IMG/VR virus record: IMGVR_UViG_3300017991_005548
Span: 1 to 64,000 of that record
DNA length: 64,000 bases
Direction: 5' to 3' (one strand)
In this document: piece by piece, positions 1 through 64,000 of the stretch
Layout: every line of letters begins with the position of its first letter
Numbering within the stretch: position 1 is the first letter of the stretch
The notes under the pieces: generated by a model
Told to the model about the DNA's origin: nothing
Database searches by the model: none
What the model saw: only the letters and a program-made list of their open reading frames with translations
Made by a program: the position numbers and the translations under genes

Positions 1-3000
1 ATAATTTTCAGAAGAGCTACTGGATTCGCTTTTTGAGCTTGAAGATTCTGACTGAGATGAAGAACTTTCAGAATAATTTTCAGAAGAACTACTGGATTCG
101 CTTTGCGAACTTTCTGATTGAGACGACTCACTCTGAGATGATTCTGATTGAGAACTACTTGACTCAGAATAATTTTCTGATGAACTCGAACTTCTTGAGC
201 TTTCGCTTTGCGAACTATCTGATTGTGATGAGCTTGACTCAGATTGAGATGAAGAACTCTCAGACTGAGAACTTATACTCTCTGTAAAAAGCGCACACTC
301 TTCATATACATAATTAATGTTCTCAGTTGAACTACTAGACGATTCTGATTGACTACTACTTGACTCCGATTGAGAACTACTCGACTCCGATTGAGAACTA
401 CTTGATTCTGATTGAGATGAAGAACTCTCAGAATAGTTTTCTGAAGAACTTGACGATTCAGATTGGCTACTGCTTGATTCACTCTGAGATGAAGACGATT
501 CAGATTGAGACGATTCACTCTGAGATGAGGATGATTCAGATTTGGAACTACTTGATTCTGATTGAGATGATTCACTCTGAGATGACTCTGATTTACTGCT
601 ACTTGATTCACTTTCAGATTGAGAACTCTCGGACAAAGATGAACTTGACTCGCTTTGAGAACTTTCACTCTGAGAGCTACTGGACTCGCTTTGAGATGAG
701 CTTGATTCAGACTGAGAACTTTCAGATTGAGAACTAGAGCTTTCTGATTGGCTACTGGAACTTTCAGATTGAGATGAACTCGATTCAGATTGAGATGATT
801 CACTTTGGCTACTTTCGCTTTGTGAACTGCTTGATTCTGATTGACTACTTGAACTCTCTGATTGAGATGACTCACTCTGAGAACTAATACTCTCGGTAAA
901 TAAATCACAAAGTGCGTACTCAAAATTAACATTCTCAGTTGAACTACTTGAACTTTCACTTTTTGAACTAGAGCTTTCGGAGACTGAGCTTTCGGAGACT
1001 GAGCTTTCAGAATAATTCTCAGAACTTGTACTTGACGATTCTGAATAATTTTCACTTGAAGTCGATGAACTTTCAGAACTCGCAGAATAAACTTCGCTTG
1101 AAGTCGATGAACTTGAATCCTTGGAAGAACTTGAACTTGAATCCTTGGAAGAACTTGAAGAACTTACAGGACAAACTCCAGGTTCTAGTGTTGGAGCAGG
1201 AGGAGTCCCAGAAATTACAAACCATTCCAATGAACTCGGTGACACCCATGGTTCTGTTGAGGCCGTATTATATGCAGAAGTACCTCCTAGAACATCAGAC
1301 ATTACCCATTTACTTGAATCTGAGAAATATAAGAACCTAGATCCGTTGTAATAATATGTTGTATCATTATGTACTCCAGCTATCTGGTAATTTCCATTAA
1401 ATGATATGTCTCCAGCAAGCTCAACACAAATAGTTCCTGGCAGATTCCCACTAGAAATTGAAGAACTTGAAGAAAACTGCTCTGAACTACTTGAACTTCC
1501 TGATGACTCAGAACTATTTGAATATTGTTCTGATGAACTACTTGATTCAGATTTGGAACTAGACGATTCTGATTGAGATGAGGAACTTTCTGACTGGGAT
1601 GATTCTGACTGTGAAGACTCGCTCTGAGAACTGCTGGATTCACTTTGGCTACTAGAACTTTCACTCTGGGAACTGCTAGATTCTGATTGGCTACTGTCAG
1701 ACTGGGAGCTTTCGCTTTGAGAACTTTCAGATTGCGAACTAGAAGATTCACTGTCACTCTGGGACGAATCGCTCTTTGAACTACTAGATTCGCTTTGAGA
1801 TGATTCGCTTTGAGATGATTCGCTTTGAGATGATTCAGATTGGGAACTCTCACTTTGACTAGATGATGATTCAGATTTACTACTGCTTGATTCAGACTGG
1901 GAACTTTCTGACTGACTGCTACTCGATTCACTCTGAGAGGAGGAACTTTCTGACTGAGAACTCTCGGATTGAGACGACTGAGAAGATTCTGATTGAGAGC
2001 TTGAGCTTTCTGACTGGGAGCTATCACTTTGGCTACTGCTACTCTCTGACTGAGAAGATTCAGATTGTGAACTACTTGATTCAGATTGTGAACTACTTGA
2101 TTCAGATTGTGAACTGCTACTCTCTGACTGAGATGATGAGCTTTCTGATTGAGAACTTTCAGATTTACTACTGCTCGATTCACTTTGGGAAGACTCAGAT
2201 TTGGATGATTCAGATTGGGATGATGAACTCTCTGATTTTGAACTACTGGATTCGGATTGAGACGATTCACTCTTACTACTACTGGACTCGCTTTGAGAGC
2301 TTTCGGATTGAGACGAAGAACTTTCAGACTGCGATGATGAACTCTCGGATTGAGATGACTCAGATTGGGAACTCTCAGATTGTGAGCTAGAAGACTCGCT
2401 ATCACTCTGGGACGACTCAGATTGGGAACTGCTAGACTCAGACTTACTACTCTCAGATTGAGACGATTCTGACTGTGAACTTTCACTTTGAGAACTACTT
2501 GATTCACTTTGAGAGGATGAACTCTCGGACTGACTACTCTCACTCTTTGAACTACTTGACTCTGATTGGGACGACTCACTCTTTGAACTACTTGACTCTG
2601 ATTGGGACGACTCACTCTGAGACGATTCCGACTGTGAACTTTCACTTTGAGAACTGCTTGATTCTGATTGAGAACTTTCGGACTGACTACTTTCACTCTT
2701 TGAACTACTTGATTCACTCTGAGATGATTCACTCTGAGATGATTCACTCTGAGATGATTCACTCTGAGAGCTACTTGATTCCGATTGAGAACTCTCACTT
2801 TGAGAACTTTCAGAATGCGCCAAACTTGAAGTTGATGAACTTGAATCCTTGGAAGAACTTGAACTTGAATCCTTGGAAGAACTCGAAGAGCTTACAGGAC
2901 AAATTCCGTTCTCTGTTACTGGGGCTGGAGGAGTTCCATTATCAACAAACCAAGACAAATACCCAGGACCAATCCAAGGGGGAACTAAGTTTGTACTATA

Positions 3001-3798
3001 CGCAGATACCCCTCCAAGAGTCGTTGACAATGTCCATCTACTAAGATTCGAATAAAATAGAAATCTTGATCCACTGGAATAATAAACTGTCTCATTGTAA
3101 ATGCCAACAGCACTGTAAGTAGCATTATAAGAAGTATCTCCAGCATGTTCCACACAAACATCATCTATCAAACCGCCACTAGAAATTGAAGAACTTGAAG
3201 AAAACTGCTCTGAACTACTTGATTCAGATTGAGATGAGGAGCTTTCACTATATAGTTGAGATGAGGAGCTACTTTCACTTGACTCACTTGAGATACTTCT
3301 GGAACTATCGGAATAATTCTCTGATGAACTTGACTCGCTTGAGATACTACTTGAACTCTCAGATGATCCAGAGCTAACACTATATTGTTCTGAACTACTT
3401 GAGCTACTTTCACTAGAGCTACTATCACATAAAGTTGGGAGACGAACAATAGTTATTGAAGGCCAAACGCCTGTTGTAGTTTGAGCATCAATAAATGTTT
3501 GAACCTGTGGTATTGTTGGGTCAGGAGTTATGATATCTGTGAACACCCAAGCATATTCACAACGAACATCATTAATTGATCTGTCAACATTGCCATCAAA
3601 ATCAGCATCAGGTATCTCAGGAAGTCTAGCAACAGTTATCGATGGCCAAACGCCTGTTGCTGTTTGAGCATCAACAAAATCTTGAACCTGAGCTATACTT
3701 GGGTTAGGAGTAAATTGATCTACAAAAACCCAAGCATAATAAATACGAACATCATTTATAGTGATGTCTTTGTCATTGTCGAAATCTGCACAACCCAT
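1..3798 (-). CDS. Giant Ser-rich modular protein (>1266 aa, runs off the window start) with N-terminal tandem dockerin-like repeats; not in the ORF track
   Basis: ATG at 3798-3796 after AGGAAAATAAA gives MGCADFDNDKDITINDVRIYYAW...DADFDGNVDRSINDVRCEYAW..., paralogous to the N-terminus of 3810..7037. The same frame reads SESSQ-type repeats down to position 1 (...SESSSSSENY). It holds two copies of a ~90 aa Cys-bounded domain (~2895-3170, ~1165-1445) and two STENxNxxYxxCxxFTESISSQ motifs (~270-330, ~880-940). Frame spot-checked, not translated end to end. Confidence 0.85.
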   Translation of the reverse strand, partial: MGCADFDNDKDITINDVRIYYAWVFVDQFTPNPSIAQVQDFVDAQTATGVWPSITVARLPEIPDADFDGNVDRSINDVRCEYAWVFTDIITPDPTIPQVQTFIDAQTTTGVWPSITIVRLPTLCDSSSSESSSSSSEQYSVSSGSSESSSSISSESSSSENYSDSSRSISSESSESSSSSQLYSESSSSQSESSSSEQFSSSSSISSGGLIDDVCVEHAGDTSYNATYSAVGIYNETVYYSSGSRFLFYSNLSRWTLSTTLGGVSAYSTNLVPPWIGPGYLSWFVDNGTPPAPVTENGICPVSSSSSSKDSSSSSSKDSSSSTSSLAHSESSQSESSQSESSSSQSESSQSESSQSESSQSESSSSKSESSQSESSQSESSSSQSESSQSESSQSESSQSESSSSKSESSQSESSSSKSESSQSESSSSQSESSSSQSESSQSESSQSESSKSESSSSQSESSQSDSESSSSQSESSQSESSQSESSSSQSESSSSQSESSQSESSSSKSESSQSESSSSKSESSSSQSESSKSESSQSESSSSKSESSQSESSSSQSESSSSQSESSSSQSESSSSQSESSQSESSSSQSDSSQSESSSSQSESSQSSQSESSQSESSSSQSESSSSQSESSQSESSSSKSESSSSQSESSQSESSQSESSQSESSQSESSSSKSDSSQSDSESSSSQSESSQSESSQSDSSQSESSSSQSESSSSQSESSSSQSESSQSESSQSESSSSQSESSSSKSESSSSSEQYSNSSESSGSSSSSEQFSSSSSISSGNLPGTICVELAGDISFNGNYQIAGVHNDTTYYYNGSRFLYFSDSSKWVMSDVLGGTSAYNTASTEPWVSPSSLEWFVISGTPPAPTLEPGVCPVSSSSSSKDSSSSSSKDSSSSTSSEVYSASSESSSTSSENYSESSSTSSENYSESSVSESSVSESSSSKSESSSSSTENVNFEYALCDLFTESISSQSESSQSESSSSQSESSSSQSESSQSESSQSESSSSQSESSSSQSESSSSQSESSQSESSSSQSESSSSQSESSQSESSSSLSESSQSESESSSSKSESSQSESSQSESSSSKSESSSSQSESSQSESSSSQSESSSSQSESSSSSENYSESSSSQSESSSSQSESSSSQSESSSSQSESSSSSTENINYVYEECALFTESISSQSESSSSQSESSSSQSDSSQSESSRSSSSSENYSESSSSQSESSQSESSQSESSQSESSSSSENYSESSSSQSESSSSKSESSSSSENY

Positions 3799-3809
3799 TT
3801 TATTTTCCT

Positions 3810-6800
3810 TTAACTACTCGAACTTGATGAAAACAAGTTCGAACTTGATGACGACACATTATTGAATGACTCTGAGCTAGAACTCTTAACCATCGCGTTT
3901 GTGCAATCAAACTCAATATCTTCAAAACTTTCAATCTGGAAGAAATTAATAATCGTATAAGTATGATATCCTGGGACCGTCCCTCCCAAATAAGAACCTG
4001 TAAAATTCGTTGGACCACCTTGATTAACAAGTGTCATTCTTGCTGTGATACTAGGATTCTCTACAGGGTCTATCCTATTAATTGGTATATGCACTGCCGC
4101 TACCGTCTTGACAGGACTTATATCATAATTATAATTGTATGTGAAACTATCTCCCCCATTAAATGACACGCTATCAGAAGCTATCTCCTCAGTTTCAGAT
4201 CCTGGCTCCAAATAAGTAAGAAGAACGGATAGTTGTTTCAAACATTGTGCGTCAAGTGAACTCGATGAACTATCATCAGAATATCCCTCGGACGAACTCT
4301 CTGAATAACTCGATGAACTCTCTGAATATTGCTCAGATGAAGAACTAGAGCTACTTGAATCACTTGAATTGCTCTGAGACGATTCAGATTGAGAACTCTC
4401 TGATTGTGATGACTCAGATTGAGAACTGCTGGACTCACTTTGGGAACTTTCAGATTGAGAACTATCACTCTGAGAACTGCTGGATTCAGATTGAGAACTC
4501 TCAGATTGAGAACTGGAAGACTCAGACTTAGAGGAAGAAGACTCACTCTCGGAACTTGAACTTTCTGAATATTGTTCAGAACTTGAACTTGACTCAGAAC
4601 TAACGGAACTAACAGAATATCCTCCAGATGACGATGAACTAGATGAGTCAATACTTGAGCTACTTGAGCTACTTGAACTACTGCTGTAATTAGCATTCGC
4701 ACATTCTTCACAATTGTTATAAATACTGTCAATGTTATGAGTAATTGGCTTGTCTACCAAACCAACTCTTTGGTAACAGACTCCATTTACGCTGATAAAT
4801 TCTGCTTCGGTATATGGAACAACTATATTTCCGTTCCATTCATCGATATCGAGTGCCGTAACAACGTCTTCTATTGGACATCCAAGACCATACAATCCAC
4901 TAGATGGTCCTGCAAAATTCAATCCTACAATCTTTAATTCTCCACCGACTTCAATCAATACAGTAGAACCTGAATCTCCTCCCTGCCCCATTCTTGTATC
5001 AGCACTATATAATATTTGGTCAGTAAAATATGCCTGTAAATTGGTTCCAGACCCATCTCCATAATTGACTGTTGCCGCAGTAAACTTCTGGGTCAATGTT
5101 GCAAAAGGAGGTGGAGTAATTCCTGTTGTTCTGCCACTCTTGTAAACTTGGTCCCCAATATTGTATTCAGATTTATTGGAAAATGCGAAAGGACCATGTC
5201 CAACTTCAAGGATATTAGTAGCCGCATCGTCAACATCAACTGAGAAAATCGCACAGTCTACTGAATTACTAGCAACTCCGCTTCCTCCGAACTTCATAGC
5301 TACGGCTCTTTTCACCTGACCCGCTCTATCAGTAGGAGAGACACCTCCATCATTTGGAGATGGCTGTAACATCCACAAACCAGTTGTATCGGTACTACCC
5401 TCTTCTCCAAGGAAGGCTTCCTCATAAACATGAGGGTCACTGTGGTTACTTGATATGTTCGAAAAGCTAAACTCTCCTCCACTGTAAATGACTGTAACAC
5501 TATGAGTATGAGGATTCGTAGTATCTGGATCGCCACCTGACAACAACGATCCTCCAGATGAAACAACAACACTAGAAGATATCCCATCTATCAAATTCCC
5601 AGCCTGTTGCCCAGTTATTGTAACTAAATGATAATGGCTATATCCCCAAGATTCCCCTGTACTGAAATCAAGGAAAAAATAAGTTGTTGAATAAGGAGTT
5701 CTATAATCAGGATCATATTTCAGGCCAGCACAGTGATTATTAGTAAGTGCGACCAATGAATCGTCTGTAGTATCTTTTACAATAGCTCCAAGAGTACATG
5801 CTGTTCCACTTTCCTCTATGGCACTAATTCCTCCTTGAAGTGGTCTGTACTTTTCATCATGAGGAGGACATCCGCCACCAGCACCATCTTTACAACTTCC
5901 ATGAGCGAACAGTTTCTCAACTACAATAATATCTGTTTTGGTGTTAGTTGACAAACGCTCTGGAATAAGATCATTTTCGTCTAGCTCAGAAATATCAACT
6001 TTTCTCTCTACACCGACAACTACGCATGGTTCTCCAGTATCTACACCATCAACAATCTTAGTTCCTGCCATGGCCATAACAACATTAGCTTTTGGCGCTA
6101 TTTCAGCAACATACAATTCATTGGCATCTCTTTCTTCCTGACTATCATATTCAGGAGATCTTGGGACGGCTCTTGCCGTAGCTTGACTGAAACTCCTTGG
6201 ATTAGAGCACATTGTAAATTCAATATTACCATAGCTTGAAGAACTTGAAGAACTTGAAGAGTCTATCGATGAACTAGAACTGGAAGATTCTGAACTTTCA
6301 GATTGTGAACTTTCGGAATAACCTTCAGAAGAAGAACTAGAAGATTCTGAACTCAAACTCTGAGATGATTCAGAATATTGTTCAGAAGAAGAACTAGACT
6401 TACTTGAATCAGATTGTGAACTGTCAGAATAATTTTCGGAACTTGAGCTAGATTCGCTTGAAACGCTTTGTGAACTGTTAGATTGTGAACTGTCAGAGTA
6501 GCCTTGGCTAGACTTACTTGAATCAGACAATGAACTGTCAGATTGTGAACTGTCAGAATACTCTTCAGACGAACTTGACGAACTTGGAGAACTATCCGAA
6601 CTGACAGAACTTACAGAGTACTCTTCAGAAGAAGAACTTGAACTACTGTGACTAGAACTACTTTCACACAGAGTTGGAAGACGAACAATAGTTATTGAAG
6701 GCCAAACACCTGTTGCTGTCTGAGCATCAATAAACGCCTGAACTTGCGGTATTGTTGGATCAGGAAATGTAAGGTCTGTGAACACCCATGCAAAATAACA

Positions 6801-7037
6801 ACGGACATCATTGATTGTCCTACTTCCATTACCATCAAAATCAGCATCAGGGATTTCAGGAAGTATATCTGCGGTTATTGATGGCCAAACACCTGAAGCT
6901 GTTTGAGCGTCAATGAAATCTTGAACTTGGGATAATGTTGGATTTGGAAAATATCTATCCATGAAAACCCAAGCATAATAAACGCGAACGTCATTTATAT
7001 TCAAGTCAAAATTATGTTCGAAATCTGCACAACCCAT
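3810..7037 (-). CDS. Ser-rich modular protein: dockerin-like repeats, S1 (trypsin/Nal1-like) serine protease, Cys module, C-terminal Cys-bounded domain
   Basis: Catalytic triad motifs ALTNNHCA, VDCAIF, GQGGDSGS; prodomain-like segment GEPCVVVGVERKV...IP...TDIIVV; N-terminal DFEHNFDLNIND / DFDGNGSRTIND Ca-loop-like pair; poly-Ser linkers. Confidence 0.8.
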   Translation of the reverse strand: MGCADFEHNFDLNINDVRVYYAWVFMDRYFPNPTLSQVQDFIDAQTASGVWPSITADILPEIPDADFDGNGSRTINDVRCYFAWVFTDLTFPDPTIPQVQAFIDAQTATGVWPSITIVRLPTLCESSSSHSSSSSSSEEYSVSSVSSDSSPSSSSSSEEYSDSSQSDSSLSDSSKSSQGYSDSSQSNSSQSVSSESSSSSENYSDSSQSDSSKSSSSSEQYSESSQSLSSESSSSSSEGYSESSQSESSESSSSSSSIDSSSSSSSSSYGNIEFTMCSNPRSFSQATARAVPRSPEYDSQEERDANELYVAEIAPKANVVMAMAGTKIVDGVDTGEPCVVVGVERKVDISELDENDLIPERLSTNTKTDIIVVEKLFAHGSCKDGAGGGCPPHDEKYRPLQGGISAIEESGTACTLGAIVKDTTDDSLVALTNNHCAGLKYDPDYRTPYSTTYFFLDFSTGESWGYSHYHLVTITGQQAGNLIDGISSSVVVSSGGSLLSGGDPDTTNPHTHSVTVIYSGGEFSFSNISSNHSDPHVYEEAFLGEEGSTDTTGLWMLQPSPNDGGVSPTDRAGQVKRAVAMKFGGSGVASNSVDCAIFSVDVDDAATNILEVGHGPFAFSNKSEYNIGDQVYKSGRTTGITPPPFATLTQKFTAATVNYGDGSGTNLQAYFTDQILYSADTRMGQGGDSGSTVLIEVGGELKIVGLNFAGPSSGLYGLGCPIEDVVTALDIDEWNGNIVVPYTEAEFISVNGVCYQRVGLVDKPITHNIDSIYNNCEECANANYSSSSSSSSSSSIDSSSSSSSGGYSVSSVSSESSSSSEQYSESSSSESESSSSKSESSSSQSESSQSESSSSQSDSSQSESSQSESSSSQSESSQSESSQSESSQSNSSDSSSSSSSSEQYSESSSSYSESSSEGYSDDSSSSSLDAQCLKQLSVLLTYLEPGSETEEIASDSVSFNGGDSFTYNYNYDISPVKTVAAVHIPINRIDPVENPSITARMTLVNQGGPTNFTGSYLGGTVPGYHTYTIINFFQIESFEDIEFDCTNAMVKSSSSESFNNVSSSSSNLFSSSSSS

Positions 7038-7051
7038 TTTGTATTTTCCCT

Positions 7052-8578
7052 TTAGTTACTTGAAGTCGATGATGAAGACTCATTATTAAACGATTCTGAG
7101 CTAGAACTCTTTACCATAGCATTTGTGCAATAGAACCTAACTGAATTGAATTCCTCTATAAAATCAAAATTAACAAGCGAATACCTAGCATCATCCCCCG
7201 ATGATAAGAAATCAAGATATGAAGCAACATATGTTGTTTCAAACGTACTGTTCCTTCTAGTCATTCTAGTTGTTATTCCTAAATTCTGAGATGTATCTAA
7301 CCTGTTCTTATTAATAACAAATGATACAACTGTTTGTGTTGATGGGATGACTGCGGAATCAAAATTATAAGTAAAATAGCCATTCCCATTATAATCTACA
7401 CTATTAGATGTGAATGTATCTGAACCACCCTCAATATATTCTACTTCAATAGTTAATGGCTTGAGACATTCTGTGTCATCCAAAGAACTTGAACTACTTG
7501 ATGACTCACTGTAGTTCTCTGAGCTAGTTGAAGAACTAGACTCTGAATCTAAAATAACAGCAGAACTGGACGAACTATTAGACTGGGAACTTTCGCTTGC
7601 AGAAGATTCGCTTTGAGAAGAACTTGATTCGGACTTAGACGAACTTGACTCAGATTCCGAACTACTTGACTCAGATTCCGAACTACTAGATTCACTCTCT
7701 GAACTACTTGACTCTGAACTCTCCGACTGAGAGCTTGAACTTTGCGAACTTTCAGACTGTGATGATTCAGACTTGGAACTTTCAGACTGTGATGATTCAG
7801 ACTGTGATGACTCTGACTGTGAACTTTCAGATTGACTACTTGAACTCTCTGATTGTGAACTTTCGCTTTGAGAACTCTCACTTGCAGAACTTTCAGACTC
7901 AGAACTTTCAGACTCACTTGCAGAACTTTCAGACTCAGAACTTGAGGATTCAGAATAGTCTTCAGAAGAGGATGAAGATTCGCTTTCTGAACTACTTGAT
8001 TCTGAGGCCGAAGATTCGCTTTCTGAACTACTTGATTCGCTATTGCCCTCAGATGATGTACTTGAACTTGAGTCTAAAGAGGAGCTTGAACTTGATGTAG
8101 TTGAAGAACTTGATGAAGATACGTTATTAAAACTCTCTGAAGAACTAGACTCATCTGATATCAACTCTTCACTCGAACTTGAAGAACTTGAATCATAAAC
8201 AACAATATAACCAGTTTCTTGTTCCCCAGAAGTAGGATCTCTTAACGGAATCCATTCGTTGTCAAATAAATTCGTTGTTACAGTTCTATATTTGGGTACA
8301 TACCTTTTGATTGGTGGGTTGGGCTTTGTGATGAAAGGATCAGCATCTCCAACCTGAATTCTCACGATTTCTATGATATACCAAGCAGGAGAAAAACAAT
8401 ATCCACCATACTCATAATGGAATATCAAAATGTAAACTTTAGGAGTAACTTCGCCCGTAACGATGTCTGTGTCTTTCTTGATGTAGAACGGCTGGCCATC
8501 ATGAGTTCCTCTTAACTCATAAATACCATTAGCGTTTTCATCGCCAAAATCAATAGCGATTAGCTGGGGGAAAGACAT
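7052..8578 (-). CDS. Ser-rich modular protein sharing its C-terminal domain with 3810..7037
   Basis: CLKPL...FTYN...NRLD...ITTRMT...CTNAMVKSSSSESFNN aligns with CLKQL...FTYN...NRID...ITARMT...CTNAMVKSSSSESFNN; SD GGAG upstream. Confidence 0.8.
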   Translation of the reverse strand: MSFPQLIAIDFGDENANGIYELRGTHDGQPFYIKKDTDIVTGEVTPKVYILIFHYEYGGYCFSPAWYIIEIVRIQVGDADPFITKPNPPIKRYVPKYRTVTTNLFDNEWIPLRDPTSGEQETGYIVVYDSSSSSSSEELISDESSSSESFNNVSSSSSSTTSSSSSSLDSSSSTSSEGNSESSSSESESSASESSSSESESSSSSEDYSESSSSESESSASESESSESESSASESSQSESSQSESSSSQSESSQSESSQSESSQSESSKSESSQSESSQSSSSQSESSESSSSESESSSSESESSSSESESSSSKSESSSSQSESSASESSQSNSSSSSAVILDSESSSSTSSENYSESSSSSSSLDDTECLKPLTIEVEYIEGGSDTFTSNSVDYNGNGYFTYNFDSAVIPSTQTVVSFVINKNRLDTSQNLGITTRMTRRNSTFETTYVASYLDFLSSGDDARYSLVNFDFIEEFNSVRFYCTNAMVKSSSSESFNNESSSSTSSN

Positions 8579-8731
8579 GTTATTATCTCCAAAATCATAT
8601 GCAACAATTATTTAACAGATTAATTTTTAGAATGTTTTTTACAATCCTCTGACTATAATTGATATTCACGTTCTTAATAAATTCGCGTTTTGTCAACAAG
8701 AAACCTTTTCCAAAAGCAAAAAACTACTAAA

Positions 8732-9535
8732 TTACTCCTCATTAAAGAAGTCTGACTTAATAACTTTCATAATCCCTGTGTAACGAGACATGTTTTCGCG
8801 ATAATTATATGTTGATCGATTACTTAAAATTGCCCAGTTCTGAACCGTATCTATACTCCACTTATTTAAACAAGGAATAATAGGACCAGTGGCAATCGCA
8901 ATAACATACTTGACTTTCGTGGAGATATTACCAATTTGCATTAAATTTAAACCGTAATCCAAAGTACATGGGGCGGCACCACTATCAAGATGTCTTGTTA
9001 CTATGATCTTATAACGATCTTTTAGTCTATCTACAAAAGTATCAAAAGTACTGGCTGGTTTCTTGTATTGACCACTACATGCCCTTGAGTTGACCAACAA
9101 TATGTCGAAATCTTCTGGGATATCTTTATGCGCTCTTTCTAAAATCGATGGGTTGTTCATCAATATATCATCAACCTTAGTAAAAGGACAGTGAACTCCA
9201 ATTTCCTTTGACAACAATTGAAAATAGTCAAGGTAAATTTCATTCAAACAAAAAGCACCCTTATATCTCTTTCGTTTGAATGGTATACTCGCATACCAGG
9301 TGTTAACAGTTTTGTTCCCTGTTGATTTTTCATACCGTCTTCTTGCTTGCATTGTCCCCAGTTTAATGCGATCTTCCAAACCAACAATATGTGACTGAAG
9401 TTCTTTCTTGTACTTTTTCATTACATAGAAAATACAATTTACATCATCATTCTGAATGCAAAGGTTTCTCATGTAATGAATCTGATAGACACAATCTCCT
9501 AAATGACGACCATTATGGAAATAAATCTCTCTCAT
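8732..9535 (-). CDS. Putative glycosyltransferase (GT-B, GT9-like)
   Basis: N-terminal HLGD and C-terminal VIAIATGP segments resemble GT9 motifs. Confidence 0.45.
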   Translation of the reverse strand: MREIYFHNGRHLGDCVYQIHYMRNLCIQNDDVNCIFYVMKKYKKELQSHIVGLEDRIKLGTMQARRRYEKSTGNKTVNTWYASIPFKRKRYKGAFCLNEIYLDYFQLLSKEIGVHCPFTKVDDILMNNPSILERAHKDIPEDFDILLVNSRACSGQYKKPASTFDTFVDRLKDRYKIIVTRHLDSGAAPCTLDYGLNLMQIGNISTKVKYVIAIATGPIIPCLNKWSIDTVQNWAILSNRSTYNYRENMSRYTGIMKVIKSDFFNEE

Positions 9536-9537
9536 TT

Positions 9538-9858
9538 TTAGTAAGGCTCTTCAGGTGGAGCAGGAAAATCGTCTGTGTCTAATTCTTCAATTGATGGGTT
9601 AAATGCATTAAGAAATGCTTGTCTTTGCTCCAATGGAACATTTAAAAAATCCATACGTTCATCTGGAATCTTTAAAACAGCCCAACGGCCATCAATCATT
9701 TCTTTTGGGGCATCAGCCCATTTAGTTGTTGCCTGCGATTCTGGAGCAGGCTTTCCATTCTTATTTCCTATTACTGGGAATTGTGGAGAATTATTCAAAG
9801 CGTTTAAAGCCGCAATTGCAACATTCTCATCATCCCATACATAATAAAGCATTCCCAT
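9538..9858 (-). CDS. Hypothetical protein
   Basis: 106 aa ORF with AAGGAG SD. Confidence 0.7.
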   Translation of the reverse strand: MGMLYYVWDDENVAIAALNALNNSPQFPVIGNKNGKPAPESQATTKWADAPKEMIDGRWAVLKIPDERMDFLNVPLEQRQAFLNAFNPSIEELDTDDFPAPPEEPY

Positions 9859-9915
9859 TTTTTCTCTCCTTTAGAGTTTTGTTATTAATTCAAAAATCAG
9901 GAAGGGAATACCTAC

Positions 9916-9942
9916 AAAAAAGCCCCCAAAAAATGGGGGCTT
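9916..9942 (-). terminator. Intrinsic terminator ending the Thr/Lys tRNA operon
   Basis: AAGCCCCCA-TTTTT-TGGGGGC followed by U6 on the minus strand. Confidence 0.8.
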
Positions 9943-9996
9943 GAATTGCTATATGGGATATATTTTTAATTGGAAATATTACCCACATAGCAATAT

Positions 9997-10084
9997 TGGT
10001 GGAGCCGACAGGATTCGAACCTGCGCGGAGCTTGCGCTCTCTTGATTAAAAGTCAAGTACCTTCAGCCACTCGGTTACGACTCC
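9997..10084 (-). tRNA. tRNA-Lys(UUU) with a long variable arm (88 nt)
   Basis: GGAGTCG/CGGCTCC acceptor, CTTGA-CTTTTAA-TCAAG anticodon arm, GAGC-GCAA-GCTC variable hairpin, GCAGG-TTCGAAT-CCTGT T arm, ACCA end. Confidence 0.85.
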
Positions 10085-10086
10085 AA

Positions 10087-10962
10087 TTAAATTATTCCAT
10101 AACTTCTCGCCCATTTACGAATTGTATTACATGTTACCCCATATTTTTTACCAATAGCAACCCAAGTCATCTTATCTATCATGTCTTTTAGCTCTTCTTT
10201 AGATGGGCGATTCTGAACCTTACGACGACTTGGCAACTTACCATTACATGAAGTACATCTGGTGCTTCTATGCTCAATTGCTTTGTTGCAATCTACACAT
10301 CTATTTGTTTTTTCTTCCTCTAGCTTTTTAACATATTCCTCTATGGTTGTTTCAATTTTACAGTTTGCACATTTGTCCTTAATGACATTTTTGATCTGGG
10401 CAACAACCATTTTTCTATGCTTTTTGTCAAGCTTATTGTATTTAGACCACCTGATTCTATATACGAACCATCCATTGTCTTCCAAATATTTATTTCTACG
10501 CTTATCACTTTTTATTATTTTTTCATCGCAATAATGTTGCTCTCCATCGATTTCTATGTCTATTTTTCTTATTGGATCAGAGAAATCGAGTTGATATGTG
10601 CCAACTCTGTGATGGTATATTAACTCTATATTCTCATTTCTAAATAACTTCTCAAAATATTTTTCTGGGTACGACATTCCTTTGCTATGATGGTTAAGTA
10701 AATACGGGACTTTATCTGGATTTTCTTTAAGAAACTTTCTTCTTGCCTTACTAATCTTTTCTTTTGTTTTCTCTGACAGTTTTCTGGGTTTTAGTTTACA
10801 ACTTAATTTCATGGCACTCGATCTTTCTCTTGATACAAAATCTCCTCGTTTTCTGGCAGACGTAATTGCCGCCATACTAACTCCAAATTCCTCAATAACT
10901 TCTCTCCATGTATGTCCTTCGTCATAAAACTTCTGAATTTCAATCCAATTGTATCTAGGCAT
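10087..10962 (-). CDS. Free-standing putative homing endonuclease (DUF559/Vsr-like PD-(D/E)xK with HTH and Cys4 zinc modules)
   Basis: YQLDF...IDIEIDGEQH...DKRRNKYLEDNGWFVYRIRW; NUMOD-like LSEKTKEKISKA; CVDC...CTSC; lies between two complete tRNA genes. Confidence 0.75.
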   Translation of the reverse strand: MPRYNWIEIQKFYDEGHTWREVIEEFGVSMAAITSARKRGDFVSRERSSAMKLSCKLKPRKLSEKTKEKISKARRKFLKENPDKVPYLLNHHSKGMSYPEKYFEKLFRNENIELIYHHRVGTYQLDFSDPIRKIDIEIDGEQHYCDEKIIKSDKRRNKYLEDNGWFVYRIRWSKYNKLDKKHRKMVVAQIKNVIKDKCANCKIETTIEEYVKKLEEEKTNRCVDCNKAIEHRSTRCTSCNGKLPSRRKVQNRPSKEELKDMIDKMTWVAIGKKYGVTCNTIRKWARSYGII

Positions 10963-11051
10963 AACAACACTCCTTTTTAGTTGTATTGTTATGTATTTCT
11001 AGATAAGTATAGCAACATCCTTTGAGAAATTGGACTTTTATGGTTCAAATT

Positions 11052-11128
11052 TGGTGGGCTGGGTGGGACTTGAACCCACGACCAACGGAGTAAGAATCCG
11101 CGACTCTATCCAACTGAGTTACCAACCC
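11052..11128 (-). tRNA. tRNA-Lys(CUU)
   Basis: Cloverleaf; anticodon arm GCGGA-TTCTTAC-TCCGT; ACCA end. Confidence 0.9.
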
Positions 11129-11133
11129 ATTTT

Positions 11134-11208
11134 TGGTGGACCTGGAGAATTTTGAAATCTCGACCAACGGATTAAAAGTCCGCGACTCTGCCTCTGAGTT
11201 ACAGGTCC
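11134..11208 (-). tRNA. tRNA-Lys(UUU)
   Basis: GGACCTG/CAGGTCC acceptor; GCGGA-CTTTTAA-TCCGT; atypical T arm GAGAT-TTCAAAA-TTCTC; ACCA end. Confidence 0.85.
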
Positions 11209-11263
11209 AAAGTGAGAGAGCATATCTACTTCGAAGACTTAACAATATGCTTTTAAACTCTCT

Positions 11264-11339
11264 TGGAGCCGCCTGACGGAATTGAACCGACATCCTCTGA
11301 GTACAAAACAGAGATAATAATCCTTTATACTAAGGCGGC
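11264..11339 (-). tRNA. tRNA-Thr(UGU)
   Basis: GCCGCCT/AGGCGGC acceptor; loop TTTGTAC closed by a U-U pair; TCCA end. Confidence 0.85.
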
Positions 11340-11345
11340 GTCATA

Positions 11346-11417
11346 AGCCCTTGCCCAGCAACGATCTGGGACTAATCCCTTACGAGGGGATAGTTCTGCC
11401 AATTAAACTACAAGGGC
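11346..11417 (-). tRNA. tRNA-Thr(CGU), CCA not encoded
   Basis: GCCCTTG/CAAGGGC acceptor; ATCCC-CTCGTAA-GGGAT; atypical T loop ATCGTTG. Confidence 0.75.
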
Positions 11418-11445
11418 ATCTTACTTAAATTTTCAAAGATCATTC

Positions 11446-11520
11446 TGGAGCATCCAATCGGACTCGAACCGATAACCCCCTCCTTACCATGGAGGAATTC
11501 TACCATTGAACTATGGATGC
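11446..11520 (-). tRNA. tRNA-Thr(GGU)
   Basis: GCATCCA/TGGATGC acceptor; CCTCC-ATGGTAA-GGAGG; TCCA end. Confidence 0.9.
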
Positions 11521-11528
11521 ATAGGCAC

Positions 11529-11562
11529 AAAAAAACCCGAAGTCTTTATCGGACTTCGGGTT
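11529..11562 (-). terminator. Attenuator terminator upstream of the Thr/Lys tRNA genes
   Basis: 9-bp stem CCCGAAGTC/GACTTCGGG, 7-nt loop, U7 tract ending 8 nt before tRNA-Thr(GGU). Confidence 0.9.
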
Positions 11563-11584
11563 GGTCAGTATCTTTACGTTCAGG

Positions 11585-11662
11585 TCAAGACAACAAACCT
11601 CCCGAAGCCACGCGTTTCTTCGTGGTTTTGGTTGTTTTAGTTGTCTTGGTTGTAGCGTACAT
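11585..11662 (-). CDS. Thr/Lys-rich attenuator leader peptide MYATTKTTKTTKTTKKRVASGGLLS (25 aa)
   Basis: AAGGA SD upstream; 13 consecutive Thr/Lys codons; contains antiterminator segment GCTTCGGG (11601-11608) complementary to the terminator 5' arm. Confidence 0.85.
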   Translation of the reverse strand: MYATTKTTKTTKTTKKRVASGGLLS

Positions 11663-11734
11663 TTTTAAAATTCCTTATCTTCATTTAATTGAAGTTTATG
11701 AGCATTGTTCATTAAACTCGCTCAAGTTACCCCT

Positions 11735-11762
11735 ATTATAAGCTATGTTTGGAGCTTTTCAA
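11735..11762 (-). promoter_or_regulatory. sigma70-type promoter of the Thr/Lys tRNA operon
   Basis: TTGAAA-N16-TATAAT followed by AGGGGTAAC. Confidence 0.75.
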
Positions 11763-11786
11763 GCGCAACTGAGATTTTTTTTGAAA

Positions 11787-12995
11787 TTATGGACAAGTCT
11801 CGTTTCCAACAGTAGGAACGTATGATGGCGCACCTTTCCATCCTGCCCAAGTATCAGTTCCAACACCATTAGCTTGGAGTGCATCCCACTTAATGGTCAA
11901 ATTACCATATGACCCCAAACTAGAAGCATCAAATGTAACGAATGTAAAACTGCTATTGGGAATAACTGTGGTTGAAGTTAGTGTACCTACATAAACTCCA
12001 GCAGAAATCCTGTTGTTATATTGAGAGTTTGTTCCCAAATTGATCCATACATGATGGTAAATATTGCTTCTTAAATAACAAGCAACTTTTTGAAATGTGG
12101 AATAAGATCCGCCAATTCTTAATTGCATTGATCCATTATAAGTGTTATTCCAAGATTCTGCTGGACTATTGCTATACGTACCTGGACATATTATTTTTGA
12201 TTCTCCATTGTACCATGAGACGAATCCTGTCCCATCATGCAACCAGTTAATGCTGTTTGCCGTTCCAGTCCAACAAAGAGTAACTTTCATTCTAGGATCT
12301 GAATTCCCCCCACACATAATTTTGGGCAATGGAGGTCCATCACTTTCTGAAGAACTTGAGGAACTATCTGGAGGTAAACCAGAACTGGAAGATTCAGAGT
12401 ATGAACTCTCAGAGTATGAACTGGAAGATTCAGAGTATGAAGATTCAGAATATGAACTGGATGATTCAGAATATGAACTTTCGGAGTATGAACTGCTAGA
12501 CTCTGAAGAATTGCACCCTCCTTCACATACTTCTATTACTTCTCCCTCTGTGTAATTTAGATATGCTCCTGGAGTTGCTAAGACAATTGCATCCTCACTA
12601 CCCCAATTTGTATAAGTCCCTTCATCAAATCCATTAATACAGACAGTTCCCTCTGAGATATTGCCAAAAAGAGTTGGTGGAGAAAACCAAAGGGTATTTT
12701 TAACTTCTGATATCCCACCAATTGTTACGTTAACACATTCAATAGAGCTTGAAGAAGATGGTGCGGCCAAAGATTCTGAAGAAGATGATCCTCCACCAAA
12801 AGACTCTGAAGATTCAGACAAAAGGCTCTCGGAGGAAGAGCTTGCGAGTTCACAAGCCAAACAGGAATCAAAAGTACCCTCAATCTCAAATGGGAAAGCA
12901 TTTCTTGGTTTTGTTGTTTCACCAGAGAATTTGTAACATTGACCATCTATCTTTATAGATGATCCTTGATAATCATCAAATACTTTGCTTGACAT
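11787..12995 (-). CDS. Cys-module family protein with Ser/Tyr repeat linker
   Basis: N-terminal DYQGSSIKIDGQCY...FDSCLACEL module; SYSESS(S) repeats; middle Cys-bounded domain shared with 23521..24087. Confidence 0.8.
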   Translation of the reverse strand: MSSKVFDDYQGSSIKIDGQCYKFSGETTKPRNAFPFEIEGTFDSCLACELASSSSESLLSESSESFGGGSSSSESLAAPSSSSSIECVNVTIGGISEVKNTLWFSPPTLFGNISEGTVCINGFDEGTYTNWGSEDAIVLATPGAYLNYTEGEVIEVCEGGCNSSESSSSYSESSYSESSSSYSESSYSESSSSYSESSYSESSSSGLPPDSSSSSSESDGPPLPKIMCGGNSDPRMKVTLCWTGTANSINWLHDGTGFVSWYNGESKIICPGTYSNSPAESWNNTYNGSMQLRIGGSYSTFQKVACYLRSNIYHHVWINLGTNSQYNNRISAGVYVGTLTSTTVIPNSSFTFVTFDASSLGSYGNLTIKWDALQANGVGTDTWAGWKGAPSYVPTVGNETCP

Positions 12996-13060
12996 AATTG
13001 GGATTCCAGCACATTTTGTTTCGAAATATTTTTCTTTGTGCTATACCCAAATACCTGCAA

Positions 13061-13252
13061 TTATTTTTTGGATCGTTCCCTATTTAACGACTCTCTAAGG
13101 GAATAAGTGTCGAAGGCCATGACCGAAATCATTTCAAGCATTACTTGATCCAAAGGCTTATAGCCACCTTTATACAATTTTAGTAAACTCTCTACGTGAT
13201 AATTATGTTTGGCGATTCTCTCCAATTCCCCTAACAGCTTCCTCTTCCTCAT
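13061..13252 (-). CDS. Hypothetical protein
   Basis: 63 aa ORF overlapping the upstream gene. Confidence 0.5.
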   Translation of the reverse strand: MRKRKLLGELERIAKHNYHVESLLKLYKGGYKPLDQVMLEMISVMAFDTYSLRESLNRERSKK

Positions 13253-13652
13253 TTGTACCAGCCATTAGTTTAATCCTTTTCTTTGTTTTCTCGATAACGT
13301 CAGCAAACTTTGAACCCCCAAAAGGGCAATAGTGACATTCCATGTCTTTATTCCTCATTTCCCTCATCATAACCTTTGCTCCACGCAAATTTAATGAGTG
13401 AACAATGATAGATAATTTCTTATTTGGAGTCTCATGAAGTCGTCTTGCAACAGTAGCCCCAGTATTAAATTCATCACTATCTACATACTGTCTTCCCTCA
13501 AGATCATGATCTAGGAAAATATAGTCATACTTATTGGTATTTAGCCACTCCATTGCAAGGTCAACTTGGTCAGTAATGTCTAACTGACATGGTAAATGCT
13601 CTCTAAAAATTGCGATTCTTCTTGGGTCATCTTCCAGGATAAAAACTCTCAT
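13203..13652 (-). CDS. Receiver-fold protein of the cyclic-phosphate-processing receiver type
   Basis: ILEDD...IFLDHDL...TG...IIVHSLNxxG motif pattern. Confidence 0.65.
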   Translation of the reverse strand: MRVFILEDDPRRIAIFREHLPCQLDITDQVDLAMEWLNTNKYDYIFLDHDLEGRQYVDSDEFNTGATVARRLHETPNKKLSIIVHSLNLRGAKVMMREMRNKDMECHYCPFGGSKFADVIEKTKKRIKLMAGTNEEEEAVRGIGENRQT

Positions 13653-14047
13653 TGTATCTCCTTTATGAATTCTTCATCTTCCATTAATTCATCCATTGCT
13701 TTTTCGACCTTATCTGCCGTTTTCTCCAACAGAAACTCTCTAAGCAAAGGTATGGCCATTATAAAATATAAAACGCCATACTTTCCAAATTGCCATTTAT
13801 GATGCAATTCATGGGCGACAACACTCACGAGCATCTCTGGAGCATCTTTCCCATAATGAATTAGGTTTATCTCTGATGGTTTCTTCCAATCAAAACTGCC
13901 TAATATACCATTATTAGCATCATATTTCTCATTCCAATATATCTTCACACCTGAAGGGTCAGCAATTGGGTAAGGCAACCTGTCTTTGGCCTTAGAAATA
14001 ATTTTTACGAAATATTCTTGTTCCTTTTGAGTTAGTTCTTGTTTCAT
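13649..14047 (-). CDS. Putative zinc metallopeptidase-like protein
   Basis: VAHELHHKWQ (HExxH) with downstream ExxA. Confidence 0.55.
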   Translation of the reverse strand: MKQELTQKEQEYFVKIISKAKDRLPYPIADPSGVKIYWNEKYDANNGILGSFDWKKPSEINLIHYGKDAPEMLVSVVAHELHHKWQFGKYGVLYFIMAIPLLREFLLEKTADKVEKAMDELMEDEEFIKEIQ

Positions 14048-14078
14048 TCCCCGAACCCCCTATAAATTCTCTAATACT

Positions 14079-14106
14079 ATTATAACTTCAAAAATACATA
14101 TTCCAA
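14079..14106 (-). promoter_or_regulatory. sigma70-type promoter
   Basis: TTGGAA-N16-TATAAT upstream of 14047. Confidence 0.55.
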
Positions 14107-14116
14107 GAGCCACAAC

Positions 14117-14145
14117 AAAAAAGACCATAGATACCTATGGTCTTT
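14117..14145 (-). terminator. Intrinsic terminator
   Basis: GACCATAG/CTATGGTC stem followed by U6. Confidence 0.7.
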
Positions 14146-14163
14146 AAATTAGTGTTTTATTGA

Positions 14164-14191
14164 TAGAGTTTAGAGTTTAGAGTTTAGAGTT
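14164..14191. repeat. Heptanucleotide tandem repeat (TAGAGTT)x4
   Basis: Seen directly; overlaps the stop of 14184..14450. Confidence 0.85.
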
Positions 14192-14450
14192 TAGAATCTC
14201 TAAGGGCTGTAAGGGCATCAATCCTACCTTGCATTAAAGTGATTCTGTCATTTAACTGTTCAACCGTCAATTGACTTAATTGAGCCTGTCTAATAATTGG
14301 TCTGATGACTTGAGCAGTATATTTGGCGATCAAATCTCTTCTTACTCTACCAGGCTTTTCATCAGGATAATCGTTTGTAACGATGTCCTGTAAAGTTCTT
14401 CCGCCTTCAAGTTTAGTTTTTACATCTTCAAGTTGAGTATCATTTAACAT
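14184..14450 (-). CDS. Hypothetical protein with C-terminal coiled-coil-like segment
   Basis: 88 aa ORF, GAGGA SD. Confidence 0.7.
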   Translation of the reverse strand: MLNDTQLEDVKTKLEGGRTLQDIVTNDYPDEKPGRVRRDLIAKYTAQVIRPIIRQAQLSQLTVEQLNDRITLMQGRIDALTALRDSKL

Positions 14451-14523
14451 TTTTAATCCTCTAATTTTGAATTTTGATTAATATTTTTGTTTCTAATTAT
14501 ACAAAGAAAATCCTTTATGAATT

Positions 14524-15510
14524 TTATGGTGGACTACTCTTATATGGATGTCCAGTTGGTAAACTTCCTTCTTGGCCCCACTTCCAAGCGAGATATCCCT
14601 CAACCTCTTGACGCTCTGTGTTTGTTAGTGCCTTTCTATAAACAAGAACCTCTGCATAATCTGCTTGCATGAAGTTACTATATCCCTCATTCAGTGCGCC
14701 CAAGGTAAGTGTAGAGCTATAGTTCGGAATAGATGTGCTAGTTTCTGTACTTGTTTTACTTAAGCTACCGTCCACATACAATTTTGATCTTTGAGAAGCG
14801 ATCAAAGATCCGTCAAATACTGTTTCCATCATATAAACCGTTCCACTACTGAAAGTTTGAGGATCGGAATCCCACCTATCCCCAATACCGTTAATATCGA
14901 TATATACATAACTATCATTCCAATAGAACATGCCATAAGCGTATTCCCCGAATTCGCCAAAACCAGTGCGCTTAGCGATAATGCCATCTGGATCTCCACT
15001 TAAAGTTGGTTTTAGCATTACCAATATTGTTAATCCTGAAGTTCCGTCTAAAGTGTCATCGTCTGGAACAACCAATATGTCTGAAACTCCATCAAATCTA
15101 ACGACATATTTTCCATCTAAGGCATTTGAGACATATGTGGGTTGATCAGTACCCGTACCTTGAGCCGCATGGTTTTCATTCCCTGATTTATCGTCCCATT
15201 GACTAACGAATCCTCCTGATTCAGTAATCGTATCAGAGTCGTCTGCATCAAGCCACAGAACTAAATTTGATATATCGGACGGCATAAATCCATCTGAACT
15301 CGAAGAACTACTTGAAGATACGTTGTTGAAACTTTCAGAGCTTTCTGAAGAACTTGATTCTAGAGCACACTCTAGACAAGAATCAAAAGTTCCACCTACT
15401 TCAGATGGATCAGTATCAACTGGGGCCAAGGTTTCTCCTACAAAAAGATAACATTCTCCATTTATTTTAATTGAAAGCCCTTGGTAATCTTGTAAAATCT
15501 TATCTGCCAT
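14524..15510 (-). CDS. Cys-module + poly-Ser + LamG/concanavalin-A-like domain (array copy 6)
   Basis: LWLDA...VSQWDDKSGN...FDG...EGYLAWKWG pattern typical of phage LamG-like fibre domains. Confidence 0.8.
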   Translation of the reverse strand: MADKILQDYQGLSIKINGECYLFVGETLAPVDTDPSEVGGTFDSCLECALESSSSESSESFNNVSSSSSSSSDGFMPSDISNLVLWLDADDSDTITESGGFVSQWDDKSGNENHAAQGTGTDQPTYVSNALDGKYVVRFDGVSDILVVPDDDTLDGTSGLTILVMLKPTLSGDPDGIIAKRTGFGEFGEYAYGMFYWNDSYVYIDINGIGDRWDSDPQTFSSGTVYMMETVFDGSLIASQRSKLYVDGSLSKTSTETSTSIPNYSSTLTLGALNEGYSNFMQADYAEVLVYRKALTNTERQEVEGYLAWKWGQEGSLPTGHPYKSSPP

Positions 15511-16469
15511 TATGGTGCCGCTCCTTTGTATGGATGTGTTAACGGTAAATTATCTTCTAGCCCCCATTTCCAAGCAAGATAGCCTTCTAATTTTTGTCTG
15601 GTGTCAGTTGTTATATCGTTCTCAATAACGATTATCTCGCAAATGTATCCATCCAAACGTTCGGTTGCTCTGTCAGCGACTCCCATTCCTTGAGAAGCGG
15701 TATTTGAAGTATTTCCTGCGGTTTGAAATGCTGTTGGCCCAGAAAGCGTTCCGTCATAAGTCGAATATACTTGTGCATTAGCCCAATCTGCAATAGAAAC
15801 AAACATATGTGGGTCTGTATCGGTTGTTTGCCAAAAAATTTCTAAATAGGAATCACTATCTAATCTTCTACCAGCAGTACCCAGGTCTCCAGCTTCAACC
15901 TGATGCTTTAATCTTGTGGAACCACTATTCTGATAAACCTCAAATAGAATATTTGTCCCAGTAATAACATCCTTCTTGTGAACAGTTAAAATCATAGCAG
16001 AAGGAACGTTTTGTAGATAAGCACCCGACCCGATAGCAATACTGTCATCTCCATCAAAGTCTATTACATTTAAGCCATTTTGCGTTGTGGCACCAGTAGT
16101 TGGCTGTTCGGCACCAGTTCCTTGAGTTAAATGATAATCATTTCCTGATTTATCATCCCATTGACTAACACTCCCTCCAGAATCAGTAATGGTATCTGTA
16201 TCAGCCGCATCATACCAACCTAGCAATGTCAATTCTGCTGGGGTGAAACCTCTACTTGATGAGCTACTTGATGAAGATACATTGTTAAAACTTTCAGAAC
16301 TTTCTGAAGAGCTAGATTCTAAAGCACACTCTAAACAAGAATCGTAAGTTCCACCTATCTCTGAAGGGTCAGTGTCAACTGGAGCAGTCGTTTCCCCTAC
16401 AAAAAGATAACATTCTCCATTTATCTTTATTGAAGGTCCCTGATATTGTTGTAAAATTTTATCTTCCAT
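15510..16469 (-). CDS. Cys-module + poly-Ser + LamG-like domain (copy 5)
   Basis: Same motif pattern; TAATG stop/start overlap. Confidence 0.8.
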   Translation of the reverse strand: MEDKILQQYQGPSIKINGECYLFVGETTAPVDTDPSEIGGTYDSCLECALESSSSESSESFNNVSSSSSSSSRGFTPAELTLLGWYDAADTDTITDSGGSVSQWDDKSGNDYHLTQGTGAEQPTTGATTQNGLNVIDFDGDDSIAIGSGAYLQNVPSAMILTVHKKDVITGTNILFEVYQNSGSTRLKHQVEAGDLGTAGRRLDSDSYLEIFWQTTDTDPHMFVSIADWANAQVYSTYDGTLSGPTAFQTAGNTSNTASQGMGVADRATERLDGYICEIIVIENDITTDTRQKLEGYLAWKWGLEDNLPLTHPYKGAAP

Positions 16470-17434
16470 TATGGTGGCGCTCCTTTATATGGATGATCTG
16501 ATGGTAAATTATCTTCTAGACTCCATTTCCAGGCCAAATAACCTTCGAGTTTTTGTCTTGTATCCAAAGTCTCGTCTTCAACAACTATTAACTCCCCAAT
16601 AGCTCCATCAAAACGTTTATTTCCTCCCCCAACATCTCCATCCCCGATCTCAAATAACTGAGTTGTATCATTGGGAATAGAAGTTGGGTTCGTTTGAACA
16701 GACTCAGCTTGCTCAACCCCATTCACAAAACATCTAGCATCTCCATATGTCCCACCCTGAGGTCTTGTCATTACAGTTATGGTAGGGGTACTAAGAGTTA
16801 CTGGTGTATATTTGTCATTACCATTATTATATCTCCAAGCCCATCCATCAGAACCAACAGACACCTTAATTGAATTTGTGACATTTCCACTAAAACCACA
16901 CCAACGATCATCTGAAGTTACACTACTATCAACCACTATGACTACGGCAATCATAACATCAGGGTTAGCTCCAAGACCAAGTCTTGAATTTATAGATAAT
17001 TCTTTTTGTGGGAAATCTAGAATATTTAACCCATTTATATTTCTTGTTCCTGTAATTGGTTGATCTGATCCGCTTCCTTGAGTTACATCATAATTATTCC
17101 CAGACTTGTCGTCCCATTGACTTACATTTCCACCTGAATCCGTTATGGTGTCAGAATCTGTTGCGTCCCACCAACCAACAGGACTGACATCTAATGGATT
17201 AAACCCTCTACTTGATGAAGAACTGCTAGAAGAAACATTATTAAAACTCTCCGAACTGTCTGAGGAACTAGAAGTACTTGATTCCAATGTACACTCAAGA
17301 CAAGAGTCAAAAACCCCACCTATTTCAGATGGATCTGCATTAATTGCTTCAGTTGTCTCTTCAACAAATAAATAGCATTGTCCATCTATCTTAACTGAAG
17401 CCCCCTGATAATCTTGAAATATCTTAACTGACAT
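16469..17434 (-). CDS. Cys-module + poly-Ser + LamG-like domain (copy 4)
   Basis: Start revised to MSVKIFQ at 17434 by paralog alignment and TAATG overlap. Confidence 0.8.
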   Translation of the reverse strand: MSVKIFQDYQGASVKIDGQCYLFVEETTEAINADPSEIGGVFDSCLECTLESSTSSSSDSSESFNNVSSSSSSSSRGFNPLDVSPVGWWDATDSDTITDSGGNVSQWDDKSGNNYDVTQGSGSDQPITGTRNINGLNILDFPQKELSINSRLGLGANPDVMIAVVIVVDSSVTSDDRWCGFSGNVTNSIKVSVGSDGWAWRYNNGNDKYTPVTLSTPTITVMTRPQGGTYGDARCFVNGVEQAESVQTNPTSIPNDTTQLFEIGDGDVGGGNKRFDGAIGELIVVEDETLDTRQKLEGYLAWKWSLEDNLPSDHPYKGAPP

Positions 17435-18315
17435 TATGGAACCCACTTATTATTCAAATAATTAATCACAGTATCTTGCTCAGAACTTGTCAAATCTTCG
17501 TTATAGAAAATCAATTCGCAAAGAGCCATTTTTAAATACCTAACATTCCCTGAGATAGGATCACCACCTATACGGATGTTGTTATAAACTGATCCTGCAA
17601 TTGTTGAACCTCTCTGAAACTTAGAAACTTGTATCTGATCAAAAGTAAAACTAGCTGATGCAACTCCATTAACTTCAAAATCACCATCTGTATAACAAAA
17701 ATCATTGGCATCATTTGTTGGTCTCCAAGCCGCAACAGTTCCACTAGCTAGTCGAATGTTACCTCTATCGCCTGCATTTGAGACCAAACCACTACAACAT
17801 CCAGTATTTGGCTGACCAGACTTTACAATGACTGCCGCAAAGACCCACTCCATATCTGTAACATTAATAGAATTCCTTTGCAGAAAATCATTTGAACCAT
17901 CAAAAGTTAAAGTGTTAAGATTATTTTGAGTTTCCAATTCTGTTTGAGGCTGATTCGACCCAGTTCCCTGAGTTACATGGAAATTGTTTCCTGATTTATC
18001 ATCCCATTGACTAACAAATCCACCTGAATCGGTTATAGTGTCCGTATCAGATGCGTCATACCACAAAGACAAGCCTGGGATATCATATGGGAAGAAGCCA
18101 CTTGATGACGAACTGGAAGAAGAAGTATTTCCTATGCTTTCAGAACTGTCTGAAGAACTTGATTCTAGAGCACACTCTAAACACGAACTAAAAGTCCCAC
18201 CTACCTCTGATGGATCGGTATCTACTGGAGCAGTTGTTTCTCCTACAAAAAGATAACACTCTCCGTTTATCTTAATTGAAGGACCTTGATATTCTTGTAA
18301 GATTTTATCATCCAT
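17434..18315 (-). CDS. Cys-module + poly-Ser + LamG-like domain (copy 3)
   Basis: Start revised to MDDKILQ at 18315; TAATG overlap. Confidence 0.8.
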   Translation of the reverse strand: MDDKILQEYQGPSIKINGECYLFVGETTAPVDTDPSEVGGTFSSCLECALESSSSDSSESIGNTSSSSSSSSGFFPYDIPGLSLWYDASDTDTITDSGGFVSQWDDKSGNNFHVTQGTGSNQPQTELETQNNLNTLTFDGSNDFLQRNSINVTDMEWVFAAVIVKSGQPNTGCCSGLVSNAGDRGNIRLASGTVAAWRPTNDANDFCYTDGDFEVNGVASASFTFDQIQVSKFQRGSTIAGSVYNNIRIGGDPISGNVRYLKMALCELIFYNEDLTSSEQDTVINYLNNKWVP

Positions 18316-19181
18316 TATATGCCCCACTTATCAGACAAATAATCTTCCACTTGTAATCTCTCACTAGTCGTTAAAGCTCTATTGTATATTATTATTTCTC
18401 CAATATCACCATTAAAAGTCTCCCCAATACGCAAACTATAATTAGATGGGTTGGCAAAATCATTTGTTGTTAAGTCGCTGAACTGGGAGGTTCCATTCAT
18501 CCAAACATTCTGGCCAACACCATCTTCATTCCTCATGGTAAAATAATTCCAGTTATTACCTCCAGTCCAAGACCACTGACACCTTCCTCCAGCACTCCAT
18601 TCTCCAAAATCGAAATACCCATCACCAGTACTCCACGTCAAGTGACATCCAATTCTATTTACTTCTCTTGGATTTGAAAAAATTGGATAGCTTGCTGTAG
18701 TTACGCTTCTTTTCTGAACGATGAACATTGTTATATCATCTTGAGGCCATGTATATGGATCTTTATCCATGTAATCTCCCCCATCCCATCTAATAATATT
18801 ATTGCCATTTTGAACATTTGTTTGATAGGTTGGTTGTAACGAACCAGTCCCTTGAGTAACATCATTGTCATTACCTGATTTGTCATCCCATTGACTAACA
18901 CTGCCAGAGGATTCTGTTATGGTATTAGAATCAGCCGCGTCAAGCCACAATTGAATGTCTGCAATATCATATGGGAAGAAACCACTCGAACTGGAAGAAG
19001 AACTTGAATCCAACGAACTTGATGAACTTTCTAGAGTACACTCCAAACAAGAATCATAGGTCCCTCCAATCTCAGATGGGTCAGCATTAATACTTTCAGT
19101 TGTTTCCTCAACAAATATATAACACTGCCCATCGATTTTAACAGAAAAGCCTTGATAATTTTGAAATATCTTAACTGACAT
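18315..19181 (-). CDS. Cys-module + poly-Ser + LamG-like domain (copy 2)
   Basis: Start revised to MSVKIFQ at 19181; TGATG overlap. Confidence 0.8.
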   Translation of the reverse strand: MSVKIFQNYQGFSVKIDGQCYIFVEETTESINADPSEIGGTYDSCLECTLESSSSSLDSSSSSSSSGFFPYDIADIQLWLDAADSNTITESSGSVSQWDDKSGNDNDVTQGTGSLQPTYQTNVQNGNNIIRWDGGDYMDKDPYTWPQDDITMFIVQKRSVTTASYPIFSNPREVNRIGCHLTWSTGDGYFDFGEWSAGGRCQWSWTGGNNWNYFTMRNEDGVGQNVWMNGTSQFSDLTTNDFANPSNYSLRIGETFNGDIGEIIIYNRALTTSERLQVEDYLSDKWGI

Positions 19182-20104
19182 CAGATTCCCCACTTATCCA
19201 TTAAATAATTTTCAACAGTAATTCTTTCACCATCTGTTAAATCTCTATCATAAATAACAACTTCTCCACAATAGAACCTGGCATAAGCATTGTTCCCTCG
19301 ATTAACTCCTAATCTAATTCTACTTGAAAAAAGACTAAAAGTATCATTTCTAGTTGAGCCTGTTTGACTACCGTTTAAAAAGGCTTTTTGTTGAGATCCT
19401 GTATTCCAAGCTGTAAAAAGATATCTAGTATTATTAACTGGACTTCCATATGTTATCTGCCTTTGAGTTGTGGTAGCATCATGATATCTATAGTCCATAT
19501 TAGCTGACCCTGCAAAACTTAACTGTAATGCTCCAGCAAAATTAAATACATTATGACTACTATATATACCATCATTAGTGTCAAATGGAGAGAACGCAGT
19601 AACAGCCATAAAAATTGTAAATGCTCCTGATGGACTTGCAGATAAGTTTTCCATATCATCATCAACTCCATCAAAAAACATACAGCCAAGGCCATTAAAA
19701 CCAGAAGAAAGATATTGAGGTTGTTTGGTTCCAGTCCCTTGAGTTAAATCCCACCCTCCAGTCCATTTGTCATCAATTTGGGAAATAGATCCTGCTGACT
19801 CTGTAATCGTATTAGAATCTGATGCATCATACCAAGCATAAAGGTTGTTGATGTCATATGGGTAGAAACCACTTGAGGAAGAGCTACTGGAAGAAACATT
19901 ATTGAAACTCTCAGAACTTTCCGAAGAACTAGAAGTACTTGAAGAACTAGACTCTAATTCACATTGAAGACAAGAGTCGTAAATTCCACCAATCTCAGAT
20001 GGGTCAGCATTAATTGCTTCGGTAGTTTCCTCAACGAATATATAACACTGCCCATCGATTTTAACAGAAGAGCCTTGGTAATCTTGAAATATCTTGACTG
20101 ACAT
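19181..20104 (-). CDS. Cys-module + poly-Ser + LamG-like domain (copy 1)
   Basis: Same N-terminal module; AWYDA...FDG...ENYLMDKWG. Confidence 0.8.
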   Translation of the reverse strand: MSVKIFQDYQGSSVKIDGQCYIFVEETTEAINADPSEIGGIYDSCLQCELESSSSSTSSSSESSESFNNVSSSSSSSSGFYPYDINNLYAWYDASDSNTITESAGSISQIDDKWTGGWDLTQGTGTKQPQYLSSGFNGLGCMFFDGVDDDMENLSASPSGAFTIFMAVTAFSPFDTNDGIYSSHNVFNFAGALQLSFAGSANMDYRYHDATTTQRQITYGSPVNNTRYLFTAWNTGSQQKAFLNGSQTGSTRNDTFSLFSSRIRLGVNRGNNAYARFYCGEVVIYDRDLTDGERITVENYLMDKWGI

Positions 20105-20146
20105 TAGTATAAAAAGTTTTGATTGTCTCGATATTTATTTCAAGAT

Positions 20147-20864
20147 TTACCCTCTTAACCCCTTGCTGATTTTGGAATACTCATCATAGATCAGGTTCAA
20201 TTTCCCTTTCATAATATCTTGGGGTCTGAACTTTTTCTTTATTCTTTCGTCCTTAACTCTACTCTCAATGAAATTATAGGTTCTAACCCTGGTCCCTCTG
20301 CCCATGTCTCCTATTTGCTCTCTACGTTTATTATTATGATCGTTATGGTCCTTTGCGCCTTGCATGGCGTTAATACGGCTAGTAACGACTGAGAGAGCTA
20401 TTTGACGGTTTCTGTGCTGATTCTTGGTATTGGCGCAAGCAGATATGCCAGTAGGCTTATGAGTTATCTTGACATTAGAGGCAGTTCTATTCCTATGTTG
20501 ACCACCAGGACCTCCACCACAGAAACATTCAATTTCGAAATCAGCCATATTTAACTGATATTCGTAACATTCTGTGTATGGAAGAACTGCAACAGCAATA
20601 GTAGAGGTATGTCGTCTACCTTTTGACTCTGTGGGGGGACACCTCTGAACGCGATGTATGCCGCTTTCTAAAGAGAACTTATTGGTGAGATTTTTGCCTG
20701 ACAACAGGAATGAATATGAAGAAACAGAATGGCTAAAGACAATCCATGGAGATGTCTTCTGCCTTACAATACCCTTGGTACATTTTTACCATGTCTACTA
20801 AGAAAAGTTTGGAGTCTTCTCCACCTTCTCCAGCTTTGAGTTCGAGTACAATTTGTTCTTTCAT
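20147..20864 (-). CDS. prfA: Peptide chain release factor 1-like protein lacking domain 1, requiring a +1 frameshift at CTT-TAG-C (join 20864..20736, 20734..20147; 238 aa)
   Basis: ORF1 (AGGAGG SD, 43 aa) IVLELKAGEGGEDS matches RF1 ILEIRAGTGGDEA; the +1 frame gives ESGIHRVQRCPPTESKGRRHTS (PxT), GPGGQH and RTYNF. Confidence 0.85.
20732..20738 (-). promoter_or_regulatory. Putative programmed +1 frameshift site CUU-UAG-C
   Basis: Analogue of the prfB CUU-UGA-C site; RF1 homology switches frame here. Confidence 0.75.
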
Positions 20865-20891
20865 AATAAACCTCCTGAGGTTACAACGATC

Positions 20892-20919
20892 ATTATACCA
20901 TTTATTATAGGAAAATCAA
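20892..20919 (-). promoter_or_regulatory. sigma70-type promoter of the release-factor gene
   Basis: TTGATT-N16-TATAAT with extended -10 TG. Confidence 0.65.
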
Positions 20920-20920
20920 G

Positions 20921-21322
20921 TTATTCTGTTAGATCTGTTAATTTGAACTGAGGGCTGTTTACACTTGCTTGTAAAGGCTCGACTGGAGTTATATTATCTT
21001 CTAATTCTTCTTTTGTTGCACCAATTATTTGAAGAACCTCTCCATCAATATTGTCTACATCAAACTTTCTATAGCTAATTTTGGTCATTTCATCTCCATC
21101 AAAAACAGCGTATGGATAGACAATTTGTGGGTGATCCTCTCCATTTAGTCTCATATTCATTAATTGAGATTCCAAATCAGGATCATCTAAATGAATTCGA
21201 ATAAATTCTTTATCTTCTTGAATTCCCCAAGGTGAATCATCAAGTTTAACTATAATAATATCTCCTTTCTCGTGAACCCCATGTAGACTAAATCCATTAT
21301 TTACAAGTGCTATTAATGCCAT
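20921..21322 (-). CDS. Hypothetical protein
   Basis: 133 aa ORF, AGGAG SD. Confidence 0.7.
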   Translation of the reverse strand: MALIALVNNGFSLHGVHEKGDIIIVKLDDSPWGIQEDKEFIRIHLDDPDLESQLMNMRLNGEDHPQIVYPYAVFDGDEMTKISYRKFDVDNIDGEVLQIIGATKEELEDNITPVEPLQASVNSPQFKLTDLTE

Positions 21323-21332
21323 ATTATTTCTC

Positions 21333-22493
21333 CTATGTGTTTAATTCAAATGCTCCAATATCTGGAGGATCTTTTCTAGTTGTTCCAAGTATATCTGTCT
21401 CTACTCCAGAAATAGCTATCCCAGCCGCATAGATGTCAGCACTAGAATTTTTAACACTATGATCAGACCCAACTGTCGTCCATTGATCGGAGCTGGATTT
21501 ACTTATTAAATTACCACTTCCCAACCAAGAATTCGCTGTGGTATCAGAAGAACAACAATAGTCAACATTTTCTGTAATAATTCCAAGTGTGTAAAAATCA
21601 TCCCCACCATTATCCATACTAATGTTGTTCTGGCAATTCCAATCAACAGTGACATCATTTAAGGTGCGGATGTAAAAACCTCTTGTTCCATAGTTGTAAA
21701 TAGAATTATTATATGTATTAAGAGTGTAGTTATATGTGCCATCATTCTCATAAAGTTGAAATGCTACTGCACCATCTCTTGTTTCACTTCCCGAACAATA
21801 GAATGAATTATTGATAATATTAAATACACCATCTACGTTATAGACATTAATAAATATACAAAATGCGCTATTAGCTCCCTGTAATTGGAATACGCAGTTC
21901 TTAACTGTCAAATGATTCGCATGACCTTCACCTTGAGCAAACAATGTGGTAGCAAATGTATTTGTCCCGATTACTCTCATTCCATCAATTTCTACATATG
22001 GGTCAACAATTGTAAATACACTACCACTTGAAGAACAATACGCCCCATTGAGGGCAGTTGTTCCATCATGTTTGTGGCCATCTGCTGGAGCTATTTTTAG
22101 ATGATTATTCTCATCTTGATTAGTGCCTCCACTAATTACACATGTTCCTGCGTTAAACCCTGAATCAACTAAGCCGAGAACGACACCTCTGTCCGTAAAG
22201 TCTGTATTTCTAGCCGCTTCAAATGCGGCTAATGAAGAATAATCTCCATCGATGTTTTTTATTGTATAAACTTCTGGATCTCCAAATGATGAAGTAGAGC
22301 TAGATTCCGAATAAGCTTCAGATGATGATGAAGAACTGGATTCTAATTTACATTCCAAACAAGAGTCGTAAGTTCCACCTATAACACTTGGGTCTGTATT
22401 AAATGGTTGAGTCGTTTCTCCAATAAATTTATAACAAACATCATTTATTTTAATAGATGCTCCTTGATAATCATCAAATATTTTATTTGCCAT
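21333..22493 (-). CDS. Cys-module + poly-Ser + right-handed beta-helix (pectin-lyase-like) domain
   Basis: Shared N-module; Asn-ladder repeats (IINNSFY, TYNNSIY, CQNNIS); C-terminal DIxGxxR..PDIGAFE. Confidence 0.7.
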   Translation of the reverse strand: MANKIFDDYQGASIKINDVCYKFIGETTQPFNTDPSVIGGTYDSCLECKLESSSSSSSEAYSESSSTSSFGDPEVYTIKNIDGDYSSLAAFEAARNTDFTDRGVVLGLVDSGFNAGTCVISGGTNQDENNHLKIAPADGHKHDGTTALNGAYCSSSGSVFTIVDPYVEIDGMRVIGTNTFATTLFAQGEGHANHLTVKNCVFQLQGANSAFCIFINVYNVDGVFNIINNSFYCSGSETRDGAVAFQLYENDGTYNYTLNTYNNSIYNYGTRGFYIRTLNDVTVDWNCQNNISMDNGGDDFYTLGIITENVDYCCSSDTTANSWLGSGNLISKSSSDQWTTVGSDHSVKNSSADIYAAGIAISGVETDILGTTRKDPPDIGAFELNT

Positions 22494-22508
22494 AATTTAC
22501 TCTTTTCT

Positions 22509-23012
22509 TTATGGATAATTGGTAGGCAATAAATTCCCATAAAAAGTTACTGTTGGAGCATAAGCAACTTCTACCAAATCACCTACTTCCACATCAAAAG
22601 GTACAGATTGAGTTTTTGATCGTACTCCTCCACCTCTATACTCTTCAACATTATTGATTTTAATGCTACAAGTGTAACCAAGGTTACCAGTATGCCAAAC
22701 TCTCAAAACTCCATCTCTTGGGACAGAATCTATTAATGTTGAATATGTCCCACCAACTCCAGTTTTATAGAAATAATTCTCGCTAAGATAATATGCGACT
22801 GCATGTTCTATTGCAGTTAATGTAGTTCTACCTTGACTGTCTGCTGTTATATATGCAGAATAACCTGATATATTGTCATAGATCACAGAACTTAAACTAG
22901 CATCTTTAGGAGTTCCATCTGTTTTAGTTCCAACATACTCAAAAGCTTTTTGAGTTCCTTGGTCATTTATGACAATAGCAGAGCCAACATAAGAATAATA
23001 ATGTTTACTCAT
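22509..23012 (-). CDS. Hypothetical fibre-like protein, paralog of 23027..23509
   Basis: Shared RVWHTGNxGYT and VEVAYAPTVTFYGxxLPxNYP. Confidence 0.7.
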   Translation of the reverse strand: MSKHYYSYVGSAIVINDQGTQKAFEYVGTKTDGTPKDASLSSVIYDNISGYSAYITADSQGRTTLTAIEHAVAYYLSENYFYKTGVGGTYSTLIDSVPRDGVLRVWHTGNLGYTCSIKINNVEEYRGGGVRSKTQSVPFDVEVGDLVEVAYAPTVTFYGNLLPTNYP

Positions 23013-23026
23013 AATTCACCTCATTG

Positions 23027-23509
23027 TTATGGATAATTAAATGGCAATATAACGCCATAAAAAGTTACTGTTGGAGCATAAGCAACTTCTACTGAAGCGC
23101 CTTCCGCAACATTAAAGCCTCTCGACAAAGTAAAAGATTTTGCATGTGATGATGCATATATTTGCGATCCGTTAACAACTACTCGCATTGTATATCCAGC
23201 GTTACCAGTATGCCAAATCCTCATAACTCCCTCTGCGGGAGCACTAGACCATAAAGTACTTAAACTGCCAGTAACACCACTGACAGAAGCGTAATTGGTA
23301 AACGCCAACAAATACTCTGCCCCATCATAGTCTGATTTCCCCTGTGGATCTGCATATGTAAATATAGACCCATTAGATGTTCCTGTCACTCCTGATGGGT
23401 ATGCACTAGGCACTCCTGTTGTTTGACCAATACGTTCAAGGTATACAACCTCATCCCCAATATCATACGAGACTCCATCTCCTTGATCTGATGTAAAATA
23501 ATAACTCAT
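23027..23509 (-). CDS. Hypothetical fibre-like protein, paralog of 22509..23012
   Basis: Same shared motifs; GGAG SD. Confidence 0.7.
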   Translation of the reverse strand: MSYYFTSDQGDGVSYDIGDEVVYLERIGQTTGVPSAYPSGVTGTSNGSIFTYADPQGKSDYDGAEYLLAFTNYASVSGVTGSLSTLWSSAPAEGVMRIWHTGNAGYTMRVVVNGSQIYASSHAKSFTLSRGFNVAEGASVEVAYAPTVTFYGVILPFNYP

Positions 23510-23520
23510 AACTTTACTCC

Positions 23521-24087
23521 TTAAAAAGATCCTTGTTGATATTCATAAACTGTTGGGGTTACATCAATAGATTTTTGGTTATATTCCCAAACATTTTGTG
23601 GGAAGCAAGCCTCTTCACAAACATCAACAACTTGGTCTTCTGAGAAATTCTGATAAGCAAGTGGAGCGTCAAGAGTGATGATGTCTTCTGCTCCATAGTT
23701 TCTGTAATGACCACTGTAAATCGCATCTATACAAACAGGTCCTTCGTTAATGACCCCTAAAAATGGGGGTGGTGAGAACTGCAATCCATTTATGTTTTCA
23801 AGTACATGTTGAATAGTACCATTAGTACACTCATAAGAACTTGAAGACGATTCATTACCAACAGATTCTGAAGATGAACTTTCTGCTCCAATAGATTCAG
23901 ATGATTCTGACAATGAACTTTCAGATGAAGAACTATCTAAAGCACATTCCAAACATGAATCAAAAACTTCTTCGATTTCAATTGGATAAGAATTAATAGG
24001 TTTTACGGTTTCACCGATCCATTTATAACAAACACCATTAATCTTAATGGATGCTCCTTGATAATCGTCAAATATTTTATTCGCCAT
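23521..24087 (-). CDS. Cys-module + poly-Ser + small Cys-bounded domain
   Basis: Shared N-module; FSPP...EGxVCI...GxEDxIxL...VxxVCExxC domain also in 11787..12995. Confidence 0.75.
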   Translation of the reverse strand: MANKIFDDYQGASIKINGVCYKWIGETVKPINSYPIEIEEVFDSCLECALDSSSSESSLSESSESIGAESSSSESVGNESSSSSYECTNGTIQHVLENINGLQFSPPPFLGVINEGPVCIDAIYSGHYRNYGAEDIITLDAPLAYQNFSEDQVVDVCEEACFPQNVWEYNQKSIDVTPTVYEYQQGSF

Positions 24088-24097
24088 AATTTACTCC

Positions 24098-25516
24098 TTA
24101 AACTGCTCCACCATCATAAACTGCTCCCCATTCTGATCCAATTGCAGTTCTCCCTGCTTCAGCGGCACCTCCCGCAGTGTATTTACTGTTGCCGAACGTT
24201 GGGATTCCTGCGGCAGGTTTTAACGATTGACCTCCCCATGAAATCAGAAGTGCATCATAGTTAGCAGTAGACAGGGCATCGTAAGGAGTGCCACGAGCTA
24301 TTTCTGCCATGAACTCATGTATTACTGTGACGTTAGAAACATCCCAGTTGCTGAGGTCTTGGTCAAAATTAGGTTGGAACCTAATGGCTTGTTGAATATC
24401 AGTAACGCTTGATGTATCCCACACCCCTATCGGCTGATTGAATACGCCTCTACTGGCTAAAGTTGCACCTAGCATATTTGCCAGTGTTGTCACGTTACCC
24501 ATGTTTGTAAAGTTTTGGATCGCGCCATTGAATAAAGGACAAGTATTAAACATACCTGAGCAGTCAGTGACACTATTCATGTCCCAGTTCCAATTTGCGC
24601 TTGCGCCTGTCATTCCAGTACATCCTGCGAACATCCATGAACAATCCGAACACGCCGACAAATCAGGCACATCAGATGCGGTGATTTCAAGGCCACTACA
24701 ACTCGAAAATGCGTTAGCCATCTGAGGCCACTGATACGTTCCCCACTGTCGAATTTCTTTGAGCTTTGATGCATATCCCCATCCTGAAATCCAACCAGAA
24801 GAAGAAGAGAAGTCAACAGACATTTCATACTCGGTATCTGCGTCAGGATAGATATGTTCGATTATAAATCCACCAGTAACCGTTTGTTGGTTTCCATCAC
24901 CCCAATCAATATATGTTGTGTTAGGGTTACCTATGTAAATTTGAACTGTTTTATTCTCTCCTGAATCCCACAATGCTTTAAAAAGATCACCCTCAGGGTA
25001 AGAACTGCTTGACGAACTTGAAGTTGAACATGGATCATCACAAACCTCTACAACTTGTCCAACCGAATACTTACTTGCCGCACCTGGCTCAACTAAAGAA
25101 ATACCAATCCAAAGACCAACATTTATCTCTCCAATATCATTTCCATTTACACAAACAAAACCTGAAAAAGTATTTAATGGAGAAGTTGATTCAAAGCCTA
25201 ATACATTTCCTACAATGGTTAATATTGAAACAGTGGCACAACCTTCTGAACTTGATGAAGAAACATTTTCTTCACTTTCTGAAGAATTGGAACTAGAAGA
25301 ACTGCTAACATTACCAATTGATTCAGAAGATGATGATTGAGTACTTTCTGATGAACTTGATTCAATAGCACATTCGAGACAATTATCAAAAACTTCTTCT
25401 ATTTCGCTTGGGCTTGAATTAACAGAACTAGTTGTTTCACCGATCCATTTATAACAAACCCCACCTATTTTAATTGATGCTCCTTGATAATCGTCAAATA
25501 TTTTTTCTCTACCCAT
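24098..25516 (-). CDS. Cys-module + poly-Ser + PKD-like + BspA/DUF285 leucine-rich repeat protein
   Basis: YIDWGDG; FNQPIGVWDTSSVT, FDQDLSNWDVSNVT repeats; LSTANYDALLISW. Confidence 0.8.
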   Translation of the reverse strand: MGREKIFDDYQGASIKIGGVCYKWIGETTSSVNSSPSEIEEVFDNCLECAIESSSSESTQSSSSESIGNVSSSSSSNSSESEENVSSSSSEGCATVSILTIVGNVLGFESTSPLNTFSGFVCVNGNDIGEINVGLWIGISLVEPGAASKYSVGQVVEVCDDPCSTSSSSSSSYPEGDLFKALWDSGENKTVQIYIGNPNTTYIDWGDGNQQTVTGGFIIEHIYPDADTEYEMSVDFSSSSGWISGWGYASKLKEIRQWGTYQWPQMANAFSSCSGLEITASDVPDLSACSDCSWMFAGCTGMTGASANWNWDMNSVTDCSGMFNTCPLFNGAIQNFTNMGNVTTLANMLGATLASRGVFNQPIGVWDTSSVTDIQQAIRFQPNFDQDLSNWDVSNVTVIHEFMAEIARGTPYDALSTANYDALLISWGGQSLKPAAGIPTFGNSKYTAGGAAEAGRTAIGSEWGAVYDGGAV

Positions 25517-25591
25517 AAAAAATCTCTCTAGATAATATTGATAAATAGTTCAATATATATATCTGAGAAACCTTTGGAAAAATAGAGAGTT

Positions 25592-25673
25592 TGGTATGGG
25601 GGGTGGGACTTGAACCCACAGAAATTCACTTGTTTATAAGACAAGCCGCTTAACCAAATTTGCGTACCCCCAC
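25592..25673 (-). tRNA. tRNA-Ile(UAU)
   Basis: CTTGT-CTTATAA-ACAAG anticodon arm; GTGGG-TTCAAGT-CCCAC; ACCA end; 9-nt variable region. Confidence 0.8.
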
Positions 25674-25689
25674 ACAGGTAAGAAGTTTT

Positions 25690-25796
25690 GGGGAGGTGGG
25701 GAGGCTCACTGGGGTAAGTGGCTTCTTATTATATTGCCGTCCATTGTGTCAGCCCGTTCTCCTTCTAACGGGTGTTTCCGATGACATGGCATCCCC
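25690..25796 (-). ncRNA. GC-rich structured RNA of unknown class inside the tRNA operon
   Basis: Nested pairings GGGGA/TCCCC, CCAT/ATGG, TGTCA/TGACA, CCCGTT/AACGGG; abuts tRNA-Val. Confidence 0.5.
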
Positions 25797-25798
25797 TT

Positions 25799-25875
25799 TG
25801 GTGGGCAGTACAGGACTCGAACCTGTCACGACCTCGGTGTAAACGAGGCATTCTAGCCAAATGAATTAACTGCCC
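25799..25875 (-). tRNA. tRNA-Val(UAC)
   Basis: CCTCG-TTTACAC-CGAGG; ACCA end. Confidence 0.9.
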
Positions 25876-25939
25876 AGTAAAATCATATTCGAAATACTTC
25901 TTTCATATTATAACCTAAATTTCCTTTAGTTCAACAAAC

Positions 25940-26019
25940 AAGCTGATTTATTTTTTGAAGGGTTTGAACCTTCTAGATGGTGTAAGCATCGTTAACCTGT
26001 TTTTTGCTGTAATCAGCCT
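25940..26019 (-). ncRNA. tRNA-mimic RNA with a Val(UAC) anticodon hairpin and a T arm inside a non-acceptor closing helix
   Basis: AGGCTGATT/AATCAGCTT closing stem; GATG-CTTACAC-CATC; GAAGG-TTCAAAC-CCTTC; no CCA. Confidence 0.55.
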
Positions 26020-26026
26020 TTATTTT

Positions 26027-26103
26027 TGGTGGACCTACACGGATTCGAACCGAGATTTCCTCCCTGCCAGAGAGGTGTGTTAGCCATTAGTCACTATAAG
26101 CCC
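26027..26103 (-). tRNA. tRNA-Ala(GGC)
   Basis: G3:U70; CCTCT-CTGGCAG-GGAGG; ACCA end. Confidence 0.85.
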
Positions 26104-26137
26104 TTTTTGTTTCATAACTCGTTGATAATTAACGACT

Positions 26138-26216
26138 TGGTGGAGACGGTCGGAATCGAACCGACCACATGCTGGTTGCAAACCAGTATCGCCAAAGCCT
26201 TGGTACATGCGCCCCC
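26138..26216 (-). tRNA. tRNA-Ala(UGC) with aberrant D arm
   Basis: G3:U70; loop TTTGCAA; canonical T arm; ACCA end; D region CATGTACCAAGGCTTTGGCGAT is non-canonical. Confidence 0.75.
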
Positions 26217-26221
26217 AAGTT

Positions 26222-26443
26222 TTAAACGCCTAATTCGTTATCCTCAAAAAACACAACATCCGAAATCGGTTCTAGTCTTTCGTATGTCTCATTCCATATT
26301 TCAATTTCTTCATCCGTCAATGCAACCTTGTCATTTTTACAGTTCCATCGATCTTTGTCTGGACACCAACAACTGCCTTCTGCATGTATCCATTGTGCCA
26401 TGCATTTCTCAAACATTTTCTTGTAATCTACGTTGTCTTCCAT
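26222..26443 (-). CDS. Small hypothetical protein inside the tRNA operon
   Basis: MEDNVDYKK start after a GGAG SD. Confidence 0.6.
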   Translation of the reverse strand: MEDNVDYKKMFEKCMAQWIHAEGSCWCPDKDRWNCKNDKVALTDEEIEIWNETYERLEPISDVVFFEDNELGV

Positions 26444-26480
26444 CGTCTGTCTCCAGTATCTGGTCATTTATACGGACATC

Positions 26481-26504
26481 ATGGCCACATAAATGGCCAC
26501 ATAA
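26481..26504. repeat. 12-bp tandem duplication (ATGGCCACATAA)x2
   Basis: Seen directly, just 3' of tRNA-Ala(UGC). Confidence 0.8.
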
Positions 26505-26508
26505 GTCT

Positions 26509-26585
26509 TGGTGGAGCATAAGAGACTCGAACTCTTGACATCCTGCTTGCAAAGCAGGTGCTCTAGCCATCTGAGCTAATGCCCC
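26509..26585 (-). tRNA. tRNA-Ala(UGC)
   Basis: Canonical cloverleaf, G3:U70, CCTGC-TTTGCAA-GCAGG, ACCA end. Confidence 0.92.
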
Positions 26586-26646
26586 AAAATACGGGATACC
26601 TAAGCATTGCCCGTTTTTGAATGGATGTCGAAACATTGCCATTCTT

Positions 26647-26739
26647 TGGTGGAGAAGATTGGAGTCGAACCAATTAAAATTGTTTGCCGAAGAGAGCCTT
26701 ATAACAAGCTCAGTTTGCCCTCCGCAGGGCATCTTCTCC
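26647..26739 (-). ncRNA. tRNA-like RNA: intact acceptor stem, T arm and CCA, non-tRNA core
   Basis: GGAGAAG/CTTCTCC-ACCA; ATTGG-TTCGACT-CCAAT; internal hairpins GCCCT/AGGGC and GAGCTT/AGGCTC; no 7-nt anticodon loop. Confidence 0.65.
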
Positions 26740-26776
26740 AGTTGTTTTAGAACTCTGTTCGTTAAAACATCGTTCT

Positions 26777-26853
26777 TGGTAGTTGGGACAGGACTCGAAC
26801 CTGCATCCTCCGATATGTAAAAACGGTGCTCCGCGCAATTAAGCTACCCAACC
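26777..26853 (-). tRNA. tRNA-Val(UAC), divergent
   Basis: Loop TTTACAT; U-U mismatch in the anticodon stem; D loop lacks GG; canonical T arm; ACCA end. Confidence 0.75.
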
Positions 26854-26879
26854 AACAATAATAAATTGTAAAAGATCAC

Positions 26880-26910
26880 AAAAAAAGCCCTGTCATTTCT
26901 GACAGGGCTT
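26880..26910 (-). terminator. Attenuator terminator upstream of the Val/Ala/Ile tRNA genes
   Basis: 9-bp stem GCCCTGTCA-GAAA-TGACAGGGC followed by U7. Confidence 0.9.
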
Positions 26911-26932
26911 AAACCGACTTCTGGAAACTACA

Positions 26933-27019
26933 TCATCCAGAAAGAGCAGAAAAGCCCTGCCCGTCTGCGACTACCGCGACGGCTACTACTGCTATGGCTA
27001 TTTCTACTCTCTTTTTCAT
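26933..27019 (-). CDS. Val/Ala/Ile-rich attenuator leader peptide MKKRVEIAIAVVAVAVVADGQGFSALSG (28 aa)
   Basis: GGAG SD 9 nt upstream; 12 consecutive Ile/Ala/Val codons; contains antiterminator segment GCAGGGCTT (26952-26960). Confidence 0.85.
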   Translation of the reverse strand: MKKRVEIAIAVVAVAVVADGQGFSALSG

Positions 27020-27047
27020 AAAACATATCTCCAGTTACGTTGCCCCT

Positions 27048-27075
27048 ATTATAAGGCATCTATTTGGCTTTTCAA
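27048..27075 (-). promoter_or_regulatory. sigma70-type promoter of the Val/Ala/Ile tRNA operon
   Basis: TTGAAA-N16-TATAAT followed by AGGGGCAAC; near-identical to 11735..11762. Confidence 0.75.
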
Positions 27076-27100
27076 GCTCGAATCGAAAATAAATTCGTCT

Positions 27101-27661
27101 TTATTGAAGAAAAATCAAAAAAAACTCTCTGTGCCTGTTGCAAGCAGATGAAGCGAACTCTTTTATGTTCTCCATATCTTCATTTGAAAGGTGCGAAGCA
27201 CAATCAACAAAGACATATGTTGGCTCCAAACCCAGACCCCAACAGGACCGAGAAGATAAGAGAAAGTGGATATTGAAGCCATCTGCTTCAGTCATTTGAG
27301 GCCACTCAATGTGGTCAATACTATGGTCTCTTAATGTAGCATTGCACATGTTCCTATGAAATTCAAGTTGTCGTGCGTTATGCGAGAACACAGCAGAATC
27401 TACTCTATTTCTAGCAATAAACTCCATAAGTGCAGTTGAATGACCACTTCTTCTTGTTGCCCTAGCATGTACTGTACACCATGAATCAATCCAATTGGGA
27501 TAAGAACTACCACTATCCCAAAATCGCGCTTGGTTTTGACATGTTCTTGAAATGGAAACAAGGGTCTCCAAAGCCCCCAATACCGTATCCTCACAATTTG
27601 AGACGATATTAACGGCTCTGGTTTGCATAGAGTCTAGCTTTACGACTCCGCAATTAGACAT
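27101..27661 (-). CDS. Hypothetical protein, possible degenerate P-loop fold
   Basis: RRSGHST and hhhhD (YVFVD) resemble Walker A/B without the catalytic Lys. Confidence 0.5.
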   Translation of the reverse strand: MSNCGVVKLDSMQTRAVNIVSNCEDTVLGALETLVSISRTCQNQARFWDSGSSYPNWIDSWCTVHARATRRSGHSTALMEFIARNRVDSAVFSHNARQLEFHRNMCNATLRDHSIDHIEWPQMTEADGFNIHFLLSSRSCWGLGLEPTYVFVDCASHLSNEDMENIKEFASSACNRHREFFLIFLQ

Positions 27662-27993
27662 TATTCTTCTGCTTCTTCTGGACCTTGTTCGTCGCCATCA
27701 GCTTCATCAGGATCATCCACCTCAGGCTCAATAATGCGCATCTGAGGCATTACGGTAGAATTCATCTTTCTTCTGTTCTGAGCTTCTCTTCTTTCATCAT
27801 TGATGACTTCAAAATAGTATTGAAGAGTGCCCATCAAATAACGGTATGAACCAGTCCACTCATGGAACTCATTGTAATTACCTTCATCAGAAACGTTATT
27901 CCCCATAATGAAGAACTCTCTTACGTTTTTGATTTCGACTTCCGAAGATCTCTGTTTTTCCTGTTCAGTTTCTGGGATCAGTTTGATAATCAT
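27661..27993 (-). CDS. Hypothetical protein with acidic tail
   Basis: 110 aa, AGGAG SD. Confidence 0.7.
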   Translation of the reverse strand: MIIKLIPETEQEKQRSSEVEIKNVREFFIMGNNVSDEGNYNEFHEWTGSYRYLMGTLQYYFEVINDERREAQNRRKMNSTVMPQMRIIEPEVDDPDEADGDEQGPEEAEE

Positions 27994-28008
27994 GCTTTTC
28001 TCCTGTGA

Positions 28009-28926
28009 TTATATGTTGAGTTTTTCCTTAAGAATTTTCCTAAATGTCTTGGCCGCACCTTCTGGGGTAGCATTTTCCAAGTACCATTGATAGCCGTTTT
28101 CGGCAATTTCCTTGATATTATACCGATTTTCTAAGTCTTTGAGATCAGTATCCTCATCAATATAGATATAATGTTTACCTTCAACCAGTGGATTATAGTA
28201 ATAGGGCTTGTAATTAAGCAGTAAAGGCTTCTTCATCATCATGTAATCGATTTCTCTCCGATTCTTCTTGTCAGTAACGACAGTTGACCTTCCACCAAGA
28301 ACGATACCATATTTACTTCTAGCCATATAATCTCGATATTCATCATCATTCAGTGGTCTTCCGGTTTTCTTCAAACCTTGATCGCTTCTGATGACCTCAA
28401 TTCCTTGTTTTTCTAACTCTGGAAGAAGCTTATGTCTGGCTTTCCAGTTCTTGCCACAGAAGAAACCAAGTCTATCAATTTCAACTTCTTGTTGAAGTTC
28501 TTCTTCTCTGCCAACAAACTTGGTGAACAAACGACTTGGAAAAAATGTCCAAGGACAGAACTTATCTCTGAACACTTGAAGTTCCTCAAGAGATTTTGGG
28601 ATCATCTTCTTTCTATTCATATATCTATGAACTCGTTTAGTAGAAACATGACAATCTTGGACTTTGATAATCAAATCAAAATCATAATTGTAAACTCCCA
28701 GAGAATAACATGGACTTGGATATTCCCACAAATCAAGATAGATCTTCTTACCTGCACACTGCAATATAGTAGCTCGATACCATCTTGTTACTTTTAATGC
28801 TTCCTCATGATAAAACATGTCGTAAAGATCACTGTTTTTGAGAGCATTCAAAAGGTATGGCATCCCTAGAGTACCACCATATCCGTCCAACTGCTTTTTA
28901 TTAATACCTAACTTGATTTTTTCCAC
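28009..28926 (-). CDS. Putative glycosyltransferase (GT-B, CgeB-like C-terminus)
   Basis: YRDYMARSKYGIVL...RREIDY...LVEGKHYI...IAENG. Confidence 0.6.
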   Translation of the reverse strand: MEKIKLGINKKQLDGYGGTLGMPYLLNALKNSDLYDMFYHEEALKVTRWYRATILQCAGKKIYLDLWEYPSPCYSLGVYNYDFDLIIKVQDCHVSTKRVHRYMNRKKMIPKSLEELQVFRDKFCPWTFFPSRLFTKFVGREEELQQEVEIDRLGFFCGKNWKARHKLLPELEKQGIEVIRSDQGLKKTGRPLNDDEYRDYMARSKYGIVLGGRSTVVTDKKNRREIDYMMMKKPLLLNYKPYYYNPLVEGKHYIYIDEDTDLKDLENRYNIKEIAENGYQWYLENATPEGAAKTFRKILKEKLNI

Positions 28927-28936
28927 TTTACTTCTC

Positions 28937-30247
28937 CTATGATCTAAATGGCAAATGTTTAATTAATTTCCTCTCGCCTTTTGTCTTTTGAGAAACTGGT
29001 TTTGGAGTCGGAGGAACTTCTTCAATCTTCTCTATCTTTGGTTCAACAGTAACAGTCTTAATATCAGTGTTGACCCTTTGGATATTCTGGTTACTGGACC
29101 CAACAGAAACGTCATCTCCCGTATTATCAACAGAAACTACACGATAAGATTTCTTAACTTCTGGGACTTCTTCAATCTCTGTAGTTCTAACAACAGGTTC
29201 TTGCGATTTCTTAACCTTAGCGGCAGTAGTCATTTCTCTTGATGCGGATATAAGTTCATCTCTTTTCTCAAGATTCTTTAAATAAGGTTTCTGAGCGTCT
29301 TCTGGCTCATCTTTCGTCTTATCCTTATCTCCTGGCTTACAATACATGCCCCAAGTTCTTTCATCCTCAACTTTTCCTAACTTTCCTGTCACTTCTTCCA
29401 TAGCCTCTGAGAATGGCATGTGAGGGAAACAAGTAAGACCAGAATCAGGATTACAGTTGTAAACCTCAAGTCCTTCTTCCTTGAAATATGGCTGAAGTTT
29501 GGGATAATATTCAGTATTCATTATCTTGTATGTCTTCTTATTGCAGTTAACAGCACCTTTCTCTCGTCTTTCATCAAAATGATAAGTGTAGTCTTCAGAC
29601 ATTGTGAAATCTGCACCCAAAAGATAAATTCTTCTAAAACCAAGCAAGAAAAGGATTCTGACAGCAGGAAGCATAACGCTTCTACCTCCACCATACTGTC
29701 CACTATTTCCCCAGTTAATTTTATCTTCGAAAAGCCAACGGCTTGCCTCAAATTTCTCATTCCTATGAAAGAAAACGCAATTAGGGCACTCGCCAACAAG
29801 AACTTTCTTGCCCTCTTTCTTCATTTCTGACCAAGTATCATTATCAAAAATTGGCTTCTCAGCATGAGCATGTGGAACAAACTTAGTAATTGCTGGATCA
29901 AGCCAAATTGATTTAAGAAATCTCTGAGGATCATCTACGCATGACCAAAAAGTTGGTCGAAAAGTCGCAGGTCCATTGTTTACCCCATAAGTGATGACCC
30001 CTGGTTTTTTTAACGCCGCAAGATCATACATCCCACTTACTAAACTTGGCCCATTAAGAATCAAAAAAGCAGAAGCTCCTTTGTATTGACCAACCAAATT
30101 TAACTGAGCGCACTCTCTGGTAAAGAAGAATGGAGTCTGCTGATAATATTCATTCGACACGCAATGTCCAAGGTGTCTATCTCGATGATGCCTGAATGTC
30201 TTAATATCATTGCCGTCTTTAAGTAAGCTTCTACGTCTGGTTCCCAT
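28937..30247 (-). CDS. DUF115/Maf/Cst-like transferase domain with charged C-terminal tail
   Basis: ILNGPSL, YGVNN, LGFRRIYLLGADF, VYNCNPDS motifs. Confidence 0.6.
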   Translation of the reverse strand: MGTRRRSLLKDGNDIKTFRHHRDRHLGHCVSNEYYQQTPFFFTRECAQLNLVGQYKGASAFLILNGPSLVSGMYDLAALKKPGVITYGVNNGPATFRPTFWSCVDDPQRFLKSIWLDPAITKFVPHAHAEKPIFDNDTWSEMKKEGKKVLVGECPNCVFFHRNEKFEASRWLFEDKINWGNSGQYGGGRSVMLPAVRILFLLGFRRIYLLGADFTMSEDYTYHFDERREKGAVNCNKKTYKIMNTEYYPKLQPYFKEEGLEVYNCNPDSGLTCFPHMPFSEAMEEVTGKLGKVEDERTWGMYCKPGDKDKTKDEPEDAQKPYLKNLEKRDELISASREMTTAAKVKKSQEPVVRTTEIEEVPEVKKSYRVVSVDNTGDDVSVGSSNQNIQRVNTDIKTVTVEPKIEKIEEVPPTPKPVSQKTKGERKLIKHLPFRS

Positions 30248-30276
30248 ATATATTCTCCATTAAGAACTTTTTTTCA

Positions 30277-30594
30277 TTATACAATAACCTCTTCACCAAA
30301 CTCAACATCGAACCCAGTTACTAGAAAGGTTTTTTCTTTTGTTTCGCCATTAAATGGTTTTACATAATATTCTACTACAATTTTAGTGAATTCATCAGCC
30401 GAGGCATCGAGTCGGATAGATTTAACCGCTCCATTGCTGATTTCTTCATTTTTTACATTACACTTTATATCCATTCCATGGATGTAGAACTGAGAATAGT
30501 GTTGTCTACCAAATATTCTTCCATCAGAAATGCAAATGGGGGATGGAAATGAAGAATCAAGTCTCCCTCCATGGAAATTACTATGTTCGGACAT
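30277..30594 (-). CDS. Hypothetical protein
   Basis: Start revised to MSEHS after a GAGG SD; weakly similar to the neighbour. Confidence 0.55.
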   Translation of the reverse strand: MSEHSNFHGGRLDSSFPSPICISDGRIFGRQHYSQFYIHGMDIKCNVKNEEISNGAVKSIRLDASADEFTKIVVEYYVKPFNGETKEKTFLVTGFDVEFGEEVIV

Positions 30595-30596
30595 CC

Positions 30597-30944
30597 TTAT
30601 ACCTCTATTACGTGCTCGTCCCATAGCTTTTGCGCTTCTTCTCTATCATTTGCTAAAAAATCAACATCTAAACGAGATATGGGGAATCTTGCAACCTTAC
30701 CTTTTTCCCCATTTGTCCCGTAAGTTTCAATTATTAAGTAACAGACATCTCCAGCAACAACCTCAATTGTGGCACGTTTAAGAGTATACTCATCTGGTAG
30801 TTCCCATGTATCTTTTGCGTCTATTTCAATCTTATCCCATGTTAACTTTTCAAAATCTGGACCATGTTCTCCGCTCATGTTACACATTTTTTTTGGACGA
30901 CCAAAAAGACAACAAAGACAAGTATCTGATCTTAATTTTTTCAT
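30597..30944 (-). CDS. Hypothetical protein
   Basis: 115 aa co-oriented ORF. Confidence 0.6.
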   Translation of the reverse strand: MKKLRSDTCLCCLFGRPKKMCNMSGEHGPDFEKLTWDKIEIDAKDTWELPDEYTLKRATIEVVAGDVCYLIIETYGTNGEKGKVARFPISRLDVDFLANDREEAQKLWDEHVIEV

Positions 30945-30947
30945 GAT

Positions 30948-31688
30948 TTACCTTTGGATATTTGGCCCACCCCTATCATGATTGAGATGATATTGAGGAA
31001 GAACATTTAACGGTCTTCTGCCACCCATATGAACTCTAAACTGTCGGTCAGATTTCGTTCTTCTCCAAACATCTCTAAGTCTGTGGCAGTATCTCCCTAC
31101 TTTCGTTCCATCTTCCTGAACATCACCCTTCTCTTTGATTGCCTCAACTCTTGCCAATTGAAAATATCCAGCACAGGTTTTTCTTCCGCTAATCCATTTC
31201 TTTGGCCAATCTTTGGGAATTTGAGCCACATCCTCGATTACACAAGGATAAACTCTCTCGTCATTTTCGAAATATTCTATGCAAAAGGGAATATCTAAAG
31301 AATGACGATCAGCCCCAAGAACTTTTGTTTCGTCTTTATAATCATCACTCTCTAGCTTCTTCTTAATATCATCAAAAAACATTGGATCATACACCATATC
31401 AGAATCGGCAAACAAAATCCAATCAGCTTCTGTTGCTCCTGCCCTCATATTTCGAGGAATAGCCCTATTAGGAGCCTGTTTAGGGGTCAATTCGACATCA
31501 AGTATGTTCAAACCCTTTTCTTTAAAAAAATCAATAACCTGAGGAGTTGTTGGATCTCCATTTTCAGGGGTATAAGAAATGCTAACCAGTATGTCTGGTA
31601 TATCTCCTTTCTGTTGCAATATCGAACTGAGCATCCAACACAATCTTCGTTGATATGAATGACAATGTATACAAATTTCTAATTTCAT
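30948..31688 (-). CDS. GT-A fold glycosyltransferase (GT2-like)
   Basis: RN...ADWILFADSD; GYFQL; HLNH. Confidence 0.7.
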   Translation of the reverse strand: MKLEICIHCHSYQRRLCWMLSSILQQKGDIPDILVSISYTPENGDPTTPQVIDFFKEKGLNILDVELTPKQAPNRAIPRNMRAGATEADWILFADSDMVYDPMFFDDIKKKLESDDYKDETKVLGADRHSLDIPFCIEYFENDERVYPCVIEDVAQIPKDWPKKWISGRKTCAGYFQLARVEAIKEKGDVQEDGTKVGRYCHRLRDVWRRTKSDRQFRVHMGGRRPLNVLPQYHLNHDRGGPNIQR

Positions 31689-31697
31689 AAAAACTCC

Positions 31698-32351
31698 TTA
31701 AGCTTTAACAAACCACCAAGATCTGATTACACCTCCAACAGCATGGATCTTATAACCATATCTCGCTCCATAATAATCTACTACCGTTTTGACATGATAA
31801 TCCAAACCTCTCCCCCAATAATCTTTCATGCCAGAATTCTCACCATCTTTATAATCATGACCTGCTACCACTCCACCCGTTCTAACTTTAGGAGTCCATG
31901 CATAGATATCATTAAATATTCCTTCCAAACTGTGGTCGCCATCGATGTATACAAAATCAAGAAGGCCATCTGGGATTTCCTGATAAACCTCAATACTAAA
32001 TGCCTTGACTAATTCAACCCTTCCAGCATCAATAAATTCTTTCAGATGATTCTCACAATCTTTTTGTCGATTACTTCCATCCTTGTCATACTTTTCTTTC
32101 CCATAACCAGATCCAAAATCATCAATCCATGGATCAATACAATAGTATTTCTGCAAATCTGATTTAGAAACCATGTGGTGAGAAAACGTCCCCTTGTCAA
32201 CCCCTATTTCTGCTCCGAATTGATATTTCATATCTTTGCAAAGCTTAGGAAAAAAGTGATCTCGGTACTTATTTTTTCCTTTCTCTTTAAGGATCTTACT
32301 CGCGACTTCTTCAACTTGATTGATTATTTGTTCATTCCTGTACTTCACCAT
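31698..32351 (-). CDS. Class I SAM methyltransferase (Methyltransf_24-like)
   Basis: AEIGVDKG, IDPW, DFVYIDGDH, GGVVAGHDY; start revised to MVKYR after GGAG. Confidence 0.85.
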   Translation of the reverse strand: MVKYRNEQIINQVEEVASKILKEKGKNKYRDHFFPKLCKDMKYQFGAEIGVDKGTFSHHMVSKSDLQKYYCIDPWIDDFGSGYGKEKYDKDGSNRQKDCENHLKEFIDAGRVELVKAFSIEVYQEIPDGLLDFVYIDGDHSLEGIFNDIYAWTPKVRTGGVVAGHDYKDGENSGMKDYWGRGLDYHVKTVVDYYGARYGYKIHAVGGVIRSWWFVKA

Positions 32352-32383
32352 AGAAAACTCCAGCATTATTGTATTCGAATTTA

Positions 32384-33175
32384 TTATACAGTTTCGTCGT
32401 AGATCCCACCCCATCCATTTGGGTTGGCCTTATAGGGTCTTGTCCCCCTCATCGCCTTGGTAAGAATCTTCTTGTTCTTCTCCTGACAAGCCAGATCATT
32501 TTTTAAATTTGGCTTAGAATGTGGTTGATGAAAAAGATTTATGCTTTCCATTGTCTCTCCAAGCCAAATAACCTTGGCTCCTGATCGCCCCATTCTTGTA
32601 AAAAGATCAAAATCTTCAGAACCCCACCCTACAAAAGCTTCATCAAAACCTCCGACTTTATGCCATTGATCAATGTGAGCACACTGACAGCCGCCAGCAG
32701 TAGTTCTTTTTTTGATTCTCCCCCGTCTACATGAAGCTAAATTTTCGAATGGGTCAAGTCTCCCTTTGTATATCTGATTAGCTATTTTTGGTTTCCAATA
32801 CATAGTCCTAGACTCAATGAAAACATTTGGAGCAACTCTCTTCAAAATCTCATCAACAAAAGTTGGCCCGAAAAAGATATCAACATCAGTGGTCATGATG
32901 TATGGAGTTCTAGCATTTCTAATTCCCACATTGTTCATCTTCGCTCTTTCAAATTCTTCCCCAAGAGGCTCTTGAACAATTCTAATCAATGGTTCGCATT
33001 CTCTGGATTCAAAAAACTTCTTAAGTTCATCATAATTCTTACTCCCACCATCAGCTATAACCACCTCAAAATCTTTATTGGTTTGCTTTTCTAATGATAA
33101 TAAGAAAAACTTTGTGATATTCTTTTTAAGGTCTAACCGATCCCTATTAGAAGCGGCTATAGTCAAGGTTTTCAT
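32384..33175 (-). CDS. GT2/GT7C-like glycosyltransferase
   Basis: VIADGGS, TDVD, GGFDEAFVGWGSED. Confidence 0.85.
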   Translation of the reverse strand: MKTLTIAASNRDRLDLKKNITKFFLLSLEKQTNKDFEVVIADGGSKNYDELKKFFESRECEPLIRIVQEPLGEEFERAKMNNVGIRNARTPYIMTTDVDIFFGPTFVDEILKRVAPNVFIESRTMYWKPKIANQIYKGRLDPFENLASCRRGRIKKRTTAGGCQCAHIDQWHKVGGFDEAFVGWGSEDFDLFTRMGRSGAKVIWLGETMESINLFHQPHSKPNLKNDLACQEKNKKILTKAMRGTRPYKANPNGWGGIYDETV

Positions 33176-33909
33176 TACTTCTCCTTTGGCGGGGCGTATC
33201 TATACGATGGAAGTCCCTGATAGTGTATAAAATGAACTCTTTTGGAATTAATCTCTTTCTTTGTATATGAAGAATACTTCCATAAATTGCAAAATTCTGG
33301 CTCATGCAGTTCCCAGTATTTCTCTTGTCCCATCCATCCTCCAGATCTACGATCCATCGCCCTTGCAAGTGGAGGCTCCGCTGAATTCCCAGGTTTCTTT
33401 TCCCAACATTCTATGATCTCATCTGGGAAGGTCTTATCTCTAATGTAAAGGAATCCTGCATTAGGAAGCTTTCTGGTATCCTTCTTGCCTCTCCAGAAAC
33501 ATTTCCTGCGCTTATATTGCTGTAAATTAGCTTGACAGTATTCCTTCTTCCCCATAACTTCCCAGAAATCATTCGGCAATGCTTTTTTTGCGTGACAATC
33601 CCAATCAATAAACACAATCTCATCATAATCTTCCATGGCTATCTTTAAAATATCCAATTTATGTCGATATTGATTAGAAGACAAATCATATGGATGTGGA
33701 TCTTTGTCCAGAAGAACCAAATTATCCATTGAAAATCTATCCCTGAGATGATTATAATTCTCTTCTCCGAATATATAGGTTACAAATGGTGCTGTGAATG
33801 GATTCTTCAGAGTTTTATTGATATCATATTCCATCTTATAACGTCTTTCCACAACCCTATTCTCTCTTGAGAAAATCCCCCACAGTCCTCTTATAAATGC
33901 TCTTTTCAT
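33175..33909 (-). CDS. Putative GT-A glycosyltransferase, KRxFIRGLWG family copy 4
   Basis: RHKL, FIDWD (DxD), PNAGF; start revised to MKRAF by paralog alignment. Confidence 0.6.
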   Translation of the reverse strand: MKRAFIRGLWGIFSRENRVVERRYKMEYDINKTLKNPFTAPFVTYIFGEENYNHLRDRFSMDNLVLLDKDPHPYDLSSNQYRHKLDILKIAMEDYDEIVFIDWDCHAKKALPNDFWEVMGKKEYCQANLQQYKRRKCFWRGKKDTRKLPNAGFLYIRDKTFPDEIIECWEKKPGNSAEPPLARAMDRRSGGWMGQEKYWELHEPEFCNLWKYSSYTKKEINSKRVHFIHYQGLPSYRYAPPKEK

Positions 33910-33920
33910 AAGTTTCTCCT

Positions 33921-34652
33921 TTACCAACCAACCCTCAATCTTCTGTGGACCTGTTTTTTATTTAAGTGTTTGAAGCACCTGTTTTTTGATGCATATTGTT
34001 CTTTGGAAAATACCTTGCACTCATCTAGATAGAAAAAATCAGGCTCAAAATTATTCCAATACTCTTCCATACCTTGCCATCCACCGAGAAGATCATCTGT
34101 GTATTTTGCAATAACTCTTTCTTCAGACCATGGCCTACCCATATCTTCCCATAACTGCAATAGATCCTCTGCCACTTTCTTCTCTCTACAATAGACAAAA
34201 CTAGCACAAGGGATCATCTTCAAATTTTCAGTTCTCCACTTGGCTTTTCTTCTTTTGTAAGATCGAAGTATAGCTTGTAGAGGTTGCTTTTTGCTAAGGA
34301 CTTCCCAGAAATCTTCTGGCAATCTTTTGATTGGATATGTGTCCCAATCAAGAAATACAACTTCATCAAATTCCTGCATACCTTGATAAAGAACCTCCAA
34401 CTTATGTCTGAACTGTTCTGTATCTATATCCCAGACAATCGGCCTCTTATCGACCAGTTTCGCGTTAAAACCCTCATCTACCAGGAACTTATAGTTATCT
34501 TCCCCAAATACATAAGCGGTAAAAGGCTCGTTCCATGGATTCGCTTTCAAAACCTTAATGTCGTTATCTATTTTGGAGCGCCTTTTATATAAACGACGAC
34601 CTTGATGGTCATGAATGCCCCACAAACCTCTTATAAAGCCTCTTTTCATCAA
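33921..34652 (-). CDS. Putative GT-A glycosyltransferase, KRxFIRGLWG family copy 3
   Basis: RHKL, FLDWD; close paralog of 35205..35936. Confidence 0.6.
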   Translation of the reverse strand: MMKRGFIRGLWGIHDHQGRRLYKRRSKIDNDIKVLKANPWNEPFTAYVFGEDNYKFLVDEGFNAKLVDKRPIVWDIDTEQFRHKLEVLYQGMQEFDEVVFLDWDTYPIKRLPEDFWEVLSKKQPLQAILRSYKRRKAKWRTENLKMIPCASFVYCREKKVAEDLLQLWEDMGRPWSEERVIAKYTDDLLGGWQGMEEYWNNFEPDFFYLDECKVFSKEQYASKNRCFKHLNKKQVHRRLRVGW

Positions 34653-34653
34653 C

Positions 34654-35214
34654 TTAATCCTTATCTAAATCACTTACTTTGAAAAGCCAACTAGTATCAA
34701 TGAATTTCTTATGTGGTATCCCTAAAACTTCATGAACAGCCTTCCTAACAGAATCTCTCTTAATATCATGGCCAGTAATATATCCAGTTTTCTTGACTTT
34801 TGGCAACCACTTTATAATATCATTCTTAACGGCTTCATATTGATGGTTGCCGTCAATATATACCAAATCTAAGCTCTCATCTTCGAACTTATCAACTGCC
34901 TCATCTCCAGGCATTTTGTATTTTTTAAGTTTATCTTTGTGTGGAGCCATTTTTTGATCGAACATCTTCTCTACAAGCTCCATTGGCCTGCTTTTAGAAG
35001 CGCCATCACTATCATCATAACCATTCTGCCAAGGGTCAATGGCATGAATCATTTTGATATTATTGTCAGATGCAAAAATTGACGTACTATCTCCTGAATA
35101 ACAACCAATTTCTACCATAACAATATCTTTCATATCACTAACGTATTTAATCATATTCTTAAGGCCGTTTATGAGTTTGGCCTTTCTTCGCATTATATTC
35201 CTACTCATTTCCAA
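34654..35214 (-). CDS. Class I SAM methyltransferase (Methyltransf_24-like)
   Basis: VEIGCYSGDS, IDPW, DLVYIDGNH, ITGHD. Confidence 0.85.
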   Translation of the reverse strand: MEMSRNIMRRKAKLINGLKNMIKYVSDMKDIVMVEIGCYSGDSTSIFASDNNIKMIHAIDPWQNGYDDSDGASKSRPMELVEKMFDQKMAPHKDKLKKYKMPGDEAVDKFEDESLDLVYIDGNHQYEAVKNDIIKWLPKVKKTGYITGHDIKRDSVRKAVHEVLGIPHKKFIDTSWLFKVSDLDKD

Positions 35215-35936
35215 CCTCTCTTTAATCTACCAGCAACCTGCTTTTGGTTTAGGTGCTTGAAACATCTGTTCTTTGTTTTATATTGCTCTCTTGAGAACAA
35301 AATACATTCATCTAGATAGAAGAAATCAGGCTCGAAGTTATCCCAATAAACATCCATACCCTGCCAACCACCTAAAGCCTCATCCATGTATCGTGCCATA
35401 ATTATTTCTTCAGACCATGGTCTACCTCTTTGCTCCCACATTTCACAAAGTCTTTCAGTAACAGCCTTATCTCTACAATAAACAAAGCTTGCGCAAGGAA
35501 CTTTTCTCTGCTCATCTTTTCGCCATGTAGCTTTCTTTCTGTGGTAAATACGTAAAATAGCCTGAAACGATCTTTTCTTGCCAAGAACTTCCCAAAAATC
35601 CTTTGGTAATGGTTTCGTTGGTAATGTATCCCAGTCAAGGAATACCATCTCATCGAAATCATTCATCCCTTGATCGAATGCTTCAAGTTTATGTCTGAAT
35701 TGCTCTTTTTCCATATCCCAGACAATTGGTTTCTTATCGACCAATCTGGAATCAATCCCTTCGTCCAAAAGATACTTATGATTGTCCTCTCCAAAAGTAT
35801 AACAAACATAAGGCTCGTTCCAGGGATTCATCTTAAGTAGTTTAATGTCATTATCAATTTTAGAACGTCTTTTATAGAGGCGACGACCCTGATGATCATG
35901 AATCCCCCATAGACTTCTTACAAAACCTCTCTTCAT
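35205..35936 (-). CDS. Putative GT-A glycosyltransferase, KRxFIRGLWG family copy 2
   Basis: RHKL, FLDWD. Confidence 0.6.
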   Translation of the reverse strand: MKRGFVRSLWGIHDHQGRRLYKRRSKIDNDIKLLKMNPWNEPYVCYTFGEDNHKYLLDEGIDSRLVDKKPIVWDMEKEQFRHKLEAFDQGMNDFDEMVFLDWDTLPTKPLPKDFWEVLGKKRSFQAILRIYHRKKATWRKDEQRKVPCASFVYCRDKAVTERLCEMWEQRGRPWSEEIIMARYMDEALGGWQGMDVYWDNFEPDFFYLDECILFSREQYKTKNRCFKHLNQKQVAGRLKRGWK

Positions 35937-35946
35937 TATTTATACC

Positions 35947-36693
35947 TCATAGTAAATGTAAAAAACATGATTTCTTTCCATCTAACATGGTTTGTGAATA
36001 GACGGATTTTCTTCTTAAATTGCAAACCTCTGGCTCAAACAAATTCCAGTAGACTTCTGAACCACACCAACCACCACAGAAATCATCAATGTATTTAGAC
36101 ATTGCAGGTTCATCATCAAAAATCAAACTTTTTTCTCGGAACCGAAGTTCCAATCCTCTTTTCTGTCTTTCCGCCTGCTTTTCGTCAACCCATTTATGAA
36201 GGCCATCCCATATATCTATCATCTTTTCTGGGATAGAATCATCTCTAAAATAGGCGAATCCTCCATTACAAACTTTTCTAAGATCTGTTTCTCTCCAAAG
36301 GCACTTTTTAGTCCTATATTGGAATAGGTTAGCCTGGAAGGACTCTTTTTTACCCAATTCGTCCCAAACATAGTCGAATTTATCAGTTGGCACACAATCC
36401 CAATCGAGAAAAGCAATCTCATCAAAATAATTGAATGCGATATGAAAAATCTCTAGTTTATGACGGTACATCTCCGTTTCAAGATCCCACATGGTTGGGA
36501 ATGTATTTACGCAGATGGAGTTAAAGCCATTATCTTCCAGCCATTTGTGGTTCTCATGCCCAAACGTAAATATCGTAAACCAATCTCGTTCTTTGGTTTC
36601 AAGAATTTCCTTTTGGATTTTACCGTTACGATGTTTCCAAACATCGCCCCACAAACCTCTTATGAATGCTCTCCTTACAGTGGACATTCCCAT
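35947..36693 (-). CDS. Putative GT-A glycosyltransferase, KRxFIRGLWG family copy 1
   Basis: RHKL, FLDWD, CNGGF, DDEP. Confidence 0.6.
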   Translation of the reverse strand: MGMSTVRRAFIRGLWGDVWKHRNGKIQKEILETKERDWFTIFTFGHENHKWLEDNGFNSICVNTFPTMWDLETEMYRHKLEIFHIAFNYFDEIAFLDWDCVPTDKFDYVWDELGKKESFQANLFQYRTKKCLWRETDLRKVCNGGFAYFRDDSIPEKMIDIWDGLHKWVDEKQAERQKRGLELRFREKSLIFDDEPAMSKYIDDFCGGWCGSEVYWNLFEPEVCNLRRKSVYSQTMLDGKKSCFLHLL

Positions 36694-37481
36694 CCAAGCT
36701 CCTCAGATAACTCTTTCAGTTCATCATTTTGAGTTAATTTGACGAAACGATTGTCGTCTTTGACAGTTTCCCATCTTTTGAGAACATTCATCGACTGGGC
36801 ATCCTTCTTTTTCTTCATTCCGTCAAAACTACTTCCCCATGATCTCCCATGACCTATCTTCATGACTGTATTCAATCGACTATCATCTTCTTTGAGGTCA
36901 AGAATTGTTTCCAACAACCTTCTGTACTGTGGATCTGAAAACCATTCATCATATTTAAGAACAACCTTATGTTCAAAATTCTGAGTCTTGTTCAGACATT
37001 CTTTGGCCATTTTTATCCACATTTTTGAGAAACTATTTGGATTTGACAAAAGTCTGTTCCTACCCCAGTTTAATACACTAGCATATTGGTTATATGGGTC
37101 TCGTATTACAAGGACATTATCTCTTCGTTTACTAAACTCATCCAGTCCATATTGTTGACAGAAATAATGTTTCTGCTCTCGAATCTCTGGGTTGAGTCCA
37201 ATATCGAATACTGTAAACTCCGTTCCGAGAATGATCGCACTTGGCTTGGAATTTCCAACCTCATCATAATGAGTCAGTTCCTTATATCCCAACTCATCTT
37301 TAGTAAAAGCCCAAAAAGGGATTTCAAAACCAACCATCTTGCCTTTCTTTCTGCCAAGCTGAGACATACAGTTCTTATAAACAACTGAATCAAAATGACC
37401 TATAAGCCAAGATGTGATTGCATGCTGTCCAGTTCTCTGTACTCCCACTACATGAATTTCTCTATCAGTTGCGTAATTCAT
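36675..37481 (-). CDS. Sulfotransferase-fold protein
   Basis: GVQRTGQHAI (5'-PSB-like), IRDPYNQYAS (3'-PB-like). Confidence 0.6.
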   Translation of the reverse strand: MNYATDREIHVVGVQRTGQHAITSWLIGHFDSVVYKNCMSQLGRKKGKMVGFEIPFWAFTKDELGYKELTHYDEVGNSKPSAIILGTEFTVFDIGLNPEIREQKHYFCQQYGLDEFSKRRDNVLVIRDPYNQYASVLNWGRNRLLSNPNSFSKMWIKMAKECLNKTQNFEHKVVLKYDEWFSDPQYRRLLETILDLKEDDSRLNTVMKIGHGRSWGSSFDGMKKKKDAQSMNVLKRWETVKDDNRFVKLTQNDELKELSEELGWECPL

Positions 37482-39328
37482 TTTACCTCACGAATTATGA
37501 ATATAAAATCTTCCTCTTTGGGTTCAATAACCTCGCACTTAGGGCATTCAAAATCATTCTTCTTGTTTATTTTTTCACAAGTATCTGACCCACCATGTTC
37601 AAAACATAACATGGGATGAGGTTCTTCCTCAGGCATATTGGCGTTTTGTTCGACAATTTCTTGATCGATCTCAAACCCACCCTCATGTTCTTCAACATAG
37701 TCTTCCATTTGATCATCAGACCCAAAACACTCTTTCTCCTGATTAGCCGCTTCAACTTGCTTGATCTTCTCAGCAAGCTCACTAATTGGCCTTCTGCTAT
37801 TGCCTTGAGTAAATCCATGATTTCTCTTAAAATTAGCGACTCCACCAAGATGAGGATCAAAACGGTTGCAGACAAAAAACATGTAAGTATCCTGACTTGG
37901 TACAGGCAATTTTCTCTCTCTTAAAAGTGAAACACAAAAACGAGTAAATTTCGCCTTATGCAACTGAATAAAAGAAATAGTTCTTTTTGTGTTGTGATAA
38001 AATCTTCTGCCTTTTACTTCTCCCTCATCCATCATGGGTTTAGCGTTTTTAAGCTTTCGCCTCCAATGCCCAGTGGCCCATTTGTCAAGCTTTTTGATGT
38101 GTTCTGGTCTGCTATATGACCACTTATGGCCACAATAAGCGTATTTCTTCATATCTTCGTTGAATAATGGTTTGTCATTGGTCGCATAACTATCTGCATC
38201 CAATTTCAACCAATAATCTGTTTTGACATGTTCTGCTGTTCCAAAAACAAACGCACTCAGCATTTCTTCTCTATGATCATCAGCTTCTGGGAAAGACCAT
38301 GGAATTAATTTCACATTAGGAAGTTTAAGAAACTCTAACCTTTCGTCATTCAGTTCCATCCCATTAACAAAAACCATAACAGGATATTTATCGATGTTTT
38401 TGTACTTTCTCCAGTTAGGAAATGTCAACCTAAGAAATTCTACATATTTCTCATCACAGGCAGTAACAATTGTTACATCATCAATAATCCCATCTCTGAC
38501 TTTCAAATATTTTCTAAGTCTTTTATCAGCATATTGAAGGTAATGGTTGATATTTGCTGTATTGTTTTCACACATCTCTTCGAATTCTTTCTTCCAATGA
38601 TCGCAATTTGGAAAATCCAAACAATGCTTCTTACCATGGAAGTGGACAACTCTCTTGTCCTCTACCTTTTCTCCAAACTTTACGCTAACATTGTATTTAA
38701 TTGGGGCGATGTGGACTTTCAAACCCCACTCGTCAGCAGAGGGATATAGAATCTGGAAGGCAACTTCATCTGGAATAAATATCCTGGCTTTAGATCCCTT
38801 GTGGGCCAGATTTACCCAATCAGTTACGAATTTCGTCCACTTCTTAGACTTTCTGAACGAAAGGATGCCAGTGTTCACTGCTGGATTTTCCTCAAGAGCT
38901 TTCTTCATATGTCTTTCTTCAGCGATGCCGTCAAATTTCTTAACTCTTTTTGCCATTGTTCGGCCATTTGACTTCCATCCACAAAAATGAGGTATTGAAA
39001 CATCTGCATCGTCAAGATAATCAAACATTTCATCAATACTACCTTTAAGAACCATATCAGAATCAAGCCAAAGTGTTCTGTCATAAGGAGGGTTAGCAAA
39101 CATATCTGTTTTTCTGACAAGAGTTTTTAGTTCATGCTTCTCGTCATTATGGATAATATCAACATTGTAATGCTTACAAACATCGTCAAATTCATGAGGG
39201 TAGGGATCTTCAAGATAAAACGTAATAGGGCCATCCCAGTGCCTTCTAATCGTTTCGAGAGCGACGATTGCTCGGACAATACATTGATCTCCCCTATTAA
39301 ACATAATAATTCCGCGTGTTTCTTCCAT
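37478..39328 (-). CDS. Two-domain GT-A glycosyltransferase (GT8-like + second DxD domain)
   Basis: LWLDSD, VNTG, DE, YN, VHFHGKK; second domain LKLDAD, QD. Confidence 0.75.
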   Translation of the reverse strand: MEETRGIIMFNRGDQCIVRAIVALETIRRHWDGPITFYLEDPYPHEFDDVCKHYNVDIIHNDEKHELKTLVRKTDMFANPPYDRTLWLDSDMVLKGSIDEMFDYLDDADVSIPHFCGWKSNGRTMAKRVKKFDGIAEERHMKKALEENPAVNTGILSFRKSKKWTKFVTDWVNLAHKGSKARIFIPDEVAFQILYPSADEWGLKVHIAPIKYNVSVKFGEKVEDKRVVHFHGKKHCLDFPNCDHWKKEFEEMCENNTANINHYLQYADKRLRKYLKVRDGIIDDVTIVTACDEKYVEFLRLTFPNWRKYKNIDKYPVMVFVNGMELNDERLEFLKLPNVKLIPWSFPEADDHREEMLSAFVFGTAEHVKTDYWLKLDADSYATNDKPLFNEDMKKYAYCGHKWSYSRPEHIKKLDKWATGHWRRKLKNAKPMMDEGEVKGRRFYHNTKRTISFIQLHKAKFTRFCVSLLRERKLPVPSQDTYMFFVCNRFDPHLGGVANFKRNHGFTQGNSRRPISELAEKIKQVEAANQEKECFGSDDQMEDYVEEHEGGFEIDQEIVEQNANMPEEEPHPMLCFEHGGSDTCEKINKKNDFECPKCEVIEPKEEDFIFIIREVK

Positions 39329-39385
39329 AAATGCAAATTCCTTGTGAGGGTTACTCGATTTTATTATACAGGGATAATTGTGGGA

Positions 39386-39640
39386 TTATATACTTCGGTG
39401 CTTATTATTTGCAATCCAAGTTATTCCTTGATAAATCCCAGGTTTATAGTAGTCAAATCGGTATTGTCTTTTGAGTTGGGCAAGTTCTTCATCTGTGAGA
39501 TCTTCGAAAGTTTTTCCTTCTGGCAAAAACTGCTCTTCGGATCTCTGGAAAACATCCATATCCTTAGACACGTCATCGTAAGTATCTACAGCGTCCCTGG
39601 GTTTAGAAATAGCTGGTTGAAAACGTTCCATTTCGAACAT
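39386..39640 (-). CDS. Hypothetical protein
   Basis: 84 aa, GGAGGT SD. Confidence 0.6.
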   Translation of the reverse strand: MFEMERFQPAISKPRDAVDTYDDVSKDMDVFQRSEEQFLPEGKTFEDLTDEELAQLKRQYRFDYYKPGIYQGITWIANNKHRSI

Positions 39641-39670
39641 AATAACACCTCCAAGTATTTATTCAATACT

Positions 39671-40612
39671 CTACTGGAGATACCCTAGTTCTTCCAAAAG
39701 TGCCATGGCCCTTTCATTCTTTGTGAATTCATCAATTCTATCTTGATGTTCTGACTTCTTCCATTTGCCAACTCTATTGGATGAGATCTTCTTTGCTTCC
39801 CCTGCCCAGGCATAATTAGTTTTTACATTAGTAGAATCCTGATAATCAACCAATTCTTTCTCATATGGGATACCTATATGAGAACATACCCTCTGCAATG
39901 TCTCTTCTGGCTTTATTACAAGATCTTCATATTTGACTATCATAGAGATATCTTTAAATTCAAGACCCTTTGTAACATCATTAACCCATCGATCTATATC
40001 TACCCAATATTGCCCAGGATGATATGGATGAACCGATGTAGTAACATCTCTTCCATCTCTTATCAAATGTATAAGCTTTACATCGCCCTTGAATATTTTA
40101 TGAATTTCATCAAAAACTAAGATATTTTTAGGTGTCTTTTCACACCAGATCTTCCCATCCATGTCATGTCCGTCAAGCTCTCTTATGATTCTAATAAGTC
40201 TTGTTGGATTTGGATAAAAGGCAAAAAGTTCTTCATCAATGGCATGAATCTTCTCATGAGCACCAAGTATACTAAGCAAAAGAGTAGTCCCTGATCTACC
40301 ACACCCTCCAACAATAACTGGAGAACCATATTTCTTGAGAGCCTCTACCTCTCGATACATCCAAGTGTTTATTGTACCAGATGAAACCATCTCTTTGAAC
40401 AACTTGACAAACAACTCTGGATTATTCTCAGCAGGCTTTTCGTAAGAAACTCTCCATGAATCTCCCCAAAGCCATTTCCCTCCACTCTCAAAATGAACGA
40501 ACTGCGAAGAAGCCCCTTCCTCTATCTTATATATTGACTCACCAGGATGAGTATAATATTTATACGGTTCTATTGTAAGTACTTTGTCTATAGAAGCTTT
40601 GGTTATTTTCAT
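39671..40612 (-). CDS. Sulfotransferase
   Basis: GCGRSGTTLL, EKTP, IRDGRDVTTS, KYEDLV. Confidence 0.85.
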   Translation of the reverse strand: MKITKASIDKVLTIEPYKYYTHPGESIYKIEEGASSQFVHFESGGKWLWGDSWRVSYEKPAENNPELFVKLFKEMVSSGTINTWMYREVEALKKYGSPVIVGGCGRSGTTLLLSILGAHEKIHAIDEELFAFYPNPTRLIRIIRELDGHDMDGKIWCEKTPKNILVFDEIHKIFKGDVKLIHLIRDGRDVTTSVHPYHPGQYWVDIDRWVNDVTKGLEFKDISMIVKYEDLVIKPEETLQRVCSHIGIPYEKELVDYQDSTNVKTNYAWAGEAKKISSNRVGKWKKSEHQDRIDEFTKNERAMALLEELGYLQ

Positions 40613-41310
40613 TGCATCCTCACGAAACTGTCACAGAAGCCCCTTAATCTTCTAAGATCTTCACAATCCATAGATCCCAGATGCCCCTTCTCATAATTTG
40701 CTTGCAACGATTTATCAAGAGTAAAGTGTTTTTCTACAACCTTAGCTCCGCGAACAACAGAAGCAATTGCCGCAGTTAATCCAAAAGTATGATCACTAAA
40801 ACCCATGTATCTTGAGTTTTTAAAATCGCAATTTGGAATATCTTCTAAACGTGCTGGATAATCTGAGATACATAAAAAATAATGGACGTTATCTCCATCA
40901 TATCGAAAATCATTCTGGTTAAAACCGTTAGATACATAGACTGGCTTGTTAGTTGCCATCACTTTATGACATAATGCCATGTCTTCAAAAGTTCGACTTG
41001 CTATCTTGTAACTGGAGAAGCTCAACTGTTCGCACCAATAGAATCTTTCCTCATCAAAAACGGAACAAAGAACCCCAAGGTCAATTGAATCGGCATATCT
41101 CTTGATTCTACTTAGCTCTGGTAATGTAATTTCAGCATACTTCTTTCTGTCATCACCAAATAGTCTTTGTGATGAATATAGTTGGAATTTCACCATATCT
41201 GCTCCAAATGTCTTGCATTGAAGCATCATACTAAATATCGCATCAATCGATCCGCCATGTTGAGGATGCAGTTCTGCTATGATCTCAATTCTTTCGTTTT
41301 TTGGTTCCAT
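40609..41310 (-). CDS. neuB: NeuB-family nonulosonate synthase (short, no C-terminal SAF domain)
   Basis: IIAE..QHGG, GADMVKFQ, YKIAS, CISDYP, GFSDHT, VEKHFTLD. Confidence 0.85.
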   Translation of the reverse strand: MEPKNERIEIIAELHPQHGGSIDAIFSMMLQCKTFGADMVKFQLYSSQRLFGDDRKKYAEITLPELSRIKRYADSIDLGVLCSVFDEERFYWCEQLSFSSYKIASRTFEDMALCHKVMATNKPVYVSNGFNQNDFRYDGDNVHYFLCISDYPARLEDIPNCDFKNSRYMGFSDHTFGLTAAIASVVRGAKVVEKHFTLDKSLQANYEKGHLGSMDCEDLRRLRGFCDSFVRMQ

Positions 41311-41911
41311 TGAGTCTTTCCTCCACTTCTTTTACATTGTCAATATCATGCACATCTATATAATTTGTAACATAGACACCACTTCTCGTACTAAGAGACT
41401 TTTGATAAACATACTCCCTTCTCATTATTCTAAAAGCGGCATTCATTATAAGATCCTCATTAACACTAAATATCTCACTTCGGTCGAACTTTATAAATTT
41501 CTCAAGTGCTCGATCTAAATCATCACTATTGATCTCTGGAGAATTCGCCTGTACTGAAATTACGATGTCTGGAATACCAACTGTATCATAATTAGGGCTA
41601 ACTATTGTACCTGCCTCTGGATTAACAAGAACATCCGTTGCATGTATAATTGCGTCCTGTTTAAATACATGATCTTCTGCCAACTCTTCTGGTCTAACAA
41701 TAACTCCAGCCCTATGGCCCAAGGCTATGCCCCAAATTTCCTTATCTTCAGTTGAAACATAAACCCTATCAATATATTCAGACTTTTGGCAGGCATTTAT
41801 TGCCCAAGCCAACATCGGAACACCACAAACTGGGTAAATGTTCTTTCTAGGCAATCTTTTAGACCCACCTCTTGCAGGTATTACGGCAACAACTTTTTTC
41901 CCATCAATCAT
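41285..41911 (-). CDS. neuA: CMP-nonulosonate (acylneuraminate) cytidylyltransferase
   Basis: IPARGGSKRLPRKN, VSTED, RPEELA, QANSP. Confidence 0.85.
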   Translation of the reverse strand: MIDGKKVVAVIPARGGSKRLPRKNIYPVCGVPMLAWAINACQKSEYIDRVYVSTEDKEIWGIALGHRAGVIVRPEELAEDHVFKQDAIIHATDVLVNPEAGTIVSPNYDTVGIPDIVISVQANSPEINSDDLDRALEKFIKFDRSEIFSVNEDLIMNAAFRIMRREYVYQKSLSTRSGVYVTNYIDVHDIDNVKEVEERLNGTKKRKN

Positions 41912-42528
41912 ACAATTGTCTCTTTGTACTCTTGGCTCTTCGTTTTGTTGCTCTTATGCATTCTATATCTATAGAAAGGGAACTTCAAATGATGGATTTT
42001 GTATTTCTCTCCGAGTCTCTTTCTCAATTCCTCTTCCTCTCTATGTCTCATAGCAGGATTGTAACCACCTAATTCAAGGAGCAAATCTCTACGATACATA
42101 ATCCCACAAGAAATTGGATCTGTTTCTGCGTACTTTCTTTCAATCTCATGCTCGAAATTATCAACATGATAATAATCGCAAGAAACGCAGAATGCATCAT
42201 GATTACTCATCAAATAAGTTCTCATGAAAAAGGCGAGATTCTTGTTAATGAAATCATCGGCATCAACTCGAACAGCAAATTGCCCTCTAGCGGCCCTTAA
42301 GCCAACGTTAGACGCTTCTGCGACTCCCAGGTTAGTTTCATTCCTAATGTAAATGATATCCTTAAGGAATGGCTTTACAACTTCGCTTGAGTTGTCTGTA
42401 CTGTTATCATCAACCAGAATGATCTCAGGCTCAATATTAGCTTGGTCAAGACAACTTCTTAGGCATCTTGCCAAGTACCTTCCATAGTTATAGTTAGTGA
42501 TGATTATTGAAACGTCACTTGTCTTCAT
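41908..42528 (-). CDS. GT2 glycosyltransferase
   Basis: VSIIITNYN, VDDNSTD, RVDADD; start revised to MKTSD after GGAGG. Confidence 0.9.
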   Translation of the reverse strand: MKTSDVSIIITNYNYGRYLARCLRSCLDQANIEPEIILVDDNSTDNSSEVVKPFLKDIIYIRNETNLGVAEASNVGLRAARGQFAVRVDADDFINKNLAFFMRTYLMSNHDAFCVSCDYYHVDNFEHEIERKYAETDPISCGIMYRRDLLLELGGYNPAMRHREEEELRKRLGEKYKIHHLKFPFYRYRMHKSNKTKSQEYKETIV

Positions 42529-43121
42529 GATATTACCTCCAATTGAACACCCTCCCAATCAATAACTGTACCAGATCCGAGAGCATTCCAATCCTTTTCT
42601 TCTCCAATATATTTTACAACTTTTAGGTCTTCAGATGACTTTATAAAATCGATAACCTTATCTCCTTTCTTCGTCACTAACCCATAATCATGTATTACGA
42701 TGATCGGATTCTGATTGATAGAAACCCCAATGGCATTCTGGATGTCCATTCTCAGGTTCTTCTCAGTGTGAATACAATCTATTAAAACGAAACCTATATT
42801 TTCTAGGTCCCATTCTTCATTATAAACATCTTTTTCGATAATTTTATAATTATCCAACCCAAGTGAAGAACATAATTTGTCAGCATTGCGAACCTGCTCT
42901 ACTGAATGATCAAAGCCATACACTTGTTTTCCCAATTGTTTCGCTACAGTTGCAAGAACAGCAGTTGTATTCCCAGATGAAGTACCCACTTCCAAAATAT
43001 CTCCTTCAAAAGGACACTCCAACAAAATATCAATAACATCTTTTTTGAACTTGAGGGTTGTCGTCGCCTTCACTTTATCTTTATGCTGGATCTTACTCAA
43101 TAACTCTTCAAAACTATCCAT
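42525..43121 (-). CDS. Class I SAM methyltransferase
   Basis: LEVGTSSG, LIDCIH, VIHDY. Confidence 0.75.
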   Translation of the reverse strand: MDSFEELLSKIQHKDKVKATTTLKFKKDVIDILLECPFEGDILEVGTSSGNTTAVLATVAKQLGKQVYGFDHSVEQVRNADKLCSSLGLDNYKIIEKDVYNEEWDLENIGFVLIDCIHTEKNLRMDIQNAIGVSINQNPIIVIHDYGLVTKKGDKVIDFIKSSEDLKVVKYIGEEKDWNALGSGTVIDWEGVQLEVIS

Positions 43122-43788
43122 TAATATAACCCTCCAATACAGAAAACCACTTGCTCCTATCCCCTTTCAGCCCACCTCTTCCTTGATGTAAGAAAAATGG
43201 ATCATCATTGATAAATGATTGTTCACAATAAACTTCAGGGAATACGTGCTTCTCTTCCATCTCTTTATTGTTCCTTGAGTTGGGCAATATTAAGAATTCC
43301 AGACCATTGTCTTCACAAAATTTCGTAAGATTACCGCCAGTATCTTGATGTTCATGAGAAAAAACCAAATTGTTGTCCGTTAGGAAACTCCGACGCATAA
43401 ACATGAACTGAGGTCTAGCAATACCCAGAGATTCTTCGTATCTTCCTGATACAAAAGCATATTTGTCTGCCAATTCTTTTAAATCCTTCACCCATTCTCT
43501 AACAAAAACCGTATCTGGATCAAGTATGCAAACGTATTCATTCTTGCAAAACTGAAAAGCTTGATTCACCCCATTCGAATGACTTTCTGAACCTAATGAA
43601 CCTTTGTAATTACCTGGTTCTATGTGTATACCAGATTGATCCTTGAAAATTGCATTTAATTCAGATAAATCATTCGAATTGTCAACAATTACGACATTGT
43701 AATCACACAAAACGAACCTTTTTATGCTATTGGTCAACAATTTTATAAACCTGACCGATTTGTAGTTTACTATAACGAAATCTATCAT
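43114..43788 (-). CDS. GT2-like glycosyltransferase
   Basis: VIVNY, VDNS, ILDPD, DTG. Confidence 0.8.
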   Translation of the reverse strand: MIDFVIVNYKSVRFIKLLTNSIKRFVLCDYNVVIVDNSNDLSELNAIFKDQSGIHIEPGNYKGSLGSESHSNGVNQAFQFCKNEYVCILDPDTVFVREWVKDLKELADKYAFVSGRYEESLGIARPQFMFMRRSFLTDNNLVFSHEHQDTGGNLTKFCEDNGLEFLILPNSRNNKEMEEKHVFPEVYCEQSFINDDPFFLHQGRGGLKGDRSKWFSVLEGYING

Positions 43789-44927
43789 GAAACATCCTTT
43801 ATAACACTATCTAATATTTTCTTTGCGACTCCACCTGGCTTAAACAGTTGTTTTTCCCTAACTTCATCAAATAGGTCTGAGAAATCTTTTGCCGTAACTC
43901 GATTAACAGCCTCTTCAAACTCTTCGAAGTTCACCTCATGATGTAAAAAGTCCTCAACAGAAGAACTCTTGGAACAAAGTGGACAATTATAAGGTTTGTC
44001 ATATATCAAACTCGATAACTCTTTTCTTTTCTTATCCCTGATCTGTTTTTTGCAGAATGGGCAAACAATCCTATCCCCCAAATTAGCACAAAAATCATGA
44101 TCATACAAAGGTCTAAAATTTCTCTCGTAAGGCTTGCAATTAACATTAACAATAGGTATACCCATCATAACGGCTTCTTTAATCGTTGAAGAACTGCTGT
44201 TAACCAACACATCACAAGCAGTCATTAACTCCATTGTCGGATGAGGAAACCACTTCTTATCTTCTATGTAGATATCCCCTCTCAGATCCTCTGTTGTCCT
44301 CTCTTTCGCTCTCGCTTTAACAACAACACAGTAATCCATCCTTCTTAGATAGTCAAAAACAACTCTGAAATCCACTATCCCGACATCTCTTAACCTGGGA
44401 ACAATAACGAGAGCTTTTTTCTGGTCTTTGGGCAAGCCATATTCGCGGATAACCTCATCTCTATCAATTTTAAGATCATATTTAGGCAATCCACAATAGA
44501 TATTCTTCTCAGACATAGTATTGTAGTACTTTGCAAAATATTCTCCTGGCATCACGATCTTATTGGCTCTGTTCTTATATAAATTGTGATATCCAGCATG
44601 TTTAAAATCACTCATATGGGTTAAAACTACGGTATATACATCTCCATTTAAGAAATTAAGCCCTCTATTCTCTGAAACGAATACAGGAGTCCTAACACCC
44701 AATAATGCTCGTCTAGCGTTTTTATTGATGATCTCAAATCCATAAATCTCACTCAATTGCCGTAAATTGTCAAGATTATCACATATGTTATTAAACCCTT
44801 TCTTACAGATTATATAAAAACGAGATTTTATCCCTAATTTATTGGCTTCTATTGCCATAGGGATAAAATATTTCAGCATATGAGTTTGTAGAACAACAAA
44901 GTTGATGAAATTCATCTTACTCCTCAA
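43785..44927 (-). CDS. Putative GT-B transferase (TagF/sialyltransferase-like) with Cys4 insertion
   Basis: GLPKYD, CDVLVNSSSSTIKEA; CPFC...CPLC; paralog of 46149..47135. Confidence 0.55.
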   Translation of the reverse strand: MRSKMNFINFVVLQTHMLKYFIPMAIEANKLGIKSRFYIICKKGFNNICDNLDNLRQLSEIYGFEIINKNARRALLGVRTPVFVSENRGLNFLNGDVYTVVLTHMSDFKHAGYHNLYKNRANKIVMPGEYFAKYYNTMSEKNIYCGLPKYDLKIDRDEVIREYGLPKDQKKALVIVPRLRDVGIVDFRVVFDYLRRMDYCVVVKARAKERTTEDLRGDIYIEDKKWFPHPTMELMTACDVLVNSSSSTIKEAVMMGIPIVNVNCKPYERNFRPLYDHDFCANLGDRIVCPFCKKQIRDKKRKELSSLIYDKPYNCPLCSKSSSVEDFLHHEVNFEEFEEAVNRVTAKDFSDLFDEVREKQLFKPGGVAKKILDSVIKDVS

Positions 44928-46152
44928 TGCCTGGAGATTTGTAATAAAATAACTGCATGTCTTTTCTCTGACATGTCAGCGGAGTCAGTTGAATGTTTTC
45001 GTCATATCTTCGATAATCTTCTGGCTCTATGCAATAATCAAACTTCCCAGTGTTGGTTTTGGCCCCCAACATATCTGATAACTCATAAATCAATACGTGC
45101 TTACAAACCCTTAATAGACCCTTCACTAACCGTGCCTTTTCCTCTCCTTTCGGAAGGTGCATAAGAAATCCCATACTAACGCCAAGATCAAAATAGTTGT
45201 CTTCATAATTCTCTAAGCAATATTTCCTCATGTCTCGACAGAAAAAATGGGCGTTTCTATCTGAAAAAAGTTCCCTAGCTTGATTTAACGCTTCTTCACT
45301 GATGTCGAACCCTACAGCTTCACAATCATATCTATCAACAGCATACAATAAATTTCTACCTACATTACACCCAACTTCAACGATATTATTTACATCAGCT
45401 TCATTGGAAATCTGATCAAAATAATCATACATAGATTTAGTTCGATCCTTTTTGACCTTAGAATTCAGATAGTTGCCCTTTATGGTCTCACCTTTGTATT
45501 TAACATACAAATTCTCTCCCCAATAATTCGCTTTTTTCTTTCTTAAAATATAATATTTGTAAGAGCCATCTACCTCATCAAAATACTCATAATTAGGATT
45601 GAATGATTTGAATGATTCATCCACTTTCTTAATATCAAAAAGACTACAATCAGCTTCATTAACCTCATGAGTTCCTTTATCAAATCCAATAACAATAATC
45701 CCATCTTCTTTTAGTATAGAAAACCACTTTTCTAAAGTAATATTTGGATTTGGGGCGTGATCTAAAGAATTCGAAAAAATGATATCCCACTTCTCGTTCC
45801 AATCTTTTGGAAAATTCGAGAAATCCATTACGAAATCTGCATTAGATTCTGGAGAAATATCAAGAGAACTCACAGAAACATTTTTGTCTTTTAGCCCCTC
45901 TCTCCAAACATCTCGTTCATGGTTGTTTCTCGTCCCAAGGCAGATCATCTCAGAACCGTCTTCAACCAAATCATATATTTTGTCACAGCATTCTAAGTAA
46001 TGATTTTTATCTCTCTTCTTGTAGGCTTTGGCCTTATGTCTTTTAACCTGAGCATCAACATACTCATCTTGACTTACTCCCTCGTCGTAAAACCTTTTCT
46101 TAACAAAGTTAAAATCAAAAGTATTTTTAAATGCTCTTTTCTTCTTTCTCAT
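44917..46152 (-). CDS. Tandem two-domain SAM methyltransferase
   Basis: CLGTR...DIIFSNSLDH and VEVGCNVG...LMH. Confidence 0.75.
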   Translation of the reverse strand: MRKKKRAFKNTFDFNFVKKRFYDEGVSQDEYVDAQVKRHKAKAYKKRDKNHYLECCDKIYDLVEDGSEMICLGTRNNHERDVWREGLKDKNVSVSSLDISPESNADFVMDFSNFPKDWNEKWDIIFSNSLDHAPNPNITLEKWFSILKEDGIIVIGFDKGTHEVNEADCSLFDIKKVDESFKSFNPNYEYFDEVDGSYKYYILRKKKANYWGENLYVKYKGETIKGNYLNSKVKKDRTKSMYDYFDQISNEADVNNIVEVGCNVGRNLLYAVDRYDCEAVGFDISEEALNQARELFSDRNAHFFCRDMRKYCLENYEDNYFDLGVSMGFLMHLPKGEEKARLVKGLLRVCKHVLIYELSDMLGAKTNTGKFDYCIEPEDYRRYDENIQLTPLTCQRKDMQLFYYKSPGIEE

Positions 46153-47135
46153 AATAATTTCTCCAATATATTTTTAGAAACATCTCCTTTTTCGAATAGG
46201 TGTTTTTCACGCGACTCTTGAAAACTACCTTTCAAATCAGTAGACATAATTTTTTCAATTGACCTTTTAATCTTCTCAACATCTGCCGAGACAGCAAGAT
46301 TAATGACATAGTCGTAGTCATATAAAAAATCAAAACGTCTTGACGATTTCACACAGAAGTTGATAAAAGGTACATCCATCATAACACATTCTTTTGATGC
46401 AGTTGAATCAAAATTAACTACAAAATCGCTAACAGACATAAGTTCCATTGTAGAATGAGGATACCAACTAAAATCTTCAACATATGTATCCCCTCTATAT
46501 AATTCGTGATTCTTCATCCCTGATTGAATTGGATCTTTCCCTCTCGTTTTAACAATAATGCTATACCCCATCTGATGCAACGACTCATAAGCTCTTTGCA
46601 AAACTGTAAATAACTTTCCGTTAAGATATTTTACACGAGGAAATATGACAAGAGCATTCTTCTCTCCAACTCTATATCTCCTTCGCACAGAATCTGGATC
46701 AATGACTACGTCATACTTTGGACTACCAAAATACAAATTTTTGGGACTCTCCTTTTTAAAATACTGCGCAAAAAATTCACTTGGCATACATACATGATCA
46801 ACATCGTCTATATAATGATCATAATGAACTGTAAAATCTCTCATTGAAGTGATTGCCACACTCTTTTGGCAGGAAGAGATATTATCAATGTTCACTCCTT
46901 CAATAGAAAAAACAATCGAATCTTTGTCTTCAATCTTTCTACGATAATTCACTACGAATCCATGATCAAAAGCCATTTCTTCAAGGAGATGCTTGTGTGA
47001 AGCTGGGTTGTGGTACTTTTGAGTTTTATAGACATGCAACTGAGATTTAAGACCCAAACGATTCCCTTCTTTAATAAGGGGAATGTAATATCTTAATGCC
47101 GCCATTTGATCTAGTATGAATCTTAGATTGCTCAA
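46149..47135 (-). CDS. Putative GT-B transferase (TagF/sialyltransferase-like)
   Basis: GSPKYD, SDFVVNFDSTASKE. Confidence 0.55.
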   Translation of the reverse strand: MSNLRFILDQMAALRYYIPLIKEGNRLGLKSQLHVYKTQKYHNPASHKHLLEEMAFDHGFVVNYRRKIEDKDSIVFSIEGVNIDNISSCQKSVAITSMRDFTVHYDHYIDDVDHVCMPSEFFAQYFKKESPKNLYFGSPKYDVVIDPDSVRRRYRVGEKNALVIFPRVKYLNGKLFTVLQRAYESLHQMGYSIIVKTRGKDPIQSGMKNHELYRGDTYVEDFSWYPHSTMELMSVSDFVVNFDSTASKECVMMDVPFINFCVKSSRRFDFLYDYDYVINLAVSADVEKIKRSIEKIMSTDLKGSFQESREKHLFEKGDVSKNILEKLL

Positions 47136-48058
47136 ATTATTTCCTCATACTGTTTACACATATCTTCTTTCCCATAATCATAAAACGCCATACGATTCTG
47201 GCAAATTTTATAATGTATATAGTCACTCTGCAATACTCTTATTATCTCAAATAACTCTTCTGCATCTTTAAACGTCCTTACAAAATCCTTTGCATACTCA
47301 ATACAAGCGTCAGCTTCGCTATGAATGAGAGGAATTAACCCACAACTCAGCCCTTCTGGTATATGGTTGGGGCCTGGTTCAAACAATGATGCTGATACAT
47401 AAACATCATGCTCCCTTAGTAATTCTGGCAATGCATGATAAGGTTGAGCCGATATCTTTCGACAATACTGTAAACTACCTTTCATCGGCCTCCCTATAAA
47501 AGTGAATTGAGCAATCTGTGGATTTCTATTACAAAATCTATCCAATTCTTTGTAAATAGGATAACCCTTATATATGTTATCTGAGAAATGGTGAGTTACG
47601 ATCTTTAGTGGGGACATTGGCCTTCTTGATCTATCCTCTCTATAAAAAAGAGTTCTATCGCTACCATTTCTAATGACAACCGAATTAGAAACATTCATCC
47701 CCTTATCTATAAAATACCCTCTGAGCCATTCACTTACAAATACAGTCTTGTCAGCAACCCTTTTATTAGATTGAATAATGAGATCATCCAACCCCTTGCT
47801 GTTTGGTCTATGAGCATCATTTTCATTGATTCGATGAATGACCTTAGCCCCTTTCTTCCTTTGCTCTTCAACTTCCTCCAAACTAAATGTAACGCTTCTA
47901 TCACGAACATCCATCAGAACAATTACGTCAACGTCATTCGACAGATCAAAAACTACATCATGTCCTTTGCCAGAGAAATAGGCAGACAACATCCTAAGGA
48001 CTTGATTCCCCCCTCCGTATGGACCATCTACTATTCTTCTGTTAAAAGCTATTTTCAT
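47132..48058 (-). CDS. GT4-like glycosyltransferase
   Basis: GG, FVS, NG, KG, EPGPNHIPE (Ex7E). Confidence 0.8.
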   Translation of the reverse strand: MKIAFNRRIVDGPYGGGNQVLRMLSAYFSGKGHDVVFDLSNDVDVIVLMDVRDRSVTFSLEEVEEQRKKGAKVIHRINENDAHRPNSKGLDDLIIQSNKRVADKTVFVSEWLRGYFIDKGMNVSNSVVIRNGSDRTLFYREDRSRRPMSPLKIVTHHFSDNIYKGYPIYKELDRFCNRNPQIAQFTFIGRPMKGSLQYCRKISAQPYHALPELLREHDVYVSASLFEPGPNHIPEGLSCGLIPLIHSEADACIEYAKDFVRTFKDAEELFEIIRVLQSDYIHYKICQNRMAFYDYGKEDMCKQYEEII

Positions 48059-48804
48059 TAATCTCTGAACCTACGAACTCTTATGCTACCTTTCTTCGCT
48101 AGTTTATAATGTTCATCTATAAGCTTCATAGTTTTCTTTCTTTCGATCTCAGCCTCTCTAAGATTAGGACCATGGCCACTATCATCTGGACTATGAACCC
48201 ATGTCTCAACCATAATTGAACCCTTGTTAGAGTGATTTATGATATTCTGAGTTACATCATAAGGATTTGGGAGATGCTCATATACATCCATAATACAGAC
48301 GATATCAAAATTACATGAGAATTTAGGATTCGAATAATCCGCTGTTATCTCATGCACTTCGCATTCAACCCCTGCCTTGTTCAACCTCCACTTAGCAAAC
48401 TCAAGATGTTCTCCAGCTACATCAACCAAAACAAACTTCATGTTCGACACATCTTTAGTTTGAGTGACCCAATGAGTAAATGGAGCGATTCCACATCCAT
48501 ATTCCAAAACAACACTGTTATCTTTTAGATATGGATTAAAAAATCTTCCATAATTGAACCCTCTTCTATAAACCATCTGACGGAATACCTGCCATGCCCC
48601 AATATCTTTATAGAAATCCATTTTTGATTGTAAAGATTCTCTAGGCTTCATATCCCAAAGGTCTTCAAAAGTCATTCCACTTACAGCTTCACATGTATCG
48701 GACTCTGGCAAATCAGGCTTACGCCCCTTTGCTCTTGTCCCCAATATCTCTGCCTCTTCTGGAGTTACTCCATAATACTCACATAAATCATCACACCAAA
48801 CCAT
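48058..48804 (-). CDS. Class I SAM methyltransferase
   Basis: LEYGCGI, DVYEHLPNP. Confidence 0.8.
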   Translation of the reverse strand: MVWCDDLCEYYGVTPEEAEILGTRAKGRKPDLPESDTCEAVSGMTFEDLWDMKPRESLQSKMDFYKDIGAWQVFRQMVYRRGFNYGRFFNPYLKDNSVVLEYGCGIAPFTHWVTQTKDVSNMKFVLVDVAGEHLEFAKWRLNKAGVECEVHEITADYSNPKFSCNFDIVCIMDVYEHLPNPYDVTQNIINHSNKGSIMVETWVHSPDDSGHGPNLREAEIERKKTMKLIDEHYKLAKKGSIRVRRFRD

Positions 48805-48815
48805 GTTAATTCCTC

Positions 48816-49442
48816 TTATTTGTTATAAAGTATGCATAGACCAAATTTGTCTCTTATAAACTCTATTCTTACATCGTCATCTTCATAAACGTCTTCTGTA
48901 ACAACTTCAGATCCAAATATCTCTTCAAGAACATAAAGTTCCCATGCGGCATATACCTTCTTGTTCTGAAAATTGTTTGAAGCTCTCTTAAGAGCCTCAT
49001 AGACATTCATAGAGATATCATGGGTCATGAAGTTAACCTCATTCTCCAAAGCTAATTTTACTAAATTCCTGGTCAGTATATATGGATGGGCATCAAGGAA
49101 AAGAAGGTCTGGGTTATATTTCTCAAAAAGTCCTTCCTCTTTCCCAGTTACATCCTCAACATGCAAAGTAAAGTCTTTCTTGTCCATGAACTTCACTTTG
49201 TCTTCAATATCCCAAGAGTGAATCTCAAGATCTATTTCCAGGTATTTTGCAATATCATAAAAAACTCTGGTTGAACATCCATACTGCACTCCAAACTCCA
49301 AAAGAACTTTGGGTCTATTCTCTTGGAAATATTCAAAAATACCTCTCACTTCTTCTTTAGAAACTGTTTTGGCTTTTTTCAGTATCCTTGGCAATTGACT
49401 ATTATCAAAAAAATCATCGAAATTCTTCATATTCTTCTCCAT
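48816..49442 (-). CDS. Class I SAM methyltransferase
   Basis: LEFGVQYGCST, FLDAH, THD. Confidence 0.7.
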   Translation of the reverse strand: MEKNMKNFDDFFDNSQLPRILKKAKTVSKEEVRGIFEYFQENRPKVLLEFGVQYGCSTRVFYDIAKYLEIDLEIHSWDIEDKVKFMDKKDFTLHVEDVTGKEEGLFEKYNPDLLFLDAHPYILTRNLVKLALENEVNFMTHDISMNVYEALKRASNNFQNKKVYAAWELYVLEEIFGSEVVTEDVYEDDDVRIEFIRDKFGLCILYNK

Positions 49443-49444
49443 CT

Positions 49445-50323
49445 TTAAACAAACTCCTGAAATAACTGGTCAAATCTTGGTACAATTACTTCATGTAAAA
49501 AATTCTGCACATTTTGATAATTATACATGACATAATCCTTACTCTTAAATATCTTTTTGGCGATCTCATCAGGCTCACATAAACAATTGGGGTGAATAAC
49601 CTCAGAAACAATCCCGACATCAGTAGCAACAACAGGTACTTTCCTATAAGTAGCTTCTAAAACTGCTTGTGGACCGCCCTCTGTTCTAGATGAAATAATA
49701 TAAGCATCCAACTTGTCATAAAGAGGATTTAAATTATCAACTTTATGATGATATTCATATCGTATACCTCGTTTCTCAAGTTCACCAATGACATACTCTC
49801 TACAAAAACCTGCCAAAACTACATTGACCTCGACCGATTTGTTAATTTCTTCAATAGCGTCGATTAGAATATCTGGTCCTTTCACTAACTTTGCTTTTCT
49901 TGTCCTCGTTTCTCCATCCTTTTGAAAAGAACCGATGTTGAAAAACTTGTTTGGCTCAACTTCATACTTTGGTTCCCTGGCTTTTGATAACACCCAGTAA
50001 GGAATCTGCCTAATATTGTCATTTACGCCGAGATCCTGCATCTCTTTAAAAGTGAATCTGTTGTTGGTTACGCAAGCAACTGCTTTCTTCAACAGATCCA
50101 ATTTATACATCTTAATCTGTGGCTTATTAATGTGATGTAAATGCGCTACTACTGGTCTTCCAAAATTTAATGCTCTACCAAGTGACCAAAAATCAACAGA
50201 CCAGATTATATCAGGTTGTTTTCTCGGTCCAACAACCTCAAGGCTTGTATATTTTTGGAAATCTTTCTTGATATTGTCAAGAACCCAATTCGCACCATCA
50301 GAAACAACTGCTATCTTTGTCAT
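49445..50323 (-). CDS. GT4-like glycosyltransferase
   Basis: KGPD, EGGPQAVLEA, VATDVG. Confidence 0.85.
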   Translation of the reverse strand: MTKIAVVSDGANWVLDNIKKDFQKYTSLEVVGPRKQPDIIWSVDFWSLGRALNFGRPVVAHLHHINKPQIKMYKLDLLKKAVACVTNNRFTFKEMQDLGVNDNIRQIPYWVLSKAREPKYEVEPNKFFNIGSFQKDGETRTRKAKLVKGPDILIDAIEEINKSVEVNVVLAGFCREYVIGELEKRGIRYEYHHKVDNLNPLYDKLDAYIISSRTEGGPQAVLEATYRKVPVVATDVGIVSEVIHPNCLCEPDEIAKKIFKSKDYVMYNYQNVQNFLHEVIVPRFDQLFQEFV

Positions 50324-51354
50324 TCTCCAAGGACTCCCTCTATCAGTTTAACGAATTCTTTAGCCCTTGCATCGATAGTATGATGATTCTTGAAAGTGTC
50401 CTTCGCGTTAGCAACAATTCGTTCTCTTTCCTGATCGTTATCAACATAATACTTGATTCTCTCAAGAAAATTGTCTTGAGTTACCGACACATAGTTAAAC
50501 CCATCTTCCAAATGAAGTTCCTTTTCTCCATATGGCTTCTCACCAACGTATAATGTCCCACAACCCATAGACTCGAAGATTTTATTGAAAGCTAAGTGAT
50601 ATCTCCCTCCACAACTTACCAAAATCTTCGATTTACTAATAACTTTCGCGTACTCATCTCTAACCATAGGAGTATGTTTGAAGTTGAAACCGCAATGTGG
50701 ATAGTTTTTGTATACAATCCCTATCTTATCTGAAATTCCAGATAATGCTTTATGCATACCTCTTCTAAACCTGTAAAAATTACCCATGGCACCAAGAGTA
50801 ATGACATCATGTTCTTTAGGCAGTCCATAATCCTTGAAACATGTCTCCTCAACACACCTCGGATGAGCTACGAATTTCATATGATCTCGTATTCTCTTGT
50901 CAAAAAACGAGTTAAAATCTTTTGGATTTGAATATGGTGGGGTAAAACAGCAGAACATATGACTGAATTGCAACCCTCCGAGATCGTTCGAAAATTTCCT
51001 CGGTTTTCTTGCCCAAAAATCACTAAGAGCAAAAACCTTCTTTACTCCCTTTACCTTCCCAAACCCAGTTGGGAAATTCCATAGGTTTTCAGGTATATTG
51101 TAGTGATTTATATAAATGTCACCAACTTTCTCATTTGGAGTGAAGTAACTGTAAACAATATCAGGTTTGTCATCTCCATATACTTGAGAAATAATCTCTC
51201 CCAGGTCGGTATGCTTATAATTTGGCCATCCTGGTCCATACATCTGAGTATCACATGCCCTATTGACACATTCCATGTCGTAGATCATGTTCCCAGAATG
51301 CCATCCCTCCCGATTAACATTCAAAAGCAATACTTTATACTTACTCAGAGACAT
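50320..51354 (-). CDS. CgeB/Glyco_trans_1_2-like glycosyltransferase
   Basis: KIFESMGCG, ERERIVANA, HHT...RA; start revised to MSLSK after AGGAGG. Confidence 0.75.
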   Translation of the reverse strand: MSLSKYKVLLLNVNREGWHSGNMIYDMECVNRACDTQMYGPGWPNYKHTDLGEIISQVYGDDKPDIVYSYFTPNEKVGDIYINHYNIPENLWNFPTGFGKVKGVKKVFALSDFWARKPRKFSNDLGGLQFSHMFCCFTPPYSNPKDFNSFFDKRIRDHMKFVAHPRCVEETCFKDYGLPKEHDVITLGAMGNFYRFRRGMHKALSGISDKIGIVYKNYPHCGFNFKHTPMVRDEYAKVISKSKILVSCGGRYHLAFNKIFESMGCGTLYVGEKPYGEKELHLEDGFNYVSVTQDNFLERIKYYVDNDQERERIVANAKDTFKNHHTIDARAKEFVKLIEGVLGE

Positions 51355-52276
51355 ATTCCCTCCTTTCGAAATACAATGCGAACATAGCCTTAAAACCATA
51401 AATCGCCACATCCCAAGACCATCTACTAACTATTTCTGCCTGAAAATTCTTCGCCTGTTCAATTCTAAACTCATCATCTTTCATTTTTTCTATTGCTTCA
51501 CAAAGACTATCAACATTCCTATCAATTAGCAGTCCTTTTTCTCCATCTTTTATCATATCTGTAGCGGCCCCACTTCTTGTTGAAATAGGAGCCAAACCCA
51601 TTGCTCCAGCTTCCATGAGGGGGTTATTCAAACCTTCAGTTTTGGACATACAGACATGGATATTGGCTTTTGAGTAGAAATATGGCATTTCTTCAAGTGT
51701 CAATTTTCTATTGTATTCAGCGGTTATGATTTCTGCATTAACCTTTTTACAAGCTTGTTTAACCAGATCAAAACCCTTGTTGGCAGATCCACGACCAGAA
51801 ACACTTACCTTTATCGGACCTTCCAAAGGTTGGAATGCATTCTCATTCTTCTTTATGTCAAATACATCTAAATTCACTCCATGTCCAACATTCAAAAGTG
51901 GCTTGTCATCCACTATACCACTAAAAACGTCAAACATTCTTGAATTTACTACATGGAATATAGAGCATTTATCTTTGATCGAAGCACATCTTCCTGGGAA
52001 CCCATGTTCATACAATCCTTTGGGACCTTCTGGATGCTCTCTATGTAGAAATTCACATCTCAACCCCATTATCGTTTTCTCTTTGGGTGGATATCCACCC
52101 CTCAAAGGAATTGGATCAAGAACATACACTAAATCGTAGTCTTTAGACATATTCTTGATACCCTGCTTTCTATAAGCGATATCTATATCATATTCTGTAA
52201 TGCGTTTCTGGATCTCATGACAATGTCTGTCAAAAATCCACCCTTTCTGATCTGCGACTAATAAAATCTTCTTCAT
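51341..52276 (-). CDS. GT4-like glycosyltransferase
   Basis: HGVN, KG, EGLNNPLMEAGAMG. Confidence 0.85.
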   Translation of the reverse strand: MKKILLVADQKGWIFDRHCHEIQKRITEYDIDIAYRKQGIKNMSKDYDLVYVLDPIPLRGGYPPKEKTIMGLRCEFLHREHPEGPKGLYEHGFPGRCASIKDKCSIFHVVNSRMFDVFSGIVDDKPLLNVGHGVNLDVFDIKKNENAFQPLEGPIKVSVSGRGSANKGFDLVKQACKKVNAEIITAEYNRKLTLEEMPYFYSKANIHVCMSKTEGLNNPLMEAGAMGLAPISTRSGAATDMIKDGEKGLLIDRNVDSLCEAIEKMKDDEFRIEQAKNFQAEIVSRWSWDVAIYGFKAMFALYFERREYVSE

Positions 52277-53088
52277 AAACTACTCCAGTATCTTTGCAGT
52301 GGAAGTGTTAGTATGTCAATTGTATTTCTCCCTGCCTTACATGAATTACAATCGTAAAATTCGTTAAATCTCTGACTTTGGGGATGACCTCCATACCAAT
52401 GCAGAGCATAAGATTCCTGAGTGATATGAATAACGTCCTCATATACCTTATTTATCAGGTAAGACTCAGGAATTGGATAGAAATAATTTGGAGGAGCATT
52501 AAAAAGAACATTCTCACTTTCCCACTCTTCTCGATGCTTAGAAAACAAATCCCGAAACATGAATGGCCCCAAACTATTGTAATCCTTAGGATCATAACAG
52601 TCCATCATCTCATTCATAATTTGTTTTACGACAGGACAATACTTCTTTGCCCCTATAACGCCAACAGGAGCATAAATACCACAAGATTGCGCCCTATATA
52701 TGCTGTAGATAAAATCAACGTCAGGAAGGCTGTAAAATGGTCTTAGTATTATCTGATCTGTATCAAGATAATACCCACCATTATTGTAAAGCCACCACCA
52801 TCTAAAAAGATCGGATTGATAATTTGGGGCATAAGTGGGGAAAAGGTTTGATTCGACTACTTTTACACCGAGTTTAGACAAGGCTGGGATGTAGTCAGTA
52901 AACAAACGGCCCTCTCGCTGGAAATCCTGCTTCTCTACTCCCCATTTAATGTCTTTGGCAGACTGCTTGGAGAGATAGAGTTCGATCTCAGCGTCAGGAT
53001 GGTGTTTCCTTAAAGAAACAAAAGTCAGGAACCGAAGATATGACAACTCAGTTCCTGACCAAAAAAGTCCAAATTTTAACGGAATCAT
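52273..53088 (-). CDS. GT32-like (DXD sugar-binding) glycosyltransferase
   Basis: SDLFR..LY..GGYYLDTD, LGP, FYP, HW. Confidence 0.8.
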   Translation of the reverse strand: MIPLKFGLFWSGTELSYLRFLTFVSLRKHHPDAEIELYLSKQSAKDIKWGVEKQDFQREGRLFTDYIPALSKLGVKVVESNLFPTYAPNYQSDLFRWWWLYNNGGYYLDTDQIILRPFYSLPDVDFIYSIYRAQSCGIYAPVGVIGAKKYCPVVKQIMNEMMDCYDPKDYNSLGPFMFRDLFSKHREEWESENVLFNAPPNYFYPIPESYLINKVYEDVIHITQESYALHWYGGHPQSQRFNEFYDCNSCKAGRNTIDILTLPLQRYWSSL

Positions 53089-53129
53089 TGGGTTGCCTTA
53101 TAGTTGTCAACAACCCAAATATTATACAG

Positions 53130-54557
53130 TTAATCTTCCCACCATTGATCAACTTGCTCTAGTCCAAGACCTTTTAATTCTTGAATAGTTTCTTCTACAG
53201 ATTTACTGCCATAAATTCCGTATGTGTTCTCCATTTCTTCGCAAAAACCCCCAACCATTTTAAAAACTTGACACAAATACTGCCTTTCACTACTTCCAGC
53301 ATCATAATAAGAGTCTGCTAATTCTCCACTTTCCCTTCTAAAAGCAAAAGAGAAACAATCTTGGCTGAATTCTGGATCATATGGATCAAGCTTTGAAATA
53401 CAGAAAACACATGGATCTACTTCATCCGTTTTTAATTCCTGAAGGAGTCTCGCATTTTCTTCTGCCTTCACCAATACGTTGAGATCAAAAAACATCTTCT
53501 TGACCTCTTCCAGGTTATATGTCCCACCTTTGATCGTAACGGTTCTATCAGGCTCAATCGTGTAAAATGACTCATCCTCTTCAGGTTCATCTGGAACAAC
53601 TGGCGTTTTGGCGAAAAACGAATCTGGATACATAAACTGCATCCCAAGACGCTTCGCAAAAGTCTTATCAGTTGTTTGATCTCCAACCATAATGCATTCA
53701 CTCACATTCAGCTTGTATTTGTAAATATAAGGAATGGCCATCCCTGATTGAGGCTTACGGCAATAGCAACTTACTGGCGGAACCTTATGAGGACAATAAG
53801 AGACCTCAACATCATTACAAATTGCTAAAGTTGCATTCGTAACTTCGAAACACAACTCGGCACCTTTTTCAGTCAACTCGCCTTTTGCAATACCAGATTG
53901 GTTTGATACCCCAATAAGGTAATATCCAAGCTTTTTATAGGCCCGTAAGACCTCTCCCGCCCCTTTCCTTACTTTGATCTCTGTTGGCTTTGTAGGGTAC
54001 TTCCCATTGCCTCCAACAGTCTCCCTCAAAGTACCATCATAATCAAGGAAAATTGCTTTGTTTGTAAAACCCTCCCTTGGTTCCCTTCTGAACACTCTTT
54101 TCTCCACATTTTCAAAACCTTCGTCTTTCGTCGGTTTTTCAAATTCTTTCTTCATTTTGAAAAAGACAGAAATAGGGAACATGTTCGGATCTTTCTTAAC
54201 TTCTTTCAGATCCTCTTTGTCATAAAACACCTTGCCATATCGTTCCATCATCCTCTGCAAAGCATTAATCTGACAATCTTCCACAGAAGTTGACATCCAA
54301 AGACAACTGATCGGAACATCATGCTTCTTACACATCTCAATAAAAGGCTTGCGCTTATCTGCTTGCATAAAAGTGCAATCAAGAACAACAGAGTTCCCAT
54401 TTTTGAGAGAAGCCTCAAGTTTCGGCAACAAATCGAGTGTTCTCCCACCCTCTTTATCTCGGCTTAAATACGCATATGTATGCTTCTTCATGATTTCCTT
54501 TACTGCCGAGCTTTTCCCACTTGCAGGGAATCCAACCGTCATGATTGCTTTTTGCAT
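53130..54557 (-). CDS. Polynucleotide kinase/phosphatase-like protein (AAA_33 kinase + HAD-IIIA)
   Basis: GFPASGKS, VVLDCT, EPTKDEGF-like; FLDYDGT, SNQSG, CYCRKP, MVGD. Confidence 0.75.
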   Translation of the reverse strand: MQKAIMTVGFPASGKSSAVKEIMKKHTYAYLSRDKEGGRTLDLLPKLEASLKNGNSVVLDCTFMQADKRKPFIEMCKKHDVPISCLWMSTSVEDCQINALQRMMERYGKVFYDKEDLKEVKKDPNMFPISVFFKMKKEFEKPTKDEGFENVEKRVFRREPREGFTNKAIFLDYDGTLRETVGGNGKYPTKPTEIKVRKGAGEVLRAYKKLGYYLIGVSNQSGIAKGELTEKGAELCFEVTNATLAICNDVEVSYCPHKVPPVSCYCRKPQSGMAIPYIYKYKLNVSECIMVGDQTTDKTFAKRLGMQFMYPDSFFAKTPVVPDEPEEDESFYTIEPDRTVTIKGGTYNLEEVKKMFFDLNVLVKAEENARLLQELKTDEVDPCVFCISKLDPYDPEFSQDCFSFAFRRESGELADSYYDAGSSERQYLCQVFKMVGGFCEEMENTYGIYGSKSVEETIQELKGLGLEQVDQWWED

Positions 54558-54575
54558 TGATTTACTCCTTTAATT

Positions 54576-55001
54576 TTAACACAACATTCCATAATCCCAT
54601 TCTCCCGCTACAGCACCACACTCTTTGCAGTTAATCTGTCCTTTATTCTCTAGACCAAAACCGAATCTAATTATCGTAGTATAACTTTCTTCAAGGTCTG
54701 CACTTCCGCAACTCCAACATCGTATCGGACTTCCCTGGCTGTCCCAAAAACCAAGCAGTTCTGCTAATAACTTGAATTCTTGGCTCCCAACCTCGTTATT
54801 AATAACAAGAAGTCTTCTATAAAGAAGATATTGCTCTTTGTCACTAAATCTACAGTAGTTTTCCTGAATATAACAAGACAGATATTCACGTCTCATCAAA
54901 TCAATTTTGGAAGATGATGTGAACTCCCCATGGAACCCTAGAACAGAGATAACACAAGGCATTCCTTTCTGGAAACTCGTATAGTAACAGACCTTTGACA
55001 T
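54576..55001 (-). CDS. Hypothetical protein with C-terminal zinc ribbon
   Basis: CWSC...CKEC. Confidence 0.6.
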   Translation of the reverse strand: MSKVCYYTSFQKGMPCVISVLGFHGEFTSSSKIDLMRREYLSCYIQENYCRFSDKEQYLLYRRLLVINNEVGSQEFKLLAELLGFWDSQGSPIRCWSCGSADLEESYTTIIRFGFGLENKGQINCKECGAVAGEWDYGMLC

Positions 55002-55274
55002 TTATTCCTCGAAAACATCCAACTTATCATCGGACCCTTCAAATTGTTCCATACGAACTTGAATATATGGAGCCTTGTCAAAAGTGGAGAACGTCTTCGC
55101 AGTTGCAAGAATCATAAAAACAAACAGGAAAATGCCTGTCATGAAATTATTGTAGTTAAGCGCAAGCATCTGACCCAACGTAAACATAAAAAGCATCATA
55201 AAGATGATGCAACAAGGGACTATGAATCCCCAGGTAAGATAAATCGCGGTATAAACTTCCATGAACTCTTGCAT
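55002..55274 (-). CDS. Small membrane protein
   Basis: Two hydrophobic stretches; start revised to MQEF after AGGAG. Confidence 0.55.
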   Translation of the reverse strand: MQEFMEVYTAIYLTWGFIVPCCIIFMMLFMFTLGQMLALNYNNFMTGIFLFVFMILATAKTFSTFDKAPYIQVRMEQFEGSDDKLDVFEE

Positions 55275-55311
55275 TTTCGGGACTCCTTTTCTTAGTTTAT
55301 ACCAATACAAT

Positions 55312-55343
55312 AAACCCCCTTAACTAAAAGTCAAGGGGGTTTT
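55312..55343. terminator. Hairpin, probable terminator
   Basis: AAACCCCCTT...AAGGGGGTTT inverted repeat. Confidence 0.55.
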
Positions 55344-55362
55344 CAAAATATTTCCGATTTTC

Positions 55363-55860
55363 TTAAAGGTTGACTTTTCGAAGATGTTCAACCAGACCTC
55401 TCTGTGATGGAAATACTAGTTTCTCCATCTCATCAAGATCGCACCATTTATACTCACAGATCTCTGGAATCTTATTTGGACCCCAGTACGAAGCACATCT
55501 CATTTCATGATTTTTCAGCACTCCATTAGTATCGTTGAGTAAATACAGAATCACATCTTTGTCCTTCATTGAGAAAGTATAGAATGGACTAGTTGATTGG
55601 CTCAACTGTAATTCAACACTTCTAAGAATATCGATGCCCGATTCTTCTTTAAGTTCTCTAGTTGCGGTTGCAATCAAACTTTCCCCATATTCCTGCTGTC
55701 CTTTAAAAACTGTCCAGCACTGATCTTTGGGGTATTTGGTTGTTCTGCCAATTAAATACTTTCCGTCCTGTGAGCGAACAATAAACCCAGCAGAAACCAC
55801 TCGTTTTGGTCTTCTTTCGTTTCTACTACCCTTTTCGCTATCCCTACGAACCTCTGACAT
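55363..55860 (-). CDS. NUDIX hydrolase
   Basis: KGQQEYGESLIATATRELKEESGI Nudix box. Confidence 0.85.
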   Translation of the reverse strand: MSEVRRDSEKGSRNERRPKRVVSAGFIVRSQDGKYLIGRTTKYPKDQCWTVFKGQQEYGESLIATATRELKEESGIDILRSVELQLSQSTSPFYTFSMKDKDVILYLLNDTNGVLKNHEMRCASYWGPNKIPEICEYKWCDLDEMEKLVFPSQRGLVEHLRKVNL

Positions 55861-55869
55861 ACCCTTCTC

Positions 55870-56703
55870 CTACATTAACATTGCGTCTACTGATAAAGAT
55901 TCCCCAACATCTTTATTATACCCACCTTTTTGTAACAGACACGCCATTTTACCAATATATCTGTCACGAATAGGCTCAAAATACATACTTTTTATGAAAT
56001 TCCCCTGAATCCTGGCATAAATTGTAAACTTTCTCTCTTTATGCTCATAATTCACAAAAATATACATGTCTGAAACTGATTCCTTCGGATCGACAAGATA
56101 AGTGTGTTGTACAGGAACCTCCCTCATCTCTTCCTCAGTCTGAAACGGTCTCGTCCTCCCTTTAAATTTCATTCCAGATGTCAAAACCTTGACAGTTCTT
56201 GTTCTAAAGCTCTTCTCATCTCTCACTATAAGAATATTGTCATTGTTTCGAACCGCTTCTTGTAGATTAGTTGAACACTGGTGGTTTTTAATCCATTTAT
56301 CAACTACATACATCGCCCCCTTGTCTACAAAATCAAAAATCCTTTTCTTTGCATCTTTGGAGCACCAGTTATCTATCTTCGCGTTATCCTCTTTTGTTAA
56401 CTCATAAGTAAAATTAATTCTCTTCCCACTCTTAACTTTCTTAGGCTCTGGCTTAGGCTCTGGCTTAGGCTCTGGCTTAGGCTCTGGCTTAGGATTAGAC
56501 TCCAGAATCTTTTCCTCGAAACTTTCGATGAACTTAACTTCAACCTCTGAACACTCTATTGAATGTTCAGCAACTTTTATCGCTCTTGCCACACAATGAG
56601 GATTACCTTCTTCCAGAATAAAACAACAGTTTTCAATATCATTATGAAGATCAGCGAGTTCTTTCTTATACATCAAAGCTATGTCTTTCCAATCGTACAT
56701 CAA
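55870..56703 (-). CDS. Hypothetical protein with (PKPE)n linker
   Basis: 277 aa; 12-bp repeat x4 at 56441-56488. Confidence 0.65.
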   Translation of the reverse strand: MMYDWKDIALMYKKELADLHNDIENCCFILEEGNPHCVARAIKVAEHSIECSEVEVKFIESFEEKILESNPKPEPKPEPKPEPKPEPKKVKSGKRINFTYELTKEDNAKIDNWCSKDAKKRIFDFVDKGAMYVVDKWIKNHQCSTNLQEAVRNNDNILIVRDEKSFRTRTVKVLTSGMKFKGRTRPFQTEEEMREVPVQHTYLVDPKESVSDMYIFVNYEHKERKFTIYARIQGNFIKSMYFEPIRDRYIGKMACLLQKGGYNKDVGESLSVDAMLM

Positions 56704-58997
56704 ACAACCTGCAATATCTTCTTTCCCGTAGATAACTCTTTGATGATATTATTGAGGTTTGTGAATCGCCTCTTAATTGAGCTACGACTTGGAGCTAATC
56801 TATACATATGATCATTCCCATATATGTATAAATGTTTCTCGGCCCTAGTAAACCCTGTATAAACCAATTCTTTGTTCATCATGATAGATGCCTCAGATGA
56901 CATCAGCATAATGATATGCTTTGACTGAGATCCCTGGAATTTATGAACAGTAATCACCCAAGCGACCATGATCTCATCCATCTCCTGTCCATAGTAATAT
57001 ATGATATCATTATCAAACTTGACAAGTATGAACTTCTCTTTTTTGTCGCTTTTCTTTGGATCTCGAATCCTTTCCCCAAGATCAGTAATTACTCCCATAT
57101 CCCCATTAAACACACTCTTGTCATAATTATTCTTAATTTGGATAACTCTATCCCCAATATAGAATTTTTTGAACTCTCGCTCTAAGAATTTAGTGGTCAT
57201 GTTGTTTTTGGAAGCCATCTTCTGCTGAACAATTTCATTCAACCTATGAACTCCACAAGTTCCCTTCTTCATAGGAGAGATAATCTGAAGATCCTCGATA
57301 TCCTCTTTTTCAGTGTATTTGTCAATAAACTTGATTAATTCATCCTCAATAGTATTGGAATTCAACTCTTTCCATGTGATATCTGTAGCAGTTTCTGGTA
57401 TCGCAGTAACAACACCATTCGAAACACTATTAGCTATCAAACTAATATAGCTGTTTTCATCCTGCCTATGAATTTTATCAAGAGTCACAACATTTGCACA
57501 ACCCGATTTGACAATGTCTGCCAGAAAATTACCAGGAGAAACAGATGGCAACTGGTTCTTATCACCAACAAAAACAATATTGGTTCTAGGGTTACTGTCA
57601 ACAGCAACCATCAACGCATACATTGTATCAATACCTGCCATACTGATCTCATCTACCAGTAAAATCTCTTGTTCAATCCCTTTTCGAGGAAGAACATCAT
57701 CTGGGCCGATATCCAAGCCTCTATGAATAGTAGTAGCGGCTCCACCAGTCCTTTCAGACAACACTTTGGCCGCTTTTCCAGTTGGGGACATCATATTCAT
57801 AGAAAGTTTCTTCTTTCTTGCCAAATAATAGATACATCTACAAATTGTTGATTTTCCAGTACCACCACCACCAGTTATTACAGAGACCCTGTTATCAAAA
57901 ACACTTTTGATTGCCTGTTTCTGAGTTTCATCCAGTTTAATATCTCGCCCCAGGAAAAAAGATATATTTTTCTCGGCATCTTCTATATCTTTGTCACTGC
58001 ACTCATATCTGGATGGTTTCTGATTTCTTTTATGTAGAACTTCAGCAACAAACTGCTCTCTTTCCCAAATATGGGTTAAATATACGAATGACAGACCCTC
58101 TCCATGATCTTTTACAGCCGTAAATGGACTGCTGGGATCTTTGACAATATGCGGAATCAACTTGGCATAATTGCTATTAAATTGATTACCCAGAGCTTCA
58201 TCACATTCAGCCAATGTTTTAATTACTGACTTTTTCAAAGTGGTATAAGGTATACATAAATTCCCATTGGAAGAGGAGTCGTCTTTAATACAATATTCCA
58301 TACAAGCTGAGATCCGAAACTCAACCTTAACGTTTCTATTGATCTTATGAGCGATAACGTCAGCACTCAAAAACCCAATACCTCTCAAATTAGTCAACAG
58401 ATATGGATTCTCTTGAAGCTTTTCTTTGGTCTTATGTTCCCAAATTTCATATGCTTTATCAGCAAGTTTAACTGGGATATTGCATTTTATAAACCACTCA
58501 TATAGATTTCTCTTATGTTGTTTCTTTTGCCACTCTTCCTCAATAGCCTCAAGTCTGTTCTCTGTAATCCCGTTAATACATAACAACCTTTTCGGGTGAT
58601 TATCAAGGATATCAATTATCTCATCAACTTCAAAAGTTTTGAGTATTTCTGTCGCCCTTGACTCTTTGATGTTTGGCAGTTGCATCAGGAAACTTTTCAT
58701 GGCCTTCTGATTTGTTGGCACATCCTGATAATAACCAGAAGCTTTGTACTGTTTCCCTCTTTTCGGATCATCAACAAAATCGCCAACAAAAATATAACTA
58801 TGCCCTTCTGGCCTATCCCCTTCGGCCATCGTTTCTACAACAATAGTAAAAGACTTCCACCTTTCATTCATGTATGGTCGGACTAACTTCTGCAAACCTT
58901 TATTATATCTTTCACTATATGGATCTAGATTACAGGCAAGAATTGCAAAATTATCACGACGAAAAGTAACCTTCTCAACAATGCAGGGAAGTTCCAT
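56700..58997 (-). CDS. recD2: RecD2-like SF1B helicase
   Basis: HhH N-terminus, ENPY, TGGGGTGKS, SPTGKAA, VDE, GDKNQLPSV, RQ, TVHKFQGS, YTGFTRA. Confidence 0.9.
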   Translation of the reverse strand: MELPCIVEKVTFRRDNFAILACNLDPYSERYNKGLQKLVRPYMNERWKSFTIVVETMAEGDRPEGHSYIFVGDFVDDPKRGKQYKASGYYQDVPTNQKAMKSFLMQLPNIKESRATEILKTFEVDEIIDILDNHPKRLLCINGITENRLEAIEEEWQKKQHKRNLYEWFIKCNIPVKLADKAYEIWEHKTKEKLQENPYLLTNLRGIGFLSADVIAHKINRNVKVEFRISACMEYCIKDDSSSNGNLCIPYTTLKKSVIKTLAECDEALGNQFNSNYAKLIPHIVKDPSSPFTAVKDHGEGLSFVYLTHIWEREQFVAEVLHKRNQKPSRYECSDKDIEDAEKNISFFLGRDIKLDETQKQAIKSVFDNRVSVITGGGGTGKSTICRCIYYLARKKKLSMNMMSPTGKAAKVLSERTGGAATTIHRGLDIGPDDVLPRKGIEQEILLVDEISMAGIDTMYALMVAVDSNPRTNIVFVGDKNQLPSVSPGNFLADIVKSGCANVVTLDKIHRQDENSYISLIANSVSNGVVTAIPETATDITWKELNSNTIEDELIKFIDKYTEKEDIEDLQIISPMKKGTCGVHRLNEIVQQKMASKNNMTTKFLEREFKKFYIGDRVIQIKNNYDKSVFNGDMGVITDLGERIRDPKKSDKKEKFILVKFDNDIIYYYGQEMDEIMVAWVITVHKFQGSQSKHIIMLMSSEASIMMNKELVYTGFTRAEKHLYIYGNDHMYRLAPSRSSIKRRFTNLNNIIKELSTGKKILQVV

Positions 58998-59020
58998 GAG
59001 ATATCTCTTTCTTTGGGGGA

Positions 59021-60079
59021 TTAAATGGAGATCGTTACATATTCAATTTTTGATCTTCCATAAGTATAAACGAGGTGTAGGTTTCCGTCATTTTCTATCA
59101 TGTAAGGATAGCTCAACTCTTCGGAAACGCATTTGTCCTGATCTTCACTATCAATAGATTCTCTGACAACTAATTCATTAGCAACTTCAATATTCATAAC
59201 ATAATCAGGGTCTTCTTCATATGGATTATGTTTATCGTCTAATTTTATTTCTTGAATAACTAGTGGTTTTCTATAGAGTTCACTTGGATTGCTTACCAGG
59301 AATGCTCTTCCATCAACAGTAACAACATCAACCCCACTATTAGGATTAGGGAGATTCGTTTTTATCGGAGATATCCAGCCACTACCCATACTATACTGAA
59401 CACGTCTTGAGTAGTAGATACAATCTAATCCTCCAGAAGATCTGAAAAAAGCATGAGCATTATTATCTACATCTTTCCATATGGCAGGCTGAATAACCCC
59501 CATGCTGACACTTGGTCTTCCATTATATGGGTTCCTATATTGAACTTTTCGTTCTACTGCCAACGGTTTGCTTCTATAGGCATAATCCCACTTGCCATCT
59601 GAGATAATATATCCTTCCATATAGCTTACCCAATCGCAAAAAGTTTCAACCGAACTCCCACAAACAACACTATGCTCTCCAGTTGGGATGGGTTTCGTCT
59701 TTACAGGCCCATTCAAACCAGCAGGCAACGTTTGACTGTCATTTCTTATGTCTCTTTCGCAAGTAGAAGAATCCCAATCTGTTACATTATGAATGAAAGT
59801 CTGCCACCTATCACAAAACTGACCTGCTTTTTCAAACATCCATAGTTTATCTTTATGAGCAAAAAGAATTGGATTCCATCTTGGTGTAGGGTCTTGAGCA
59901 CCAAGAATAATATTTTCTCCTTCATCATTTAAATTGTGAAGAAAAATTGCTACATCAGGAGCGCCTTCTCTTGTGCCTCCGAACCAAGCAAAAACTGGAT
60001 GATCTTCCCAGAATTCTATAGTTGCGGCATGTACGGATCTTGTGGGGGTGTCTAAAAATCTTCTGTCTGTTATTTGCAT
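59021..60079 (-). CDS. BNR_2 sialidase-like beta-propeller
   Basis: HAATI, WFGGTREGAPDV, WNP, GPVK, QP, LPNPNSG, RxPL, SYP, HLVYT; start revised to MQITD. Confidence 0.7.
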   Translation of the reverse strand: MQITDRRFLDTPTRSVHAATIEFWEDHPVFAWFGGTREGAPDVAIFLHNLNDEGENIILGAQDPTPRWNPILFAHKDKLWMFEKAGQFCDRWQTFIHNVTDWDSSTCERDIRNDSQTLPAGLNGPVKTKPIPTGEHSVVCGSSVETFCDWVSYMEGYIISDGKWDYAYRSKPLAVERKVQYRNPYNGRPSVSMGVIQPAIWKDVDNNAHAFFRSSGGLDCIYYSRRVQYSMGSGWISPIKTNLPNPNSGVDVVTVDGRAFLVSNPSELYRKPLVIQEIKLDDKHNPYEEDPDYVMNIEVANELVVRESIDSEDQDKCVSEELSYPYMIENDGNLHLVYTYGRSKIEYVTISI

Positions 60080-60166
60080 CGTTGATCTCCAATAAAAAAC
60101 TCTGCTACCCAATAATTATACTATAAGATAGCAGAGTTTTTGAAATTTTCAAGGAAAAAGACTAAA

Positions 60167-61174
60167 TTAGTCGTAAACTACAACGAACATCTTTCCAGCA
60201 GGGCTAAAAGCTACTGCTGTATTTTCATCGTTATAGGTAGTTCCATTGAAATCGTTAATTACAGCAGGAATACCTTCTGTATTAACTTTAACCAATCTTG
60301 TGCCATTGGCCGCATTAGCATCAATAACGTAGAGGTTACCAGATGCATCTACGGAGCAGTGACGAAGTTCGTTGTACTGACAGTTAAATGCAGTTGTTCC
60401 AAGAGCTTTCCCTGCAACTCCAGATCCAGAATGGAGATAAACCCATCCACGAGGAGTAATTTTCTTGATTTTGTAGTTGGCAGTATCACAAACAAATACA
60501 TTACCATTCGCATCACAAGCAACGCCAAGAGGATTGTCGAAAAGAGTCTTTGCAGTAGTTGCAACATTTTCGCCGTCTCCAGCAGTATCACCTGCATAGG
60601 TATAAACCGTACCATCCTTAATTCTACGAATTGAGTCGTTACCTGAATCGGCAACATAAACAGTACCACTTGGATCTACATCAACATCCCATGGAGTATC
60701 AAACTTAGCGGCTCCACCAACGCCATCAGTATGACCAGCTACGCCACCACCGTCTCCAGCGAGAACGCTTACATAACCATCTCTGATAACTCTAATCTGG
60801 TTGTTTCCAGAATCAGCAACATAAATGTTACCACTGTTGTCGCAGGCCAAACCAACTGGAGCATTAAATCTAGCATCCAAAGCTGGGACGTTAGCCAATG
60901 TTCCGTTATCTCCTGAGGTTCCATCTTCTCCAGCGTAAAGAGAAACTCTTCCGCCTTCATCAATTTTGAGAATAGTATGTCTGTCTAAATCAGAGACATA
61001 GATATTACCACTATTGTCTACGCAAACACCAGATACAGAAACTGATCCTTTTGCAGTAAGCTGATTAGGGCCAGCTTCCAACTTAGCGGCAATCTCAGCA
61101 TCTGTTAAGTTAACACCAAGAGCCGCAGTCGTTGCAAGATCGCTCTGAGTTATTCTAATTACACTATTAGCCAT
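60167..61174 (-). CDS. NHL-repeat beta-propeller protein
   Basis: Repeated FNxPxGLAxDxxGNIYVADSGNxxIR; AGGAGG SD. Confidence 0.9.
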   Translation of the reverse strand: MANSVIRITQSDLATTAALGVNLTDAEIAAKLEAGPNQLTAKGSVSVSGVCVDNSGNIYVSDLDRHTILKIDEGGRVSLYAGEDGTSGDNGTLANVPALDARFNAPVGLACDNSGNIYVADSGNNQIRVIRDGYVSVLAGDGGGVAGHTDGVGGAAKFDTPWDVDVDPSGTVYVADSGNDSIRRIKDGTVYTYAGDTAGDGENVATTAKTLFDNPLGVACDANGNVFVCDTANYKIKKITPRGWVYLHSGSGVAGKALGTTAFNCQYNELRHCSVDASGNLYVIDANAANGTRLVKVNTEGIPAVINDFNGTTYNDENTAVAFSPAGKMFVVVYD

Positions 61175-61265
61175 TTTTATTCCTCCTAAAAACCATTTAA
61201 GGATTCATTCGTTTTCTTATTCTAGAAAACTTTTTGTTCTTCCTTTCTCACTTTACATTTTTTAT

Positions 61266-62600
61266 TTAGAGTCTGTTAGCCGCCTCTTCAGACAGCAATG
61301 ATCTTACTCCATCTCTAAGAATAACATGGGCAGAGTTACTTGAATCTTTGAACGCATCCAATACAACTGAAAGACCATTTGTCCTACGATCCAAATATGG
61401 GTTATCTATCTGTTCAATATCACCAGTTAGAATAACCTTTGTATTCTCTCCCGCTCTTGTTATGATCGTTTTTATCTCAAGTGGAGTAAGATTTTGAGCT
61501 TCATCGATAATGATATATTGATTATGAATACTCCTACCTCTTATATAAGTTAGAGGCTCAATAAAGATTTTATCACTAAGCTCAGCTATCTTTTTCCCAC
61601 TCATCTTCTTCTGACCCTTTTTCTCAGGTGATTTTGCTTTATTACTATGAACAATCTCCAAAGCATCATAAATGGGTTGCATCCATGGGTCTAACTTCTC
61701 ATTCACATCTCCTGGTAAAAAACCAATATCTCGACCCATTGGTTGAACAGGTCTACTAATGAGCATTTTTTCATACCTTTCTTCCTGCTCTACCATATAT
61801 TCACCAGCGGCTGTTGCAAGCAAGGTCTTCCCAGTCCCTGCCATTCCTACCAAACATACCAAATGGATATCATCATCTAACAATGCATCCAAAGCAAAAG
61901 CTTGCTCTCTATTTTTTGATTTAATCTTTAATGATGGAGGTAAAAAATCTAATCTCTCTACCATAGATCTGTCCTTACTGACTCTGGCAAGCATATTTTT
62001 GCTTTCATCTGGACTTTGGACCATTAGGTAGTAATTGCCCCAAGGAATGTCATCATCATCAAATACCCACTCTACAGGACATTCATCCTTTAGTTTAATT
62101 TCAGCATATGTTTTTCTATTAACCTCAACAGTACGGAATCCTTCATCAAGAATAACACTTTCGCATACTCTGGTTGCTTCATAGCATTCAGCCCTGATCC
62201 CAAGAGCATTCGCTTTCAGTCTAACGTTAATATCTCTTGAAATAACTATACACTCATTCTCTGGCTCTTGAGCCTTCATAATATCTGCAATATGAAGTAC
62301 ATGAAAATCGACATCCTTCTCCTTTCTATAGGTTCCTAAGTTGCCATTATAAATAACTCTTATTTGACCTTCCCTATCATCTCCTAATCTAACCCCTTTT
62401 CTTAAATCCCCCAATTCTCTGAATTTGTCGAGTGATCTAGAAACTTGACGGGAGTTTCGCCCTAACGCCCCATTGTCTCTTTTGAATGTGTCTAGCTCTT
62501 CAATCACTCCGATTGGAATAATCACAGTATGTTCCTCAAAACTGAATATCGCTTCAGGATCTTGCAACAGAACATTTGTGTCAATAACGAAATTTTTCAT
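61266..62600 (-). CDS. phoH: PIN-PhoH family protein (PhoH2/YlaK type)
   Basis: VIDTNVLL PIN domain; GMAGTGKT, GFLPG, YIRGRS, IIDEAQN, GDIEQID. Confidence 0.92.
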   Translation of the reverse strand: MKNFVIDTNVLLQDPEAIFSFEEHTVIIPIGVIEELDTFKRDNGALGRNSRQVSRSLDKFRELGDLRKGVRLGDDREGQIRVIYNGNLGTYRKEKDVDFHVLHIADIMKAQEPENECIVISRDINVRLKANALGIRAECYEATRVCESVILDEGFRTVEVNRKTYAEIKLKDECPVEWVFDDDDIPWGNYYLMVQSPDESKNMLARVSKDRSMVERLDFLPPSLKIKSKNREQAFALDALLDDDIHLVCLVGMAGTGKTLLATAAGEYMVEQEERYEKMLISRPVQPMGRDIGFLPGDVNEKLDPWMQPIYDALEIVHSNKAKSPEKKGQKKMSGKKIAELSDKIFIEPLTYIRGRSIHNQYIIIDEAQNLTPLEIKTIITRAGENTKVILTGDIEQIDNPYLDRRTNGLSVVLDAFKDSSNSAHVILRDGVRSLLSEEAANRL

Positions 62601-62618
62601 TATTCCTCCTTTATGGAT

Positions 62619-62981
62619 TTATTTTGGCGTGTTCTTCTTTTTCTCTTCTTTCTGGGAAGCCTTCACTTCATCCATAGAAGAGTAAACTTTTGTGACTTTG
62701 CCAAAAACTTTTTTGGTCCAACCATTGATTCGACCATGATTGTTTCCAATTAAACAACCACGTTTATCGTTTTTAGCTTTAACTAGGTGAGTATATAGGT
62801 TCCCTCGAACCTTGCAGTATACCATATCCCCGACTTCGGTATCCTGCCATGTGGTGGGTACAAGCTTTACTGGTTGCTTGCTTTTGATGAGTGGAGTCAT
62901 GCTGTTTCCAGGTTCTCGACTGATGATCGACTCCCCTTCCAACAACTTATTGACTTTCCAATTATGCATCCATTCTTCCAT
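62619..62981 (-). CDS. S24/S26 peptidase-like domain protein
   Basis: GNSMTPLI...VGDMV...YTHLVK. Confidence 0.55.
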   Translation of the reverse strand: MEEWMHNWKVNKLLEGESIISREPGNSMTPLIKSKQPVKLVPTTWQDTEVGDMVYCKVRGNLYTHLVKAKNDKRGCLIGNNHGRINGWTKKVFGKVTKVYSSMDEVKASQKEEKKKNTPK

Positions 62982-63092
62982 TCAGTGACTTTTGTTGGTC
63001 ATTAATTCAATAATGATCCGACCTTTTCCTACCGACACTATTTTAGGAAAATAAAATCAACATTTAAATCACTGTTCTACAACAAAATAGAA

Positions 63093-63296
63093 CTAAGAAT
63101 CCTTCTTCTCCTGTTCCCTTTGTTTCTTTGCATATGCTAAACGTTTATTCCAAGCCTTTCTTCTTCTTTCGCAAGCTTCACAAGGCTTTATGCCAAACGT
63201 CTTTGTAATTTTGGCGAATGTATCTCCGAAACCTTCAGAAGGTTGAGACCAAATCTTTTTTGTCCTATTCCAAAACCATTTTATCCACTTAATCAT
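63093..63296 (-). CDS. Small hypothetical protein
   Basis: GFGDT...GIKPCEACERR. Confidence 0.6.
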   Translation of the reverse strand: MIKWIKWFWNRTKKIWSQPSEGFGDTFAKITKTFGIKPCEACERRRKAWNKRLAYAKKQREQEKKDS

Positions 63297-63763
63297 AACT
63301 TCAAAAACCTCGAAAATAATTCCCTTGCCTTAGGGTCTTTTACAATCTCCAAACCGTGATCTATTATCATCCCATTCGGTCTATGTTTATTTCTGTCAAG
63401 TAAGTGAATAGCCCTTTCTGGACCCAAGAATTTGCAACCAACGATATAAGCAGTAGCAGAGCTTCTGGAAATGCCAGCCCAACAATGAACCATAAGATTT
63501 TTTGGGTTAACTTCTTTTACCCACTGAATAATCTCCTCAACATCCTCTTTCTTTGGAGAATGGTATCCCCAATCGTCATATCTCTTATATGGAACATCAT
63601 CCATATATTTGATCAGGATGTCTTTAGCATGCTTTTCTAAACCATTCAGTGGATGGTTATCCATTCTGTACTTACAATCCCTTAAAGAAATTACATGCCA
63701 TCTTTTAGAGTGTTGCTTCAACTCTTTTGCGGCTTCTTCTGCACTGAAAATTTGAATGTTCAT
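63293..63763 (-). CDS. Protein tyrosine/dual-specificity phosphatase-like protein
   Basis: VHCWAGISRS (Cx5R), downstream PN. Confidence 0.8.
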   Translation of the reverse strand: MNIQIFSAEEAAKELKQHSKRWHVISLRDCKYRMDNHPLNGLEKHAKDILIKYMDDVPYKRYDDWGYHSPKKEDVEEIIQWVKEVNPKNLMVHCWAGISRSSATAYIVGCKFLGPERAIHLLDRNKHRPNGMIIDHGLEIVKDPKARELFSRFLKL

Positions 63764-63841
63764 AATTACTTCCCTTATACTTAATTATACAAAGGCTTTT
63801 TGCCACTTTTACTTGAACAAAAACAAAAACGGCTTACTAAT

Positions 63842-64000
63842 ATGGATCTAATAGACTTCGGTTCTGGACACCCAAAACATTCAAAGTTTTTTGAATACTT
63901 TATCTCACAAACAGAGAATATTAAAATCAAACGATATCTAAGTATCGGTTCTTATAACCCAAAGAAACTCATTGATAAAAAAGTAGGATACTTTCAATTC
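63842..64000 (+). CDS. Partial divergent ORF running off the window end
   Basis: ATG at 63842, MDLIDFGSGHPKHSKFF..., open to 64000. Confidence 0.4.
   Translation, partial: MDLIDFGSGHPKHSKFFEYFISQTENIKIKRYLSIGSYNPKKLIDKKVGYFQF

Follow-up and report, generated by a model that had tools for sequence, protein, structure and literature searches.

A huge uncultured phage of at least 509 kb, from marine and sediment samples, carries a 31-gene operon of soluble sugar-adding and sugar-tailoring enzymes without any export genes. Comparison with other phages suggests that this operon coats the phage's own serine-rich, mucin-like proteins with sugars inside the infected cell. The probability of this reading is estimated at about 0.6; no glycan, acceptor or virion location has been shown. 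The window considered here is a 64,000-nt stretch (positions 1 to 64,000 of IMG/VR record IMGVR_UViG_3300017991_005548). An earlier note, based on the sequence of the window alone, had described a co-oriented glycan-building cluster without multi-pass membrane proteins, and this observation was confirmed. Its interpretation, namely a methylated, sulfated, nonulosonate-bearing virion glycocalyx built in the cytoplasm on serine-rich proteins, is only partly supported.

Gene content of the array

The array consists of 31 ORFs of 84-616 aa that lie on the minus strand from 53088 down to 28009, with gaps between neighbours of -71 to +57 nt. No transmembrane segment was detected, although the prediction relied on a simple hydropathy scan, in which no 19-residue window reached the Kyte-Doolittle threshold of 1.6 (maximum 1.52). 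A recount matches that of the earlier note: 18 glycosyltransferase-like genes, 6 methyltransferases, 2 sulfotransferase-like genes, a NeuB-like gene, a CMP-sugar synthetase-like gene and 3 unknowns (30277, 30597 and 39386).

The strength of these assignments varies. Among the glycosyltransferases, seven have solid Pfam matches (32384, 41908, 43114, 49445, 50320, 51341 and 52273). Matches for 28009, 30948, 46149 and 47132 are weak and below threshold. Fold-level evidence is available for 28009, 28937, the four paralogues 33175, 33921, 35205 and 35947, as well as 37478, 43785 and 46149. Five methyltransferases are assigned by Pfam (31698, 34654, 42525, 44917 and 48058), and the sixth, 48816, by similarity to CmcI. 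Only one of the two sulfotransferase-like genes (39671) is solid. The operon can be divided into two parts: a core (28009-39328), which is syntenic in other large phages, including those designated L036, L116 and L118, and an extension (39671-53088), which was not seen in the relatives examined.

Table 1. Features of the window, with the sequence and structure evidence for each.
Position	Strand	Feature	Evidence
28009-28926	-	Compact GT-B glycosyltransferase (305 aa); last gene of the operon; conserved partner directly downstream of the Maf-like gene in large phages	Weak Pfam Glyco_trans_1_2; AF2 model, pLDDT 88; Foldseek top hit POGLUT1/Rumi, E 1e-6, TM 0.50; VIA Z 11.5-13.4 to many GT-B enzymes, acceptor class not resolved; homologues of 49-51% identity in the same position in L036, L116 and L118
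28937-30247	-	Maf-like/sialyltransferase-fold transferase (436 aa; Pfam MptE-like, formerly DUF115); candidate CMP-nonulosonate (or CMP-Kdo):Ser O-transferase	Pfam MptE-like E 1e-5, below the curated cut-off; sequence searches against the PDB found nothing; AF2 model pLDDT 68, core residues 40-300 at pLDDT 70-94; Foldseek top hit Maf 5mu5; VIA Z 13.3 to the Maf catalytic domain, about 10 to Cst-I/II, 10.9 to MptE; more than 467 metagenomic homologues; NGPS and other invariant motifs; prophage homologue hits phrog_4603, 'alpha-2,3-sialyltransferase'
30277-30944	-	Two small unknown genes, 115 aa each (30277-30624, 30597-30944)	No Pfam match; soluble
30948-31688	-	GT2-like GT-A transferase (weak); part of the conserved core	Pfam Glycos_transf_2 E 0.008; homologues of 58-68% identity in L036 and L116
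31698-32414	-	Methyltransf_24 O-methyltransferase	Pfam E 8e-15; paralogue of 34654-35214
32384-33175	-	GT2/galactosyltransferase-7C-type GT-A transferase	Pfam Glyco_tranf_2_2 E 1e-13 and Glyco_transf_7C E 7e-11
33175-36693	-	Four paralogous GT8/GT77-like GT-A transferases (33175-33927, 33921-34652, 35205-35936, 35947-36693) with a Methyltransf_24 gene (34654-35214) between them	Paralogues at 34-70% identity; invariant D-W-D motif; Atlas structural matches TM 0.66-0.72 to Nucleotid_trans and Glyco_transf_8 clusters; methyltransferase E 1e-19
36675-37481	-	Sulfotransferase-like protein (weak)	Profile hits only cytosolic sulfotransferases, E 0.035-0.09; invariant PAPS-loop-like motif; paralogue at 96535-97407 of the record designated G000
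37478-39328	-	616-aa protein read as two tandem GT8-like GT-A domains; first gene of the conserved core	Atlas feature and structure matches, the structure being that of the nearest Atlas cluster and not a model of this protein; homologues of 65-67% identity in L036 and L116
39386-39640	-	84-aa unknown, conserved next to the core	46-55% identity in L036 and L116
39671-40612	-	PAPS-type sulfotransferase	Pfam Sulfotransfer_3 E 3e-21 and Sulfotransfer_1 E 2e-11
40609-41310	-	NeuB-type nonulosonate synthase barrel (233 aa; too short to include the C-terminal SAF domain of canonical NeuB)	Pfam NeuB E 8e-33; PDB matches PseI 8h2c E 8e-18, SpsE 1vli E 2e-14, NeuB
41285-41911	-	CMP-nonulosonate/Kdo synthetase-like cytidylyltransferase	Pfam CTP_transf_3 E 7e-19
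41908-43788	-	GT2 (41908-42558), Methyltransf_24 methyltransferase (42525-43121), GT2 (43114-43788)	Pfam E 6e-29, 5e-11 and 8e-8
43785-47135	-	Two paralogous TagF-like GT-B transferases (43785-44927, 46149-47135) flanking a 411-aa protein with a C-terminal class I methyltransferase domain (44917-46152)	Paralogues at 30% identity, E 1e-54; Atlas TM 0.67 to Glyphos_transf, not NeuC; methyltransferase E 1e-16
47132-49442	-	Weak GT-B (47132-48058), class I methyltransferase (48058-48804), CmcI-like methyltransferase (48816-49442)	Pfam, sub-threshold for the GT; PDB CmcI 2br3 E 1e-3
49445-53088	-	Four glycosyltransferases: GT1/4 (49445-50323), CgeB-type Glyco_trans_1_2 (50320-51411), GT1/4 (51341-52276), GT32-type with DXD region (52273-53088); first genes of the operon	Pfam E 4e-16, 1e-14, 9e-16 and 2e-8
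1-3798	-	N-terminal 1266 aa (50% Ser) of a 2527-aa Ser-tract protein that continues beyond the window; proposed acceptor	Open frame with 638 Ser; full ORF checked in the record designated G001 alone
3810-8578	-	Two Ser-tract proteins: 1075 aa (25% Ser, central protease-like domain) and 508 aa (35% Ser); proposed acceptors	Composition and sequences; phrog_20754 protease E 3e-36
11787-12995	-	402-aa Ser-tract protein (21% Ser)	Composition and sequence
14524-20104	-	Six genes of similar size (292-328 aa) in tandem, inferred to be paralogues from size and arrangement alone; the one scanned (14524-15510) has a Laminin_G_3 (ConA-like) domain	For 14524-15510, phrog_10356 'virion structural protein' E 8e-35 and Pfam Laminin_G_3 E 1e-10; four of the six have Ser-rich windows of 45-53%
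24098-25516	-	472-aa protein with DUF285 (BspA-type repeat) and a Ser tract (60% in the best window)	Pfam E 6e-25

The phage genome and its serine-tract proteins

The earlier note had named a cellular chromosome, or export genes located elsewhere, as findings that would overturn its reading, and neither was found in the 509 kb that could be read. The element is a phage, as it encodes a portal, TerL and a tail protein, together with 59 tRNAs and a tmRNA. No Wzx, Wzy, ABC exporter, priming transferase or GtrA/B-type gene occurs in the 509 kb that could be read of the 524,692-bp source contig, of which about 16 kb was not seen. The only multi-TM proteins are an M50 peptidase and a 323-aa unknown about 198 kb upstream of the window, roughly 226 kb from the operon. 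Elsewhere, the phage encodes enzymes for donor synthesis, including APS kinase (E 1e-43) and GDP-mannose 4,6-dehydratase (Gmd, E 3e-147) with two SDR enzymes.

The serine-rich genes are real, with 1660 serines encoded on minus-strand genes at 1-25.5 kb of the window. However, the earlier picture requires three corrections. Positions 1-3798 are only the N-terminal part of a 49% Ser protein that runs off the window. Serine tracts are not confined to 1-25 kb but occur genome-wide, in 32 proteins, the largest of 4276 and 2527 aa. Further sugar genes lie about 110-150 kb upstream of the window. The Ser-tract proteins carry adhesin- or lectin-type domains (NHL, Laminin_G_3 and DUF285) and a protease, and the 4276-aa protein lies about 3 kb downstream of a tail-protein gene, with a 1027-aa Ser-tract protein between them. 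Nevertheless, the Ser-tract proteins gave almost no hits to known virion families, and nine large ones gave no informative PHROG hit. Their virion location rests on neighbourhood, on domain types and on one 'virion structural protein' hit.

Coupling of the Maf-like family to serine-rich proteins

Independent support for serine-rich acceptors is comparative, and could not have been available to the earlier note. The core gene 28937 has the predicted fold of Maf, the enzyme class that places nonulosonic acids on Ser/Thr of flagellins in the cytoplasm, and its structural score to Maf exceeds that to sialyltransferases. It also shares an operon with the NeuB-like and cytidylyltransferase genes. 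In Phycisphaerae prophages, a distant lineage, and in related viral contigs, the homologue is followed by a Ser-rich protein of 350-536 aa, which holds for 39 of 57 viral loci with downstream sequence. In genome contigs, 68 of 70 loci have a Ser-rich ORF within 3 kb, with 70 such ORFs in 472 kb near the gene against 2 in 746 kb further away. The pair lies in the tail module, after the tape-measure gene and next to a methyltransferase. However, the small-phage homologues form a single lineage at 70% identity or more, and the tight adjacency therefore counts as roughly one evolutionary observation.

At the genome level, all 10 fetched genomes that carry the family have Ser-tract proteins, with 17 of 812 genes in six large ones and 32 of 476 in the phage described here. 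The control was 0 of 1350 genes in 79 PhoH-anchored phage loci (Fisher p = 5e-8 and 9e-20). The closest large relative, G002, has the core module but only two modest Ser-tract proteins. Synteny of the core extends to a 182-kb marine scaffold. None of 13 relatives encodes NeuB, and the donor of the Maf-like enzyme is therefore uncertain. Structure prediction for the complex of a prophage enzyme with its Ser-rich neighbour gave weak support only. The score was 0.37 against a best control of 0.00, where the mark was reached by 58 of 80 solved complexes and 2 of 110 mismatched pairs; the runs agreed in at least 4% of contacts, and the partner's pLDDT was at least 43.

Competing readings and the proposed function

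Of the ALTERNATIVES raised in the earlier note, remodelling of the host surface is not excluded, although it is considered unlikely. In this reading, the soluble transferases would act at the cytoplasmic face on host undecaprenyl-phosphate-linked intermediates (LPS, capsule or other envelope glycans), relying on the host's own priming enzyme, flippase and polymerase, and would change the infected cell's surface, for example to block superinfection. Most bacterial GT2, GT4 and GT8 enzymes of surface-glycan loci are likewise soluble or peripheral, so the lack of TM segments does not exclude lipid-linked acceptors. TagF-like GT-B enzymes classically act on lipid-linked polymers, and the lack of NeuB in relatives shows some dependence on host sugar metabolism. 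Against this stand the absence of export and priming genes from the 509 kb that could be read and the coupling of the Maf-like family to Ser-rich phage proteins inside tail modules. Moreover, an investment of 18 transferases is hard to justify for a cell that is about to lyse, and the core is conserved across phages with GC from 32% to 65%, which presumably have very different hosts and envelopes.

Equally doubtful is the glycosylation of acceptors other than the serine tracts, such as capsid or tail-tube subunits (as in mycobacteriophages), or a free or protein-primed polysaccharide that is released at lysis or wraps the particle. The tracts would then be mere flexible linkers. The known phage virion glycosylation is on the capsid and tail-tube C-termini (Freeman et al. 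2023, cited in PMC12619734), G002 has few Ser tracts despite its core module, and the acceptor specificity of every transferase is unresolved. However, the local and genome-level coupling to Ser-tract proteins speaks against this reading, as does the Ser/Thr O-linkage for which the Maf class is known (PMC3426422; bioRxiv 10.1101/2020.06.03.131540).

DNA hypermodification, in which the transferases would decorate modified bases of the phage genome with complex glycans to evade restriction, is the least likely reading: although the operon follows DNA/RNA-metabolism genes (RecD-like helicase, NUDIX, PNK) and has the same position after the helicase in L118, phage GT-B enzymes such as T4 AGT share the fold of 28009 (Z 11.7), which does not tell protein acceptors from glycan or DNA acceptors, and multi-sugar DNA glycans are known (Pyle et al. 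2024, cited in PMC12619734), no thymidylate-synthase-family hydroxymethylase, the usual source of the hydroxymethyl handle, was found in either record, nonulosonate, sulfate and six methyltransferases are not known to have a precedent on DNA, and the coupling to Ser-rich proteins is left unexplained.

The explanation that accounts best for these observations is that the operon is a cytoplasmic protein O-glycosylation factory of a huge tailed phage. The analysis itself establishes the gene content, the solubility of the products, the synteny, the fold assignments and the genomic coupling of the Maf-like family to Ser-rich proteins. That the serines are the acceptors, which enzyme starts the chain, the composition of the glycan and the presence of the Ser-tract proteins on the virion are inferences made without biochemical or proteomic data, and the description 'methylated, sulfated, nonulosonate-bearing' is a reading of enzyme families rather than of a structure.

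In this view, soluble phage enzymes would make activated donors during infection: a CMP-linked nonulosonic acid (NeuB-like enzyme plus cytidylyltransferase), a GDP-6-deoxyhexose (Gmd plus reductases encoded elsewhere) and PAPS (APS kinase), while other donors would come from the host. About 18 soluble transferases would then build oligosaccharides step by step directly on the serine tracts of the phage's own large adhesin-like proteins, and the chains would be tailored by O-methylation and sulfation. No lipid carrier, flippase or exporter would be needed, because the products would leave the cell at lysis, most likely as decorations or fibres of the virion.

Gene content of the operon and nature of the element

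The window is coded almost entirely on the minus strand, and 31 ORFs of 84-616 aa lie between positions 53088 and 28009. Neighboring ORFs are separated by -71 to +57 nt, and no 19-residue window reaches the usual Kyte-Doolittle membrane threshold, the maximum being 1.52. The ORFs were called by a simple longest-ORF rule, and transmembrane segments were predicted from hydropathy alone, which is a crude method. This is one operon-like array of soluble proteins. Pfam searches give solid matches for seven glycosyltransferases, five methyltransferases, one sulfotransferase, a NeuB-type synthase, and a CMP-sugar-type cytidylyltransferase, as well as sub-threshold transferase hits for four more genes. 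The genes without Pfam matches were resolved in other ways, and are referred to here by their starting coordinate. Four of them are paralogues of one another (34-70% identity, with an invariant D-W-D motif), and their Atlas models match GT8/GT77-type GT-A transferases at TM 0.66-0.72. PDB sequence and profile searches with this four-paralogue family, as with gene 28937, returned nothing, and only structure prediction and the Atlas resolved these proteins. The 616-aa protein looks like two such domains in tandem, which rests on sequence features and on the structure of its nearest Atlas cluster, because the Atlas holds no model of the protein itself. The proteins 43785 and 46149 are paralogues with a TagF-like GT-B fold; the weak Epimerase_2 hit of 46149 had suggested the NeuC epimerase, but this identity was rejected because the hit resolves to the TagF-like GT-B. 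The protein 48816 resembles the CmcI methyltransferase, while 36675 weakly resembles sulfotransferases and has a PAPS-loop-like motif. The recount therefore gives 18 transferase-like genes, 6 methyltransferases, 2 sulfotransferase-like genes, NeuA-like and NeuB-like genes, and 3 unknowns. The observation made in the earlier note holds, since this recount equals the one given there, although about half of the transferase assignments rest on fold-level or weak evidence.

The window is the start of a 296,327-bp IMG/VR record (G000), and the same DNA lies inside a second record of 476,248 bp (G001), which extends 212 kb upstream. The two records differ by 2 nt in the first 4.5 kb and by a 1-nt offset later. 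G001 ends inside the gene for a 4276-aa serine-repeat protein, so the repeats appear to break assemblies. One protein of the operon is recorded on a contig of 524,692 bp. The two overlapping records, when joined, give 508,680 bp and 689 ORFs, with about 90% of the coding on one strand, 59 tRNA genes (five of them tRNA-Ser), and a tmRNA. A portal protein (E 2e-47), a large terminase (E 5e-28), and a tail protein are present, together with helicases, a Lon-type protease, and ribonucleotide reductase, whereas the major capsid protein was not identified in the sequence read. The element is a huge tailed phage of the jumbo class (Caudoviricetes, genome over 200 kb), not a chromosome. IMG/VR labels both records as provirus, but a cellular chromosome or provirus was rejected because the records are overlapping pieces of one element with phage hallmark genes, a one-sided strand bias throughout, and 59 tRNAs; the label is best read as an artefact of trimming. 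The 98% completeness estimates for both records cannot both be right. The DNA recurs in two sediment metagenomes and one seawater metagenome.

A hydropathy scan of all ORFs found only two proteins with four or more hydrophobic segments, about 135-200 kb upstream of the window. Both were considered as exporters and rejected: one is an M50 peptidase, and the other is a 323-aa protein with about 4 segments and no family, about 226 kb from the operon. No Wzx, Wzy, ABC exporter, or priming transferase was found in the 509 kb read, which leaves out about 16 kb of the source contig. Upstream of the window, the phage also encodes APS kinase (E 1e-43), GDP-mannose 4,6-dehydratase (E 3e-147), and two further SDR epimerase/reductases, and can therefore supply PAPS and a GDP-6-deoxyhexose itself. 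The nonulosonate pathway is only partial. A NeuB-type condensing synthase (Pfam NeuB E 8e-33, with PDB matches to PseI, SpsE, and NeuB) and a CMP-activating cytidylyltransferase (CTP_transf_3 E 7e-19) are present. However, the NeuB-like protein is 233 aa and matches only the barrel of the model, leaving no room for a C-terminal SAF domain, and none of the enzymes that make the hexosamine precursor (NeuC, or PseB/C/H/G, or LegB/C/H/G) was identified. Consequently, the pathway must draw on the host, although the three SDR enzymes encoded upstream could contribute.

The operon consists of a conserved core and a lineage-specific extension. The core recurs in the same order in three other places: a 182-kb marine scaffold (L116), a 161-kb viral contig (L036, record G002), and a 19-kb metagenome contig (L118), where it again follows a RecD-type helicase. 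Its gene order is the tandem GT8-like protein, the sulfotransferase-like protein, GT8/77-like paralogues interleaved with Methyltransf_24 genes, GT2/7C, a weak GT2, the Maf-like gene, and a compact GT-B. In two of these relatives, L116 and L118, a LAGLIDADG homing-endonuclease-like ORF sits directly upstream of the first core gene (the homologue of 37478), between it and the genes before it. The extension holds the sulfotransferase, NeuB-like and cytidylyltransferase genes, GT2, TagF-like, and GT1/4/32-type transferases, and four methyltransferases. It was not seen in those relatives, and none of 13 related records has NeuB. Outside the operon, one of the two beta-propeller proteins encoded upstream is sialidase-like; by visual inspection no FRIP motif or Asp boxes were seen in it, and it had no match among solved structures. 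A sialidase-like protein next to a nonulosonate operon could be a glycan-binding or receptor-destroying virion protein. The polynucleotide kinase-phosphatase bordering the operon and the RNA ligase farther upstream look together like an RNA-repair pair, and a poly(ADP-ribose)-polymerase-like enzyme, also encoded upstream, is unusual in a phage as far as is known.

Coordinates of the operon, its surroundings, and related features in the records examined
Record	Coordinates	Strand	Feature
Window	28009-53088	-	Operon of 31 ORFs
Window	28009-39328		Conserved core of the operon
Window	39671-53088		Lineage-specific extension of the operon
Window	1-3798		First 1266 residues of the 2527-aa Ser-tract protein
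Window	14524-20104		Six similar-sized genes in tandem
Window	9997-11520 and 25592-26853		Two arrays with eleven tRNA genes in total
Window	10087-10962		HNH-like ORF beginning 3 nt from the first tRNA
Window	53130-54557	-	Polynucleotide kinase-phosphatase (AAA_33 plus PNK3P/HAD) bordering the operon
Window	59021-60112 and 60167-61174	- and -	Two beta-propeller proteins about 6 kb upstream of the operon: one BNR_2 sialidase-like (E 6e-32), the other with NHL repeats (E 5e-25), like the N-terminus of the 4276-aa Ser-tract protein
G001	1-212353		Part of the element upstream of the window, joined to G000
G001	212354 onward		Position of the window
G001	74967-75716	-	249-aa M50 (site-2 protease family) membrane peptidase
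G001	98363-99388	-	T4 Rnl2-type RNA ligase beside the APS kinase
G001	117465-118790	-	441-aa protein with WGR, PARP regulatory, and PARP catalytic domains (E 1e-27)
L116	1089-1922		LAGLIDADG homing-endonuclease-like ORF
L118	3300-4175		LAGLIDADG homing-endonuclease-like ORF
L090 (prophage-type locus)	10750-12339		Ser-rich neighbor of the prophage transferase

The predicted Maf-like enzyme and the serine-rich proteins

Gene 28937 has a hit to the Pfam MptE-like model (PF01973, DUF115) at E 1.2e-5 and 25.5 bits, which is below the 34.6-bit cut-off and covers only the C-terminal part of the model. Several homologues carry a precomputed PF01973 hit. More than 467 metagenomic homologues at 50-74% identity were found, and they share invariant motifs, including an NGPS motif like the GNGPSL of CstII-type sialyltransferases. 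The AlphaFold model of 28937 has a mean pLDDT of 68, with the core at 70-94. The best structural match is Maf, the flagellin nonulosonic-acid glycosyltransferase (PDB 5mu5; Foldseek top hit, E 7e-4; VIA Z 13.3 over 206 residues of the Maf catalytic domain, which has a sialyltransferase-like fold, a GT-A variant). It is followed by MptE kinase (Z 10.9) and by bacterial and mammalian sialyltransferases (Z 8-10, with Cst-I/II at about 10). Maf enzymes transfer pseudaminic or legionaminic acid, and also Neu5Ac and Kdo, onto Ser/Thr of flagellins in the cytoplasm (PMC3426422; bioRxiv 10.1101/2020.06.03.131540). The neighboring 28009 protein is predicted with confidence to be a compact GT-B (pLDDT 88). 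Foldseek ranks the protein O-glucosyltransferase POGLUT1 first, but this cannot be read as the function of 28009, because VIA gives equal scores to many GT-B enzymes, including a DNA glucosyltransferase.

Fourteen proteins of the element have at least 18% Ser (5303 serines), and 32 have a 40-residue window with at least 45% Ser (7002 serines). One of the main ones has 4276 aa (52% Ser) with N-terminal NHL repeats, and lies about 3 kb downstream of a tail-protein gene, after a 1027-aa Ser-tract protein. Another has 2527 aa (49% Ser) and lies partly in the window. The window also encodes a 1075-aa protein with a protease-like core, a 508-aa protein at 7052-8578 with a repeat part, a 402-aa protein, a protein with a DUF285 repeat, and the six similar-sized tandem genes, the one scanned of which has a ConA-like lectin domain and hits a "virion structural protein" family. 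The enzymes of the operon are Ser-poor (3-9%). A PHROG scan of nine other large Ser-tract proteins gave only one family, of unknown function. The location of these proteins on the virion is therefore an inference from neighborhood and domain types.

To provide an independent comparison, homologues of 28937 were obtained from viral contigs (80 loci) and from prokaryote genomes (80 loci). Most belong to 30-50-kb high-GC phages, which the genome hits identify as prophages of Phycisphaerae (Planctomycetota) chromosomes, while the nearest cellular-bin hits to the enzyme of the window itself are in Verrucomicrobia MAG contigs. Homologues lie in Phycisphaeraceae and Tepidisphaera chromosome-level MAGs. 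In the prophages, the enzyme of roughly 300 aa, which hits the PHROG family named alpha-2,3-sialyltransferase, is preceded by a methyltransferase and followed immediately by a 350-536-aa protein with a short conserved N-terminus, long and variable Ser/Gly/Thr tracts, and a conserved central domain. This domain may be a Hint/intein-like autoprocessing domain, a reading based only on its SNC...HND boundaries, and it is flanked by Ser/Gly tracts whose length and composition vary greatly between near-identical prophages. The cassette lies downstream of the tape-measure gene, in the tail module.

The next gene is Ser-rich in 39 of 57 viral loci that have downstream sequence, and most exceptions are the large phages, where the next gene is the GT-B. 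In the genome set, 68 of 70 loci have a Ser-rich ORF within 3 kb, with 70 such ORFs in 472 kb near the gene against 2 in 746 kb further away. These adjacency statistics cannot be treated as many independent events, because the prophage enzymes form one lineage at 70% identity or more, and the adjacency is close to a single evolutionary event that has been conserved. All ten fully fetched genomes that carry the family have Ser-tract proteins, although G002, the closest relative with the core, has only two modest ones. In contrast, 79 control loci anchored on PhoH in other phages (1.38 Mb), which are not matched for structural modules, have 0 among 1350 genes (Fisher p = 5e-8 for the other large phages and 9e-20 for this one). 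Several of these control loci contain homologues of genes of the window, with 6 hits for the NeuB-like gene, 4 for the cytidylyltransferase, and 14 for the GT2 at 41908. Nonulosonate genes therefore seem to recur in other uncultured phages that lack Ser-tract proteins in the stretches sampled. A predicted complex of a prophage enzyme with its Ser-rich neighbor gave weak support only, scoring 0.37 against a best control of 0.00. That mark was reached by 58 of 80 solved complexes and 2 of 110 mismatched pairs, the runs agreed in at least 4% of contacts, and the pLDDT of the partner was at least 43.

Relation to known glycosylation systems

The closest comparison is with the Maf (motility-associated factor) flagellin glycosyltransferases, including Aeromonas Maf1 (PMC3426422) and the Maf enzymes using CMP-Neu5Ac and CMP-Kdo (bioRxiv 10.1101/2020.06.03.131540). 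In the predicted model, gene 28937 shares their catalytic fold, the comparison being confined to the catalytic domain. Both are soluble cytoplasmic enzymes, 28937 lies in one operon with NeuB-like and CMP-synthetase-like genes, and the proposed acceptor is Ser of a protein that ends up outside the cell. However, sequence similarity does not go beyond the sub-threshold Pfam hit, the proposed acceptors are low-complexity Ser tracts of phage proteins, and relatives lack NeuB. The gene does not lie in a flagellar glycosylation island but in a transferase operon of a phage, and none of the proteins scanned, in searches not dedicated to flagellin, matched a flagellin family.

Glycosylation of serine-rich-repeat adhesins in Gram-positive bacteria (GtfA/GtfB, Gtf3, and GT8-type enzymes), and of Ser-Asp repeats by SdgA/SdgB, likewise involves very long Ser-rich repeat proteins with globular binding domains, modified stepwise in the cytoplasm by several soluble GT-B and GT8-type enzymes encoded nearby. 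Very long Ser-rich repeat proteins with a non-repeat domain are present here. GtfA, SdgB, and Asp1 appear among the structural neighbors of 28009, and a Gtf3-type cluster among those of the nearest Atlas cluster of 37478, but these matches are at the level of the fold only, with GtfA and Asp1 as generic GT-B neighbors. No specific GtfA/GtfB pair was seen. No multi-pass membrane protein of the SecY2 type was found, so an accessory Sec (SecA2/SecY2/Asp) export system is not evident, and release would be by lysis. There are also many more enzymes here, together with putative sulfation, methylation, and nonulosonate functions.

In mycobacteriophage virion glycosylation (Freeman et al. 2023, Cell Host Microbe; PMC10527164, cited in PMC12619734), phage-encoded glycosyltransferases modify the structural proteins of the phage in the cytoplasm without export genes. 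That system has a few transferases next to the capsid genes, with acceptors at the C-termini of the capsid and tail-tube subunits, whereas here there are 31 genes, a Maf-like enzyme, and proposed Ser-tract acceptors. Giant viruses (Mimivirus fibril glycan clusters, and chlorovirus capsid glycans with GMD, A064R, and A075L) use large gene sets to make their own nucleotide sugars, and build methylated glycans on virion proteins independently of host export pathways. The present phage also encodes GDP-mannose dehydratase, Atlas neighbors of the GT8/77-like paralogues include Nucleocytoviricota clusters, and A075L is among the fold matches of 28009. It differs in being a tailed phage with a presumably bacterial host, in its nonulosonate and sulfate modules, and in the proposed mucin-like Ser-tract acceptors.

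In Bacillus spore crust and exosporium glycosylation (SpsE legionaminic-acid synthase and CgeB-type transferases), glycosylation takes place in a compartment that later lyses, so that no exporter is needed. SpsE is a close NeuB-type match, and PF13524, the family that includes Bacillus CgeB, matches 50320. That is a cellular differentiation system rather than a virus, with no shown homology beyond these two families. Surface polysaccharide loci dependent on Wzx/Wzy or ABC transporters also contain a dense cluster of GT2, GT4, and GT8 transferases with methyl- and sulfotransferases and nonulosonate genes. Their defining membrane components (priming phosphoglycosyltransferase, flippase or ABC exporter, polymerase, and chain-length regulator) were not found in the operon or in the 509 kb read.

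Proposed mechanism and its significance

The best-supported reading is cytoplasmic, carrier-free, stepwise O-glycosylation of the phage's own Ser-tract proteins, with methyl and sulfate tailoring and release at lysis, and its probability is estimated at about 0.6. In this view, the system would work like flagellin glycosylation by Maf, like glycosylation of serine-rich-repeat adhesins, like spore-surface glycosylation, and like the virion glycosylation of mycobacteriophages and giant viruses. The interpretation of the earlier note, that the acceptors are cytoplasmic and most simply the serines of the neighboring proteins, is partly supported. The gene content, the conserved gene order, the fold assignments, and the genomic coupling of the family to Ser-rich proteins are results of the analysis, whereas transfer of a CMP-activated nonulosonic acid (or Kdo) to Ser/Thr, the serines as acceptors, the presence and composition of any glycan, and the virion location are inferred from context.

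Two alternatives remain possible but are considered unlikely, and neither is favored over the other. The transferases may act on host lipid-linked glycans using host export, or they may modify other acceptors, such as capsid or tail subunits or a free polymer. DNA hypermodification is very unlikely, being disfavored by the coupling to Ser-rich proteins and by the absence of a thymidylate-synthase-type dCMP/dUMP hydroxymethylase, as PF00303 gave no match in G000 or G001, while 10 of 14 control genomes matched.

A more speculative possibility, which is improbable on present evidence, is that the Ser-tract proteins are phage "mucins", that is, virion fibres carrying sulfated, methylated, deoxyhexose- and nonulosonate-containing glycans that mimic the sulfated algal or marine polysaccharides on which Planctomycetota and Verrucomicrobiota feed. 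The polysaccharide-capture machinery of the host would then bind the particle, so that the glycan coat would act as bait for adsorption. More generally, a transferase-plus-Ser-tract cassette would define a widespread, undescribed protein O-glycosylation system of phages of the PVC (Planctomycetota-Verrucomicrobiota-Chlamydiota) superphylum. The link to these hosts rests only on where homologues are found, namely Phycisphaerae chromosomes and Verrucomicrobia MAG contigs, and the bait idea is speculation.

The principle that viruses glycosylate their own particles is known, but experimentally shown virion glycosylation in phages is not known to extend beyond a few mycobacteriophage transferases. 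What differs here is the scale (31 genes plus donor genes), the Maf-like enzyme, the predicted nonulosonate, sulfate, and methyl chemistry, and the proposed mucin-like acceptors. A megablast search with the operon and tblastn searches with both versions of the enzyme gave no match in 50,697 GenBank phage records. In the literature searched, no paper was found on a phage-encoded Maf-like enzyme paired with Ser-rich proteins, and the "moraphage" paper only mentions glycosyltransferases in general. If the reading is right, huge phages can carry a giant-virus-scale glycosylation apparatus together with mucin-like acceptor proteins, and a minimal, testable version of the system (methyltransferase, Maf-like transferase, and Ser-rich tail protein) sits in prophages of Phycisphaerae chromosomes. 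It would also add a family of soluble Ser-directed glycosyltransferases for glyco-engineering. In that case, phage particles in sediments and seawater may also present complex sulfated glycans, which would bear on adsorption, aggregation, grazing, and the fate of viral carbon.
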